Shown here one piece after another: positions 1-41,870 of a DNA stretch of 41,870 nt; position 1 is the stretch's first letter, and each line of letters begins with the position of its first letter. The stretch comes from Oscillospiraceae bacterium (GTDB lineage: Bacteria; Bacillota; Clostridia; Oscillospirales; CAG-272). The position numbers and the translations under genes were made by a program. The stretch is from positions 1 through 41,870 of the forward strand of contig SVRH01000002.1 of the NCBI GenBank assembly GCA_015064925.1, written 5' to 3'. The notes under the pieces are model-generated. The model did not search any database, had not been told where the DNA came from, and saw only the letters and a list, made by a program, of their open reading frames with translations.

Positions 1-805
1 GGGTGGAGAAGGTCTTGTGCAGATTGATGTGGATACAGTCAAAGCCCATGTCGCCGGGACGTACCACGCCCATGACGGCGTTCAGGTTCGCACCGTCGTA
101 GTAGCAGTAGCCGCCTGCGTCGTGCACGATCTTCGTGATCTGCAGAATGTTTTTATCGAACACACCGACGGTGTTGGGGTTGGTGAGCATCAGACCCGCA
201 GTGTCGGGGCCAACGGCCGCCTTCAGTGCCTCGATGTTCACGCATCCGTCCTCGCCGGAGGGAACGTTCACGATCTCAAAGCCGCACATTGCCGCGGTTG
301 CGGGGTTGGTACCGTGGGCAGAGTCGGGAACGATGATCTTCTTTCGCTCGGTGGCGCCGATCGCCTCCAGATGCTTCTTGATCAGCAAAATACCGGTGAA
401 TTCACCGTGCGCGCCCGCTGCGGGCTGCAGAGTCACCGCATCCATACCTGCGATCTCGGCGAGGTATTCCTCGGACACCTTCAGCGCTTCCAGACATCCC
501 TGCACCGAATAGGTGGGCTGCAGGGGATGGATATCGGTAAAGCCTTTTAGTGCCGCCATGTCTTCATTGATCTTGGGATTGTACTTCATGGTACAGGAGC
601 CAAGGGGATAGAAGCCGTCATTGACACCGTGCACTCTCTTTGCGATTTCGCTGTAGTGACGGGAAAGCTCGTTTTCGGAAAGGTGGGGAAGGTTCAATTT
701 GCCCTCTCTCTTGAACGCCGCGCTTCCTTCGTACACGGGCACGTCGCATGCGGGCATGATCTGCTGGAACTGACCTTCAAGTCCTCTTTCAAATACCAAT
801 TTCAT
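1..805 (-). CDS. gcvPB: glycine dehydrogenase (aminomethyl-transferring) subunit 2, C-terminal part cut by window edge
   Basis: Minus-strand frame is open from the ATG (803-805) to position 1. My translation MKLVFERGLEGQFQQIMPACDVPVYEG...GSCTMKYNPKINE...VPDSAHGTNPATAAMCGF...CIHINLHKTFST looks like P-protein subunit 2 (NLHKTF PLP-lysine motif). ATGA start/stop overlap with gcvPA. Not in the ORF track because it has no stop inside the window. Confidence 0.9.
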   Translation of the reverse strand, partial: MKLVFERGLEGQFQQIMPACDVPVYEGSAAFKREGKLNLPHLSENELSRHYSEIAKRVHGVNDGFYPLGSCTMKYNPKINEDMAALKGFTDIHPLQPTYSVQGCLEALKVSEEYLAEIAGMDAVTLQPAAGAHGEFTGILLIKKHLEAIGATERKKIIVPDSAHGTNPATAAMCGFEIVNVPSGEDGCVNIEALKAAVGPDTAGLMLTNPNTVGVFDKNILQITKIVHDAGGYCYYDGANLNAVMGVVRPGDMGFDCIHINLHKTFST

Positions 806-2118
806 CTTGCCAGCACCTCCTTCACGATGGCTACCGCGCGATCCATTTCAGCCTTGGTAACGACCTCGGTCACGCACCACAGAACACCCTTTTCGGTGGG
901 ATAACCGCCGAGGATACCCTCGGATTCCAGCTCTGCCAAAACCTCGTCGGCCTTTGGAAGAGTGGTCAAAAATTCATGGAAATATTCGCCCCCGTACACC
1001 ATTTCCACGCCGTCAATGGCGCACAGCTGCTCTGCCAGATAGTGTGCCTTGGAGGTACACAAAGTGGCAGCCTGCGCAAGACCCGTCTGACCCATGGCGG
1101 ACAGATATACCGCTGCGGTCAGGGCGCACAGCGCCTGGTTGCTGCAAATGTTGGAGGATGCCTTTTCGCGGCGGATGTGCTGTTCTCTTGCCTGTAGCGT
1201 CAGAACGAAGCCGCGCTTGCCTTCCTTGTCCACCGTTTCACCGACGATTCTGCCGGGCAGCTTTCTTGCCATCTGGCTCTTGGCTGCCATGAAGCCGAGG
1301 TAAGGACCGCCGAATGCGATAGGCATACCGAGGGGCTGACCCTCGCCCACCGCCACGTCTGCACCGTATTCTGCGGGGGTCTTGCAGATACCCAGCGAAA
1401 TGGGGTTGCAGACCATCACGTATTTCGCACCCGCACCGTGGGTGGCCTCACACAGCGCATCGGCATCTTCCATGAGTCCGTAGAAGTTGGGCTGCTGGGA
1501 GATGAAGCAGGCGGCATCGCTTCCAAGAGCGGCCTTCAATGCCTCGGCATCGGTCACGCCATTCTTTTCGGGAATGACCTCCAGCGGCACGCCCGAGCCG
1601 TAGCAGTAGGTCTTGACAACGTCAAGATACGCGGGGTTCACGGTGGCGGAAATGTACGCCTTGGTCTTCTTTCTTTCAATGCACATGGCAACCGACTCAG
1701 CGGCTGCGGTGGCGCCGTCGTAGACCGACGCATTGGAAACGTCCATGCCGGTCAGCGAGCAGATCATGGTCTGATATTCGAAAATGCTCTGCAGGATACC
1801 CTGGCTGATCTCCGCCTGATAGGGAGTGTATGCAGTTACGAGCTGTTCTTTGTTGACCACACTCTTCACGATGGAGGGAATGTGGTGACGGTAAGCGCCC
1901 GCGCCGCGCAGGATCGTTTTGAAAACGATATTCTTGTCGGCGATCTCGCTCACCTTGGTGGCCACCTCCAGCTCGCTCATGCCCTCGGGCAGGTTCAGCG
2001 GGCGGGAAAGCAGCATATCACGGGGAACGTTGTCATACAGCGCTTCCACCGTGGGAACGCCGATCGATTTTAGCATCTCTTCTCTCTCGGCGGGACTGGT
2101 CGGAACGTAGCTTCCCAT
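802..2118 (-). CDS. gcvPA: glycine dehydrogenase (aminomethyl-transferring) subunit 1
   Basis: ORF 802..2169 trimmed to the ATG at 2116-2118 (MGSYVPTSPAEREEMLKSIG...) with GAAGG upstream. Contains the TAYTPYQAEISQG motif typical of P-protein subunit 1. Lies between gcvH and gcvPB. Confidence 0.93.
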   Translation of the reverse strand: MGSYVPTSPAEREEMLKSIGVPTVEALYDNVPRDMLLSRPLNLPEGMSELEVATKVSEIADKNIVFKTILRGAGAYRHHIPSIVKSVVNKEQLVTAYTPYQAEISQGILQSIFEYQTMICSLTGMDVSNASVYDGATAAAESVAMCIERKKTKAYISATVNPAYLDVVKTYCYGSGVPLEVIPEKNGVTDAEALKAALGSDAACFISQQPNFYGLMEDADALCEATHGAGAKYVMVCNPISLGICKTPAEYGADVAVGEGQPLGMPIAFGGPYLGFMAAKSQMARKLPGRIVGETVDKEGKRGFVLTLQAREQHIRREKASSNICSNQALCALTAAVYLSAMGQTGLAQAATLCTSKAHYLAEQLCAIDGVEMVYGGEYFHEFLTTLPKADEVLAELESEGILGGYPTEKGVLWCVTEVVTKAEMDRAVAIVKEVLAR

Positions 2119-2193
2119 TTTGATAGTACCTTCTTTCGTTATTTTTGGCAAAGGGCAGAGACCTACCAAAGACCCCTGCCCCGTTTCTTGCTA

Positions 2194-2565
2194 TTAGCCG
2201 GCAATAAATGCCTCGTATGCGTCGGCATCCATCAGGTCTTCGTAGCCTTCGATATCGCCAACCTGAATCAGCCATGCCTCGTAGGGCTGTTCGTTGATGT
2301 TCTGGGGAGCATCCAGCAGCTCCTCGTTCACGGCGATGATGGTGCCGGTTACGGGAGACATTACGTCGGAAACGGCCTTTACGGACTCAACGTCTGCAAA
2401 GGATTCCTCAGCGGTCACAGCGTCGCCTTCCTCGGGAAGGTTGACAAATACCAGCTCGCCCAGCTCAGACTGTGCAAAATCAGTAAGACCTACGTATGCG
2501 GTGCCGTCTTCGTTCTTCTTTACCCATTCATGGGTTTTGCTGTAAAGCAGTTCCTTAGGATTCAT
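2194..2565 (-). CDS. gcvH: glycine cleavage system H protein (lipoyl carrier)
   Basis: 123 aa: [17 protein letters not shown]...[19 protein letters not shown]. Has the lipoyl-lysine ESVKA motif and the expected position in the gcv operon. Confidence 0.95.
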
Positions 2566-2619
2566 GGTTTGGTTCCTCCAAAAATTTTATTTTGATTTGT
2601 TTAAATTGTTTTCCGATTT

Positions 2620-2685
2620 GTTCTTACGCCTTAGCAGGCTTTTGACCAAAGTCCATTTACGTTCTTACGCCTTAGCGGGCTTTTT
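2620..2685. repeat. 24-nt direct repeat duplicating the 3' end of gcvT (period 41 nt)
   Basis: gttcttacgccttagcAggcttt at 2620-2643 versus gttcttacgccttagcGggcttt at 2661-2683, one mismatch. The second copy contains the gcvT stop and last codons (..KPAKA*). The first copy lies in the gcvT-gcvH spacer. Confidence 0.8.
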
Positions 2686-3771
2686 GTAAAAAGGCAGCTT
2701 GACGATCTCCGCGTCGATCTTTCTGCCGCGCACGTCGATCTGTACGGTGTTGCCGATCACAGCCAGCTCGGTGGGAACGTATGCCATTGCGATCGCCTGA
2801 CCGATGAAGGGACAGTGCGTACCGGAAGTCACGTAGCCGACCTCGTTGCCGTCAACGTAAACGGGGCAGTGCTCTCTGGCAATCCCTCTGCCGGTGACCT
2901 TCAGACCCACGCGCTTGATGGTGGGAGTGCCCTTGTCAAGGATCGCCTGCTTGCCGATGAAATCGGGCTTGTCCATCTTCACGAAGAAGCCAAGACCGCT
3001 TTCCTTGGGGGTCAGCTCGTCGTTCATTTCGTGTCCGTAAAGGGGCATAGCCGCCTCCAGACGCAGGGTATCTCTGGCGCCCAGACCGCAAGGGATAAGG
3101 CCCTCGTCCTTGCCCACCTCCAGAAGAGTGTTCCACAGATCGGCAGCGTCCTCAGCCTTGCAGTAGAGCTCGAAGCCGTCCTCACCGGTGTAGCCGGTCT
3201 TGGAAACGATGGCAGTGATCTCGCGGTCGGCAAGACGGATAACGCCTTCTTCCACAAAGGTGTAATACTTGGTGGGGATGTACTGCTCGTCGCAGATCTT
3301 GGCAAGGATCGCATCGGACGCAGGACCCTGCAGCGCGATCTGTGCCACAGACTCGGAAATGTCGGTCAGAGTCACGTCGCCCGAGATGTGCGCCTTCATC
3401 CACGCATAGTCCTTTTCGTGGTTGGCAGCGTTGACAACGAAGAGATATTTATCCGCCTTCAGACGGTAGATCATCAGGTCGTCCACGATGCCGCCGTTTT
3501 CGTTGCACATGGGAGAATACTTCACCTGACCGTCGTACATTTCGTCCACGATCACGGTGGTGAGCATATTGGCGTTGGCAAGGGCATCGGGGCCCTCCAG
3601 CACGATCTCTGCCATATGAGAAACGTCAAACAGACCTGCCTTGGTGCGCACGGTCATGTGCTCGGTGATCACACCGGTGCCGTACTGCACGGGGAGCAGA
3701 TAGCCTGCAAAGGGAACGATCTTGCCGCCCAGCGCCACGTGGCAATCATAAAGGGGTGTTTTCTTTTCCAT
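2665..3771 (-). CDS. gcvT: aminomethyltransferase (glycine cleavage T protein)
   Basis: ORF 2665..3876 trimmed to MEKKTPLYDCHVALGGKIVPFAGYLLPVQY (ATG 3769-3771, GGAAGGA upstream). T-protein family along its whole length. An ATG four codons upstream is an alternative start. Confidence 0.93.
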   Translation of the reverse strand: MEKKTPLYDCHVALGGKIVPFAGYLLPVQYGTGVITEHMTVRTKAGLFDVSHMAEIVLEGPDALANANMLTTVIVDEMYDGQVKYSPMCNENGGIVDDLMIYRLKADKYLFVVNAANHEKDYAWMKAHISGDVTLTDISESVAQIALQGPASDAILAKICDEQYIPTKYYTFVEEGVIRLADREITAIVSKTGYTGEDGFELYCKAEDAADLWNTLLEVGKDEGLIPCGLGARDTLRLEAAMPLYGHEMNDELTPKESGLGFFVKMDKPDFIGKQAILDKGTPTIKRVGLKVTGRGIAREHCPVYVDGNEVGYVTSGTHCPFIGQAIAMAYVPTELAVIGNTVQIDVRGRKIDAEIVKLPFYKKPAKA

Positions 3772-3835
3772 TTCAGTTACCATCCTTCCCGACATTTGTC
3801 GAGTGTATTTGGAATTTTCAATCTTTTCCAAAATA

Positions 3836-3864
3836 AGTATATAATAATTTTCCGCCGATTGCAA
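3836..3864 (-). promoter_or_regulatory. sigma-A-type promoter of the gcv operon
   Basis: Minus strand reads TTGCAA (3859-3864), a 17-nt spacer, then TATACT (3836-3841). This leaves a leader of only about 58 nt before the gcvT ATG. Confidence 0.55.
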
Positions 3865-3889
3865 GCAGAATTTCATATTTTTTGCATTT

Positions 3890-3911
3890 CGTGATTTTGA
3901 CGAAAATCACG
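3890..3911. promoter_or_regulatory. perfect 9-bp-arm palindrome upstream of the gcv promoter (possible operator)
   Basis: cgtgatttt-gacg-aaaatcacg. Lies 26 nt upstream of the -35 element. No U-tract on either strand, so it is not a convincing terminator. Confidence 0.25.
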
Positions 3912-3925
3912 CCGCTTTCTTGTGC

Positions 3926-3960
3926 AAAATAACAGTCCCCCAAGCCGAGGCTTGGGGGAC
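3926..3960 (-). terminator. rho-independent terminator of the lipoprotein/lectin-protease unit
   Basis: GTCCCCCAAGCC/GGCTTGGGGGAC stem (3935-3960), followed on the minus strand by TGTTATTTTG. Sits 35 nt after the stop at 3996. Confidence 0.8.
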
Positions 3961-3995
3961 TTCATTATATCAATTTGCAATTACTATTCTTTTAA

Positions 3996-4907
3996 TTACG
4001 ATCTTTCGCCTATCTTTGTCGTTATCATTATTCCGGTAGCAAATTCTTCACCAACTTCTGTTTTCAAATTCACTCCAAGACTCGTAACTATGCATACATC
4101 TCCATTGAACATAGCATACAGCTTTTGCTGCATGATGTCATAGCCTATAATTTGATACGACGAATTTTCATATGCATTGGTTACTGCCAAATCAATGCTT
4201 TTATCCAAAGATTCCTTATCAATCTTCAAATCAGCATCAGAAAACACGTCGATGTCCCCTGCACTCACGAAAAATACAGTACCTTTTGAATTGATTCCGA
4301 CAGTAACCTTATCCATAGTCTCATAGCCGGCTACTTTTTTAATAAAATCAATCGTGTAACGAGTCAAATAATAGGTTTTTCCATCCTTTTCTCTGTCCGT
4401 AGTGGAAGACTTTGTAACCATTTCATATTCATCAATATCATCCACATACGTTTGCGCGATCTCTTTTGCCAACTCTTCTGCATGTTTTTGAGGCTCTTTC
4501 ACATCATCCAAATAATAATCCCTATTCAACAATTGCGGTGTTGACAAGCTAAATCCATCTAACTCATCCGTATCACATCTAAAATAGAATTCTCTACCCA
4601 GTGCATCTTGATAGCAATCGAACATATAAGAGTTACGTCCGCTTCTTGTTTCCTGATATACGCCGACATAGTCTTCACCAAAAATAGTTACCTTACGATC
4701 CTTCATATTCTCTTTCACGATCGTTTCGTCCTGCCACTCAGTTGTTGTCACATAATCCCCGGATAAAACACCGTCATTTGCCACATCGGTTACGTAGCTT
4801 TCATACTCTTCCAAAAGAGTAACTGTTTTTTTCTCAGAGCCACAGGCAAACAGCATCATTACACTTGCCAATGCTAACAAATTTGCTGTTATTTTAATCA
4901 TTTTCAT
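3996..4907 (-). CDS. lipoprotein of unknown function (low-GC islet)
   Basis: ORF 3996..4961 trimmed to the ATG at 4905-4907, with GGAGG 8 nt upstream. MKMIKITANLLALASVMMLFAC-GSEKK gives a signal peptide plus lipobox Cys. I recognise no domain. GC is 22/60 in the 4381-4440 sample. Confidence 0.75.
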   Translation of the reverse strand: MKMIKITANLLALASVMMLFACGSEKKTVTLLEEYESYVTDVANDGVLSGDYVTTTEWQDETIVKENMKDRKVTIFGEDYVGVYQETRSGRNSYMFDCYQDALGREFYFRCDTDELDGFSLSTPQLLNRDYYLDDVKEPQKHAEELAKEIAQTYVDDIDEYEMVTKSSTTDREKDGKTYYLTRYTIDFIKKVAGYETMDKVTVGINSKGTVFFVSAGDIDVFSDADLKIDKESLDKSIDLAVTNAYENSSYQIIGYDIMQQKLYAMFNGDVCIVTSLGVNLKTEVGEEFATGIMITTKIGERS

Positions 4908-4923
4908 AATAATAACCTCCGTC

Positions 4924-5991
4924 TTATCTAATTTTAAAATTACGGTTTCCTGCGATTTCAATTAACGTAGACATATCGTGGTCATACTTGCTTTTATTGC
5001 TAGTAAAATCAATCTCTTCAATCGCATCTTCAATAGAGCATCCATTTACAATCATAAATGTCATCAAATCTTGCGCCAATTGATTACAATCCGGTATATA
5101 AGTTACATTATTAAAACCAACCACTGTTCCCGCTCCGCAAAGCACCATTTGCTCAATAATATTTTGCGGATTATTATTTGTAATATGTGACAAGCTATAG
5201 TCTTGCCCTGTATTGCAAGTTAAAAGGAGTGCAAATTTAAGATTACTTAAATCACTGCCGGAAATTTCACTCATTGATAACGGGTTTGAAGATGAAAGAT
5301 AAAAACCGGTTTTTACACCATGTGTATGCACAACAAACACATCGTATGTTGACATAGTATCTATCATTGTATTCTCCGAAGACGATGAATAAAAACTTTC
5401 ATGCACATTAATATCGTCAAAATATTGATCCACTAATGTATGAACCGGTTCAAAATACGCATTTCTTGCTTTTTTGTTCTCATCTAATGCCATTAATGCA
5501 ATACTATCAAAAAGGGGAACAGTATGACAAATATCCCACTCATCCTGATAGCTGTTATTACCGTCTTGGAAGTCGCTGAGTTTGAGATTGCTGCCGGCTG
5601 TGGCACTTGCGGTGCTTGTGCAAAGCACCATGGTCGGATCGGAATAGGAAACGATCTTATAGCCTTGATTGGTCTTTTCCACCTTCCACTTCATGCCGTT
5701 TGTAGGGGTACCCGTGCGCAAAACAATGGGCGTTTCATCTGCGGTGGAATCGTTTTGAACACCGAGATAATACGAGTTGTTCTTCGTTGAACGGATGGTA
5801 TACACGTTGCTTCCGATGTGCGTAAATATCCATTTCTGCGTGTTTGCTCCGTCAAAGGTCTGCTGTTCTGCCGCAATTCCGCTTGACATCGTGCCACCCT
5901 CAATATCGGCATACATTCCATTCTGCAGGTTCCGCAGGAAATAGGTACCGTCCTCGATCATTTTGAAGGTGACGTTCATGGAGGCCGACAA
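4924..5991 (-). CDS. ricin-type beta-trefoil lectin domain fused to a caspase-like (clan CD-like His/Cys) domain; 5' end doubtful
   Basis: N-terminal part has three Q/E-x-W repeats (TQKWIF, GMKWKV, QDEWDI) typical of ricin B lectins. C-terminal part has DVFVVHTHG ... FALLLTCNTG ... CGAGTVVGF, a strand-His-Gly / strand-Cys / GA..V.G pattern like caspase, gingipain and CHAT folds. The track start is a TTG with no SD. There is no signal peptide. Confidence 0.6.
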   Translation of the reverse strand: MSASMNVTFKMIEDGTYFLRNLQNGMYADIEGGTMSSGIAAEQQTFDGANTQKWIFTHIGSNVYTIRSTKNNSYYLGVQNDSTADETPIVLRTGTPTNGMKWKVEKTNQGYKIVSYSDPTMVLCTSTASATAGSNLKLSDFQDGNNSYQDEWDICHTVPLFDSIALMALDENKKARNAYFEPVHTLVDQYFDDINVHESFYSSSSENTMIDTMSTYDVFVVHTHGVKTGFYLSSSNPLSMSEISGSDLSNLKFALLLTCNTGQDYSLSHITNNNPQNIIEQMVLCGAGTVVGFNNVTYIPDCNQLAQDLMTFMIVNGCSIEDAIEEIDFTSNKSKYDHDMSTLIEIAGNRNFKIR

Positions 5992-6049
5992 CTGCGTCCC
6001 GGAAATATTGACCGTAACGGTTACAGTCCCGCACTAGTGTATTCGTAAC

Positions 6050-6094
6050 AAGCAAAAATCGCCCATGCGTGCCCTTTTGGGGTACTGCATGGGC
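6050..6094 (-). terminator. terminator-like hairpin directly downstream of an orphan promoter
   Basis: Minus strand reads GCCCATGC-AGTACCCCAAAAGGGCAC-GCATGGGC followed by GATTTTTGCTTG. It lies between the promoter at 6113-6141 and the lectin ORF. Confidence 0.45.
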
Positions 6095-6112
6095 ACTTGC
6101 CTTTACGATACA

Positions 6113-6141
6113 AGTATAACAGTATTTTTCGCCTCTGTCAA
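6113..6141 (-). promoter_or_regulatory. sigma-A-type promoter (extended -10)
   Basis: Minus strand reads TTGACA (6136-6141), a 17-nt spacer, then TGT-TATACT (-10 at 6113-6118). Confidence 0.5.
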
Positions 6142-6227
6142 TGCGGGTTTGCACTCACATTGTTACATTTTTGTGAACAAAAAGCATTTTTGTAGCACTG
6201 CACAAAAAGAGAGGGACTCTTTTGTGC

Positions 6228-6258
6228 AAAACAGAAAAGGAACCGCAAAGCGGTTCCC
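6228..6258 (-). terminator. rho-independent terminator of asd
   Basis: GGAACCGC-TTT-GCGGTTCC stem (6239-6257), followed on the minus strand by TTTTCTGTTTT. A second hairpin, GCACAAAAGAG..CTCTTTTTGTGC, follows at 6199-6227. Confidence 0.8.
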
Positions 6259-6264
6259 TTTTCA

Positions 6265-7269
6265 TTATTTTTCGATCAGCAGCTCTGCGATCTGTACGCA
6301 GTTGGTGGCAGCACCCTTGCGGATCTGGTCACCGCAGCAGAACAGAGTCAGACCGTTCTTTTCGGTCAGGTCGCGGCGGATTCTGCCGACATAAACAGTG
6401 TCGATGTCACTGGTGTCAAGCGGCATGGGATAGACCTGCTTCGAAGGCTCATCCACCAGCTTTACGCCAAGACCGTTTTCAATCGCCTTCTGCGCATCCT
6501 CCACGCTGATATAATCCTCGGTCACGAAGGTGGCGGAGATGGAGTGGCTGCGAAGCACGGGCACTCGCACGCAGGTGCAGGTGACCTTCAGTTCGGGCAG
6601 GTGCATGATCTTTCTGCCCTCGTTTTGCAGCTTCATTTCCTCGGAGGTATATCCGTTGTCCTTGGTTCCGCCGATGGCAGGAATCAGGTTGAAGGCGATC
6701 TGATGCGCAAACACCTTATTCTCGGTCATGGTGCCGTTCACGTGTGCTTCCACCTGCTCCTCCAGCTCGCGAAGGCCTCCTACGCCGGCGCCCGAAACCG
6801 CCTGATAGGTGGAGGCGACCAGCTTCTTGATGGGAGAAAGCTTGTTGATGGGATTCAGCGCTACCAGAGTGATGATGGTGGAGCAGTTGGGGTTACTGAT
6901 GATGCCGTTGTGCTTCTTGGCGTCCTCGGGGTTGATCTCGGGAACCACCAGCGGCACGTCGTCGCGCAGACGGAACGCGCTGGAGTTGTCTACGAACACC
7001 GCGCCCGCCTTCTTGATGGCGGGAGCAAAGCGCTCTGCGATATCGTTCTCGGCAGCACCCAGCACGATATCAAGACCCTCAAAGGCATCTTCTCTTGCTT
7101 CTGCAACGGTTACTTCCTTACCGCAAAAAGGCAGGGTCTTGCCCACAGAACGGGCGCTGGCAAGCAGACGCAGCTGCCCCACGGGGAAGTTTCTTTCTTC
7201 CAGAATTTTCAGCATTTCACGACCCACGGCACCGGTGGCACCGAGGATACCTACGTTGTATGTCTTCAT
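6265..7269 (-). CDS. asd: aspartate-semialdehyde dehydrogenase
   Basis: 334 aa: MKTYNVGILGATGAVGREML (NAD-binding GxxGxxG) and the active-site motif ISNPNCSTI. Confidence 0.95.
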   Translation of the reverse strand: MKTYNVGILGATGAVGREMLKILEERNFPVGQLRLLASARSVGKTLPFCGKEVTVAEAREDAFEGLDIVLGAAENDIAERFAPAIKKAGAVFVDNSSAFRLRDDVPLVVPEINPEDAKKHNGIISNPNCSTIITLVALNPINKLSPIKKLVASTYQAVSGAGVGGLRELEEQVEAHVNGTMTENKVFAHQIAFNLIPAIGGTKDNGYTSEEMKLQNEGRKIMHLPELKVTCTCVRVPVLRSHSISATFVTEDYISVEDAQKAIENGLGVKLVDEPSKQVYPMPLDTSDIDTVYVGRIRRDLTEKNGLTLFCCGDQIRKGAATNCVQIAELLIEK

Positions 7270-7321
7270 ATCTTTGTTCTCTCTTTTCTTTTCAGCTTTG
7301 TATCAGTATATGCGACGGGGA

Positions 7322-8479
7322 TCAGTCTGCCCAGCCGGCAAAGAAGGTGGTTTCATCCGCTTCCTGCATGGTTTTTGCATGGCTGTGCATTTCAAGAACG
7401 CCCATGGGCTTGGTGATGTACATGCCGTTTCCAAGACGAACCTCGATCTCGATCGCCTGCGGAATCTGCGCACTCGTGCGCAGATAGTAACGGTGCTTGG
7501 CACCTCTTGCATCCACATTTAGATTGTTTTCGCAGGAAACCTGATCGAAGGGGGAGTAGCCGTGCAGAATGTCGATGGCATCCAGATATACGTTCACAGC
7601 GGTGGTCTTTCTGCCCGCACCGAAGCCGCCGAACCCGTGCTTGCCGGTACGCTCGCCGATATAGTAAATGTAGTTTTCCACGCCGTATACGGAATATTCA
7701 TTCTGTCCGGGACCGACCAGAGTGGGCTCGCAGAAGGCACAAACGCTGCCGTCCTCCAGACGCACGCCCTTGCCGATCAGTCTTACGCGAAGCCCGTGGG
7801 CACGGAACACGTCGATGTCCTTCTTCTGAATATGACGAACGCCCATGGTGGGGATATCGTCGGGATGGCACGCTGCGTCAAAGCCTACGCTGCAGCACAG
7901 CGCCAGCTTGCAACGAAGGTCAATGGCGTCAATATCTGCAGAGGGGTTGGACTCGGCATAGCCAAGCGCCTGCGCCTTTTTCAGCGTTTCGGCAAAATCG
8001 GCACCTTTCGACTGCATTTCGTCCAAAATGAAGTTGGTGGTACCGTTCATGATACCGCCTACCTCCAGAACGGTGTCCGCATGGGAAACCAGCGCCAGAT
8101 TCTTAAGGAAGGGAATGCCACCGCCAACCGTTGCGGAAAATGCCACCGAAACACCCTTTTCTCTGGCGGCGCGCATGATCTCGCTGTAGTTTTGAGCCAA
8201 CATCAGCTTATTGGCGGTGATCAGATTTTTACCCGCCAGCACCGCCGCAATGGCAAAGGTGTGTGCAGGCTCAAAGCCGCCCAGCACCTCGATCACGGTA
8301 TCGATGGTGGGGTCAGCCAGAATTTCGTCTACGTTTTCGCTTCGGATCTCTTTGATCTCGGGAATATCGCGGCGCTCCAGCACGCTTTCCACCGTGATAT
8401 TGTGACGCATTTCGTCGCGCAGAAGGAACTCATATATTCCGCTGCCGACCACGCCGTATCCAAACAATCCTACTTTCAT
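7322..8479 (-). CDS. hom: homoserine dehydrogenase
   Basis: 385 aa: MKVGLFGYGVVGSG..., ..ITANK.., GIMNGTTNFILDEM, LGYAESNPSADIDAIDLRCKL. These motifs are typical of Hom. Adjacent to asd. Confidence 0.9.
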   Translation of the reverse strand: MKVGLFGYGVVGSGIYEFLLRDEMRHNITVESVLERRDIPEIKEIRSENVDEILADPTIDTVIEVLGGFEPAHTFAIAAVLAGKNLITANKLMLAQNYSEIMRAAREKGVSVAFSATVGGGIPFLKNLALVSHADTVLEVGGIMNGTTNFILDEMQSKGADFAETLKKAQALGYAESNPSADIDAIDLRCKLALCCSVGFDAACHPDDIPTMGVRHIQKKDIDVFRAHGLRVRLIGKGVRLEDGSVCAFCEPTLVGPGQNEYSVYGVENYIYYIGERTGKHGFGGFGAGRKTTAVNVYLDAIDILHGYSPFDQVSCENNLNVDARGAKHRYYLRTSAQIPQAIEIEVRLGNGMYITKPMGVLEMHSHAKTMQEADETTFFAGWAD

Positions 8480-8539
8480 ATCGTAATACTCTCCTTTTTT
8501 CGAGGGAGAAGTCCTCTCAATTTATAAACAATTGTAATC

Positions 8540-8568
8540 ACTATATCACATTTTCACGCAAAATGCAA
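8540..8568 (-). promoter_or_regulatory. sigma-A-type promoter upstream of hom
   Basis: Minus strand reads TTGCAT (8563-8568), a 17-nt spacer, then TGA-TATAGT (-10 at 8540-8545). Confidence 0.45.
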
Positions 8569-8611
8569 GTAATATTCGACAGTTTCTTGAAAAATCGCAT
8601 TGTTTTTTGCA

Positions 8612-8640
8612 TAAAAAATGGGCGGTAACCGATACCGCCC
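8612..8640 (-). terminator. rho-independent terminator of the small lipoprotein gene
   Basis: GGGCGGTA-TCGGT-TACCGCCC stem (8620-8640), followed on the minus strand by ATTTTTTAT. Confidence 0.75.
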
Positions 8641-8650
8641 AAATTCTTTC

Positions 8651-8947
8651 TCATTTGTAAGGGATAAACTCGCCGTAGTTGCCGCCGTCGGTGTCTTCGC
8701 CAACCGTCAGCTTGCCCTCGTCGGTTTCATCGCCGCCCTGGCTACCTTCGTCGCCCTGGCTACCTTCGCCGCTCTGGCTTCCTTCGCCGCTCTGGCTGCC
8801 TTCACCGCCGTCGGGCGTATCTTCTCCGGTGTCACCGGTTCCTGTTTGTTCCTTGTCTTCATCGTTCTGCTTTTTATCACCGCCGCAAGCAACAAAGCAA
8901 AGCGTCAAGAGAAGCAGTGCAAGCAAAACAGCAATCAGTTTTTTCAT
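8651..8947 (-). CDS. small acidic lipoprotein with GEGSQS-type repeats
   Basis: MKKLIAVLLALLLLTLCFVAC-GGDKK gives a lipobox. GGAGG lies 8 nt upstream. The mature part is Gly/Glu/Asp/Ser-rich with tandem repeats. Confidence 0.7.
   Translation of the reverse strand: MKKLIAVLLALLLLTLCFVACGGDKKQNDEDKEQTGTGDTGEDTPDGGEGSQSGEGSQSGEGSQGDEGSQGGDETDEGKLTVGEDTDGGNYGEFIPYK
8739..8810. repeat. 4 x 18-bp tandem repeat (encodes GEGSQS/GDEGSQ)
   Basis: tggctaccttcgtcgccc / tggctaccttcgccgctc / tggcttccttcgccgctc / tggctgccttcaccgccg. Confidence 0.85.
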
Positions 8948-9115
8948 GGGTCATATACCTCCGTAAACGGTTATTTTTTATCATTATATCATACGAAACC
9001 GCATTTGTAAAGTTCTTTTCGGCAAATTTCCGCCATCAATTAGTAAAATTCTTTTACAAATTCCATTTTCCATAAATCGCTCATGGAATATTTCCAAATT
9101 ATTCACAAATAGCTC

Positions 9116-9144
9116 TTTACACGGAGGCTTTTTTGTGGTATACT
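9116..9144 (+). promoter_or_regulatory. sigma-A-type promoter (extended -10)
   Basis: TTTACA (9116-9121), a 17-nt spacer, then TGG-TATACT (-10 at 9139-9144). Sits 34 nt before the ATG at 9178. Confidence 0.55.
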
Positions 9145-9177
9145 ACTTGTATGTTTACTGCAAAGGAGATAAATACA

Positions 9178-10653
9178 ATGAAAAAACTATGCGCATTTCT
9201 GTTGGCTGCCCTGTCGGCTCTGTCGCTGGCATCCTGCGGAAGCGGTTACTCTAAGGACGAAGTTGCCAAATACATCGACGTAACCGACTACAAGACTGCT
9301 CTTGTAACCAAAGCCGAATATGACAAGGAGTACAAGACCCAGTATGATTCCGTAAAGGACAGCTACTGCACCCCTGTGGAAGTAGAAAAGGAGACCCAGA
9401 TCAAGGACGGTCTGGTTGTCAACGCAACCTACGAAACCCTTCTCACCGTTAAGAAGGAAGAGGGCGTTACCATTAAGGTTGGCGAAAACACTCTGGTAAA
9501 CGGCGACCGCAAGGACGACGCCAGCACCTCCACCGCTGCCAAGACCTTTGACAGCAGCCTCATCGGCAAGGGCGTTTCCGAAAAGGACAAGCCCCTGGAA
9601 ATCACCTACACCTATTCCTCTGTTTACGCAAAGGACCCCGACGATAAGTATCTGCAGAACAAGCAGGTCACCGTCACCGTCACCGTGATCGATATCAACG
9701 GCAAGACCGACAAGGATACCAAGATCAAGGAAGGCGACTCTGTAAAGCTCGACTACGTGATCACCCTGAAGCTCACCGACTATTCCGGCACCAAGAAGGA
9801 CATCACCGTTGGTGAGACCAAGCTGGGCGATCTGATCTCCATCGACGACACCCTCAAGACCATCACCGTTCCCGGTACTCCCAAGAAGACCGACAGCTCC
9901 TCCTCTTCTTCCTCTTCCTCCACCACTACCACCACTGTGGACTACAAGAAGGAATTCAAGAAGGAAGACGTGAAGCTGGAAGGCGACAAGCTGGATAAGT
10001 TCCTTGCCGGCAAGAACGTGACCGTTTCCGGTACCGTTCACTCCGTAAAGGAAAAGCCCGCCTTCACCGATGCACTGGTCAAGGAAAAGTCCAGCGGCAC
10101 CTACAACACCATCGCTGAGCTGGAAGATGCTGTGATGGACTCCGTTGTGGTAAACCTGGCTCTGGAAAATCTCGTCGACAAGTCTAAGGTTAAGAAGAAT
10201 CTGCCCAAGAGCGACGTGACCAAGGAATACGATGCACTGGAAGCTTCCGCAAAGAATATGTACGCCATGGTCAACCAGGCAGCCTGCCTGACCAGCGAAG
10301 AGCTGGCTTCCTTCGTATATCAGTACGGCCCCTACTATCTGGGTGTTTCTCCTGCCGGCTCCACCGTGCAGGCAATGTGCAACGCATTCGCCGCTGCCGC
10401 TGCCAGCACCGTAAAGGAAAAGATGGTTCTTTACTACGTGGCTGATGCTGAGGGAATGAAGGTCACCGACAAGGAATACAAGGCATATCTGAAGGAGCAG
10501 GCTTCCATTCAGGGCGTTTCCTCCGGTGAGTACGAGGATGCATACGGCGAGGACTCCATCCGCGAGACCATGCTGTTCACCGAAGTTTCCGACTACCTCT
10601 GCGAACTGATCAAGGGTCAGCTTTCTCTGACAAACAAAAGCGATAAGAAATAA
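9178..10653 (+). CDS. lipoprotein, weakly trigger-factor/PPIase-chaperone-like, with poly-Ser/Thr linker
   Basis: ORF 9133..10653 trimmed to MKKLCAFLLAALSALSLASC-GSG (AAGGAG upstream; lipobox). Contains a KIKEGDSVKLDYV segment, a SSSSSSSSSTTTTT linker and a helical C-terminal part resembling the trigger-factor C-terminal region. The product call is tentative. Confidence 0.6.
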   Translation: MKKLCAFLLAALSALSLASCGSGYSKDEVAKYIDVTDYKTALVTKAEYDKEYKTQYDSVKDSYCTPVEVEKETQIKDGLVVNATYETLLTVKKEEGVTIKVGENTLVNGDRKDDASTSTAAKTFDSSLIGKGVSEKDKPLEITYTYSSVYAKDPDDKYLQNKQVTVTVTVIDINGKTDKDTKIKEGDSVKLDYVITLKLTDYSGTKKDITVGETKLGDLISIDDTLKTITVPGTPKKTDSSSSSSSSSTTTTTVDYKKEFKKEDVKLEGDKLDKFLAGKNVTVSGTVHSVKEKPAFTDALVKEKSSGTYNTIAELEDAVMDSVVVNLALENLVDKSKVKKNLPKSDVTKEYDALEASAKNMYAMVNQAACLTSEELASFVYQYGPYYLGVSPAGSTVQAMCNAFAAAAASTVKEKMVLYYVADAEGMKVTDKEYKAYLKEQASIQGVSSGEYEDAYGEDSIRETMLFTEVSDYLCELIKGQLSLTNKSDKK

Positions 10654-10661
10654 CGTAGTAG

Positions 10662-10696
10662 GCGGACAGTCGTACACACGGCTGTCCGCTGTTTTT
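10662..10696 (+). terminator. rho-independent terminator
   Basis: GCGGACAGTCG-tacaca-CGGCTGTCCGC followed by TGTTTTT. Confidence 0.7.
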
Positions 10697-10710
10697 AAAA
10701 GGAGTTTCCT

Positions 10711-11910
10711 ATGAAAAGAGTTCTCTGTCTTCTTTTTTGCGTTTTGCTCTGTCTTCCCCTATTTGCCTGCGCAAATGAAAAAACGGTGACCTTTGTCATG
10801 TTTCCCTTGGCAGGACGCAGTATCCTTGCCGATGAGGGTGCCGTTTTCGCCTCCTCTGATGAGACGGTGGCAACGGTGGACGACAGCGGACTGATTGTTG
10901 CCGTTTCACCGGGAAAGGCAAGTGTCAGCGTCAAGCAGGGCAGCAAGCGGACGACCTACAAGATCGAGGTTCTGGATCCTGCCGATTACCTGACTCTGTA
11001 CGATGCCGCAAAGATCACCATTCAAAACAAGGACATTTTACAAAAGGTACAGGACACCATGGACGCGCTACTGCTGGAAAACGCCACATGGCAAAGCACC
11101 GTAGAGGCTGCCAAGAAGGGCGACCGTATGACGATCAGCTACACCGTTTCGGTCAATGGCAAGGTGGTAGCAGAAACCAAGGGAGCCGACGAGACCTTTA
11201 TCCTTGGCTCGGGCGATTACGTCAAGGGCTTTGAGGACGCCCTTGTGGGCAGCAAAAAGGGCGATCAGCTCACCCTGCAGCTTCCCTTCCCCGAAAGCTA
11301 CCCCGACGATCCCACCCTTGCGGGCGAGCTTGCGGTGTTTGACGTGTCGGTCAAGCAGGTGGAGCTGCCCATCTACCCCACCTTTGACAACGAATTTGTC
11401 AAGGAGCACACCAAGTATCAGAACGTCAATGAATTCGATGCACAGGAATACATCAACGCCAAAGCATCTCTTGCCATTTCCGCCATGGTAGACAGATCCA
11501 CCCTGAAGGCGGATCCGCCGAAGGCGCTGTACGACCATTACTTCGATCAATACGTCAAGCGGCTGGAAACGGTACTGTACTATGAGTATCAAAATAAGGT
11601 CACCGGTCTTTCCGAGATCTTAAAGCTTTTGGATCTAACCGAAAAGGAGCTGCGGGATTCCGCCTACAGCCAGCTTGCAGCCAGTGTCATGCAGGACTGC
11701 GTATTCCATACCTTCATGTATCAGAACAAGCTGACGCTTTCCCAAGAGGATTTCGCCAAGGGAACTGCGCAGTACGTTGCCGAGAACGGCTATGAAAGCC
11801 TGGATGATCTGCTTGCCACCAGTGGGTTGACCCTTGCCGACATCCGTGAGGTGGTGCTCATCGACTATTTGGCGCTGAGAGCTGCCGAGATGGTGAAGGT
11901 GGAACCGTAA
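10711..11910 (+). CDS. lipoprotein with Big_2-like Ig domain, FKBP-type PPIase domain and trigger-factor-like C-terminal domain
   Basis: MKRVLCLLFCVLLCLPLFAC-ANEK gives a lipobox. FASSDETVATVDDSGLIVAVSPGKASVSV is Big_2-like. KKGDRMTISYTVSVNGK...FILGSGDYVKGFEDALVGSKKGDQLTLQLPFPESYP..LAGELAVFDVSVKQV matches the trigger-factor PPIase domain pattern. It is followed by LP..DNEFVKEH.., as in the trigger-factor C-domain. Confidence 0.75.
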   Translation: MKRVLCLLFCVLLCLPLFACANEKTVTFVMFPLAGRSILADEGAVFASSDETVATVDDSGLIVAVSPGKASVSVKQGSKRTTYKIEVLDPADYLTLYDAAKITIQNKDILQKVQDTMDALLLENATWQSTVEAAKKGDRMTISYTVSVNGKVVAETKGADETFILGSGDYVKGFEDALVGSKKGDQLTLQLPFPESYPDDPTLAGELAVFDVSVKQVELPIYPTFDNEFVKEHTKYQNVNEFDAQEYINAKASLAISAMVDRSTLKADPPKALYDHYFDQYVKRLETVLYYEYQNKVTGLSEILKLLDLTEKELRDSAYSQLAASVMQDCVFHTFMYQNKLTLSQEDFAKGTAQYVAENGYESLDDLLATSGLTLADIREVVLIDYLALRAAEMVKVEP

Positions 11911-11916
11911 ATGAAA

Positions 11917-11946
11917 TAAAAAACAGCACCTACGGTGCTGTTTTTT
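11917..11946. terminator. bidirectional terminator between convergent genes
   Basis: AAAAAAA-CAGCACC-tac-GGTGCTG-TTTTTT. Confidence 0.8.
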
Positions 11947-11949
11947 GAT

Positions 11950-13323
11950 TTATTCAACCTTGGGAAGCTTGGCGATGGCGGCTGCGATCTCCTTGTCATC
12001 GGGGACGTAATCGCTCATAATGCCGTCGTTGAACTTCTGATAGCTCATGAGATCGAAATAACCCGTGCCGGTCAGACCGAACACGATGGTCTTGGCTTCA
12101 CCCGTTTCCCTGCACTTCATCGCTTCGTCAATGGCAACGCGGATGGCGTGACTGCTCTCGGGTGCGGGCAGAATACCCTCCACACGTGCAAAGATCTCTG
12201 CCGCCTCGAACACCGAGGTCTGCTCCACCGATCGCGCCTCCATGTAGCCGTCTGCCAACAGCTGGGAAAGGGTGGGGCACATTCCATGGTAGCGAAGGCC
12301 TCCCGCATGGCTGGCGGAGGGCATAAAGGAACTGCCGAGGGTGTACATTTTGGCAAGAGGACAAACCTTGCCGGTGTCGCAGTAATCGTAGGCGTACACC
12401 CCTCTTGTCAGCGAAGGACAGGAGGCGGGCTCCACCGCCACGATCTGATACTCTGCCTCGCCGCGCAGCATTTCACCCACAAAGGGCGCCACAAGACCCG
12501 CCAGGTTCGAGCCGCCGCCTGCGCAGCCGATGATCATATCCGCCTTGACGCCATACTTGTCAAGGGCAGTCTTGGTTTCCAGTCCAATGACCGACTGGTG
12601 CAGCGCCACCTGATTGAGCACGCTTCCCAGCACGTATCGGTAGCCGGGGGTGTTTGTAGCGGTCTCCACCGCTTCGGAAATGGCGCAGCCAAGGCTTCCA
12701 CCCGTTCCGGGATGCTCCGCCAGGATCCTGCGTCCCACCTCGGTGGTATCCGAGGGTGAGGGCGTTACCGACGCGCCGTAGGTGCGCATCACCTCACGTC
12801 GGAAGGGCTTTTGATCATGGGACACCTTGACCATGAACACCTTGCAGTCCAGATCAAAATAGGAGCACGCCATGGAAAGGGCCGTTCCCCACTGCCCTGC
12901 ACCCGTTTCGGTGGTCACCCCCGTAAGCCCCTGCTTTTTGGCGTAATATGCCTGCGCGATGGCGGAATTGAGCTTGTGGCTTCCGCTTGTGTTATTGCCC
13001 TCGAATTTGTAATAGATCTTTGCCGGAGTGCCCAGCTTTTCCTCCAGACAGTAGGCGCGGATCAGCGGTGCGGGACGGTACATCTTATAAAAATCGCGGA
13101 TCTCCGTGGGAATGTCGATATAGGCGTCATGCTCGTTCAACTCCTGGGCTGCCAGCTCTTCGCAGAATACCTCCGACAGCTCTGCGTGCGTCATCGGCGC
13201 AAGCGTTTCGGGATTGAGCAGCGGTGCAGGCTTGTTCTTCATGTCCGCACGCACGTTGTACCATTGACACGGAATTTCATCCTCACTGAGGTAGATCTTA
13301 TAGGGAATTTTCATTTCACTCAT
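11950..13323 (-). CDS. trpB: tryptophan synthase beta chain-like PLP enzyme (TrpB2 clade)
   Basis: ORF trimmed to MSEMKIPYKIYLSEDEIPCQWYNVRADMKNKPAPLLNP (ATG 13321-13323, AAAGGTG upstream). This N-terminus and ..NNTSGSHKLNSA.. (PLP lysine) are typical of TrpB2. No trpA is present in the window. Confidence 0.85.
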   Translation of the reverse strand: MSEMKIPYKIYLSEDEIPCQWYNVRADMKNKPAPLLNPETLAPMTHAELSEVFCEELAAQELNEHDAYIDIPTEIRDFYKMYRPAPLIRAYCLEEKLGTPAKIYYKFEGNNTSGSHKLNSAIAQAYYAKKQGLTGVTTETGAGQWGTALSMACSYFDLDCKVFMVKVSHDQKPFRREVMRTYGASVTPSPSDTTEVGRRILAEHPGTGGSLGCAISEAVETATNTPGYRYVLGSVLNQVALHQSVIGLETKTALDKYGVKADMIIGCAGGGSNLAGLVAPFVGEMLRGEAEYQIVAVEPASCPSLTRGVYAYDYCDTGKVCPLAKMYTLGSSFMPSASHAGGLRYHGMCPTLSQLLADGYMEARSVEQTSVFEAAEIFARVEGILPAPESSHAIRVAIDEAMKCRETGEAKTIVFGLTGTGYFDLMSYQKFNDGIMSDYVPDDKEIAAAIAKLPKVE

Positions 13324-13342
13324 TGTTACACCTTTTTTCTTA

Positions 13343-14929
13343 TCAACTGAATTTGACGACCAGCACGCCATCCATCAGCATCACGCTGCCCTTGGCGGGG
13401 AAGGAGGGCATTTCGATGACCTGCTCCATGAACTGATACTCTCGTGCCTTTTCGTGGGGCAGCACTCTGATCGAGTAATGCAGCTTATAATTGAAATACT
13501 TTTGATAGCGCTCGGGATACAGCGAGCCGATCGCCAGCGGATCGTTGCACCAAAGCAGCTCACTGCTGGTCTCAAAGCCCAGATCCGCCTGTCCCTTCGG
13601 GAAGGACTGCGGTCTACCCACAAACACCACGGGAACCGTTCTGTTGTCGTAGCCCTCCACCTGCTCCATGCGGTCCAGCACTCTTGTGAAGAAGGACAAA
13701 TTGGCATCCTGCTCAAAATCCTTCTGCATATACGCCTGATTGGCAAGCACGATATTGCTGCCAATGATCACCACTACGACAAAAACACAAATGCACTTAC
13801 AAAGGCTCGCGGCAGAAAGCTCGCAGGTCCCATCCGTATCTTTTTTCTTTTCGCCTTCCTGCTTCAGTCTGCCGCTACAGAACAGCAGCAGCACCAGAAG
13901 GTAGATCAGCCATACAGCAAAATGCATGAGATCGTGGCTGTAACCCGAAAGGAAGCGGGACACGTTCATGAACAGCGGCAGCACTGCCAGCAGCGCCACC
14001 GTCAGCGCGATCTCCGCGTAGCCCATGCGCCGCTTCAGCGCCCTCACGATCATGAAGGAAAGGGCGATCACCACCATGATGGCGGTCAGCGCGGTCACAA
14101 GCGCACCGAGGGTCGAAACGGGACGGAACATTCTGGAAAGCGAGGTGGTGTATGCGCTGCCCATCGCCTCCAAGCGGTCAAGAACGCTCATTTCGAACAT
14201 ATTGCCCATGGAATTGTAGGTGCCGGTCAGCTCCTTCAGCCCCGTGATGGCAAGCACCAGCTTGAAGCACACGAAATACAGCACACCGCCGCCCAGCAGC
14301 ATGCCCACCGAACGCAGTCCCTTGTAAAACACAGTTTTGAAAACGTCTCCTGCCAGCAGATCCAGCACCAAAACAAACACGATGAGGGTCAGCATGACCG
14401 CCAGATAGCTTTGATAAAGCCCCATGGAAATCGCCACCAGGGGAATCGCCATCAGATAGCCGCGATCAAAACGGTTCCAAAGATAGATGGCAATCACCGC
14501 CATCAGCAGTGAAAACATATAGGAATCCAGGTCGTGGATATAGGTTGCCGTGGTGGAGGTCACCGCAATATTGGTGGCAAATACCCCCGCGATCAGCACG
14601 GTAAACACCTTGCTTGTCACGCGGAAGATCTTGACGGTAAAGAACACCGAAAATCCCATCCACAAAAGCGAGTACAGACCGATCAGCCAAGGAAGGGTCA
14701 TATTGCCTCTTGTCAACACCTTATAAAGAGGCGTGATAAATCTGCCCAGCTGCACCTTCCATTCGTTATAGCCGTAAAACTCATTGAGGCTATCGTGGGA
14801 AACCGCGTCCTGCAGATACATATATCCGTGGGTGACAAGCCCCACCGCGAAGGTGGCGATCACACAAAACAGGATCTGCGCACGGTTCTTTTCTATTTTT
14901 TCCTTGAGTATACTAAAAAACGAATCCAT
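13343..14929 (-). CDS. polytopic membrane protein, GtrII-like (glucosyltransferase family) - tentative
   Basis: ORF trimmed to MDSFFSILKEKIEKNRAQ (ATG 14927-14929, AAGGAG 5 nt upstream). About 10 or more hydrophobic helices followed by a soluble C-terminal domain. The N-terminal HDSLNEF..W..QLGRF pattern recalls GtrII-family proteins. Ends 19 nt before trpB. Confidence 0.6.
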   Translation of the reverse strand: MDSFFSILKEKIEKNRAQILFCVIATFAVGLVTHGYMYLQDAVSHDSLNEFYGYNEWKVQLGRFITPLYKVLTRGNMTLPWLIGLYSLLWMGFSVFFTVKIFRVTSKVFTVLIAGVFATNIAVTSTTATYIHDLDSYMFSLLMAVIAIYLWNRFDRGYLMAIPLVAISMGLYQSYLAVMLTLIVFVLVLDLLAGDVFKTVFYKGLRSVGMLLGGGVLYFVCFKLVLAITGLKELTGTYNSMGNMFEMSVLDRLEAMGSAYTTSLSRMFRPVSTLGALVTALTAIMVVIALSFMIVRALKRRMGYAEIALTVALLAVLPLFMNVSRFLSGYSHDLMHFAVWLIYLLVLLLFCSGRLKQEGEKKKDTDGTCELSAASLCKCICVFVVVVIIGSNIVLANQAYMQKDFEQDANLSFFTRVLDRMEQVEGYDNRTVPVVFVGRPQSFPKGQADLGFETSSELLWCNDPLAIGSLYPERYQKYFNYKLHYSIRVLPHEKAREYQFMEQVIEMPSFPAKGSVMLMDGVLVVKFS

Positions 14930-15007
14930 ACATGCTCCTTTATGCGAAGTATACACAGTCATTATAGCATAGCCCGGCTGTATTTTCAAGACAAAATTTC
15001 ATACACA

Positions 15008-15036
15008 GTATAAAACTTCCCCGTTTGCAGATACTA
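15008..15036 (+). promoter_or_regulatory. possible forespore sigma-G-type promoter of spoVT
   Basis: GTATA (15008-15012), a 17-nt spacer, then GATACTA (15030-15036). Compared with the remembered sigma-G consensus GnATA-N17/18-CATnnTA. spoVT is sigma-G dependent in B. subtilis. Confidence 0.3.
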
Positions 15037-15073
15037 ACAGTACAAATCTGTAAATCAAGGAGATTTTATATAT

Positions 15074-15619
15074 ATGAAAGCAACCGGAATTGTGAGAAGA
15101 ATCGATGACCTTGGACGTGTTGTCATTCCGAAGGAAATCAGAAGAACGATGAGGATCCGCGAGGGGGATCCGCTGGAGATCTATACCGACCGTGAGGGCG
15201 AGGTCATTTTCAAGAAATATTCCCCCATCGGTGAGCTAAACACCTTTGCTGGGCAGTATGCCGAAACCCTTTATAAGACCTGTGATCTGTCGGTGATCAT
15301 CTGCGACCGCGACACCGTCATCGCCTGCGCTGGTGTACCCAAGCGCGATTTTCAGGACAAGCGTATCTCCGCCGAGACCGAGTCGGTCATTGACGGACGC
15401 ACCGTCTATCGCTCAAACGGTACAAGCCCCTTTTCGCCAATCACGGATAACACGGAATACGCAGTGGCATGCATGATGCCCATACTCGCGGAAGGCGACG
15501 TCATTGGATGCGTTGCCAACCTCCTGCCGGCAGAAGGCACCCGTCTCACCCCCACCGAGATCGAATGTAAGCTGGTGGAAAGCGCAGCGGGATTTCTCGG
15601 GCGTCAGCTGGAGCCCTAA
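15074..15619 (+). CDS. spoVT: stage V sporulation protein T (AbrB-fold N-domain plus GAF-like C-domain)
   Basis: 181 aa: MKATGIVRRIDDLGRVVIPKEIRRTMRIREGDPLEIYTDREGEVIFKKYSP..., with a C-terminal domain of the right length. Confidence 0.92.
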   Translation: MKATGIVRRIDDLGRVVIPKEIRRTMRIREGDPLEIYTDREGEVIFKKYSPIGELNTFAGQYAETLYKTCDLSVIICDRDTVIACAGVPKRDFQDKRISAETESVIDGRTVYRSNGTSPFSPITDNTEYAVACMMPILAEGDVIGCVANLLPAEGTRLTPTEIECKLVESAAGFLGRQLEP

Positions 15620-15630
15620 CAGATCAAAAG

Positions 15631-15664
15631 CAAAAGAGAGCCTTTGTTGAAAGGCTCTCTTTTC
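15631..15664. terminator. bidirectional terminator shared by spoVT and the micro-ORF operon
   Basis: 13-bp stem AAAGAGAGCCTTT-gttg-AAAGGCTCTCTTT (15633-15662), with A/T runs on both sides. Confidence 0.85.
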
Positions 15665-15670
15665 AAGTCA

Positions 15671-15781
15671 TTACCACTGGATGCTGGGTATATCCTCCTC
15701 GTCGCCGGGGCTCAAGGTCAGAATATCTTCCTTAGCAAACACTTCAACAGTTACTTCGGGCATTTCAAAAAACTTCTTCAT
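15671..15781 (-). CDS. unannotated 36-aa micro-ORF, paralog of 34753..34866
   Basis: My reverse-complement translation gives MKKFFEMPEVTVEVFAKEDILTLSPGDEEDIPSIQW*. GAGGAGGA lies about 9 nt upstream. The ORF starts 27 nt after the stop of 15809..17650. It has a conserved paralog with only synonymous changes in the core. Confidence 0.8.
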   Translation of the reverse strand: MKKFFEMPEVTVEVFAKEDILTLSPGDEEDIPSIQW

Positions 15782-15808
15782 GGGTATCAATCCTCCTCTT
15801 GCTCAAAA

Positions 15809-17650
15809 TCAGTTATTGATGATGTTGCCGTTTTCGTAGACAACAGTTACTGTCTTTCCGTATACGGTCACACCTCCGCCGGTGACAGCGGTGGGTGTTA
15901 CTTCAAATGTAAATCTTCCCTCAGTGGGAACACCTGTGATCGCATATCCGAACAGGTACGAAAAATCTTCGATCAAATGTGCGCCTGTTTCCTCGGAAAC
16001 CGAGCCAACAGTAGTGACAACAGGCTTCATTGTGCCGTTCACTGCACCTCTGAAGGTTTTGTAAACGCTTGTAGCCGCCTTGCTATAGGTCTTATCGGTT
16101 TCTACCACGTGCACAGAAAAGTCGACGTTTTTGTACTCCAGATCGGAAACGCCACCGATGAAACGGATACCGTTATCGCCCTTCTGTTCGCCAACGAGCT
16201 TGATCAGGTTATCGAAGGTTGCTTCGTTATCGTCTGCCCAGGTCTTAATGGTAGCAGATTCATAGCTCTTGATTACAAGGCCTTCGGGAAGAACATACTC
16301 TTCGGTATCTTCCACAAAACAATACAAGAAAGTTTCGCCATAGTCTTCGGTGATCTCAAGATCGGGGGACATGACTGTCAAAGTTTTCAAATTCACACAC
16401 TCGGAAATTGCAAGCTCATGAACAGTTTTCACAGATTCCGGAATGCGAATGTCTGTAACGGTGCTGTTTTCATAGAATACACCATAATATTCATATCGCT
16501 TACCGACCTTCTTTTCTTCGCCGTACAGAGAAACAACGGTATATTCTTTACCGTCAGTACCGATAGTGCCGTCGCCACGGATGGTGGAGGGAATGGTAAC
16601 TTCAGACGCAGATCCGGTATAAAGGATCAGCTCTGCAGTGGCAGCCTCTTCGTCAAGAACCGCCCATTCGTAGGGAAGAACGGTGGAAACAGTGCCGGCC
16701 ACATATTCTTTAACAAACAGCGGAACGGTTTCGGTGGCATCCTCACCGTATGCCTTAAAAGGATCGCTGCCAAAAGGAGTTACAACAAAGGTATCGTCGT
16801 CATCCAGAGGAGTCACAACGGTAAACACCAGTTCAAAGATCCGGAAGTCATCGGTAGGTGCTACTGCATTTTCAAAGCCACCTGCAAAGCCGAGGCTAAA
16901 GGATCTTGCCACGGGGAGCACCGTAACATAAGACTCATTATTGCCCTTGATAGCAAATTCCTTGCTGGCATAGGGATCGATCTCTACCTTATCGGCTGCT
17001 GTTCCGCTTATCGAGAAGGAAAGCTGCGTACAGGAAGCAAGCTTACCGTTGCTGGCGCTGATCATCACAGGCACGCGAATGGTCTTATCACCCACATAAG
17101 CCACAGTGTCGGCCACGCTGACGGTCACGGGATCATAGCGGGTAACATACAGCTTTGCACCCTCGAAGGACACATTTCCGCTGGCGGAGGTGCCGTCTTC
17201 CCAACGCAGAACTTCACTAAAATCTGCGGATACAGAAAGAGACAAATCGTAGACATCTCCGTCCTTGGCGTCCTCGGGAATAGTCACTTTGATGGTAAAA
17301 TACGTTTCGGGGGTGAAGCTTCCCACTCCACACGCAAAACTGAACGAACCATTATCGTTTACAACGCCTGCGCCGCCCCCCTCAGGCATAGGGGTTGCGG
17401 AAATGGCAGTGGTTTGGTTTATCGCTGCTTCGCCGGCAGATATAGTCGCCTGGAACTGCTGAATATTCTTTCCGTTTGTGTTCTTAAAGCCGACCTTTAC
17501 AGCAACCGTTTCACCGGGCTTGCCGTACACGTCCTCCATGACGTAGATCGTCGGCGTAGTATCCTCTGCGGTAGCTGTCAGCGCCGTTGCGGGCACGCAG
17601 GCAAGCACCATCAGAAGAGTTAGCACAAATGAGAGTATGCGTTTTCTCAT
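15809..17650 (-). CDS. secreted multidomain surface protein (cohesin-like modules plus BspA-type LRR region plus C-terminal domain shared with 34887..36770)
   Basis: MRKRILSFVLTLLMVLACVPATALTATA-EDT is a signal peptide. IYVMEDVYGKPGETVAVKVGFKN..FQATIS and VTVSVADTVAYVGDKTIRVPVMISA look cohesin-like. EVTIPSTI..IRIPESVKTVHELAISECVNLKTLTV looks like LRR_5. Domain names are tentative. Confidence 0.75.
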   Translation of the reverse strand: MRKRILSFVLTLLMVLACVPATALTATAEDTTPTIYVMEDVYGKPGETVAVKVGFKNTNGKNIQQFQATISAGEAAINQTTAISATPMPEGGGAGVVNDNGSFSFACGVGSFTPETYFTIKVTIPEDAKDGDVYDLSLSVSADFSEVLRWEDGTSASGNVSFEGAKLYVTRYDPVTVSVADTVAYVGDKTIRVPVMISASNGKLASCTQLSFSISGTAADKVEIDPYASKEFAIKGNNESYVTVLPVARSFSLGFAGGFENAVAPTDDFRIFELVFTVVTPLDDDDTFVVTPFGSDPFKAYGEDATETVPLFVKEYVAGTVSTVLPYEWAVLDEEAATAELILYTGSASEVTIPSTIRGDGTIGTDGKEYTVVSLYGEEKKVGKRYEYYGVFYENSTVTDIRIPESVKTVHELAISECVNLKTLTVMSPDLEITEDYGETFLYCFVEDTEEYVLPEGLVIKSYESATIKTWADDNEATFDNLIKLVGEQKGDNGIRFIGGVSDLEYKNVDFSVHVVETDKTYSKAATSVYKTFRGAVNGTMKPVVTTVGSVSEETGAHLIEDFSYLFGYAITGVPTEGRFTFEVTPTAVTGGGVTVYGKTVTVVYENGNIINN

Positions 17651-17688
17651 ACGTTACCATCCTTACTGTAAATTCACACAAGTACCCT

Positions 17689-17700
17689 AGTGTATACACT
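17689..17700. promoter_or_regulatory. perfect 12-bp palindrome at the predicted transcription start of the surface-protein operon
   Basis: AGTGTATACACT, located 4-15 nt downstream of the -10 hexamer at 17704-17709 (minus strand). Confidence 0.3.
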
Positions 17701-17703
17701 GTG

Positions 17704-17732
17704 ATTATATCACGCGAAATTTGCCGTGTCAA
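17704..17732 (-). promoter_or_regulatory. consensus sigma-A promoter of the surface-protein/micro-ORF unit
   Basis: Minus strand reads TTGACA (17727-17732), a 17-nt spacer, then TGA-TATAAT (-10 at 17704-17709). Confidence 0.65.
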
Positions 17733-17795
17733 GAGTAATAATTATATTTTTTCTGAATTTTTGCATTTTTACCGATAAAAAAGGGAGTTAGGGAT

Positions 17796-17833
17796 ACAAA
17801 ACAAAAGAGCTGCCGCAGCTTGCGACAGCTCTT
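17796..17833 (-). terminator. rho-independent terminator ending the alpha operon after rplQ
   Basis: AAGAGCTG...CAGCTCTT stem (17805-17833), followed on the minus strand by TTGTTTTG. Confidence 0.75.
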
Positions 17834-17840
17834 ATTCTAC

Positions 17841-18224
17841 TTATTCAGCCTTTTCGTCCTTCTTGGCTTCGGTCTTTTCCTCACCAATCAGCTTGATCAG
17901 TGCCATTTCGGCACCGTCGCCACGACGGGGACCCAGCTTGTAGATGGTGGTGTAACCACCGTTTCTATCAGCGTATTCGGGTGCGATGGTGGAGAACAGC
18001 TTGGTGACAACGTCTTCCTTGGTGATAAAGGCCAGCGCCTGGCGGCGGGCAGCAAGAGTATTCTTCTTGCCAAGTGTGATCATTTTCTCGGTGAGTGCGC
18101 GCACTTCCTTAGCTCTGGTGAGAGTGGTCTCGATGGAACCGTTCTCCAGAAGGAATGTTACCATGCCTCTGAGCATCAGGTTTCTGTGTGCCGTCGGTCT
18201 GCCGAGTTTTCTGGTTCCGGGCAT
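17841..18224 (-). CDS. rplQ: 50S ribosomal protein L17
   Basis: [21 protein letters not shown].. Follows rpoA. GGAGG RBS. Confidence 0.97.
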
Positions 18225-18258
18225 TTCAGGTACCTCCTAATCAATTAGTGCTTGGAAG

Positions 18259-19209
18259 TCAGTCCTCTTCACGCTTGAGATCCAGTCCCAAGCTGTGAAG
18301 CTTCTGAATGACTTCTTCCAAAGATTTCTTACCGAGGTTTCTGACCTTGATCATATCCGATTCGGTCTTCTTGGTCAGATCCTCAACTGTGTCAATGCCT
18401 GCACGCTTCAAGCAGTTGAAGCTTCTTACAGACATGTCAAGCTCCTCAATAGTCATCTCCAGGACTTTTTCCTTGATGGTTTCCTGACTTTCAACCATAA
18501 ACTCTGTTCTTCTCGCATCGTCTGTGAGATTTACAAACAGATTGAAATGCTCATTGAGAATCTTGGCGCCGAGAGATATTGCCTCTTTGGCGGAAATGGT
18601 TCCGTTGGTCAATACCTCAAAAGTCAGCTTATCGTAATCAGTGATATTGCCCACACGAGTGTTCTCCACACGGTAGTTCACATTGTACACAGGAGTGTAG
18701 ATGGAGTCGGTGTAGATCACACCGATGGCAGACTGATTGTTCTGCTTGTTCTTATCCTGAGATACGTAACCACGTCCGTGGTCAAAGGTGAGCTCCATGT
18801 AGAAATGTGTGCCATCGGAAAGAGTGGCAAGGTGATGGTCGGGATTCAGGATCTCGATCTCACTGTCGGGCTTGATACTGCCTGCGGTTACCTCGCAGGG
18901 TCCGACCATGTCGATGACAACGGTCTTTCTGCCTTCGCTATACAGCTTGGCAACAATGCCCTTCACGTTCAGAACGATCGCAGTTACATCTTCCTTGACG
19001 CCGGGGATGGTAGAGATCTCGTGGAATACTCCGTCGATCTTGATGCTCACCACGGCTACACCGGGAAGAGAACTGAGAAGGACTCTGCGCAGCGAGTTTC
19101 CGAGGGTGGTTCCGTATCCGCGTTCCAGAGGCTCCACGACGAATACGCCGTGCTTACCGTCTTCGCTCAGATCTTCCGAAACTATATTGGGCTTCTCTAT
19201 CTCAATCAT
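18259..19209 (-). CDS. rpoA: DNA-directed RNA polymerase subunit alpha
   Basis: 316 aa: MIEIEKPNI...[27 protein letters not shown]. Confidence 0.97.
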
Positions 19210-19299
19210 TCAATAGTTCCTCCTTATAAATTTACGCATAACTGCAGGGATTGCTGTTTTCGTACGACAATCTTAGGTATTGTCGATAGAAGGGAGGGA

Positions 19300-19926
19300 T
19301 TACTTCGAGTACAACTCGACGATAAGCTGTTCCTGGAAATCGAAGTCGATGTCGCTTCTCTCAGGAATAGCAACCACCTTTGCGGTGAGGTTTTCCTTAT
19401 CTACTTCCAGCCACTTGGGTGCCTTGTTGGTCTGTACCTTTTCGATCAGTTCCTTGATCTTTGCGGACTGCTTGCTCTCTTCACGAACAGACAGTACATC
19501 GCCGACCTTCAGGATGATAGAGGGTACGGATACCTTCTTGCCGTTCAGTCTTACGTGAGCGTGCAGAACCAGCTGACGAGCTTCCTTGCGGCTCTCTGCC
19601 AGACCCATTCTGTACACGGTGTTGTCAAGACGACGCTCCAGCAAGCTCAGCAGGTTTTCACCGGTTACGCCTGCGGTCTTTTCAGCCTTGGTGAAGTAGG
19701 TTCTGAACTGCTTCTCAGCTACGCCGTAGTATCTCTTAGCAGTCTGCTTTGCACGCAGCTGCATGCCGTATTCCTTCAGCTTCTTGTTTGCTGCGCCGTG
19801 CTGGCCGGGTGCTGCACCTCTACGGTCAACAGCGCACTTGCCGGTCAGGCAACGTTCGCCCTTCAGATACAGCTTCTTGCCTTCTCTGCGGCAGAGTCTG
19901 CATGCGGGACCTGTATATCTAGCCAT
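19300..19926 (-). CDS. rpsD: 30S ribosomal protein S4 (Zn-ribbon type N-terminus)
   Basis: MARYTGPACRLCRREGKKLYLKGERCLTGKCA... Confidence 0.97.
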   Translation of the reverse strand: MARYTGPACRLCRREGKKLYLKGERCLTGKCAVDRRGAAPGQHGAANKKLKEYGMQLRAKQTAKRYYGVAEKQFRTYFTKAEKTAGVTGENLLSLLERRLDNTVYRMGLAESRKEARQLVLHAHVRLNGKKVSVPSIILKVGDVLSVREESKQSAKIKELIEKVQTNKAPKWLEVDKENLTAKVVAIPERSDIDFDFQEQLIVELYSK

Positions 19927-19950
19927 TTCTAGTTCCTCCTTGTAATTTGA

Positions 19951-20346
19951 TCAGACACGTCTACGCTTAGGCGGTCTGCATCCGTTGTGAGGGATGGGGG
20001 TTACGTCCTTGATCATGGTCACTTCCAGACCTGCGGTCTGCAGTGCGCGAATCGCGGATTCTCTTCCGGGTCCGGGACCCTTTACATAGACTTCAACAGT
20101 CTTCATGCCCTGATCAGCAGCCAGCTTGCCTGCGGTTTCAGCAGCAGTCTGAGCGGCAAAGGGAGTAGACTTTCTGGAGCCCTTAAAGCCCATTTCACCG
20201 GCAGACGCCCACGATACTGCATTACCGTTCAGATCGGTAATGGTAACAATGGTGTTGTTGTAGGTAGAACGGATATGTGCTGCGCCTTTTTCAACGTTCT
20301 TTTTCTCGCGGCGCTTTCTGACTACCTTCTTTGTTGTCTTAGCCAT
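19951..20346 (-). CDS. rpsK: 30S ribosomal protein S11
   Basis: ..[30 protein letters not shown].. Confidence 0.97.
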
Positions 20347-20365
20347 TTTTTCTCGCTCCTTTACC

Positions 20366-20734
20366 TTATTTCTTCTTGTTAGCGATGGTCTTTGCGGGAC
20401 CTTTTCTGGTTCTTGCGTTGGTCTTGGTTCTCTGACCTCTTACCGGCAGACCCTTTCTGTGACGGATACCGCGGTAGCAGTTAATTTCTACCATTCTCTT
20501 GATATCCAGTGCAACGTCACGACGGAGGTCACCTTCTACTGTGTAATGAGCTTCGATCTCATCACGGATCTTCGCTACGTCCTCATCGGTCAGATCCTTT
20601 GCGCGCTTGTCGGGGTCAATTCCGGTTCTTGCCAGAATATCGTTAGCGCTCTTTCTGCCGATACCGTAGATATAGGTCAGTGCGATTTCGATTCTTTTCG
20701 AGTTGGGAATATCTACACCTGCTATACGAGCCAT
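20366..20734 (-). CDS. rpsM: 30S ribosomal protein S13
   Basis: [26 protein letters not shown].. Confidence 0.97.
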
Positions 20735-20798
20735 TCTGTAATATCACTCCTTATTTTGGAATAGGTACTGTCGTACCGTCATGTTTTCGGTCTTGCGA

Positions 20799-20912
20799 TT
20801 AGCCCTGCTTCTGCTTGTGCTTGGGGTTTTCGCAAATAACCATTACTTTACCTTTACGCTTAATGATCTTGCACTTTTCGCAGATCTTCTTAACCGAGGG
20901 TTTAACCTTCAT
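20799..20912 (-). CDS. rpmJ: 50S ribosomal protein L36
   Basis: Not in the ORF track (37 aa). My translation is [37 protein letters not shown]. Confidence 0.95.
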
Positions 20913-20968
20913 AGTTTTACACCAGCCCTTTCTTTCGTGGTGGTATTTCTTCGGTAGAACCGAAGTCC

Positions 20969-21208
20969 TTATTTACCGCGCCAGACGATACGGCCCTTGG
21001 TCAGGTCGTAAACCGACACCTCAACCGTTACCGTGTCACCCGGCAGTATCCAGATATAATTCATACGAAGCTTGCCCGAAATATGTGCGGTCACCATGTG
21101 GCCGTTGGGCAGCTTGACTTTGAAGGTGGCATTGGGAAGTGCTTCCACGACCGTGCCTTCAAATTCAATAACGTCATCCTTTGGCAGAACAATCCCTCCT
21201 ACTCTCAT
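20969..21208 (-). CDS. infA: translation initiation factor IF-1 (start codon uncertain)
   Basis: ..[70 protein letters not shown]. The track ATG at 21208 has no SD, and a GGAGGG lies inside codons 4-5. The canonical 72-aa length would start at the CTG at 21185-21187. Confidence 0.9.
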
Positions 21209-21461
21209 TCATCTCTTGACGGGCGATCGCCGCTCTGATCGCAGAATCACTCAGATTGCCTTCGTTGATCGCGGTCATCAGCGCATCGTCCCGGTGGGAG
21301 AGGAACTTTATATGCTTTAACTTTTTCGCTTTGGGCTTTTCCACCCTTCGTGTCTTACCGTCACAGAGATAGACAATGCCCTTCTCTGCGTCGCTTGCCA
21401 CGATCACATGAACCCGCCCTTTGTCTCTTCCGGAGAGCGACAACACAAACTGTCCCGTCAT
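21174..21461 (-). CDS. small KOW-domain protein (conserved map-infA spacer gene in Clostridia)
   Basis: [51 protein letters not shown].. is KOW-like (G-x-DKG). The call rests on position and motif only. Confidence 0.6.
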
Positions 21462-21471
21462 GTTGCCTCCG

Positions 21472-22224
21472 TCAATCGACCTTTGTCAAAAGGATCGGTC
21501 CGTCATCGGTCAGTGCCACGGTGTGCTCGTAGTGAGCAGCCATACTGCCGTCGACGGTCACGACCGTCCATTTGTCGGACAGAACACGCACCTTTGCCGA
21601 GCCCGCGCACACCATCGGCTCAATGGCGATGGTCATGCCGGGGCGTAGGCGAAATCCGTGTCCCGGAACTCCATAGTTTGGCACATTCGGATCTTCATGC
21701 AGCTCGCTGCCGATCCCGTGACCCACAAATTCGCGAACCACACTGAATCCACAGCTAGTAACATGCCCTTCGATCGCTGCACCCACGTCGCCGAGTCTTG
21801 CGGTAGCCGTTACCATCTCCAGCCCCTTATAGAAGCTTTCCTTGGTTGCCTCCACCAACGCCTTGGTTTCGGGGGCTACGTTACCCACAAGAAAGGTATT
21901 TGCGCTATCACCGTGATAACCGCGGTAGAACGCACCCACGTCGATCTTCACAATGTCGCCGTCCTGTAAAATACGGCTCGCAGAGGGAATGCCGTGGATC
22001 ACCTCTTCGTTGATGCTGATGCACGCCGATCCGGGAAATCCGCCATATCCGAGGAAGCTGGGCTTTGCTCCCTGCTTCTCTATATAATGACGCACAATGT
22101 CATCCAAATACTTCGTGCTGACCCCTGCTTTGACGTGTTCGCCGGCAAGCGCGAGCGCTTCGCCCGTGATCCTGCCCGCTTCCTTCATCGCCTGGATCTG
22201 CGCACTGGTTTTTAATCGGATCAT
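21472..22224 (-). CDS. map: type I methionine aminopeptidase
   Basis: 250 aa: ..NEEVIHGIPS..GDIVKIDVGA..GYHGDSA.., FVGHGIG..HE.., AIEPM.. Confidence 0.95.
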   Translation of the reverse strand: MIRLKTSAQIQAMKEAGRITGEALALAGEHVKAGVSTKYLDDIVRHYIEKQGAKPSFLGYGGFPGSACISINEEVIHGIPSASRILQDGDIVKIDVGAFYRGYHGDSANTFLVGNVAPETKALVEATKESFYKGLEMVTATARLGDVGAAIEGHVTSCGFSVVREFVGHGIGSELHEDPNVPNYGVPGHGFRLRPGMTIAIEPMVCAGSAKVRVLSDKWTVVTVDGSMAAHYEHTVALTDDGPILLTKVD

Positions 22225-22227
22225 TGC

Positions 22228-22869
22228 TTATTTGCCTTCGCTGTCGATCACGCCGTATACCAACGCAGAGATCTCGTCCACGCTGCCGACGCCTTCGATC
22301 AGCTTCAGTTTACCGGTTCCGGCATAATAATCCTTGATCGGTTCGGTCTGGGTATGGTAGGTCATCAGACGATCCTTGACCACTTCGGGCTGGTCGTCTC
22401 TGCGCAGGGTCAGCGCAGTTCCGTCCTTGTCACAGGTCTTACCGTCCGCAGAGGGATTGTAAAGAACGTGATAGGAGGCTCCGCACTTGTCGCAGACACG
22501 TCTGCCGCTCATGCGTTCAACGATGGTCTCATCGCTGACCTCCAGGCTGATCACAAGGTCGATGCGGACGCCCATTGCGTCCAGCGCCTGTGCCTGGGGA
22601 ACCGTTCTGGGGAAACCGTCGAGGATGAAGCCGTTTTGGCAATCATCTTCAACCAGTCTTTCTTTGATGATACCGATGACTACTTCATCGGGAACGAGTG
22701 CTCCCGCATCGGTATACTGTTTGGCGGCAAGTCCCATGGGAGAGCCGTTCTTAATGGCAGCACGGATGATCGCACCGGTGGAGATGGCGGGAATGCCATA
22801 CTTGGCACTGACCTTTTCAGCCTGAGTGCCCTTGCCGGCGCCGGGTGCGCCAAGAAAAATAATGTTCAT
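22228..22869 (-). CDS. adk: adenylate kinase (Cys3-Asp lid)
   Basis: MNIIFLGAPGAGKGTQA.. P-loop. Lid is CDKCGASYH..GKTCDKDG. Confidence 0.96.
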   Translation of the reverse strand: MNIIFLGAPGAGKGTQAEKVSAKYGIPAISTGAIIRAAIKNGSPMGLAAKQYTDAGALVPDEVVIGIIKERLVEDDCQNGFILDGFPRTVPQAQALDAMGVRIDLVISLEVSDETIVERMSGRRVCDKCGASYHVLYNPSADGKTCDKDGTALTLRRDDQPEVVKDRLMTYHTQTEPIKDYYAGTGKLKLIEGVGSVDEISALVYGVIDSEGK

Positions 22870-22931
22870 AGATTTCTCCTCTATTCGTCGGGACCCTTCG
22901 GAGCGCTTATCGCGCTCCGAGCGAGTCTTTT

Positions 22932-24320
22932 TTATTCAAGGAAGCCCTTGAAGTGACGCAGGGTCATCTGAGATTCGATATCGCGTACGGTTTCGAGTGC
23001 AACACCGATTACGATGAGCAGAGAGTTACCGCTGAACGCGAAGTAGGTCAGCGTGTACCAGTCGGTATAGCCGCCGGCGTTGGTACCGAAGTTGGCACCG
23101 AAGATACCCATGATCATGGGCAGACCGGCTACGATCATCAGGCAGAGAGCGCCGATGAAGGTGATCTTGGAAAGCACACGGCTGATATAGTCAGAGGTGG
23201 GCTTACCGGGACGGATACCGGGCACAAAGCCGCCGTTCTTGCGCAGGTTGTTGGAAACTTCCACAGGATTGAAAGAGATCGCAATGTAGAAGTAAGCAAA
23301 TGCCAACAGCAGCGCCAAGAATACCAGAGTGTAAGCTACGGTATTCTGAGTGAAGTGATTCTTTACAAGACCCCAGAAGCCGGTGTCCACGTTGCTCTTG
23401 CCTGCGAATGCGGCGATGGTAGCAGGAATGGATACGATGGAGCTTGCGAAGATGATGGGCATAACGCCGGTCATGTTGACCTTCAAGGGAAGGTTAGAGG
23501 ACTGACCGCCGTACATCTTTCTGCCGACCACTCTCTTTGCGTACTGAACGGGAATTCTGCGTTCACTGTCGGACATGAACACCATGAAGGCGATCATGGC
23601 GATGATGAATGCCAGACCCAGCACACCGATGATGGTTCCGACCCACCAGTTGTCCATAGGCATGGTAGCTCCGTTTGCTGCGGTGAGCGTACCGCCGATG
23701 GCACGGAAGATCTTAACCAGGTAAGAGGGGAAGGAGACCAGGATGTTGACGAAGAGGATGATGGAGATACCGTTACCGATACCCTTTTCATTGATCTTTT
23801 CGCCCAGCCACATTACCAGAGATGCACCCGCACAGTAGGAAGCGATGATTACAACAGCGGTAAAGAACTTGTGACCCTTGATAGGCTCTACGAAGTCTGC
23901 GCTCATGTTGGTGAGCATCATGTAGTAACCGATCGCCATGATCAGTGCCAGACCAACCGTTACGAAACGGGTGATTTTCTGGATCTTCTTCTTACCGTCC
24001 TCATCCTTAGACATTCTTTCCAGCGCGGGAATTGCCACGCACAGAAGCTGCATAACGATGGAGGAGGTGATATAGGGGGAGATACCCAGAGCAAACAGAG
24101 TTGCCTGGCTCATGGCATCACCCGAGAGCATGTTCATGAAATCCATAATACCCACGTCAAAGCCGGAGCCGATGACTTCGGGGTTAACGAACGGTACAGG
24201 AACCTGAGAACCAAATCTGAACAGTACGATGATCAGCATGGTAAACAGGATTTTTTTACGAATATCTGCAACCGAGAATACGTTGCGGATGGAGGCGATT
24301 GCCTTCTTAATTCCGGACAC
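22932..24320 (-). CDS. secY: preprotein translocase subunit SecY
   Basis: 462 aa, 10-TM profile, ..LFRFGSQVPVPFVNPE.. GTG start 1 nt after the rplO stop, with GAGGTGA upstream. Confidence 0.95.
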   Translation of the reverse strand: MSGIKKAIASIRNVFSVADIRKKILFTMLIIVLFRFGSQVPVPFVNPEVIGSGFDVGIMDFMNMLSGDAMSQATLFALGISPYITSSIVMQLLCVAIPALERMSKDEDGKKKIQKITRFVTVGLALIMAIGYYMMLTNMSADFVEPIKGHKFFTAVVIIASYCAGASLVMWLGEKINEKGIGNGISIILFVNILVSFPSYLVKIFRAIGGTLTAANGATMPMDNWWVGTIIGVLGLAFIIAMIAFMVFMSDSERRIPVQYAKRVVGRKMYGGQSSNLPLKVNMTGVMPIIFASSIVSIPATIAAFAGKSNVDTGFWGLVKNHFTQNTVAYTLVFLALLLAFAYFYIAISFNPVEVSNNLRKNGGFVPGIRPGKPTSDYISRVLSKITFIGALCLMIVAGLPMIMGIFGANFGTNAGGYTDWYTLTYFAFSGNSLLIVIGVALETVRDIESQMTLRHFKGFLE

Positions 24321-24321
24321 C

Positions 24322-24762
24322 TCAGATCACCTCGGTCTTTCCACCGGCCGCTTCAATCTTTTCCTTAGCGGAGGCAGAAAAGACCTTTGCCTGGACGGTA
24401 AGCTTCTTGGTGATTTCACCGCGACCGAGTACCTTCAGTCCGCACAGTTCACGACGGATGATGCCGGCCTCTACCAGAGTTTCCAGGCTGACTACTGCGT
24501 TGTCTTCAAAACCGTTGAGCTGATCCAGGTTGACGATCGCGTAGGTGGTTGCAAATTTGTTGTGGAAACCTCTCTTAGGAAGTTTTCTGTAAAGCGGGAT
24601 CTGACCGCCTTCAAAACCGGGGCGCACACCGCCGCCGGAACGGGCATTCTGACCCTTGTGACCCTTACCGGCAGTCTTGCCGTTACCGGAGCCGGGGCCT
24701 CTGCCCTTACGCCAAGCGGGTGCTGTAGAGCCTTCCGCCGGTTTCAGTTCATGGAGCTTCAT
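24322..24762 (-). CDS. rplO: 50S ribosomal protein L15
   Basis: [33 protein letters not shown].. Confidence 0.97.
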
Positions 24763-24801
24763 GTGTTTTCCTCCTTTTAACTTTTATCCGGTCAAAGCCT
24801 A

Positions 24802-24981
24802 TCAGCAACCGGTTTTTTCTACCTTGACGAGGTGAGCGATTTTTCTGATCTTGCCGGCAACTGCTGCGTTGTCCTGCTGCACGGTGGAATCACCGATGCG
24901 CAGAAGGCCCAGAGACTTAGCGGTTGCTACCTGTGCGGGAATCGCACCGATCAGGCTGTGTACAAGTGTAATCTTCAACAT
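24802..24981 (-). CDS. rpmD: 50S ribosomal protein L30
   Basis: Not in the ORF track (59 aa). My translation is [59 protein letters not shown]. Confidence 0.93.
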
Positions 24982-24995
24982 TGTGCTCGCCCTCC

Positions 24996-25499
24996 TCAGT
25001 TCTTCACTTCTGCTGCGCTCTTGCCGCGGATCGCTGCAACTTCTTCAGCGGTACGCAGAGCTCTCAGACCCTCGAAGGTTGCCTTGACAACGTTTGTAGG
25101 GTTGCTGGAACGCAGGCACTTGGTACGGATATTCTTGATACCTACCATCTCCAGTACGGCACGTACGGTACCGCCGGCGATGATACCGGTACCTTCTGCG
25201 GCGGGCTTCAGCAGAACCTTACCTGCGCCGTAAATACCGGTTACCTCGTGAGGAATGGTGTCACCCTTCAGGGAGACTTCGATCATATTTTTCTTAGCAT
25301 CTTCGATGCCCTTGCGGATAGCGTCCGGTACTTCTGCCGCTTTTCCAAGTCCGTATCCAACGTGGCCATTTCCGTCACCTACGATCATGATCGCGGTGAA
25401 GCGGGCAATACGACCACCCTTAACGGTTTTGGAAACACGGTTGATTACGACGAGCTTTTCCTGAAGTTCAAGCTCTGCCGGATTAAAATTCTTAGCCAT
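24996..25499 (-). CDS. rpsE: 30S ribosomal protein S5
   Basis: ..[38 protein letters not shown].. Confidence 0.97.
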
Positions 25500-25516
25500 G
25501 TTAACCTCCTATTAGA

Positions 25517-25876
25517 TCAGAACTTGAGTCCGCCTTCACGTGCGCCTTCAGCCAAAGAGCTGACACGTCCGTGATACAGGTAGCCGCCGCGGTCGAATAC
25601 GACCTCGGTAATGCCGTTTGCCAGAGCACGCTCAGCGATGAGCGCACCAATCTTCTTTGCAGCTTCTTTGTTGCTGCCGATTCCGGTAAAACCGCTCTCC
25701 TGAGTGGTTGCGGAAACCAGAGTTACGCCCTTCACGTCATCGATGACCTGAGCGCTGATATGTCTCGCGGAACGATACACACAAAGACGAGGTCTTTCTG
25801 CGGTGCCGGAGATCTTGCCTCTGACTCTCTTATGCTTCTTAACGCGTGCAGCGTTAGAATCTTTTCTCGATACCAT
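25517..25876 (-). CDS. rplR: 50S ribosomal protein L18
   Basis: ..[20 protein letters not shown].., ..[12 protein letters not shown].. Confidence 0.97.
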
Positions 25877-25894
25877 GCAATCCCACTCCTTTCG

Positions 25895-26434
25895 TTATTT
25901 ACCGGCCTTGCCGGACTTACGACGAATTACTTCGTCAACGTACTTCACGCCCTTGCCCAGATAGGGTTCAGGAGGTCTCTTCTCACGGATCTGAGCAGCG
26001 ATCTGTCCGACCTTCTGCTTGTCTGCACCGTGAACGATGATGGTGTTGGCATTCGGAACTTCGAATGTGATGCCATCCTTCTCTTCGAAGCTGATACCGT
26101 GGGAGTAGCCCAGAGACAGCTGCAGAACGTTGCCCTGCTTTGCGGCTCTGTAACCGACACCTACGATGTCAAGCTGCTTCTTGTAGCCTTCGGAAACACC
26201 CACAACCATGTTGTTTACCAGAGTTCTGGTCAGGCCGTGGAGGCTCTTGTGTTCCTTTTCATCCGAGGGACGCTCTACCACAACGGTAGCACCTTCCGTG
26301 CGGATGATCATATCGGGGTGCATGGTCTGCACCAAGGTTCCCTTGGGGCCCTTTACGGTAACGACGTTACCTGCTGCAACGGACACCTCAACACCGGCGG
26401 GAACAGTTACTGCAATTCTACCAATTCTAGACAT
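25895..26434 (-). CDS. rplF: 50S ribosomal protein L6
   Basis: [32 protein letters not shown].. Confidence 0.97.
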
Positions 26435-26455
26435 TGTAATTACCTTCCCTTCCGA

Positions 26456-26851
26456 TTACCATACGAAGGCGAGAATTTCGCCGCCTACGTTTGCTTTTCT
26501 TGCCTGCTTATCGGTCATGATTCCCTTAGAGGTGGAAACGATGGCGATACCCAGACCGTTCATAACCTTGGGCATATCCTCGCAGTTGGAGTAGATACGC
26601 AGACCGGGCTTGGAAACACGGCGCAGACCCTGGATGGCCTTCTGCTTACCTACGTACTTGAGGGTGATGCGGATGATACCCTGCTTGCCGTCCTCGATTA
26701 CCTGATAGCCCTTTACGTAGCCTTCAGCTACCAGGATATCAGCGATGGACTTCTTCATGTTGGATGCGGGAACATCCACGGTTTCGTGCTTTGCGTTGTT
26801 CGCGTTGCGGATTCTTGTGAGCATATCCGCAATTACGTCAGAAATTTGCAT
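26456..26851 (-). CDS. rpsH: 30S ribosomal protein S8
   Basis: ORF 26456..26857 ([20 protein letters not shown]..). GGAGG at 26860-26864 is only 2 nt from the first ATG but 8 nt from the ATG at 26849-26851, which I prefer. Confidence 0.95.
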
Positions 26852-27037
26852 ATTCATATCCTCCTTTATGCAAGTTTGTTTGTCTTGCTGCCTGCACCGC
26901 GGCTTAGCTTTCGCCGCAGGCCCTTCGGACCCACCGTCATTGACGCGCCGAATTTGCAGGCTGCCCGCCGATGGTTAAATCTTAATATTTCCTATCGGCA
27001 TCCGGAGATTCGGATCAATAATTTGTTTGTTTCCCGA

Positions 27038-27223
27038 TTACCAGGAAGCCTTCTTCACACCGGGAATCTCGCCCTTGTATGCCAGCTCGCGGAAGCAGAT
27101 ACGGCAGATGCCGAACTTACGCATATAAGCATGAGGACGACCGCAGATCTTGCAACGGTTGTATTCTCTGGTAGAGTACTTCTGGGGAGCCTGCTGCTTC
27201 AGGATCATTGCCTTCTTTGCCAT
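27038..27223 (-). CDS. rpsN: 30S ribosomal protein S14 type Z (zinc-binding)
   Basis: 61 aa: ..[23 protein letters not shown].. ends in W. Confidence 0.97.
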
Positions 27224-27241
27224 TTTACAGTTCCTCCTTCA

Positions 27242-27781
27242 TTACTTTGCGAAAGGTGCGCCCATGAGGGTCAGCAGCTCTTTTGCTTCTTCGTCAGTGT
27301 TAGCGGTGGTAACGAATACGATATCCATACCACGCAGCTTTTCTACCTTGTCATACTCGATTTCGGGGAAGATCAACTGTTCCTTCAGGCCCAGTGCATA
27401 GTTGCCGCGGCCATCGAAGGCGTTGGGGTTGATACCCTTGAAGTCACGAACGCGGGGCAGAGCCAGGTTGAACAGTCTGTCCATGAATTCGTACATCTTT
27501 TCGCCGCGAAGGGTTACCTTCACGCCGATCTTCATGCCCTGACGGAGCTTGAAGTTTGCAACCGACTTTCTGGCATAGGTGGGAACGGCCTTCTGACCGG
27601 TGATAGCGGTGATATCGGTGATCACGCTGTCGATCGCCTTGCTGTTTTCCTTTGCGTCGCCGACACCAACGTTGATCACGATCTTGTCGAACTTAGGAAT
27701 CTGCATTACGCTCTTGTAAGCGAATTTGTTCATGAGGGCGGGAGCAACCTCGGATTTGTACATATCTCTGAGTCTAGACAT
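27242..27781 (-). CDS. rplE: 50S ribosomal protein L5
   Basis: [41 protein letters not shown].. Confidence 0.97.
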
Positions 27782-27795
27782 TTTCGAGTTCCTCC

Positions 27796-28110
27796 TTAGT
27801 CAAACTTGTGGCCGCAGCCCTTACCGGAGCATACGCGAACCTTTTTGTCGTTGATGATTTCCACATGGGTACGAACACCCTTCTTGCAGTTGGGGCAGTA
27901 CAGAGCCACCTTATCGGCGTAGATTGCACCTTCTACTTCCAGGATGCCACCGGTCTCGCCCTGACGGCGGGGCTTGGCATGCTTCTTCACAACGTGAACC
28001 TTGCTTACGATTACCTTGCCTTCTTCGGGAGATACGGCAATTACCTTACCGATCTTGCCCTTGTCAACACCGGAAATAACGATTACGTTATCATCTCTTC
28101 TAATAGACAT
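27796..28110 (-). CDS. rplX: 50S ribosomal protein L24 (with unusual C-terminal Cys4 cluster)
   Basis: [26 protein letters not shown].. is a KOW motif. The C-terminus is CPNC-x18-CSGKGC. Confidence 0.95.
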
Positions 28111-28124
28111 ATTTCGTTACCTCC

Positions 28125-28493
28125 TTACAGTACTTCGGGAGCCAGAGACAGGATCTTCAGATAATCCTTCTCACGGAGCTCTCTTGCTACCGGCCCAAAG
28201 ATACGGGTACCCTTGGGGTTCTTGTCTTCCTTGATGATAACTGCTGCGTTATCATCGAAACGAATGTAAGAGCCGTCGGCACGCTTGATGCCCTTTACGC
28301 TTCTTACGATTACAGCCTTAACAACGTCGCCCTTCTTCACCTGTCCGCCGGGAGCTGCCTTCTTAACGGTAGCAACTACCACGTCGCCGATATTGGCATA
28401 TCTTCTGCCGGTACCGCCGAGCACGCGGATGCACATGAGTTCCTTGGCGCCTGTGTTGTCGGCAACTTTCATATAAGATTGCTGTTGAATCAC
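28125..28493 (-). CDS. rplN: 50S ribosomal protein L14
   Basis: [27 protein letters not shown].. Confidence 0.97.
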
Positions 28494-28539
28494 AGTGCTA
28501 ATCCTCCTTATTCAATACGGACTTTGTCGTACCTACTGA

Positions 28540-28806
28540 TTATTTAGCTTTTTCGATAACGGTTACCAGTCTCCATCTCTTGGTCTTGGACAGGGGTCTG
28601 GTCTCCATTACTTCTACGGTATCGCCCACGGTGCATTCGTTGTTTTCATCGTGTGCGTGAATCTTGATGGTTCTGTTCATAACCTTACCAAAGAGGGGAT
28701 GCTTTACCTTGTCGGCAATGGCAACCACGATGGTCTTGTCCATCTTGTTGGACACAACCTTACCTACTCTGGTCTTACGCAGATTGCGTGCATTTACTTC
28801 ACTCAT
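28540..28806 (-). CDS. rpsQ: 30S ribosomal protein S17
   Basis: ..[27 protein letters not shown].. Confidence 0.97.
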
Positions 28807-28824
28807 GACTTATCTCCTTTCGGT

Positions 28825-29013
28825 TTACGCGTTCTTTTCCTGAAGAACGGTCATCACACGTGCGATATCTTTCTTCACAGCGGTGATCTTGTGGGGATTG
28901 TCGAGCTGGTTGATGGCAAGCTGGAAACGGAGATTGAACAGTTCTTCCTTGAGTTCCTTGAGCTTGGCTTCCAGCTGTTCGGAAGTCAGTTCTCTGATTT
29001 CTTTTGCTTTCAC
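28825..29013 (-). CDS. rpmC: 50S ribosomal protein L29
   Basis: [31 protein letters not shown].. Confidence 0.97.
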
Positions 29014-29016
29014 TGC

Positions 29017-29439
29017 TTATACCTCCTCGGTTTGTTCCTTGGCAACAAACTTGCACTTGATGGGCAGCTTGTGGGAAGCAAGACGCATAGCTTCCTTAGC
29101 CACATCAGGCGCAACGCCGTCCATCTCAAACATGATTCTGCCGGGCTTGACAACTGCTACCCAGTATTCGGGCGAACCCTTACCGGAACCCATTCGGGTT
29201 TCAGCAGGCTTTTCTGTGATGGGCTTATCGGGGAAAATCTTGATCCATACCTGACCGCCACGCTTGATGTAACGGGTCATTGCGATACGGGCTGCTTCGA
29301 TCTGGTTGCTGGTGATCCATGCGGGCTCCAGTGCAACGAGGCCGTAGGAACCGTTGGTAATGGTGTTACCTCTGGTTGCCTTTCCCTTCAGTCTTCCGCG
29401 CTGAACTCTGCGGAATTTAACTCTCTTGGGCATTAACAT
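29017..29439 (-). CDS. rplP: 50S ribosomal protein L16
   Basis: [25 protein letters not shown].. Confidence 0.97.
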
Positions 29440-30266
29440 TATTTATTGCCCCCTTCCTTGTTCGCGGGCTTGTTGCCGCCGAAACGGCGTTCGCCGCCGG
29501 GACGACGGTCGCCTGCGGGACGACGGTCACCATTGTTTCTGCGGTCGCCTCTGCGATCGTTTCTGCGATCGCCTCTGCGATCGTTTCTCTGGGGAACCTG
29601 TTCCTGAGGACGGTAGGTGGTGAAGTGCTTCTTCACGTCCGGCAGAACTTCGCCCTTGAAGATCCATACCTTAACACCGATCTTACCGTAGGTGGTGTTT
29701 GCTTCCCAGAAGCCGTACTCGATGTCTGCACGGATGGTCTGCAGCGGGATGGTACCCTCGTGATAGTGTTCGGTTCTTGCGATTTCAGCACCGCCCAGAC
29801 GGCCGGATACTGCAACCTTGATACCCTTCGCACCCAGTCTCATGGTGCGACCGATTGCCTGCTTCATAGCACGGCGGAAGGAAGTTCTCTTTTCCAGCTG
29901 CAGCGCGATGTTCTCTGCTACCAGCTGAGCGTTCATGTCGGGAACCTTTACTTCCATTACGTTGATAGCAACGGGCTTACCAACGATTGCTTCTACTTCT
30001 GCACGCAGCTTTTCGATTTCAGCACCGCCGCGACCGATCACCAGACCGGGCTTTGCGCAGTGGATGAATACCTTAACTCTGTGAGCATCTCTTTCGATCT
30101 CAATCTTGGGGATGCCTGCTTCCTGCAGCTTGGACTTCAGATATTTTCTGACTTTGTTATCAGATACGAGAGTGTCGCCGAATGTTTCATCGGATGCGAA
30201 CCATCTCGAATCCCAGTTCTTAATAACTCCCACACGAAGACCGTGAGGATTTACTTTCTGACCCAT
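29439..30266 (-). CDS. rpsC: 30S ribosomal protein S3 with about 58-aa Arg/Asp/Gly-rich C-terminal extension
   Basis: [23 protein letters not shown].. is the core S3. The tail is ..[48 protein letters not shown]. Confidence 0.96.
29499..29585. repeat. short tandem repeats encoding the GDRR-type tail of S3
   Basis: gggacgacggtc occurs at 29499 and 29517. tctgcgRtcgYY occurs four times across 29538-29585. Confidence 0.8.
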
Positions 30267-30286
30267 GAATCTTTAACCTCCTTTTC

Positions 30287-30622
30287 TTAGTCTCTTTCTT
30301 TTACCGCGATGGTTACGTGGCTGGTTCTTTTCAGAATGCGGTCTGCGCTTCCTCTTGCTCTGGGCATCATTCTTTTCAGAGTGGGGCCGGGGCATACAAA
30401 GCATTCAGATACATACAGCTTGCTCTTATCCATGCCGAAGTTGTTTTCAGCATTTGCAACTGCAGAATTCAGAAGCTTGATAAGATATTCAGAAGCTGAC
30501 TTGTGGGTGTTCTTCAGAATACCCATTGCCTCATCTGCGTTCTTGCCGCGGATCAGGTCCAGCACAATGCACACCTTGCGGGGAGAAATTCTAGCATATT
30601 TCAGATACGCTCTTGCTTCCAT
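30287..30622 (-). CDS. rplV: 50S ribosomal protein L22
   Basis: MEARAYLKYARISPRKVCIVLDLIRGK.. Confidence 0.97.
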   Translation of the reverse strand: MEARAYLKYARISPRKVCIVLDLIRGKNADEAMGILKNTHKSASEYLIKLLNSAVANAENNFGMDKSKLYVSECFVCPGPTLKRMMPRARGSADRILKRTSHVTIAVKERD

Positions 30623-30665
30623 TTGTAATTGCCTCCCTTCGCCTTATTTGCGAAATTCTACTTTC

Positions 30666-30947
30666 TTATTTACCGTTGTTGGATGTTTTGGAACCTGCGT
30701 GACCCTTGAAGGTTCTGGTGGGTGCGAATTCACCCAGCTTGTGTCCCACCATGTCTTCGGTGACATATACCGGAACGTGCTTCTTGCCGTCGTGTACGGC
30801 AATGGTGTGTCCCACAAATTCCGGGAAAATAGTGGAAGCTCTCGACCAGGTCTTGATCACTCTTTTCTCGCCGGCGTTGTTCATAGCCACAATGCGGCCA
30901 AACAGCTTCGCTTCGACAAAAGGTCCTTTTTTAAGGCTTCTGCTCAT
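30666..30947 (-). CDS. rpsS: 30S ribosomal protein S19
   Basis: [15 protein letters not shown]..,..[29 protein letters not shown].. Confidence 0.97.
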
Positions 30948-30965
30948 ATCATTTGTCTCCTTCCA

Positions 30966-31796
30966 TTACTTTCCGTTTCTGCGTTTTACGATGAACTTAT
31001 CGGTTCTTGCCTTCTTGTTACGGGTCTTGTAACCCAGAGCAGGCTTGCCCCAAGGTGTAACAGGGCCGGGACGACCGATGGGGGATCTACCTTCACCACC
31101 ACCGTGGGGGTGATCACAGGGGTTCATTACGGAACCGCGAACGGTAGGACGGATACCCTTATGACGAGTCTTACCTGCCTTACCAACCTTGACCGTATCG
31201 TGCTCGATGTTGCCAATCTGACCGATGGTTGCCTTGCAATCCAGACGAACCAGACGAACCTCACCGGAGGGAAGACGAACCTGAGCCATGCCGTTTGCCT
31301 TTGCCATCAGCTGCGCTGCAGCACCTGCGGAACGAACCAGCTGGCCGCCCTTGCCGGGGTAGAGCTCGATGTTGTTGATCATGGTACCAACGGGGATGTT
31401 GGCGATGGGCAGAGTGTTACCGGGCTTGATGTCAGCATCGGCTGCGCTGTAGATCACGTCGCCGTCGGTCAGACCAACGGGAGCCAGAATGTAGCTTCTG
31501 GTGCCATCTTCGTATTCTACCAGTGCAATGTAAGCGGTTCTGTTGGGGTCGTACTCAACGCCGATTACCTTTGCTGCGCCTTCAGTCTGACGCTTGAAGT
31601 CGATAATTCTGTACTTCTTCTTGTTACCGCCGCCGTGATGACGAACGGTGATGCGACCGTAGCTGTTACGGCCTGCCTTGCTTTTCAGGGTAACTGTCAG
31701 CTTCTTTTCGGGGCTGAACTTGGTTACTTCCTCGAAGGAAGGAACGGTCATGCCTCTTCTACCGGGAGTGGTAGGCTTATAAATCTTTACTGCCAT
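30966..31796 (-). CDS. rplB: 50S ribosomal protein L2
   Basis: [17 protein letters not shown].., ..[15 protein letters not shown].. Confidence 0.97.
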
Positions 31797-31813
31797 GTTA
31801 CTTCACTCCTTCC

Positions 31814-32110
31814 TTACATCATACCCTCGAAGAACTCGATGGTCTTGGAGTCAGCGGTCAGAGTAACGATCGCTTTCTTCCATGCGGAGGTGTAACCCTC
31901 GTTCATGCCGAGTCTCTTGGGCTTTCTCTTCATGTTGATTACGTTGACGCTGGCAACCTTTACCTTGAAGGCTTCCTCAACCGCCTTAGCGATCTCGGGC
32001 TTGGTTGCGCTCTTTGCTACCTCGAAGGTGTACTTCTTTTCGGTAGCGATTCTTGCCATACTGTCCTCGGTAATAACGGGACGGATGATAATATCGTAAG
32101 ATGTTTTCAT
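31814..32110 (-). CDS. rplW: 50S ribosomal protein L23
   Basis: [24 protein letters not shown].. Confidence 0.96.
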
Positions 32111-32823
32111 GCTCCGTATACCTCCTCGAGCTTCTTGACAGCGGCTTCGGTGATGATCACCTTTTCAGCGTTCAGGATCTCGTAAACGTTGATCGTGCTG
32201 CTGAGGGTGGTGGTTGCGGTGGGGATGTTTGCGCAGCTCTTTACTACCTTTGCATCTACTGCATCGGTTACGATCAGGGTCTTGGCAGCTACCTTGTGCT
32301 CTGCACTCTTCACTGCGCTTACCTTTTCGCCTGCTTCGTTCTTTTCCCAAACCTTATAGTTGTTGGAAACAGTCTTGGTTGCACCCAGAGCTTCCAGCAT
32401 AGCGACCATGGTCTTGGTCTTGAACTCGGTTGCCTGGATGGAGTCAACAACCACCAGCGCGTTGTTTGCTACCTTATCGGACAGTGCGCTGACCATTGCT
32501 ACCCGCTTAGTCTTCTTGTTGAGATTGATGCGATAGGTTCTGGGCTTGGGGCCGAGAGCGATACCGCCGTGTGTCCACTGGGGAGCTCTGGTAGAACCCT
32601 GTCTTGCTCTACCGGTTCCCTTCTGTCTCCAGGGTTTCTTACCGCCACCGGAAACTTCGGTGCGGGTCAGAGTGGACTGAGTACCCTGTCTCTGATTCAT
32701 CAGATAGGCTCTGACTGCGGAATGAAGAACTGCGCCGTTTACTTCTGCGCCGAACACTTTGTCAGACAGTTCGATCTGGCCGACTTCCGCGCCTTGCATA
32801 TTCAAAATCTTTACGTTAGGCAT
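32107..32823 (-). CDS. rplD: 50S ribosomal protein L4 (about 30-aa internal insertion)
   Basis: ..[27 protein letters not shown].. The ORF is 238 aa, against about 207 aa remembered for Bacillus L4. Confidence 0.96.
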
Positions 32824-32841
32824 CGTGTGTCCTCCTTCCGA

Positions 32842-33471
32842 TTATGCTTTTACAGCGTTGCGGATGAATACGATACCGCCCTTGGCACCGGGAACGGCAC
32901 CCTTTACGGCGATCAGATTCTTTTCCGCGTCGATTTTTACTACTTCCAGGTTCAGAACGGTGACCTGTTCGTTACCGTACTGACCGGGCATCTTCTTGTT
33001 CTTAAAGATTCTCGCAGGGTCGATAACACCCATAGAACCGGGCTGACGGTGGATAGGGCCGGTACCGTGAGTCATGCGAAGGATCGCAGTTCCCCATCTC
33101 TTAACAGTACCCGAATATCCGCGACCTTTGGTCACACCGGTAATGTCGACCTTTTCACCTGCCGCAAAGATGTCAGCGGTGACGGTTTCGCCAATGCTGT
33201 AACCGGAGATGTCCTCCAGACGGAATTCCTTCAGGTGCTTCTTGGGAGCACTGCCTGCCTTCTTGAAGTGACCTGCAGCAGGCTTGTTTGTGTGTTTTGC
33301 AGCCAGATCCTGGAAGCCCAGCTGAATGGCTTCGTAGCCGTCGGTCTCCACAGTCTTGATCTGTGTTACCGCGCAGGGACCTGCCTCAATTACGGTTACG
33401 GGAATGGCATTTCCCACTTCATCGAAGATCTGAGTCATACCGATCTTCTTGCCAATGATACCCTTTTTCAT
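32842..33471 (-). CDS. rplC: 50S ribosomal protein L3
   Basis: [33 protein letters not shown].. Confidence 0.97.
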
Positions 33472-33570
33472 GATTTTGTTCCTCCTGTTTTAGTTATTGG
33501 TTGACGGACGGGTACCCGCCAACATGACATAAAACTTTCTGTCGCGTGGTAGAAAGCGTAAGCTGCTTGA

Positions 33571-33882
33571 TCAAAGCTTAACTTCCAGTTCCACACCGGC
33601 GGGAAGTTCGAGACCGGAAATAGCATCCACAACCTTCTGTGTGGGCTTAACGATGTCAATCAGTCTCTTGTGAGTGCGAAGCTCAAACTGTTCGCGGCTG
33701 TCCTTATACTTGTGGACTGCACGCAGGATGGTTACGACTTCCTTTTCGGTGGGAAGCGGAATGGGACCGGATACGGTAGCGCCGTTTCTCTTGGCTGCTT
33801 CCACGATCTTTTCTGCCGCCTGATCGATCAGGGTGTGGTCATAGCTCTTCAGCTTGATTCTCAGTGTTTCCTTAACTGCCAC
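33571..33882 (-). CDS. rpsJ: 30S ribosomal protein S10
   Basis: GTG start (33880-33882), with GGAGG 9 nt upstream. [35 protein letters not shown].. Confidence 0.97.
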
Positions 33883-34134
33883 TTTGTTTTGCCTCCTTTT
33901 ATATTTTGGGGCGTGGGAACCGCTCTACGACCGCATTTTCTCAATACACTTTCCCGTGTGTTTCACGGTGCTTCCTTAAGAAAACCGAATTTCGGGGCAT
34001 GGGTTCACTGCTACGAAATCCGGGTCGAATGGATAGGTTCATTCTTTGTTCGCCCGTTCTACGGACATACTCCACGAAAATTCCCTGCGGCACTGCGCAG
34101 CAACCTTTCGCTTCATCGCACATCAAGCCTTGCC

Positions 34135-34163
34135 AGTATACCATATGCACAATTTTTTGTCAA
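34135..34163 (-). promoter_or_regulatory. consensus sigma-A promoter of the S10-spc-alpha super-operon
   Basis: Minus strand reads TTGACA (34158-34163), a 17-nt spacer, then TGG-TATACT (-10 at 34135-34140). Implies a leader of about 245 nt before the rpsJ GTG. Confidence 0.6.
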
Positions 34164-34327
34164 TACTTTTGTGCAATATTTTTGAAAAAAATTTTGAAAT
34201 ATTTTCACAATTTACAATTTGTTCACAATTACACACTACGTCCCTTTTTCTGCCCTCATCCGCCGGACCGCTCTATGCAGTCTTTGCACCAATTATCATT
34301 TTTTGGTACATAAAATGTTTTTTGCTA

Positions 34328-34356
34328 TTGACATCCGATCGACAAAATGCTACAAT
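34328..34356 (+). promoter_or_regulatory. consensus sigma-A promoter of abrB
   Basis: TTGACA (34328-34333), a 17-nt spacer, then TACAAT (34351-34356). Sits 66 nt before the ATG at 34423. Confidence 0.65.
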
Positions 34357-34422
34357 ATTTATACAAAGTAAAATCACAATACCCTCGCGGTAAATTTATA
34401 ACAACAGGAGAGGTACATCAAC

Positions 34423-34671
34423 ATGAAATCTACCGGTATCGTTCGCCCCATTGACCAACTCGGCAGAGTCGTACTGCCCAAGGAACTGCGTGAAAACCTC
34501 GGCATCAGCCCCAAGGACAGTCTGGAGGTTTTCGTTGAAAACGAAAAGATCATCCTCAAGAAGTACGCCCCCAACTGCTGCTTCTGCGGCAACGACGAGG
34601 ATATGAACCTTTATCAGGGCAAGCTGATCTGCAAGGCGTGCATCCGCAAGCTCGCAGCCCTCGCTGAATAA
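34423..34671 (+). CDS. abrB: AbrB-family transition-state regulator (clostridial type with Cys-rich C-terminus)
   Basis: MKSTGIVRPIDQLGRVVLPKELRENLGISPKDSLEVFVENEKIILKKYAPNCCFCGN...KLICKACIRKL. GGAGAGG RBS. Confidence 0.9.
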   Translation: MKSTGIVRPIDQLGRVVLPKELRENLGISPKDSLEVFVENEKIILKKYAPNCCFCGNDEDMNLYQGKLICKACIRKLAALAE

Positions 34672-34677
34672 CAAGCA

Positions 34678-34706
34678 CAAAAGCTCCGCTTTGCGGAGCT
34701 TTTTTC
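34678..34706 (+). terminator. rho-independent terminator of abrB
   Basis: AAAAGCTCCGC-ttt-GCGGAGCTTTTTT. Confidence 0.8.
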
Positions 34707-34710
34707 GTGC

Positions 34711-34748
34711 AAACAAAAAGCAGACGGATTTTCCGTCTGCTTTTGTTT
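34711..34748 (-). terminator. rho-independent terminator of the F5/8-protein/micro-ORF unit
   Basis: GCAGACGG-aaaat-CCGTCTGC stem (34720-34740), followed on the minus strand by TTTTTGTTTG. Sits 5 nt after the micro-ORF stop. Confidence 0.8.
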
Positions 34749-34752
34749 TTAA

Positions 34753-34866
34753 TTACCACCCGATCTCGGGGATATTCGTAGAGTCTCCGGGGCTCAGTGT
34801 CAGAATGTCCGCTTCCTCAAAAAGAGTTACGTTTACTTCAGGAGCTTCAAATACTTTCTTTTCCAT
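34753..34866 (-). CDS. unannotated 37-aa micro-ORF, paralog of 15671..15781
   Basis: My reverse-complement translation gives MEKKVFEAPEVNVTLFEEADILTLSPGDSTNIPEIGW*. AAAGGAGA lies 8 nt upstream. The ORF starts 20 nt after the stop of 34887..36770. Confidence 0.8.
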   Translation of the reverse strand: MEKKVFEAPEVNVTLFEEADILTLSPGDSTNIPEIGW

Positions 34867-34886
34867 GTTTACAGTCTCCTTTCAAA

Positions 34887-36770
34887 TCAACCCTGCACGA
34901 ACATCTGCCACTCAGAGAACTGAACCACGTCCAGCCCCACGCCATCCTTGCCGTTGTTGGAAAGGACCGCCAGTTTATAGTAGCCGTATGCGGTGGTGTT
35001 TTCAAATTCGTAGGTGTACAGCATATTTCTGGCGGGCATATCCTCGTCGGTACGCTTATCCAGCTCTACCCAGTTTTCGCCGTCGGTGGAGCCGTAGAGG
35101 ATCCAGTCCTTAGGGTCTCTGGGATCGTGGTCGTTGGCAGAACCGATCTTGTACATATTGACAGCTGCAGCCTCTTCCAGCTGTACGGAAACCCACAGAG
35201 AGGTCACGTGTGCAACGCATGCCTTGGTGCCGAGATCGCCGTCGAACAGCTTGGCAAGACCTTCGCCGCCCTCAACGGCAGCGTCGCCTGCCACGGTTGC
35301 GGTATTCACGGCAACCTTGTTTTCCTTGGGTGCTTCTGCGCTGGAAACGAACAGCTGCCATTCGGAGAACTGAACCACGTCCATCCCCACGCCGTCCTTG
35401 CCGTTGTTGGAGGTAACAGCCAGCTTGTAGTAGCCGTATGCGGTGGTGTTTTCGAAGTTATAGGTGTACAGCGTGTTTCTTGCGGGCAGATCTTCGTTGG
35501 TGCGCTTGTCCAGCTCTACCCAGTTTTCGCCGTCGGTGGAGCCGTAGAGGATCCAGTCCTTAGGGTCTCTGGGATCGTGGTCGTTGGCAGAACCGATCTT
35601 ATAAGTATTGACCGCAGTGGGCTTCTTCAGCTGAACGGAAACCCACAGAGAGGTCACGTTGACGATGCAAGCCTTGGAGCCGAGCTCGTTGTCAAACAGC
35701 TTGCCAACGCCCTGGCTACCGTCCACAGCCGCGTCGCTCTGAATGGTGGATGCGTCCACTTCAACCTGTGTTTCCACGATGTCGGAGGGAACGTCCAGCG
35801 CAAACAGCTGCAGCTCCTGGAGCTGGAGAATGTCATTGTCCCAAGGGTCGATGCCGAAGTTTGCATCGATTACCAGCTTGTAGAACTGATATGCGGTAGC
35901 GTTGTCAAGGGTGTAAACATAAGTGCCGTTTCTTTCAGCAAAGGGAGCTTCGTTGCTCTGAGTATCCAGAACTGCCCATTCGTTGCCGTCAGCGGAACCA
36001 TACAGAGTCCAGCTCTTGGGGTCACGTACAGGCTGGTCTTCGCCGCTGATCATAACGTATTCAACAAGGGTTTCAGCCTGATCCAGTTCCCAAGCGATTT
36101 CCAGAGGTCTGGTGTCGAATTCGCACATCTTTTCGCTGAGGCTGTTATCGAAGATCTTTGCAATCTTGGAAAGGTCACCGTTGGTGGTGATCTTGTTCGC
36201 CTTTACGTATACCTGCTTGGTAGCAACAGGTTCGGGATCAACGGGAGGCTCGGGATCAACGGGAGGCTCGGGATCAACGGGGGGTTCGGGCTCAACGTAC
36301 TTTTCGGCGGTTACAACGCCGTCCTCGACGCTGACGCTCAGCTTGGCAGCCTCGCCGGTCAGGGTTTCTTCACCGTTTACTGCCACGGGGGTCACTTCAA
36401 ACACGTATTCGCCATCGGTGATGCCAACAAGGGCAAAGCCGTACAGATAATCGTGTTCCACAACGATTGCGTCACCTTGTGCTTCCTTGGTGGTGGCAAC
36501 TGCCTCTTCACCACTGAACAGGGTGTTGAACACCTTGGTGGTGCTGAAGCTCTTTTCCTTGGTCGCGTCACCGGTGACGGTCAAGGTAAAACCAATGGAG
36601 TCATACGAAAGATTGTCGGTGTAGCCGATCAGTCTCAGCGCACGTTCTCCCTCTTGCATACCTGCAAAGCCGAAATCGACGGTCGTTTCCTCTGCGGAAG
36701 CCACAAACGCAGCGGGCAGCAGGGACAGAACCATCAAAACGGCAAGTACAAGTGTAATGGATCTTCTCAT
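34887..36770 (-). CDS. secreted protein with N-terminal domain shared with 15809..17650, PEPPVD linker and three F5/8 type C (discoidin/CBM32-like) domains
   Basis: MRRSITLVLAVLMVLSLLPAAFVASA-EET is a signal peptide. Three repeats follow the pattern ..KLFDN/G.LG.K.C..........W..V.L......N.Y.I.SANDHDPRDPKDWILYGS.DGENWVELD.., typical of discoidin domains. Confidence 0.8.
   Translation of the reverse strand: MRRSITLVLAVLMVLSLLPAAFVASAEETTVDFGFAGMQEGERALRLIGYTDNLSYDSIGFTLTVTGDATKEKSFSTTKVFNTLFSGEEAVATTKEAQGDAIVVEHDYLYGFALVGITDGEYVFEVTPVAVNGEETLTGEAAKLSVSVEDGVVTAEKYVEPEPPVDPEPPVDPEPPVDPEPVATKQVYVKANKITTNGDLSKIAKIFDNSLSEKMCEFDTRPLEIAWELDQAETLVEYVMISGEDQPVRDPKSWTLYGSADGNEWAVLDTQSNEAPFAERNGTYVYTLDNATAYQFYKLVIDANFGIDPWDNDILQLQELQLFALDVPSDIVETQVEVDASTIQSDAAVDGSQGVGKLFDNELGSKACIVNVTSLWVSVQLKKPTAVNTYKIGSANDHDPRDPKDWILYGSTDGENWVELDKRTNEDLPARNTLYTYNFENTTAYGYYKLAVTSNNGKDGVGMDVVQFSEWQLFVSSAEAPKENKVAVNTATVAGDAAVEGGEGLAKLFDGDLGTKACVAHVTSLWVSVQLEEAAAVNMYKIGSANDHDPRDPKDWILYGSTDGENWVELDKRTDEDMPARNMLYTYEFENTTAYGYYKLAVLSNNGKDGVGLDVVQFSEWQMFVQG
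34901..35800. repeat. tandem duplication, 2 x about 450 bp (second and third discoidin domains)
   Basis: 34901.. aligns with 35351.. at offset 450. 35061-35150 is identical to 35511-35600 (90 bp). The flanks are more diverged. Confidence 0.85.
36228..36299. repeat. 4 x 18-bp tandem repeat encoding the (PEPPVD)n linker
   Basis: aggYtcgggatcaacggg three times, plus one degenerate copy. Confidence 0.85.
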
Positions 36771-36812
36771 ATCGATCTCTCCTTAATATAAGATTTAGCA
36801 TTTGCTATCTTT

Positions 36813-36841
36813 ATACTAACACGATTTTTCCTATTTGTAAA
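36813..36841 (-). promoter_or_regulatory. possible sigma-A promoter of the F5/8-protein unit
   Basis: Minus strand reads TTTACA (36836-36841), a 17-nt spacer, then TGT-TAGTAT (-10 at 36813-36818). Confidence 0.4.
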
Positions 36842-36902
36842 GTCCTTTTACCATTTATTTTTCAAAGGTGCCCCTTTTGGGGTGTAGAAAATCTCCCCCT
36901 TT

Positions 36903-36923
36903 TTTTGTGCAGTCTGCACAAAA
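36903..36923. promoter_or_regulatory. perfect 10-bp-arm palindrome between divergent promoters
   Basis: TTTTGTGCAG-T-CTGCACAAAA. The 1-nt centre makes it a poor RNA hairpin, which suggests a dimeric protein-binding site. Confidence 0.35.
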
Positions 36924-36934
36924 CGGAAATTTCT

Positions 36935-36965
36935 GCGTATAAATCCACCCTCTGCGGAGAAACTA
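36935..36965 (+). promoter_or_regulatory. possible forespore sigma-F-type promoter
   Basis: GCGTATA (36935-36941), a 14-nt spacer, then GGAGAAACTA (36956-36965). Compared with the remembered sigma-F consensus GYATA-N15-GGnnAnAHTR. Sits about 30 nt before the ATG at 36997. Confidence 0.25.
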
Positions 36966-36996
36966 GGCATAGAAATTTGGGAAAGAAGGTATTTCT

Positions 36997-37751
36997 ATGA
37001 ATTATCACGCCAAGCGCAAGCTCGCAAGAAGCTCCATGTACATTGTACTGGCGCTCTCCATCTGTACCGTCATGTGTCTGACGATCGTTGCATTCGTCGG
37101 CGCACAGCGCCCAAGGACCGCACCGATCCCGCCCATCCCGACGTTCTGACCCCCGAAGACAGCAGCCCCTCCGACGGCAGCAGCGTCACTCCGCCCGAAG
37201 AGGAAAACAACAAAGCGCCGGACAAGCCCGAGGACAATAAGACCGATCTGCCCTCCGACGGCAGCGACACCCCCGATAAGCCCACCGGCTCCGAGGGTGG
37301 CGTCGACTACGTCCTGCCCGCCGACGGCTACGTGCTCAAGGGCTTCAGCGTGGATCTCCCGGTCTGGTCGATGACCATGGAGGACTACCGCGCCCACACC
37401 GGCATTGACGTCAGCGCCGCCTGCGGCTCAGCGGTGTACGCCATGACGGGCGGCATCATCACCGACATCAGCGAGGATCCTCTCATGGGTGTTTCCATGA
37501 CCGTCATTCAGGACGACGGCAACACCGCTCTGTATCAGAATTTAAGCGCCGAGCTGCCAAGCGGCATTGAAGAGGGCACGACTGTGACAGCAGGACAGGT
37601 CATTGCTTCGGTGGGGGATACTGCCATGATCGAGCAGTGTGAGACCGATCACCTGCATCTGGAGATCTTCACTGCCACAGGCGAGCGCGTGAACCCCGAA
37701 AGCCTTTTGGACTTTTCAAAGGTTCCCCAAACCGACAGCGGCAACGAGTAA
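36997..37751 (+). pseudogene. membrane-anchored M23/LytM peptidase (SpoIIQ-like architecture) interrupted by a frameshift
   Basis: Frame 1, 36997..37149, encodes MNYHAKRKLARSSMYIVLALSICTVMCLTIVAFVGAQRPRTAPIPPIPTF* (RBS GAAAGAAGG; a TM anchor). Frame 0 (track ORF 37074..37751) carries a Pro/Asp/Ser linker plus a LytM domain (HTGIDV, DHLHLEI). The two frames overlap at 37074-37149. Confidence 0.65.
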
Positions 37752-37753
37752 GC

Positions 37754-37781
37754 AAAAAAGGGAGATCGCCTCTCCCTTTTT
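37754..37781. terminator. bidirectional terminator
   Basis: AAAAAGGGAGA-tcgcc-TCTCCCTTTTT between convergent genes. Confidence 0.8.
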
Positions 37782-37784
37782 CAT

Positions 37785-38366
37785 TTACATATATTGTATA
37801 GGTACACATTCGCTTGTCTTTTCGTCGGCATACAGAAACGCCGCGTCCGAAAGCAGCTGCTCCAGAATATCCTGCGCTGTGATCGGCGTCACCAGTCCCT
37901 CTGTGAACAACACCCAAATGCGCTCCGCCATGGCGTATGAGGTGGCAATATCGTATAGGAAGCACTCCTCCCGTTCTCCTGCGCACCAAAGCGCGATCCA
38001 AAGGCAGTAGACCGTACGTCCCTGCTCCCAAGCGGCGCTCATCCGATAGCGCAGAGTCGAATCTTCCTCGGGAAGATATACCGTTTGTTCGCGGTGCAAG
38101 ATGCCATCCAGTTTCATTTTGTTCACTCCGTTTCTGTCACTCCCCGTTGCCAAGTGCTGTTCTAGGATAGCACTGTGCATCCTCTTTGTAAAGCCACCTC
38201 CGCAGATGCCCATCGACAAACGCGCCTTAGGTTCTCCCCATTTATTCCTATTATAAGAAGTTTTTTCTAAAAATGCTGTCGCATCCTGCGATCTTGCCAA
38301 AAATGCATCCTTTTTTTCGCTATCCGCCGCGAAATTTGTCGAATCAGGCTTTTTCTGCATAATCAT
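37785..38366 (-). CDS. hypothetical protein (start ambiguous: 38366 or internal ATG at 38117)
   Basis: 193-aa ORF with AGGAGA 7 nt upstream of 38366. An internal ATG (38115-38117, MKLDGILHREQ..) also has GGAGTG 7 nt upstream. Codon usage looks host-like only downstream of it. I cannot name a family with confidence. Confidence 0.5.
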   Translation of the reverse strand: MIMQKKPDSTNFAADSEKKDAFLARSQDATAFLEKTSYNRNKWGEPKARLSMGICGGGFTKRMHSAILEQHLATGSDRNGVNKMKLDGILHREQTVYLPEEDSTLRYRMSAAWEQGRTVYCLWIALWCAGEREECFLYDIATSYAMAERIWVLFTEGLVTPITAQDILEQLLSDAAFLYADEKTSECVPIQYM

Positions 38367-38462
38367 CCGTCAATCTCCTATTTACTTTCACTCTGCGACG
38401 TGCTATCCTACCCGTGGAAAGCCAAGGCGCTCGCGCTTGTGCGAGGGCGGAAGGGAGAAACC

Positions 38463-38696
38463 ATGAATACATTTGCAAGCTATGCGTATGCAGCCGCAAG
38501 GCTGCTGCTGAGATCGATCACCGTGCTGATCCTCTGTATCCTTTTGTACACCTGTCTTTACATATATCTGAACGCCCCCGACGGCGGCGCCATGCGCGAC
38601 TTCAAGCAAACGGTAGCCCAGCTGCTCGGACACGCCATCGCCTGCCTTTCGCTCACGTTTCTTGCCGCTGCCATTCCCGAGGTCAGGGTAATCTGA
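38463..38696 (+). CDS. small two-TM membrane protein, hypothetical
   Basis: ORF 38400..38696 trimmed to MNTFASYAYAAARLLLRSITVLILCILLYTCLYIY...AIACLSLTFLAAAIPEV (GGGAGA RBS). Confidence 0.45.
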   Translation: MNTFASYAYAAARLLLRSITVLILCILLYTCLYIYLNAPDGGAMRDFKQTVAQLLGHAIACLSLTFLAAAIPEVRVI

Positions 38697-38796
38697 AAAA
38701 TTATGAATTTTTTATAAATTTTCCTCCTCCCTCTTTTTTTCCGTGAAAAACTGTGCTATACTGAGAATATAGAAGTACAGTACAGGAGGATCTCCC

Positions 38797-39879
38797 ATGC
38801 TTGAAGAAAAATCCGCCAAGATCTCGGGAATGCGCCGCAGATTTCTATGGCTTTACATCATCGCAGGACTTTCCTGCATTTTGACAGCGACCGTCGTTTC
38901 GCTGGCGTTCGTTTCCGCCTTTGATGCCCCGTCCGGATCCGGCAAGGAGCCCTCGGGCAGCACCGACAAGGTTCCCTCGGACGATGAAGCGCCCGATGAC
39001 GGGCAGATCCCCGGCGGCAACCAAACCCCCGGCGGCAACCAGACCCCCGGCGGCAACCAGACCCCCGGTGGCGATCAGACTCCCGGTGGCAACACCGAAA
39101 ACGATCCCCCCGTTGTGATCCCCGACAACGCTTCGGTGCAGTGGGTCCCGATCCCCGGGCTGCACAGCGGCTCACTGGTGCTGGTCAACAAGGATCACAC
39201 CTGCCTGCCCTCCAATCATCTGACACAGACGGGCGCACTGCAGATCGTGGGTGCCAGAGAAAACCGTACCTCCCCCACCAAAAATCTTCAGGTGCTGGAC
39301 AACAGCGTGATGCTCTCCTACGGCTTTGTGGACGCGCTTTGTAAAATGGCAGACGATCTGATGGCAAGCGGCATCACCACCCGCAATCTGATGCTCTATC
39401 AGGGCTTCGTGCGCGACACCGATCCCAGCTCCGACGAAAAGCAGACCGGTCTTTCCGCCATCTTGCGTATGATCAAGGACGGAAACAGCTACCAGCTGGA
39501 CGGAAGCGATTCGGAATCTATGGCGGTCAACGCATGGATCCTCGAAAACTGTCACAAGTACGGCATCATTCAGCGTTACCCTGCCACCAAGGTGGCATCT
39601 ACGGGCGTGTCGGCATCCAGCCGTCAGTTCCGCTACGTGGGCGCCGTACACGCGACCTACATGAAGCTGATGAACTACTGCCTTGAGGAATACATCGAAG
39701 AGGTCAAAAAGTACAACTTCAACACCCGCCTTGACATCACCGTGAACGAAACAGAATACTCTCTGTACTACGTCAAGGAAAGCGATGCCAAGCAAAAGGG
39801 CATTCCCGTGCCAAAGGACGTGGCATACGAGATCTCAGGCGATAACGTGGGCGGCTACATTGTGCTGGTACAAAAATAA
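38797..39879 (+). CDS. membrane-anchored VanY/M15B-like D-Ala-D-Ala carboxypeptidase homolog with degenerate metal-ligand motifs
   Basis: AGGAGGA RBS. The TM is FLWLYIIAGLSCILTATVVSLAFV, followed by a (GGNQTP)n linker. SLVLVNKDH.LP and HKYGIIQRYP....TG......FRYVG match the VanY pattern. The expected SxHQTGxAxD and WH-RYVG ligand positions read DEKQTGLSAIL and RQFRYVG. Confidence 0.7.
   Translation: MLEEKSAKISGMRRRFLWLYIIAGLSCILTATVVSLAFVSAFDAPSGSGKEPSGSTDKVPSDDEAPDDGQIPGGNQTPGGNQTPGGNQTPGGDQTPGGNTENDPPVVIPDNASVQWVPIPGLHSGSLVLVNKDHTCLPSNHLTQTGALQIVGARENRTSPTKNLQVLDNSVMLSYGFVDALCKMADDLMASGITTRNLMLYQGFVRDTDPSSDEKQTGLSAILRMIKDGNSYQLDGSDSESMAVNAWILENCHKYGIIQRYPATKVASTGVSASSRQFRYVGAVHATYMKLMNYCLEEYIEEVKKYNFNTRLDITVNETEYSLYYVKESDAKQKGIPVPKDVAYEISGDNVGGYIVLVQK
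39010..39096. repeat. about 4.8 x 18-bp tandem repeat encoding (PGGNQT)n
   Basis: cccggcggcaaccaRacc three times, then cccggtggcgatcagact, then a partial copy. Confidence 0.85.
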
Positions 39880-39884
39880 CATCA

Positions 39885-39914
39885 AAAGGAGAACCGATTG
39901 GTTCTCCTTTTTTT
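39885..39914 (+). terminator. rho-independent terminator of the VanY-like gene
   Basis: AAAGGAGAACC-gatt-GGTTCTCCTTTTTTT. Confidence 0.85.
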
Positions 39915-40128
39915 GTGCAATGCCCCCGCCGTTTCAATATAGGTTAACCAAACTGAGCAGAGCACCGCGTAGCCGAACCGCGAAGCGGCGCCGAGTATCA
40001 CAAGGACAAAGTCTCGGTAGACTGCACGCGGGGTGGCAGCAGCGGTGACTAATGAGGAAAGCGGCGGAGCACCCCGCCCTACGAATTGAATGAACCGCAG
40101 ACTTTTCGCCTGCGAAAAGTCTTCCGCA

Positions 40129-40170
40129 ATTCTGCATTCTTCATTCTTCATTCTTCATTCTTCATTCTCT
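40129..40170. repeat. heptanucleotide tandem repeat (ATTCTTC)4 flanked by two variant units
   Basis: attctgc, then attcttc four times, then attctct. The unit length is not a multiple of 3. Confidence 0.9.
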
Positions 40171-40281
40171 ATCCCCCCCATGCACCCATACCGTAAAGCT
40201 GCACAAAGAAGAGTACAAAAGTTTGTTGAATCTGCCGAGTTGCCCGCATTGATAAAGCGGCACTCTCAACCTGCCGCGGGC

Positions 40282-40331
40282 AAAGAAAAGCGGCGCATCC
40301 GCTTTATCTCGGATGCGCCGTTTCTTTTTTT
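40282..40331. terminator. bidirectional terminator downstream of rsmG
   Basis: 11-bp stem CGGCGCATCCG-ctttatct-CGGATGCGCCG (40291-40320). Followed by TTTCTTTTTTT on the plus strand and GCTTTTCTTTG on the minus strand. Confidence 0.8.
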
Positions 40332-40333
40332 GT

Positions 40334-41038
40334 TTACAGCGGTTTCTTCATGATCTTGCCGTTGGGTCTCGGATACTGCACGGGTGTGGCAGACACCTTA
40401 GGGATCACCACAAGGCTGCGCCCCATGTCCGCAAGGGCATACTGCGAAAGGGTAGGTCTTCCGCCGCCGAGGATGGCAATGCCCTTCCTTGCTGCCGCCA
40501 GCTCCTCGTCTCCCGCACTGCCCTTCAGCGCGATCATCACGCCGCCCACCTTCAAAAATGGCAGGCACCACTCCGAAAGCACGTTCAGTGCCGCCACCGC
40601 ACGGGCGGTCACCACGTCGAAGCTTTCCCGCAGGGAGGTGTGAGACAGCGATTCCGCACGTCCCGTCAACGTGGAAATGGAAAGCGACATTTCCTTTGCC
40701 GTGTTTTCCACGAACACCAGCTTTTTGGCGGTACTGTCAAGGCCCGTGATCTGAAGATCGGGGCGGACGATGGCAAGAGGGATCGACGGGAAGCCCCCAC
40801 CGCAGCCCACGTCCAGCACCCTTGCCCCATGCGGGAAGGCGTCCGCTGCCATCAGGCAGTCGGCGTAGTGCCGCAGAATGATCTGCTCGGGGTCGGTGAT
40901 GGCAGTCAAATTCACCTGGCTGTTAAAATCCGTCAGCCTTTGGGTCAGCTCCTCGAAACGCTCTGCCAGCTCATCGGTGGCAAACCGTTCCAGACCGTTT
41001 TCCTTTAATATACGAAAATAACTCTCTTTAAAGCTCAT
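40334..41038 (-). CDS. rsmG: 16S rRNA (guanine527-N7)-methyltransferase
   Basis: ..VNLTAITDPEQIILRHYADCL.., VLDVGCGGGFPSIPLAI (SAM motif). I prefer the ATG at 41036-41038 (MSFKESYF.., 7 nt after the mnmG stop) over the track start at 41059. Confidence 0.9.
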   Translation of the reverse strand: MSFKESYFRILKENGLERFATDELAERFEELTQRLTDFNSQVNLTAITDPEQIILRHYADCLMAADAFPHGARVLDVGCGGGFPSIPLAIVRPDLQITGLDSTAKKLVFVENTAKEMSLSISTLTGRAESLSHTSLRESFDVVTARAVAALNVLSEWCLPFLKVGGVMIALKGSAGDEELAAARKGIAILGGGRPTLSQYALADMGRSLVVIPKVSATPVQYPRPNGKIMKKPL

Positions 41039-41045
41039 GATATCC

Positions 41046-41870
41046 TCATTTTGCACCATTTTGTCCCGAAAGTCGGATCAACAAAACCGAAATATCGGCA
41101 GGGCTGACCCCCGAAATGCGGGAGGCCTGTCCCAGCGTCAAGGGGCGGTTGGCAGCCAGCTTTTGTCTTGCCTCAATGCGCAGTCCCTCAATCCGCTCGT
41201 AGTCGATATCCGCAGGCAGACGCATATTTTCCAGCTTGCGGTTGCGCGCCACCTCCGCCATCTGACGGCGGATGTAGCCCTCGTATTTGATTTTGATCTC
41301 CACCTCGGTGACCACCGCCCTTGAAAGCGGCGGGCGAAGAGGGTCGAATTCCTTCAGATCCTCGTATCCGACCTGCGGACGGCGCAAAAGGTCTGCCAAT
41401 CGCACTCCCTCCGTGACGGGGGTAGTGCCCTTTTCCAGCAGCAGCTCGTTGAGCGCATCCTTCAGCGGAACACCGGTGTGCTCCAAGCGATCGATCTCCT
41501 GCTCCACCGCCTGCTCCTTCTGCCGAAGCGCGGCAAGCCGCTTCTCCGATACAAGCCCAACCCGATGCCCCAGCGGCATCAGACGGCTGTCGGCATTGTC
41601 CTGACGCAGCAGCAGTCGGTACTCGCTGCGGGAGGTCATCACGCGATAGGGCTCGTTGGTGCCCTTGGTCACCAGATCGTCAATAAGCATTCCGATATAG
41701 CTGTTATCACGGGTCAAGATCAGAGGCTCATCTCCACGCAGCTTCAAAACGGCGTTGATGCCCGCCACAAGTCCCTGGGCAGCAGCCTCCTCGTAGCCCG
41801 AGGTGCCGTTGAACTGTCCCGCGCCGTACAGTCCCTCGATCTCTTTGAATTCCAGTGTGGCATACAGCTG
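41046..41870 (-). CDS. mnmG: tRNA uridine 5-carboxymethylaminomethyl modification enzyme MnmG (GidA), C-terminal part; 5' end outside window
   Basis: The frame stays open to the window edge: QLYATLEFKEIEGLYGAGQFNGTSGYEEAAAQGLVAGINAVLKL...YRVMTSRSEYRLLLRQDNAD.. The C-terminal ..LGQASRISGVSPADISVLL.. is typical of MnmG. Confidence 0.92.
   Translation of the reverse strand, partial: QLYATLEFKEIEGLYGAGQFNGTSGYEEAAAQGLVAGINAVLKLRGDEPLILTRDNSYIGMLIDDLVTKGTNEPYRVMTSRSEYRLLLRQDNADSRLMPLGHRVGLVSEKRLAALRQKEQAVEQEIDRLEHTGVPLKDALNELLLEKGTTPVTEGVRLADLLRRPQVGYEDLKEFDPLRPPLSRAVVTEVEIKIKYEGYIRRQMAEVARNRKLENMRLPADIDYERIEGLRIEARQKLAANRPLTLGQASRISGVSPADISVLLIRLSGQNGAK

Follow-up and report, generated by a model that had tools for sequence, protein, structure and literature searches.

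Why does the same arrangement of three genes occur twice in a short stretch of chromosome, once on either side of the ribosomal super-operon? The stretch considered here (the window) comprises 41,870 nucleotides from an Oscillospiraceae bacterium, and contains mnmG/rsmG, indicative of an origin-proximal location. A preliminary description of this DNA had proposed that an AbrB-fold regulator gene, a micro-ORF and a gene for a secreted multidomain protein bracket the rpsJ..rplQ block as a repeated module, derived from an old segmental duplication or held together by a functional link. The twofold arrangement around the block (rpsJ, 33571-33882; rplQ, 17841-18224) was confirmed, with every listed feature lying where it had been placed and with spoVT and abrB being the sole AbrB-fold ORFs in the window. 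What is repeated, and which of the three genes belong together, is addressed below.

Organization of the two loci

At locus 1, spoVT (15074-15619, plus strand) converges on peptide gene 1 (15671-15781, minus strand), and a terminator scan located between them a hairpin with a 14-bp stem that is usable from both sides (15632-15663). The gene for secreted protein 1 (15809-17650, minus strand) precedes the peptide gene and is itself preceded by a perfect sigma-A-type promoter (TTGACA-17-TATAAT with an extended TG, matching the consensus at 12/12 positions; 17704-17732, minus strand). A further terminator lies 3' of rplQ (17805-17833, minus strand), making cassette 1 a separate transcription unit. 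Locus 2 is built likewise from abrB (34423-34671, plus strand), two terminator hairpins (34679-34703 and 34716-34744), peptide gene 2 (34753-34866, minus strand) and the gene for secreted protein 2 (34887-36770, minus strand). The notion that each surface-protein gene has its own promoter holds at both loci, the site at locus 2 being the weaker, promoter-like one (TTTACA-17-TAGTAT with TG, 9/12; 36813-36841, minus strand). At both loci, the stop codons of the convergent pair are only 51-81 nt apart, the gap between the signal-peptide protein gene and the micro-ORF is 18-27 nt, and the peptide ORF runs into a terminator shared with the convergent AbrB-fold gene. DNA similarity between the loci is confined to the peptide ORFs (112 nt, 69%).

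The peptide genes

Peptide gene 1 encodes MKKFFEMPEVTVEVFAKEDILTLSPGDEEDIPSIQW (36 aa from the ATG) and has the ribosome-binding site GAGGAGGA (15798-15791, minus strand), and peptide gene 2 encodes MEKKVFEAPEVNVTLFEEADILTLSPGDSTNIPEIGW (37 aa) with the ribosome-binding site AAAGGAGA. The two peptides are homologous, being 63% identical over 35 aa, and a search of the window found no third copy. Peptide 2 is identical to P0001, which is present on at least 16 contigs. Codon differences in the peptide ORFs were counted as 489 synonymous and 515 nonsynonymous, and third positions are variable in 21 of 23 codons, compared with 12 for first and 9 for second positions. The strong ribosome-binding site in both genes and this pattern of codon variation indicate that the peptide is translated and selected at the protein level.

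The N-terminus of the peptide is acidic and amphipathic (pI 4.1, net charge −6.5) and contains no signal peptide. No fold was predicted for the peptide alone (pTM 0.20), as expected for a leader-type peptide. Both window peptides have S-P-G; the tail begins with Pro-Gly-Asp and ends in ...[IL]-P-x-I-x-W.

The surface proteins share domain X

Secreted protein 1 (613 aa) contains a signal peptide, weak cohesin-like and BspA-LRR regions, and a C-terminal domain, here called domain X (aa ~471-611; 15818-16240, minus strand; domain-X HMM match), which is predicted to be a beta-sandwich. Secreted protein 2 (627 aa) contains a signal peptide, an N-terminal domain X (aa ~25-161; 36288-36698, minus strand), a PEPPVD linker and three F5/8 type C (discoidin) domains, its domain X being recognized both by the HMM and by BLASTP against protein 1. 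The common part of the two proteins is thus limited to similar signal peptides and to domain X (~110-130 aa, 32% identity, E 9e-12), located at opposite ends of the two polypeptides. Protein 1 is 64% and 54% identical to its orthologues in L105 and L107, respectively, and protein 2 is 38% identical to that in L104.

The AF2 model of domain X of protein 1 is all-beta (pLDDT 70.7, pTM 0.67); searches with the domain-X protein yielded one to four short matches, leaving an alignment of six sequences, and the model is only of moderate quality owing to this shallow alignment. Foldseek matched domain X to generic Ig/FN3/CBM-like folds with no specific relative, and no specific relative was found for domain X or the peptide by PDB sequence searches combined with Foldseek. 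A weak tblastn match to domain X at 11161-11355 lies inside an FKBP domain and was taken as chance.

A two-gene cassette in related organisms

The proposed pair of surface protein and peptide, duplicated in the window, recurs at no fewer than nine chromosomal positions, always with the domain-X protein first and the peptide second. Twelve cassettes were compared: those of the two window proteins and of L003, L007, L011 (two), L014, L104 (two), L105, L107 and L110. In 12/12, the peptide gene lies immediately 3' of a co-directional gene for a domain-X protein, while the remaining domains of these upstream proteins vary (cohesin, LRR_5, F5/8 type C, GDSL lipase). The constant partner of the narrow-family peptide is the upstream domain-X protein. 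The cassette was observed in a narrow uncultured lineage only. The exact DNA pattern for DILTLS was found in one MAG only among GTDB genomes (L001, L002) and in four stretches among JGI metagenomes, of which L102 and L103 were false positives.

The wider superfamily and a maturation-type operon in relatives

More distant searches placed the window peptides in a large clostridial superfamily for which Pfam and NCBIfam have no model. It comprises 64 close protein clusters and 160 distant ones (E<1e-3, all of 30-82 aa), their length and start being fixed. Its hosts are Lachnospiraceae, Oscillospiraceae, Ruminococcus and relatives. In the superfamily alignment, a leader of ~25 residues follows the pattern [FY]-E-x-P-E-x-x-[VI]-x-x-F-x-x-x-D-[IV]-[IL]-T-x-S; FExP..F...DILTLS is invariant in the narrow family, and E/P/F/D/T/S are each conserved at ≥90% in the wide family. 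The narrow family has Pro-Gly after the TxS motif, not Gly. The tails are short, hypervariable, acidic and rich in Gly/Asp/Pro/Glu, with no conservation in the alignments. This combination of a leader with a hypervariable C-terminal core is that of RiPP-type precursors.

Neighbours of the wider family were counted at 115 genome loci, in 8-kb stretches with crude gene calls, and the resulting statistics ignore kinship. About 76% of the sampled peptide genes lie directly 3' of a surface-protein gene. Among 96 upstream neighbours, 86 are co-directional and 73 lie within 120 nt, and their domains are of surface-protein types such as Flg_new, GLUG, Big_2 and LRR_5. The downstream neighbours are mutually unrelated (86 families in 88 proteins). 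Other peptide subfamilies pair with other C-terminal domains, namely cluster 1 in 30/73 and cluster 2 in 11/73, both shown by hhalign to be unrelated to domain X.

About one-quarter of the sampled peptide genes adjoin an operon encoding an HprK-like kinase, PqqD, an S24/S26 peptidase, an ABC exporter and a nucleotidyltransferase. Across the 115 loci, the 8-kb stretch contains the HprK-like kinase in 26, PqqD in 23, the S24/S26 peptidase in 24, the ABC exporter in ~20 and NTP_transf_5 in 16, and the gene order of this maturation-type operon is fixed in L122, L142, L187 and L207. The best NCBIfam matches of the PqqD proteins are lasso PqqD chaperones, below the cut-off. Literature searches turned up neither the peptide family nor the operon. 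Genes for PqqD, the kinase, the peptidase and the exporter are all missing from the 41.9-kb window, and among narrow-family loci an S24/S26-like gene was found nearby only in L110; processing in trans is therefore an assumption.

What is the role of the peptide?

On balance, the repeat is probably a two-gene cassette of a domain-X surface protein and a leader-type peptide, with the AbrB/SpoVT genes as bystanders and the peptide processed and exported in trans. The location of most peptide genes behind surface-protein genes, and of about a quarter beside the maturation-type operon, suggests that the peptides are precursors of processed, exported products. There are two old paralogous copies of the cassette, each with its own promoter and terminator, and each copy encodes a Sec-secreted, fast-evolving surface protein with a ~130-aa beta-sandwich, followed by an acidic peptide of 36-37 aa. 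A PqqD-type chaperone would bind the peptide leader, the peptide would possibly be phosphorylated or nucleotidylated, an S24/S26-type peptidase would cut off the leader, and an ABC transporter would export the tail. The genes for processing and export would lie in another part of the genome, where one set would act on the products of several dispersed precursor genes, and co-transcription would couple production of each tail peptide to that of one surface protein. The comparison establishes the layout of the cassette, the family, its pairing with domain X, the counts of neighbours and, in relatives, the association with the maturation-type operon, while processing and export in this organism and the lack of AbrB/SpoVT coupling are predictions.

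A bolder version may be entertained only tentatively: a new RRE-dependent peptide system of gut/rumen Clostridia, matured by the products of the operon described above, with no lasso cyclase found. Its precursor genes would be systematically tied to surface-protein operons at the 3' end, each subfamily would be matched to one C-terminal domain family, and the exported tail would act as a cognate ligand, tag or signal of the surface protein concerned, for which there is no described precedent. If exported, modified and matched one-to-one with surface proteins, the peptides would be candidate signals or surface-protein ligands in gut/rumen communities.

Would the peptide instead act directly on the surface protein encoded with it? 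In the cytoplasm, it might serve as a chaperone for export or holding; if exported, it might be a ligand of domain X or a strand that complements it. In either case, it would not be an independent signal or RiPP-like product. The strict pairing of the narrow family with domain X, the matching of other subfamilies to other C-terminal domains, the close spacing and co-transcription of the two genes, and the fast evolution of both protein and peptide are all consistent with such action. It is nevertheless rather unlikely: the protein is Sec-exported, but the peptide lacks a signal peptide; L114, L190 and L200 have tandem peptide genes with no surface protein; and the co-occurrence of PqqD, peptidase and exporter genes suggests a product that is processed and exported. 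A fusion by stop-codon read-through was rejected because locus 1 has two in-frame stops and locus 2 is in another frame, and a donor-strand or pilin analogy was also set aside, being backed by very weak Foldseek matches only.

Are spoVT and abrB partners or bystanders?

Both neighbour genes encode true members of the SpoVT/AbrB swapped-hairpin regulators, yet lie outside the conserved cassette. SpoVT (181 aa) combines an AbrB-type N-domain with a GAF-like SpoVT_C domain (Pfam SpoVT_C, 8.5e-37; MazE_antitoxin, the MazE/AbrB domain, 6.5e-11). AbrB (82 aa) is a small protein with a swapped-hairpin N-domain (Pfam MazE_antitoxin, 9e-13) and a C-terminal CCxC...CxxC motif, and has 562 relatives (54-64% identity among the 80 kept).

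Under the functional link suggested in the preliminary description, the three genes would work as one unit. AbrB and SpoVT would act on the adjacent operon in their capacity as transition-state and forespore regulators, or convergent transcription over the shared terminators would couple expression. The tight convergent layout is present at both loci, and both adjacencies are kept in related species despite divergence: in L104, AbrB is 85% identical and the big protein 38%, and in L105-L109, SpoVT is 87-91% identical (91% in L105, 87% in L109) and the big protein 54-64%. Two AbrB-fold neighbours in one genome are also improbable under naive random placement and, both being kept, may have some selective reason. 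The comparative synteny, however, did not bear out the link. Outside this genome, the adjacency was found only at these two orthologous syntenic positions; an AbrB-fold gene is present at 2/9 cassette positions and absent at the seven others, no such gene adjoins the peptide gene at any of the 115 wider-family loci, and the cassette is missing from all of 80 abrB loci. Elsewhere, the neighbours are unrelated (GerE regulator, spermine synthase, GNAT, DUF6179, HTH_3, pyrG, yabP/yqfD, membrane transporter), and in L028, which has no cassette there, abrB is divergent from rpsJ. The units are set apart by strong hairpin terminators, and the perfect promoter of cassette 1 is of vegetative type. In Firmicutes generally, abrB and spoVT are origin-proximal (B. 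subtilis map), and the likewise origin-proximal window makes adjacency likelier by chance. A functional unit is therefore improbable as judged from sequence, though AbrB or SpoVT may have some regulatory effect on these promoters. AbrB/SpoVT coupling would have tied sporulation and transition-state control to surface display; the evidence does not favour it. Rather, spoVT and abrB look like bystanders, and would be conserved origin-proximal residents at two insertion points, insulated from the cassettes by terminators.

Still less credible is the possibility that the micro-ORFs are ORFs only by chance, or are RNA/DNA elements conserved where operons end: the ORFs are very short and missed by many annotations, and peptide 1 as such is absent from the protein database, but the variation pattern reflects protein-level conservation, and the ribosome-binding sites, the many clusters of fixed length and start, and recurrence near peptide-maturation genes all argue for real genes that current annotation has largely missed.

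Of the proposed old segmental duplication, the part concerning the peptide and surface-protein pair stands, whereas duplication of a three-gene block including the AbrB-fold gene, followed by divergence, is the least probable reading of all: gene order and orientation agree between the loci, and the peptides and domain X are similar, but SpoVT and AbrB are universal, distinct and ancient orthologues of endospore formers (identity between window and Paenibacillus AbrB is 57%, and the window SpoVT N-domain is 63% identical to Paenibacillus AbrB versus 55%, over 51 aa, to window AbrB), the cassette is restricted to a narrow lineage, and no DNA similarity extends beyond the peptide ORF.

Comparison with known peptide systems

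Lasso precursors of Firmicutes carry a YxxPxL...Tx leader bound by a PqqD-type B1 protein, and their clusters often contain an HPr-kinase-like kinase, a nucleotidyltransferase and an ABC exporter, as in paeninodin and ruminal clusters (PMC7533575). In the superfamily described here, the precursors are likewise short, the leader conserves [FY]xxPx(hydrophobic) and a Thr stands two or three residues ahead of the variable part, and relatives of the window peptides adjoin PqqD, HprK-like kinase, NTP_transf_5 and ABC exporter genes. Ruminal lasso leaders such as MTYNKPSFEKISSFKESTM resemble the superfamily leader in style, and the latter recalls the YxxPxL leaders to which PqqD-type recognition domains bind. 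Unlike lasso leaders, the superfamily leader is two residues longer, and most superfamily genes are orphans trailing surface-protein genes. No ORF of >300 aa with an SGGxDS PP-loop (Asn-synthetase-like), as in a lasso cyclase, was found in any fetched 8-kb locus. Nor was Transglut_core3, as in lasso B2, among the top Pfam families listed for the neighbours in general scans, and the operon contains an S24/S26 serine peptidase instead. The lasso core rule (G/A/S/C first, Asp/Glu at 7-9) fits 29/116 tails, approximately the chance level given their composition.

Among Sec-dependent pheromones, the Phr/PapR/NprX type does not match, the peptide having no signal peptide and the window no TPR gene; some tails may resemble SSB C-termini or PapR. 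For double-glycine/PCAT export, the GG (or GA/GS) motif is absent from the window peptides, which have S-P-G, and the exporter of L220 matches the NHLP exporter model only from position 137, indicating that it contains no peptidase domain. The Agr/Com/Blp pheromone loci are comparable in that L114 contains three peptide genes in tandem next to an AgrC-like histidine kinase, a LytTR regulator and an exporter, and in that the predicted products are short exported peptides. These systems differ from the present one, which has no double-glycine motif, C39 peptidase domain or AgrB, and no kinase or regulator gene in the window.

Dispersed RiPPs of the prochlorosin type, in which scattered ProcA genes are served by a single ProcM, resemble the superfamily in that the leader is conserved, the core is hypervariable, and numerous precursor genes are spread around the genome at a distance from the enzymes. 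The enzymology differs, however, and here the orphan precursors lie consistently at the 3' end of a surface-protein gene, with the maturation-type operon known from relatives.

Architecture of the two loci

The preliminary description had set out two loci around the ribosomal block, each with an AbrB-fold gene, a micro-ORF and a secreted protein, and Pfam, ORF, promoter and terminator scans of the window found the listed features of both to be present. At locus 1, spoVT (15074-15619, plus strand) encodes a Pfam SpoVT_C domain and an AbrB/MazE domain, and is followed by micro-ORF 1 (15671-15781, minus strand; peptide MKKFFEMPEVTVEVFAKEDILTLSPGDEEDIPSIQW) and the gene for protein 1 (15809-17650, minus strand; 613 aa). 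At locus 2, abrB (34423-34671, plus strand), encoding an AbrB/MazE domain, is followed by micro-ORF 2 (34753-34866, minus strand; peptide MEKKVFEAPEVNVTLFEEADILTLSPGDSTNIPEIGW) and the gene for protein 2 (34887-36770, minus strand; 627 aa). Each micro-ORF has a good ribosome-binding site and lies 18-27 nt downstream of its secreted-protein gene, and both upstream proteins carry a typical Sec signal peptide. The promoter and terminator sites proposed earlier were backed by the scans, with hairpins in both convergent gaps and, for cassette 1, a promoter with extended TG that agrees with the consensus at 12/12 positions (17732-17704). The ribosomal block is bounded by rpsJ and rplQ, as had been noted. 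A search of all six frames of the window found no AbrB-fold ORFs other than spoVT and abrB, and the window has no further copy of the micro-ORF beyond these two. A C-terminal four-Cys motif, CCFCG...CKAC, with a weak zinc-ribbon match, was observed in the window AbrB and is kept in the orthologues of two fetched DNA stretches, L104 and L028.

The minus-strand genes at the right end of the window, rsmG and a 3' segment of mnmG (40334-41768), and the steadily negative GC skew place it near the replication origin, no more than a few tens of kb from oriC. Transcription of the ribosomal genes and of both cassettes runs in the direction of replication. A separate low-GC island (3996-5991; 0.37-0.41 versus about 0.52) includes two ORFs on the minus strand, one of them encoding ricin-B lectin domains, and was possibly acquired horizontally.

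A conserved cassette of domain-X protein and peptide

The DNA match between the two loci was found to cover the peptide ORFs only (112 nt, 69%), the encoded peptides being 63% identical. Proteins 1 and 2 have in common their signal peptides and one segment of about 110-130 aa, domain X (32% identical, E 9e-12), which lies in the C-terminal part of protein 1 and in the N-terminal part of protein 2. The remaining parts consist of weak cohesin-like and BspA-LRR regions in protein 1 and three F5/8 type C domains in protein 2. For domain X, AF2 modelling on a shallow alignment gave an all-beta structure (pLDDT 70.7, pTM 0.67), whose matches in the PDB were confined to generic Ig/FN3/CBM-like sandwiches; a PDB sequence search found no relatives. 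The products of two plus-strand genes at 9133-11910 are a trigger-factor-C-like protein and a Big_2-containing FKBP-type isomerase; a candidate copy of domain X at 11161-11355, a weak tblastn match inside the FKBP domain, looks like chance.

A profile built from the two window peptides gathered a narrow family of 64 protein clusters (36-41 aa), for which no Pfam or NCBIfam model matched. Its core, FExP..F...DILTLS, is invariant, and its tail is variable and nearly always Trp-ended; the window tails, (S)PGDSTNIPEIGW and (S)PGDEEDIPSIQW, end in [IL]-P-x-I-x-W. In 13 genes, the 23-codon core showed 489 synonymous versus 515 nonsynonymous pairwise codon differences, with variation at the third position in 21/23 codons, the first in 12 and the second in 9, a pattern that shows the peptide ORF to be under selection as a protein. 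Domain X was present in the protein directly upstream of the peptide in 12/12 close-family cassettes of the fetched contexts, whereas the remainder of these proteins differs from case to case, with cohesin, GDSL lipase or F5/8 type C domains or no recognised domain. The unit that is conserved therefore consists of the domain-X protein and the peptide, and the best reading of the window is that it holds two old paralogues of this two-gene cassette.

Other cassettes of the narrow family showed further arrangements. Tandem duplication of the whole cassette was observed in L104 (649-4286) and L011 (499-6114), the former pair occupying the abrB-adjacent position of a related species. In L007 (1485-6114), the cassette lies downstream of a 1209-aa MACPF-Big_3-cohesin-dockerin protein, whose cohesin is 45% identical to the cohesin domain of the domain-X protein. 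GerE-type regulators of about 415-429 aa flank cassettes at two unrelated positions (L110 497-6137, L003 4154-5401), and the surroundings of the L110 cassette further include an HTH_3-TPR protein and an S24/S26-like gene.

The wider superfamily and a putative maturation operon

An index-free profile search extended the peptides to a superfamily of 160 clusters (E<1e-3), all of 30-82 aa, with the consensus M-K-K-x-[FY]-E-x-P-E-x-x-[VI]-x-x-F-x-x-x-D-[IV]-[IL]-T-x-S ahead of a hypervariable tail. Gly, Asp, Pro and Glu abound in the tails (median 14 aa), and Lys, Arg and Cys are almost absent from them; the net charge of the tails is near -3, and 60/116 contain an [LIT]-P dipeptide. Genome loci were located with a degenerate DNA pattern of the leader motif in at least 115 stretches, and the matches listed come from Lachnospiraceae, Oscillospiraceae, Ruminococcus, Acutalibacteraceae, Faecousia, some Synergistaceae and others. 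By crude gene calls in the fetched loci, the upstream neighbour among the matches listed is co-directional with the peptide gene in 86/96 and ends within 120 nt of its start in 73/96. Most complete upstream neighbours have signal peptides or lipoprotein signals, and their Pfam domains (Flg_new, GLUG, Big_2, LRR_5) are of clostridial surface-protein types. Among the same matches, one C-terminal domain is common to 30/73 upstream proteins and another to 11/73; profile comparison found no kinship of either to domain X. DUF1980_C was matched by three partner proteins in the sampled set, and in one peptide subgroup (L135, L167, L176, L218) the partner is a lipoprotein of about 200 aa, not a large surface protein.

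The downstream neighbours differ widely (86 families for 88 proteins among the matches listed), the recurring family being an HprK-like P-loop protein. Searching all fetched loci with the proteins of L114, L195, L210 and L220 revealed that about a quarter of the wider-family loci among the matches listed carry a compact operon, the HprK-like kinase being found in 26 loci, PqqD in 23, an S24/S26-type peptidase in 24, an ABC exporter in about 20 and an NTP_transf_5 nucleotidyltransferase in 16. The genes usually run in the order surface protein, peptide, small membrane protein or lipoprotein, kinase, PqqD, peptidase, exporter and nucleotidyltransferase, as in L122, L127, L142 (4691-7998), L146, L187, L196, L207 (5191-7999) and L212. 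No description of this operon was found in Pfam/NCBIfam names or the literature searched. Three peptide genes in tandem (2481, 2639, 3107) occur in L114 (66-5928), bordered on one side by an AgrC-like histidine kinase and a LytTR regulator and on the other by kinase/PqqD/peptidase/nucleotidyltransferase genes.

The window peptides are most likely leader-plus-core precursors; AF2 modelling of the peptide by itself predicted no fold. The leader would be recognised by a PqqD-type protein and the precursor trimmed by an S24/S26 peptidase; the peptide would perhaps be phosphorylated or nucleotidylated, and the product exported by an ABC transporter encoded elsewhere in the genome. This processing is extrapolated from relatives because PqqD, kinase, peptidase, exporter and nucleotidyltransferase genes are all missing from the window. 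Peptide subfamilies track particular C-terminal domains of the surface proteins. A live alternative is a putative direct interaction between the peptide and the surface-protein domain.

The AbrB-fold neighbours

Related species show both window arrangements again, in the same place on the chromosome. In L105/L106 and L107-L109, rplQ is followed by the domain-X protein, the peptide and a convergent spoVT, and in L104 abrB is convergent with the peptide and domain-X protein, in two tandem cassettes. Housekeeping neighbours at these positions are 85-95% identical to those of the window, versus 38-64% for the surface proteins; this is orthologous synteny in which the cassette evolves fast. Unrelated downstream neighbours were found at seven further cassette positions, namely a GerE-type regulator, spermine synthase, a GNAT acetyltransferase, DUF6179, an HTH_3 protein and a membrane transporter, with pyrG or yabP-yqfD in the distant pair L001/L002. 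Neither peptide nor domain X was found within 5 kb of abrB in other genomes (0/80 abrB loci), and in L028 abrB is divergent from rpsJ, without a cassette. No AbrB-fold gene adjoins a wider-family peptide among the matches listed (at least 115 stretches), and one SpoVT, in L117, lies 5 kb from such a peptide gene.

The genes spoVT and abrB are best seen as bystanders. Both are origin-proximal in B. subtilis, and their adjacency to the cassettes would be less surprising if origin-proximal sites co-oriented with replication were preferred by highly expressed cassettes. Regulatory coupling of AbrB/SpoVT to the cassettes is a residual possibility. Of the functional link proposed in the preliminary description, the pair of surface protein and peptide is real and present twice, but the AbrB part is not supported, and neither is a general functional triad: AbrB-fold neighbours are confined to two syntenic positions, and comparative synteny gave unrelated neighbours elsewhere. 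Segmental duplication of all three genes is excluded, since the regulators are closer to Paenibacillus AbrB (57% identical for AbrB, 63% for the SpoVT N-domain) than to each other (55% over 51 aa) and are not local duplicates.

Relation to known precursor peptides

This check of the AbrB association exposed an uncharacterised peptide and surface-protein system. PqqD is a RiPP recognition element (RRE), and the best NCBIfam matches of the operon PqqD are lasso PqqD chaperones, below cut-offs. No lasso Asn-synthetase-type cyclase was found in the fetched loci, and the tails meet the lasso core rule at chance level only. The operon peptidase is of the serine S24/S26 type, whereas its lasso counterpart is transglutaminase-like. 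In its leader, the peptide is similar to lasso precursors with their YxxPxL...Tx motif, among them the ruminal ones given in PMC7533575. The layout of L114 resembles that of a peptide-pheromone locus. The cassette peptides are probably RRE-dependent or pheromone-like precursor peptides.

Follow-up and report, generated by a model that had tools for sequence, protein, structure and literature searches.

A conserved 36-codon gene coupled to secreted A2-domain proteins in uncultured gut Oscillospiraceae

Introduction

Genes of modified or exported peptides are almost always clustered with those of their machinery. The described systems with which a short, Trp-terminated peptide encoded beside a surface-protein gene can be compared include microviridin-type graspetides, the cores of which end in ...YPSDWEEW, and strand-complementation systems, namely the donor strand of the chaperone-usher systems and the engineered SpyTag/SpyCatcher split domains. 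Pairs of toxins and immunity proteins also belong to this set, the usual immunity proteins being far larger than 36 aa. In PalX, the conserved C-terminal Trp is the prenylation site, and its position exactly at the C-terminus is essential; the precursor carries an NHLP-type leader of about 70 residues, and its gene is located beside those of a prenyltransferase and a histidine kinase (PMC10853753). Lasso peptide precursors have a leader signature that consists of YxxPxL at positions -17 to -12 and Thr at -2 (PMC10368454).

Here we analyze a 36-codon ORF that an earlier note on the same DNA, made from the letters of the sequence, had singled out directly after the gene for a surface protein, and compare the ORF and its relatives with these systems. 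The window, that is, the whole 41.8-kb stretch of DNA that was analyzed, belongs to an uncultured member of the Oscillospiraceae of animal-gut origin: the RpoA protein of the host shares 96% identity with its counterpart in an Oscillospiraceae MAG (SIG655), and the next RpoA relatives are found in Clostridia MAGs recovered from the guts of deer, goat, sheep, rabbit, chicken and human.

Results

Two peptide genes, each downstream of a gene for a secreted A2 protein

The first module of the window comprises the following features, in which A2 denotes a segment of about 125 residues that is common to the proteins encoded upstream of the peptide genes.

17704..17732, minus strand: promoter-like site of module 1 (TTGACA, 17 nt, TG-TATAAT; 12 of 12 positions of the sigma-70 consensus, extended -10 TG)
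15809..17650, minus strand: 613-aa protein gene (Sec-type signal peptide, sub-threshold cohesin-like and LRR_5 modules, C-terminal A2)
15812..16210, minus strand: A2 domain of the 613-aa protein (residues ~481-613, all-beta)
15791..15798, minus strand: Shine-Dalgarno sequence of peptide gene 1, GAGGAGGA, 9 nt 5' of the ATG
15671..15781, minus strand: peptide gene 1, MKKFFEMPEVTVEVFAKEDILTLSPGDEEDIPSIQW, 36 aa plus TAA
15632..15663, minus strand: intrinsic terminator hairpin closing module 1 (14 pairs, then a T-run)

The ORF reads ATG AAG AAG TTT TTT GAA ATG CCC ... CAG TGG TAA on the reverse strand. This reading frame, the Shine-Dalgarno sequence at 9 nt and the gap of 27 nt between the TGA of the 613-aa gene (15811-15809) and the ATG had all been pointed out before and are reproduced from the sequence; the terminator announced 3' of the ORF is also present, at 8 nt from the TAA if the stem is counted as 13 bp, as it had been, and at 7 nt with the 14 pairs found here. 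Given the consensus promoter and the position of the terminator, the 613-aa gene and the small ORF form a single transcription unit that runs from the promoter to the terminator, and the ORF can indeed be taken as translatable and as lying in an operon with the surface-protein gene. The terminator separates peptide gene 1 from the 3' end of spoVT, a convergent gene. The description of the ORF as unannotated holds for the ORF track on which the earlier note was based, whereas public assemblies call a 36-aa hypothetical protein at this place. The encoded peptide is acidic (net charge -6), Cys-free, devoid of a hydrophobic signal segment and ends in Trp (terminal TGG codon), as had been described.

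There are 82 ORFs of at least 25 aa within 8 kb, so that the length of the ORF is not significant by itself and the case for a gene is that of its conservation. The RNA of the stretch of peptide gene 1, the terminator aside, folds no better than shuffled sequences (z = -1.6), and an Rfam search returned no family at peptide gene 1.

A motif scan located a paralogous peptide gene in the window, within a module of the same build:

36813..36841, minus strand: promoter-like site of module 2 (weak, 9 of 12, with TG)
34887..36770, minus strand: 627-aa protein gene (Sec signal peptide, N-terminal A2, PEPPV linker, F5/8 type C (discoidin) modules)
36303..36680, minus strand: A2 domain of the 627-aa protein (residues ~31-156)
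34753..34866, minus strand: peptide gene 2, MEKKVFEAPEVNVTLFEEADILTLSPGDSTNIPEIGW, 37 aa plus TAA
34716..34744, minus strand: terminator hairpin directly 3' of peptide gene 2, reading aaaagcagacggaaaatccgtctgctttttgttt on the minus strand

The product of peptide gene 2 is identical to a database protein (P0020). Its gene has AGGAG at 34880-34876, and the ATG lies 20 nt past the stop of the 627-aa gene; the hairpin of this module was entered under the plus strand by the scan, and the sequence listed is the minus-strand reading. The window thus contains A2 genes and peptide genes in equal number, exactly two of each, and the two modules flank the S10-spc-alpha block of ribosomal protein genes.

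Both peptide genes of the window face a convergent gene of the AbrB family (spoVT and abrB, respectively), and the orthologous locus L112 keeps spoVT. AbrB-type neighbors are absent at loci L019, L021, L029 and L110, and the AbrB-family neighbor is therefore treated as a local feature; a functional link of the peptide to AbrB/SpoVT, for which this genome and its orthologue are the only cases, was not adopted. A GerE-type gene is found 3' of the peptide gene only in L019/L020.

The peptide family

A phmmer search of 1.84 billion cluster representatives retrieved five relatives of 36-37 aa, and a profile search of 5.8 billion proteins yielded 67 strong matches (E 1e-9 to 1e-20). These 67 distinct relatives, all of which come from metagenomes or MAGs and none of which is named, are 36-41 aa long, with the exception of one miscall of 63 aa. 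Nine residues (F5, E6, P8, F15, D19, L21, T22, L23 and S24) are invariant in all 67 relatives and K2, K3, E9, V12 and I20 are nearly so, such that the N-terminal 24 residues form an almost constant block, M(E)KKxFExPEvxVxxFEExDILTLS. The part that follows DILTLS, hereafter the tail, is 12, 13, 15 or 16 aa long across the family. It counts 12 residues in 54 of the 67 relatives, with the consensus PGESGN[IFV]P[ES]I[PQK]W, and 15 residues in 11 others, in which x-x-W is appended beyond the first W. The C-terminal residue is Trp in 65 of the 67 proteins, and Trp stays last even in the tails that are lengthened by three residues. No family peptide contains Cys, and the typical net charge is -6. Besides the full-length chain, the forms that peptidomics would target are SPGDEEDIPSIQW and PGDEEDIPSIQW.

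The peptide genes evolve under purifying selection at the amino-acid level along their whole length, with dN/dS ratios of 0.04-0.24 at dS values from 0.2 to above 2 (Nei-Gojobori, orthologous and paralogous genes; dS is saturated between orthologues). The two parts of the peptide diverge at very different rates between the tandem paralogues of locus L110 (L110a/b), with dN of 0.035 for the N-terminal halves versus 0.94 for the tails. Every locus shows a Shine-Dalgarno sequence, an ATG, a TAA and a terminator 5-8 nt past the stop; the distance from the stop of the upstream gene to the ATG of the peptide gene is 14-27 nt, and one terminator follows the peptide gene. More distant relatives share MKKxYExP...DILTLS and have unrelated acidic tails, often with Trp near the end.

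The 36-codon ORF is a real protein-coding gene. Preservation of a homologous ORF in related genomes was a point on which the earlier note had staked its reading, and the family and loci described above show such an ORF to be preserved, so that this test comes out in favor of a gene. ORFs of similar length are frequent by chance; however, the existence of 67 relatives of the same length with nine invariant residues, the low dN/dS ratios and the conserved Shine-Dalgarno, start and stop signals exclude a chance ORF inside a 3' UTR with near certainty.

Searches of Pfam-A (E up to 1) and NCBIfam (E up to 10) gave no match for the peptide, and a full-text literature search for the DILTLS motif found no paper. 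The AlphaFold model of the peptide alone is an extended chain with pLDDT of 80-84 over residues 1-20; an extended high-confidence model of a lone peptide is typical of segments that fold upon binding.

Phyletic distribution

The module is rare and confined to a narrow lineage. Of 80 related species selected via RpoA, none has the peptide or A2 in the ~6 kb next to rplQ. In the closest relative (L030, 86% nucleotide identity), the orthologue of the 613-aa gene encodes a protein that is 48% identical and whose C-terminal part is different, rich in Cys and truncated by the end of the contig. DNA-pattern scans of 185,579 species genomes (GTDB) detected only five distant peptide copies, in four MAGs, and protein-pattern scans of the GTDB species genomes gave no peptide match. 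A metagenome scan for the peptide returned 4 contigs, and the viral contigs and plasmids that were scanned contained no copies.

The A2 domain and its pairing with the peptide

The upstream protein of module 1 had been labeled as a cohesin/LRR protein. The only Pfam matches to these two modules are below the respective cut-off (Cohesin, 17.7 bits versus 24.1; LRR_5, 18.6 bits versus 27.7). The other upstream proteins are of 315 aa (L019), 509 aa with F5/8C (L021), 878 aa and 818 aa (both at L110) and no fewer than 412 aa (L029). The A2 segments of the upstream proteins match each other in pairwise BLAST comparisons with E values of 1e-9 to 1e-16, and the A2 profile recognizes both window proteins and those of L019, L021, L029, L110a, L110b and L112 with E values of 1e-28 to 1e-59. 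The remaining modules differ among the A2 proteins (cohesin-like, LRR_5, F5/8C), and so does the position of A2 itself: most of the proteins carry it at the C-terminus, whereas the 627-aa protein and L029d have it at the N-terminus and L110b has it internally (546-677). The accompanying modules are binding modules of the adhesin or scaffoldin type, and one neighboring gene contains a dockerin-like motif. No LPXTG, SLH or transmembrane anchor is detectable in the A2 proteins by Pfam.

The members of the A2 family have no Pfam match in common and no sequence relative in PDB, and a profile search with a 4-sequence A2 alignment returned a single protein. The residues that are invariant in A2 (G, Q, R, V, Y, L, G) have a structural rather than a catalytic look. 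An AF2 model built from 3 sequences is all-beta with low confidence (pLDDT 51), and Foldseek comparison of this low-confidence model with PDB gave only generic Ig-like matches with E values above 0.1. MAFFT aligned KxFEMPEVxV of the peptide with YVFEVTPxAV of A2; homology of the peptide to the last two A2 strands was rejected as an alignment artifact, hhalign comparison of the 67-sequence peptide profile with A2 giving a probability of 0.04. Tat hitch-hiking was rejected as well: the signal peptides of the A2 proteins are of the ordinary Sec type and show no consistent twin-arginine motif.

A Sec-exported multi-module A2 protein is encoded upstream of the core-family peptide gene in all but one locus, the exception being L026, a short contig with no upstream ORF. 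The pairing is also seen where the genes are multiplied: L110 contains two tandem A2 genes, each with its own 37-aa peptide gene, and the gene order at L029 is A2 gene, peptide, A2 gene. Among the divergent relatives, P0081 (L025) follows a protein with a C-terminal A2 (A2 E value 2e-6; BLAST to the 613-aa protein, 3e-6), and so does a UBA6330 peptide (L116; A2 E value 1e-7). The pairing spans at least nine different architectures of the upstream protein, and the flanking genes differ from locus to locus, so that the A2 gene alone travels with the peptide. The suggestion that the peptide is a small partner of the upstream secreted protein thus gains genomic support, and the gene pair matches no named family. 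In the large secreted proteins beside distant relatives at L113, L114, L117, L022/23 and L115/L024, A2 is undetectable; L114 carries two tandem pairs of a distant peptide and a large secreted protein.

The two members of the pair are conserved to different extents. The mean identity is 74% for the N-terminal 23 residues of the peptide versus 38% for the adjacent A2 domains, and tail identity does not correlate with A2 identity (r = 0.08, 28 pairs). The conservation of the N-terminal half above the level of A2 suggests contact with something that evolves slower than A2.

Comparison with described peptide and protein systems

Genes for radical-SAM proteins, ATP-grasp proteins, lanthipeptide enzymes, lasso B/C proteins and prenyltransferases are not found in the 41.8-kb window, and none of them recurs in the more than ten loci; the same holds for C39-ABC exporters, histidine kinases and Rgg/RNPP regulators. 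The gene content of the window and the related loci therefore bears out the observation that no maturase or transporter is adjacent, and the earlier statement that the SCIFF, AgrD, ComX, Phr, SHP and streptide patterns do not fit the peptide is likewise right; there is no Pfam or NCBIfam match either.

The family resembles PalX and ComX in being a ribosomal peptide with a conserved N-terminal region and a Trp at (PalX) or near (ComX) the C-terminus. Unlike PalX, however, it has a 24-residue leader-like part without an NHLP, Pfam or NCBIfam match, and the constant neighbor, unlike in both PalX and ComX, is a secreted A2-domain protein; neither a ComQ/PalQ isoprenyl transferase nor a ComP/PalP histidine kinase is encoded in the window or the related loci. 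With lasso precursors, the peptide shares the MKK start, the aromatic-x-x-P-x-aliphatic motif (FEMPEV; YExPxL in distant relatives) and a similar length. If cleavage falls between L23 and S24, the invariant T22 takes the place of the lasso Thr(-2), and FxxPxV is then located at -19 to -14 rather than at -17 to -12; the acid that forms the macrolactam (Asp/Glu at core positions 7-9) is present in only 26 of the 67 family members, and no Pfam families of the lasso B (B1/B2) peptidase or C cyclase are found in the window or the more than ten loci.

The hydrophobic and acidic positions -4, -7, -8, -12 and -15 would suit a double-glycine leader (GG, GA or GS at -2/-1) cut after P25-G26, but position -2 is Pro, G26 occurs in only 29 of the 54 tails of 12 residues, and there is no C39/ABC gene nearby. 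The net charge of about -6, the lack of a hydrophobic segment and the lack of a recurring Rgg/RNPP regulator set the peptide apart from the SHP/ComS and Phr/PapR types. A likeness to microviridin-type graspetides is limited to the 15-residue tails (IPSSDWNEW, IPTTEWDQW), that is, to 11 of the 67, and the family, unlike those graspetides, has no TxK motif, PFFARFL leader or ATP-grasp ligase gene.

Two further comparisons concern the pair rather than the peptide. As in toxin-immunity and barnase-barstar pairs, a small acidic cytoplasmic protein is encoded 3' of a secreted multi-domain protein, in a 1:1 ratio and in tandem cassettes; unlike in polymorphic toxins, A2 is the constant module, can be N-terminal or internal, and has no catalytic signature. 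As in strand-complementation systems, a short, beta-strand-prone peptide is paired with a predicted beta-sandwich domain of a Gram-positive surface protein; unlike in those systems, the peptide shows no similarity to A2 by hhalign and lacks an export signal. No Lys/Asp/Asn triad for an isopeptide bond of the SpyTag/SpyCatcher type was identified, and there is no sign that A2 misses a strand.

Discussion

The genomic associations lead us to propose, tentatively, that each peptide serves one A2 domain as its dedicated partner or ligand (1:1), which we regard as the likeliest of the explanations considered and as plausible, if short of probable. The N-terminal half, with the strand-prone stretches EVTVEVF and DILTLS, would add strands to the beta-sandwich of A2 on docking, the mode of contact that an extended model with two strand-prone stretches in residues 1-20 would most naturally suggest, and the acidic tail, with its hydrophobic-x-Trp-COOH end, would provide a second contact. 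The peptide would meet the A2 protein in the cytoplasm, before or during export, and may serve there as a private holder or masking factor; this compartment is assumed by default, the peptide being devoid of an export signal. In an alternative sub-variant, the contact would be made outside the cell, following non-classical export of the peptide.

The strongest evidence for a partner of A2 is the pairing itself, which outlasts domain shuffling, change of neighborhood and tandem duplication. The export signals conflict with this explanation, with Sec signal peptides on the A2 proteins and none on the peptide. The excess of identity in the N-terminal half over A2, together with tails that do not track A2, favors a rival explanation, and the distant relatives beside proteins without detectable A2, as well as the core-family peptide without an upstream ORF, also count against a dedicated partner.

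This rival explanation is that the peptide is an exported precursor with a leader and a tail, a pheromone or a RiPP-like product matured in trans, which is possible but, in our assessment, somewhat doubtful. The 24-residue N-terminal part would be a leader read by export or processing machinery encoded elsewhere and the ~12-residue tail would be released, with the Trp possibly prenylated; co-transcription would tie the signal output to the expression of the surface protein, or else A2 would be the receptor of the tail. The invariance of the N-terminal half next to a variable tail, best seen in the tandem paralogues of L110, fits such a layout, and so does the persistence of Trp as the last residue, including in the extended tails, for which prenylated PalX provides a precedent (PMC10853753), and the resemblance of FxxPxV...T-L to the lasso leader YxxPxL...T(-2) (PMC10368454). 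Conservation of the N-terminal half is double that of A2, and the distant relatives combine the shared N-terminal block with unrelated acidic tails; we therefore see these two observations as favoring an exported precursor. Against it stands the lack of a modifying enzyme, exporter or sensor in the window or recurring across the more than ten loci; furthermore, the tail is not hypervariable but has a clear consensus, and the strict pairing with A2 is left unexplained by maturation in trans itself. The earlier suggestion of a RiPP-like or signaling precursor matured in trans is thus in keeping with the layout of a conserved N-terminal half, a variable tail and a terminal Trp, whereas the lack of a recurrent enzyme, exporter or sensor gene in the more than ten loci speaks against it.

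The small, acidic, signal-less gene directly 3' of a gene for a secreted multi-domain protein, the 1:1 pairing kept in tandem cassettes and the quick divergence of the tails between paralogues are also what could be expected of an immunity or antidote-like inhibitor, a cytoplasmic peptide that would neutralize an active A2 in the producer before export. We consider this unlikely: A2 is N-terminal or internal in some of the proteins rather than being a C-terminal toxin tip, its invariant residues look structural, and it remains constant while the accompanying modules vary, the reverse of the situation in polymorphic toxins. The other modules are of the adhesin/scaffoldin binding type, with a dockerin-like motif in one neighbor, 36 aa is far under the usual size of immunity proteins, and the N-terminal half is too conserved for an antidote that co-diversifies with its target. 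It is very improbable that the act of translation is what matters, with a ribosome that reads up to the TAA near the terminator tuning termination, 3'-end stability or read-through into the convergent AbrB-family gene, or with the nascent chain acting as an arrest peptide. In every locus, 5-8 nt separate the stop codon from the terminator stem, a 36-aa chain would, by inference, just fill the ribosomal exit tunnel at termination, and both window copies face convergent spoVT or abrB. However, the ORF is located at the 3' end of the operon with no downstream gene to regulate, the AbrB-type neighbors are missing at four other loci, the varying tail length shifts the invariant block relative to the peptidyl-transferase center, and purifying selection acts at the amino-acid level over the whole ORF.

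A bolder form of the partnership with A2 is that the peptide and A2 constitute a previously unknown tag-and-catcher that holds surface proteins on the cell, which we deem quite unlikely. The peptide would exit non-classically and its C-terminal Trp would be lipidated, by analogy with PalX/ComX, or otherwise fixed in the envelope, and adhesin- or scaffoldin-like proteins would be caught by their A2 domain on the invariant N-terminal strands. The combination of a surface-protein gene with a small gene for a peptide built of leader and tail is of a kind that is known already; the system would be categorically new only if the tag-and-catcher holds.

Conclusions

No part of bacterial genomes is less charted than the proteins shorter than 50 aa, and the peptide described here is a strongly selected small protein of uncultured gut Oscillospiraceae that is tied to an undescribed domain of secreted adhesin- or scaffoldin-like proteins; neither the peptide family nor A2 is represented in Pfam, NCBIfam or PDB. 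Binding of the peptide to A2, if it occurs, would make the two a new peptide-domain recognition pair that might be developed into a tagging tool and could explain how anchor-less surface proteins are handled or held. A tag-and-catcher, if true, would represent a new principle of non-covalent anchoring in Gram-positive gut bacteria. An exported, Trp-terminated signal would instead belong to a new class of peptides whose machinery is not clustered with the precursor gene, a blind spot for genome mining that relies on clustering. On either reading, the module gives a testable handle on two 'hypothetical' families together.

Peptide modules in the window

The window contains, on the minus strand, a module paralogous to that of peptide gene 1 (the 36-aa acidic, Trp-ended ORF at 15671-15781), in which a secreted protein containing A2, an all-beta domain of about 125 residues, is encoded upstream of the peptide:

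34753-34866, minus strand: peptide gene 2, encoding the 37-aa peptide MEKKVFEAPEVNVTLFEEADILTLSPGDSTNIPEIGW, downstream of the 627-aa gene
34887-36770, minus strand: gene for a secreted protein of 627 aa in which A2 is N-terminal and F5/8 type C modules are also present

Peptide ORF 1 shares the reading frame of the preceding 613-aa gene across the spacer 15782-15811 (minus strand; TGA TTT TGA GCA AGA GGA GGA TTG ATA CCC). Because peptide copy 2 is out of frame with its upstream gene, this shared frame looks coincidental. The TGATTT(T)GA motif is again found 3' of the stop codon at several loci.

The other features of the window include a single Rfam family (RF03136) and two ORFs that overlap by 38 nt:

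3996-4961, minus strand: 321-aa ORF without a Pfam match
4924-5991, minus strand: 355-aa ORF with ricin-type beta-trefoil lectin domains, upstream of the 321-aa ORF
34050-34125, minus strand: S10-Clostridia ribosomal protein leader, RF03136 (Rfam match, 42.9 bits)

Divergence of the peptide tails

In the related locus L110, tandem paralogous peptide genes (4160-4273 and 7001-7114) are almost identical over the N-terminal 25 codons (dS 0.21, dN 0.035) and very different in the tails (dS 1.34, dN 0.94), a contrast that could have arisen through gene conversion acting on the N-terminal half or through diversification of the tail. The family peptides P0040, P0045, P0048, P0052, P0054, P0057 and P0059 have 15-residue tails, such as IPSSDWNEW and IPTTEWDQW, which resemble the ends of microviridin cores (...YPSDWEEW). 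No ATP-grasp gene was seen in the window or recurred among the more than 10 related loci.

Departures from the usual pairing

L030 belongs to the nearest relative at species level, whose ribosomal block is 86% identical in nucleotide sequence. After rplQ it encodes an orthologue of the 613-aa protein (7535-9322; 48% identical) in which the LRR region is followed by a Cys-rich repeat part rather than by A2; this gene runs off the contig. The only orphan seen is the core-family peptide MEKKVFESPEVIVTVFEEADILTLSLGNEGEFNDDNTVSW of L026 (423-564), with no same-strand ORF in the 423 nt upstream.

Contexts of A2

In L019, a 315-aa protein combining a cohesin-like domain with A2 (2932-3879) is encoded downstream of a gene (1-2814) that ends with a duplicated dockerin-type motif (DMNLDGVVDMKD ... 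DGIVDMKD), which suggests a cellulosome-like context, with A2 in place of an anchoring module. In L025, a CBM9-like paralogue (5187-6272) adjoining an A2-bearing CBM9-like protein has, where its neighbor has A2, a linker rich in Pro and Thr together with a transmembrane segment and a basic tail, hinting that A2 may stand in for a membrane anchor.

AbrB-family neighbors

Both peptide modules of the window meet an AbrB-family gene end-on (head-to-head), with shared or adjacent hairpins in between:

15074-15619, plus strand: SpoVT gene, 181 aa, AbrB family, at the end of module 1
34423-34671, plus strand: gene for an 82-aa AbrB-like protein, AbrB family, at the end of module 2

The spoVT gene is retained in the orthologous locus L112, the only other family locus with an AbrB-family neighbor. 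A candidate link is that the peptide might act as an AbbA-like acidic antagonist of AbrB-family regulators.

Follow-up and report, generated by a model that had tools for sequence, protein, structure and literature searches.

The window, that is, the whole 41.9-kb stretch of DNA analyzed here, carries two copies of a very short open reading frame, micro-ORFs A and B, each with a large partner gene (Table 1). An earlier note on this DNA had placed micro-ORF A at 34753-34866, with a short sequence element 8 nt upstream and a start 20 nt after the stop of the gene at 34887..36770. This layout was borne out by the sequence, in which a gap of 20 nt separates micro-ORF A from the stop codon of partner gene A (TGA, 34889..34887). 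The hairpin that follows micro-ORF A is a bidirectional terminator, which is common to micro-ORF A and a convergent AbrB gene. Each of the two micro-ORFs occupies the second, final position in a two-gene operon, which consists of a promoter, a big gene, the micro-ORF, and a terminator. The two partner proteins have in common a domain of ~105 aa, which is C-terminal in partner B and N-terminal in partner A (32% identity, E = 7e-12); four profile iterations did not extend this domain past close relatives. The rest of the window is made up of a ribosomal-protein super-operon and housekeeping genes, including those for GtrII, a PLP enzyme, SpoVT, AbrB, an FKBP protein, an M23 peptidase, and MnmG. 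Profile searches of the 41.9-kb window found no kinase, RRE, signal-peptidase-I-like (SpI-like) peptidase, NTP_transf_5, ABC exporter, or radical SAM (rSAM) gene. The AbrB and SpoVT regulators, which are convergent on both copies, were rejected as a functional link at the level of the family, as their adjacency was found only in the syntenic loci L001-L005. At least 24 metagenome contigs with the same synteny carry a gene call for the exact peptide A.

Table 1. Positions of the two micro-ORFs, their partner genes, and the associated signals in the window
Feature	Position	Strand	Details
Micro-ORF A	34753..34866	(-)	37 codons plus stop, ATG...TAA; peptide MEKKVFEAPEVNVTLFEEADILTLSPGDSTNIPEIGW; N-terminal 25 residues conserved and leader-like, then a variable 12-residue tail with Trp as the last residue
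Shine-Dalgarno sequence of micro-ORF A	34875..34882	(-)	AAAGGAGA; strong; 8 nt ahead of the ATG at 34866
Terminator A	34716..34744	(-)	GC-rich hairpin and T-run, directly 3' of micro-ORF A
Partner gene A	34887..36770	(-)	627 aa; signal peptide; unnamed ~105-aa domain, PEPPVD linker, F5/8 type C (discoidin) modules
Promoter-like site of partner gene A	36841..36813	(-)	
Micro-ORF B	15671..15781	(-)	36 codons plus stop; peptide MKKFFEMPEVTVEVFAKEDILTLSPGDEEDIPSIQW; paralogue of A
Partner gene B	15809..17650	(-)	613 aa; signal peptide; weak cohesin and LRR_5 matches
Promoter of partner gene B	17732..17704	(-)	perfect TTGACA-17-TATAAT
Terminator B	15632..15663	(-)	intrinsic hairpin after micro-ORF B; closes the two-gene transcription unit

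The MAFFT alignment of the two peptides spans 37 columns with a single gap, and 23 of these columns are identical (64% identity). The columns and the single gap of an earlier hand alignment were reproduced, with one more identical residue than the 22 counted at that time. In the DNA encoding the DILTLSPGD block, the two copies differ at four positions (GAC/GAT, ACA/ACC, CTG/TTG, and GGA/GGC), all of which are synonymous, and the PEV codons contain one further synonymous difference (CCT/CCC). This codon comparison agreed with the earlier reading that every difference in these two motifs is silent. The DNA similarity between A and B ends where the ORFs end.

Substitutions were then counted by the Nei-Gojobori method in six homologous sequences, namely, the two window copies, the two copies of locus L001, and those of L003 and L083. 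Over the first 25 codons, pS was 0.36 to 1.0 and pN was 0.03 to 0.27; window copy A and L003 differed by 12 synonymous and 2 nonsynonymous changes. The tail of the same six homologues was relaxed, with omega values from ~0.1 to more than 1, mostly 0.4 or higher. Among 78 distinct homologous cores, the invariant P, V, and T were each encoded by all four of their codons, and the invariant S was encoded by six codons from both the TCN and AGY boxes. Thr23 and Ser25 were invariant in the 16 closest sequences and in the 78 DNA cores, in the latter partly because the search pattern enforced them. The ORF was intact and preceded by a Shine-Dalgarno sequence in every homologue inspected, and an AAAGGAG-type ribosome-binding site lay before nearly all of them. 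Rfam contained no family matching either micro-ORF site. The earlier note had interpreted the silent differences as purifying selection on a translated product rather than as a conserved RNA or a chance ORF. The excess of pS over pN, the full codon usage, and the Rfam result support this interpretation: across the six homologues, conservation was at the codon level and not at the nucleotide level, and the inspected homologue ORFs were uninterrupted. An ORF arising by chance, a conserved RNA, or an element belonging to the terminator could be suspected from the very small size of the ORF, from its being missed or left unnamed by annotation, and from the adjoining terminator hairpin. However, such an element would not be expected to show codon-level conservation, hundreds of intact homologues with ribosome-binding sites, and similarity that stops at the ORF borders. 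The selection tests refuted this explanation, and its probability is close to nil. Micro-ORF A is a genuine, selected gene and a member of the peptide family described below.

A profile of the closest sequences, run against 1.84 billion representative proteins, retrieved 116 clusters at 50% identity, all of which were 33 to 71 aa in length. Most matches of the family profile began at or near residue 1, and the peptide was never fused to a larger protein in this set. In addition, a degenerate DNA pattern encoding F-E-x-P-x3-V-x2-F-x3-D-[IV]-x-T-x-S matched 77 stretches in 596 Gb of species-representative genomes, compared with ~2 expected by chance according to our own estimate; because this pattern forces Phe at position 6, Tyr variants are undersampled. 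Almost all of the matches were in Clostridia, comprising Oscillospiraceae, Faecousia, Flemingiibacterium, Acutalibacteraceae, Eubacterium coprostanoligenes ATCC 51222, and some Lachnospiraceae and Erysipelotrichaceae. This distribution is in line with the earlier guess of Oscillospiraceae and Lachnospiraceae. Several metagenome-assembled genomes (MAGs) carried 6 to 8 copies, with at least 8 in JAZQGR and 6 in JAGASS.

The family, with members of 33 to 55 aa, has the N-terminal consensus M-[EK]-K-x-[FY]-E-x-P-E-[VLI]-x-V-x-x-F-x-x-x-D-[IV]-[IL]-T-x-S, after which comes a hypervariable, acidic tail rich in Gly, Asp, Glu, and Pro. Window-type tails end in [ILVF]-P-x-[IVF]-x-W, and other tail types include DWNEW, FPGFNPFGE, NQTPYG, and P-C-[IFVG]; neither of the window peptides contains Cys. 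Searches of Pfam-A and NCBIfam with 12 family members gave zero matches at E values up to 10, and the only database name given to members was "hypothetical protein" (as in RefSeq for that of E. coprostanoligenes). When the peptide profile was searched against PDB sequences, only chance matches were obtained (E ≥ 0.13). AF2 predicted no fold for the isolated peptide but an extended chain (pLDDT 72, pTM 0.22), in keeping with a leader that acquires its fold on binding its partner. Full-text literature searches found no paper on this peptide family. Altogether, micro-ORF A belongs to a large unannotated peptide family, found mostly in Clostridia.

Next, we examined the genes upstream of the family micro-ORFs. 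Among 84 micro-ORFs examined, 65 had enough upstream sequence to be judged, and 51 of these started no more than 130 nt (mostly 5 to 27 nt) after a same-strand ORF of at least 200 aa. The paired upstream ORFs were often 600 to 2,200 aa in length. A signal-peptide-like N-terminus was present in 26 of the 30 complete upstream proteins but in only 7.8% of the background, which consisted of the other ORFs in the same loci (binomial P = 3e-25; the signal-peptide rule was crude, and the ORF calls in the fetched loci were mechanical). For about 80% of the family members, the gene directly upstream encodes a large signal-peptide protein. The pairing was also seen in the loci found independently by a kinase search (see below), where a large protein, mostly with a signal peptide, ended right before the micro-ORF in 12 to 13 of 15 loci. 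Two window-type members in a different synteny were arranged in the same manner; P0022 lies 15 nt after the gene for a 521-aa F5/8C protein, and P0024 lies behind that for a 459-aa protein. At locus L001, two protein/micro-ORF pairs were arranged in tandem. In E. coprostanoligenes ATCC 51222 (locus L041), the protein encoded upstream is 772 aa in length. The closest window-type relatives (L001-L005, L083, and L094-L099) are on short contigs and showed the partner-protein context only. The Pfam domains of the upstream proteins were F5/8C, LRR_5, CBM35, LamG, GH2, DUF6528, cohesin, and Flg_new. A domain common to all of them was sought and rejected, since BLAST clustering separated the proteins into four unrelated groups with no shared Pfam family. 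This pairing with secreted proteins is the strongest unexplained fact of the analysis.

In 12 genome loci, the micro-ORF adjoined a gene for a member of the PqqD family (PF05402); the two proteins tested gave E values of 7e-17 and 5e-18, and the other loci were assigned by local phmmer/hmmsearch. The same 12 loci encoded a ~239-aa P-loop protein with weak matches to ScmC and HprK-related kinase A, a soluble SpI-like protein of ~155 aa with a GTSMxPT motif, an NTP_transf_5 protein (PF14907), and an MsbA/HepA-like ABC exporter. The closest solved relatives of the cassette RRE were the lasso B1 proteins TfuB1 and TbiB1. At locus L045, the gene order was NTP_transf_5, ABC exporter, kinase-like protein, PqqD, SpI-like protein, micro-ORF, and rSAM/SPASM. 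Cys-tailed cousins of the window peptides were followed 30 to 130 nt downstream by an rSAM/SPASM gene, with PF04055 found in 11 of 11 downstream proteins; the best NCBIfam matches of these proteins (ScmE, PapB, and CefB) were below the cutoffs.

An independent metagenome search, which was seeded with the kinase-like protein and not with the peptide, gave more than 600 matching stretches, of which the best 80 were kept. Family micro-ORFs (one to five each) were found in 15 of these 80 loci, upstream of the kinase gene and on the same strand, with the exception of L171, in which no kinase gene was labeled. Because only 15 of the 80 kinase loci contained a recognizable family micro-ORF, the linkage is not one to one, and precursors of other types must use the cassette as well. 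At locus L177, the order was a 998-aa protein, the micro-ORF, a 284-aa LRR_5 protein, kinase, RRE, SpI-like protein, exporter, and NTP transferase. The cassettes often lay among capsule/EPS-type genes (Wzz, CpsD-like, CpsB, Bac_transf, SLH, and sortase B). These results show that genes of the family lie in physical linkage with the cassette as well as with rSAM/SPASM genes. An association with modifying enzymes, which the earlier note had raised, was therefore found beside relatives, as a kinase/RRE/peptidase/exporter cassette and in some cases an rSAM gene, and not in the window itself.

To connect the window peptides with the cassette, we used a profile of 20 cassette- or rSAM-linked peptides that contained no window-type members. 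Among 1,099 stop-to-stop ORFs of at least 20 aa in the window, this profile retrieved exactly the two micro-ORFs (E = 2e-9 and 2e-11), and the next match had an E value of 1.2. The cassette-linked peptide of locus L142, MKREYAKPEFEVNEFELEDILTVSIGDDPDGGDTGWY, which was found via the kinase, is 42% identical to window peptide A from end to end; the identity covers S-x-G-D and the GW close to the C-terminus, after which L142 has one additional residue. In addition, the MAG JAFUNJ contained both a cassette-linked copy (L034) and a near-identical orphan (L007) behind another large protein, which makes the use of a single cassette in trans plausible. As the window lacks cassette genes, its two copies would be orphan precursors, with maturation presumably taking place in trans.

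The five genes of the cassette match the core gene set of the linear polyphosphorylated peptides (LPP), a RiPP family characterized in Paenibacillus, in which the precursor LppA is encoded with LppK, LppB, LppS, LppD, and LppN (Popov et al., Nat Commun 2026, PMC13381572). LPP clusters are defined by a five-gene core and are embedded in capsule loci (PMC13381572). The precursors are 35 to 200 aa in length; their N-terminus is conserved (YxxPxVLxHQxIxFETxxS), and their C-terminus varies (PMC13381572). No macrolactam cyclase takes part, so that LPP products remain linear (PMC13381572). The RRE binds the YxxP stretch, using a hydrogen bond of the Tyr hydroxyl; LppK polyphosphorylates Ser3 of the core, and the SpI-like LppS, aided by the RRE, cuts after Thr-1 of a leader ending in F-3, E-2, and T-1 (PMC13381572). 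The final product and its biological role were left open (PMC13381572). The main text of that study makes no mention of Clostridia, radical SAM, orphan precursors, or secreted or surface proteins (PMC13381572).

Relatives of the window peptides adjoin the same HprK-like kinase, discrete PqqD RRE, and cytoplasmic SpI-like peptidase, and their cassette likewise includes an MsbA-like exporter and an uncharacterized NTP transferase, often in capsule/EPS-type neighborhoods. The five-gene core was present beside relatives in 12 genome and 15 metagenome loci and was absent from the window. Our SpI-like profile matched SCH01704.1 of an uncultured Ruminococcus, an entry in the supplementary SpI list of PMC13381572, with an E value of 1.4e-51; this protein belongs to an SSN cluster other than the one studied there. 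The precursors are also similar in being short, with a conserved N-terminus containing aromatic-x-x-P-x-V, a conserved Thr and Ser near the leader/core junction, and a hypervariable C-terminus. The window peptides retain [FY]-x-x-P-x-[VLI] and T..S, with Phe where LPP leaders have Tyr; Phe is common at this position in the family. However, the spacing from Pro to Thr is 14 residues in the family and 12 in LPP (a difference of +2), and T-x-S takes the place of T-x-x-S at the junction. The leader of the type LppA, MEENTKREQKLYARPMVLSQQPVRFET followed by AQS (rebuilt from primers), scored ~0 bits with the family profile beyond [YF]xxPxV. The family also differs from LPP in its lineage, which is Clostridia (Oscillospiraceae and relatives) and not Bacilli, in its many copies per genome as dispersed orphans, in the position of ~80% of its members behind a large secreted-protein gene, and in the addition of an rSAM/SPASM maturase to some clusters for Cys-tailed members. 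The clostridial precursor family is distinct from that of the type LppA and appears to feed the same kind of machinery.

Three other peptide systems were compared with the family. Paeninodin-type lasso precursors of Bacillota (PbaA/PadeA) follow the same leader logic, M-K-K-x-aromatic-x-x-P-E-[LV]-E-V, and the PbaA leader MKKEWLKPELEVLDVNQTM aligns with the family profile over 14 residues. The likeness extends to a B1-type RRE and to tailoring by an HPr-kinase-like kinase (PadeK) and a nucleotidyltransferase (PsmN). Lasso precursors are matured by a B2 protease and a C cyclase and have Gly, Ala, Ser, or Cys at core position 1, Asp or Glu at positions 7 to 9, and Thr at position -2. In contrast to paeninodin, the family loci have no recurrent macrolactam cyclase or B2 cysteine protease: Asn_synthase and transglutaminase were not recurrent among the top 25 of 92 Pfam families in 80 other proteins from 25 cassette loci. 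Furthermore, the tail lacks a ring-forming Asp/Glu, and the aromatic residue is Phe or Tyr and not Trp. Prochlorosins, with many ProcA genes scattered in the genome and one ProcM, resemble the family in having many paralogous precursors with a conserved leader and a hypervariable core, mostly far from the maturation locus; however, they involve different chemistry and enzymes, and no systematic pairing of their genes with one kind of neighbor is known. The SynChlorMet system was indicated by the best NCBIfam matches of the 239-aa kinase-like protein (ScmC, TIGR04249) and of the rSAM protein (ScmE, TIGR04250). For SynChlorMet and for ranthipeptide/sactipeptide rSAM proteins, the scores were far below the curated cutoffs and denote resemblance only; the window peptides have neither Cys nor an rSAM neighbor.

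From these comparisons, micro-ORF A is probably an orphan LPP-type RiPP precursor, whose maturation in trans would depend on a cassette located elsewhere in the genome. Alternatively, the peptide could be an unmodified stand-alone microprotein that works with its upstream neighbor, for instance as a cytoplasmic helper of assembly or secretion, as a stoichiometric partner, or by regulating the large exported protein, with the resemblance to RiPP leaders reflecting common ancestry only. Such a role would fit the tight upstream coupling (51/65), the signal peptides of the neighbors (26/30), and the persistence of the pairing both in 12 to 13 of the 15 loci found via the kinase and among window-type relatives whose synteny differs; both window copies are also in clean two-gene units with no maturase nearby. 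However, a specific binding interface is hard to picture for partner proteins that share no domain, and the peptide has no signal peptide, whereas the partner is exported. Moreover, the best-conserved part of the peptide is the RRE-type motif together with T-x-S, a cassette-linked member is 42% identical over its whole length, and fusions to a larger protein were absent from the 1.84 billion representatives. We consider the microprotein explanation unlikely.

It is distinctly improbable that the micro-ORF encodes a pheromone propeptide, exported but otherwise unmodified, whose Trp-ending tail is sensed and reports the expression of the partner. The conserved N-terminus and variable C-terminus, the [ILVF]-P-x-[IVF]-x-W ending kept by the window-type subfamily, a tail omega near 1 as for diversifying specificity, and an associated cassette with an ABC exporter and a peptidase are all consistent with a pheromone, but no conserved receptor or regulator (RRNPP-type or histidine kinase) lies beside the micro-ORFs, AbrB/SpoVT being adjacent only in syntenic relatives, and the kinase and nucleotidyltransferase of the cassette imply modification. 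A lasso or rSAM (sacti- or ranthipeptide-like) precursor is very improbable. The leader does begin with the [Y/W/F]xxPx[L/V/I] motif of lasso RREs, the cassette RRE is nearest to TfuB1/TbiB1, and the eleven Cys-tailed cousins have rSAM/SPASM genes 30 to 130 nt downstream. In opposition to this, an Asn-synthase-like cyclase and a transglutaminase-like B2 protein did not recur among the top 25 families of the 80 cassette-locus proteins, and a cut after T-x would leave the core SPGDSTNIPEIGW with N, I, and P at positions 7 to 9, where the ring needs Asp or Glu. For an rSAM product, the lack of Cys in the window peptides and of an rSAM gene in the window is equally unfavorable.

Under the preferred assignment as an orphan LPP-type precursor, the steps of maturation may be outlined by analogy with the Paenibacillus LPP system. 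A discrete PqqD-family protein would bind the [FY]xxPx[VLI] stretch as a beta-strand, and the HprK-like kinase would phosphorylate a conserved Ser, for which Ser25 of the invariant T-x-S is the candidate. The cytoplasmic signal-peptidase-I-like protease would then cut off the leader near Thr23, and the MsbA-like ABC exporter would release a tail of ~14 residues, LSPGDSTNIPEIGW, which the NTP_transf_5 enzyme may decorate further. For the organism of the window, we infer phosphorylation, the cleavage site, export, and trans-maturation from these parallels. The first gene of the operon encodes a large Sec-exported lectin- or adhesin-like protein, with a putative functional tie to the peptide. Once freed of the leader, phosphorylated or glycosylated, and exported, the short tail might act on its cognate surface protein at a capsule or cell wall polymer, by tethering, marking, or regulating it, which we put forward as an unlikely but conceivable role.

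LPP-type RiPPs were described only in 2026, in a study centered on Bacilli (PMC13381572), and the present family extends this kind of peptide to Clostridia. Since most of the family genes are dispersed orphans, genome mining centered on clusters would miss them. The pairing with secreted proteins is previously unreported and is absent from the main text of PMC13381572; this rule, together with the setting of the cassettes in capsule loci, points to a role at the cell surface. The hybrid clusters with rSAM/SPASM genes are likewise an unreported trait and are candidate sources of new peptide chemistry among bacteria of the gut and rumen. If the tail does act as an adaptor, the peptide would be a dedicated partner of the upstream secreted protein rather than a free natural product. 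This would constitute a peptide-adaptor mode of surface-protein display in Clostridia and would also provide a function for LPP-type RiPPs.

The two large secreted proteins encoded upstream of the micro-ORFs, of 627 aa and 613 aa, have in common a domain of about 105 aa (32% identity; E value, 7e-12), for which Pfam holds no model. The same domain was found in the proteins of the L001 and L002 loci, and a search beyond close relatives returned no further copy. In the 627-aa protein, a proline-rich linker with three PEPPVD repeats follows this first domain. The final two F5/8 type C modules of the protein have almost the same sequence, with, for example, KIGSANDHDPRDPKDWILYGSTDGENWVELDKRT occurring twice. 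Because the two modules are nearly identical, the sequence suggests a recent internal duplication.

Features of the window and of related loci
Feature	Position	Strand	Remark
~105-aa domain, 627-aa protein residues 35-133	36372-36668	-	N-terminal
~105-aa domain, 613-aa protein residues 485-591	15878-16198	-	C-terminal
Last two F5/8 type C modules of 627-aa protein	within 34887-35800	-	
82-aa AbrB-like protein gene	34423-34671	+	convergent with micro-ORF A
SpoVT gene, with SpoVT_C domain	15074-15619	+	convergent with micro-ORF B
S10-Clostridia ribosomal-protein leader	34050-34125	-	Rfam, 42.9 bits, above gathering score
Ribosomal-protein super-operon	roughly 18259-33882	-	
Hybrid clusters	L045 174-6047; L056 2-4250; L051 1735-6735		
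Five tandem family micro-ORFs	L161 4813-5690	+	directly upstream of kinase-like gene

Both micro-ORFs of the window have a gene for an AbrB-fold regulator as convergent neighbor. This adjacency is kept only in the syntenic relatives L001 to L005 and is not family-wide. The two micro-ORF operons flank the ribosomal-protein super-operon, one on each side, and the S10-Clostridia leader precedes its S10 operon.

The window-type subfamily, defined by the DILTLS...W pattern, gave no hit in the species-representative genome collection, which was scanned with a pattern that matches the subfamily, and every member found here came from metagenome assemblies. The lineage carrying this subfamily may have no representative genome in that collection.

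At many loci (L009, L016, L021, L025, L035, L037, L056, L070, L076, L172, and L178, among others), the proteins upstream of the micro-ORFs carry C-terminal motifs. Many otherwise unrelated proteins end in an amphipathic motif, ..ALYDYxxAAxxY.. or ..LYDLNEA.., and a second group ends in ..GY[MI]IY..G...T[IV]YS... These motifs may serve in recognition or docking; the window's own large proteins lack the helix motif.

In the hybrid clusters, the LPP-type core (kinase-like protein, PqqD, SpI-like peptidase, exporter, and NTP_transf_5) is combined with a radical SAM/SPASM maturase, and the tails of the peptides end in P-C-[IFG]. The LPP paper (PMC13381572) makes no mention of radical SAM in its main text. 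The five micro-ORFs of L161 form a multi-precursor RiPP array of the classic kind: they encode tails that differ from one another, and no large protein lies ahead of them. At three further loci (L036, L040, and L048), the micro-ORF is followed by genes for an SLH-domain protein, the kinase-like protein, PqqD, and the SpI-like peptidase and then by those for Wzz, a CpsD-like ATPase, the phosphatase CpsB, and a class B sortase. Here the cassette sits inside a cell-envelope/capsule locus.
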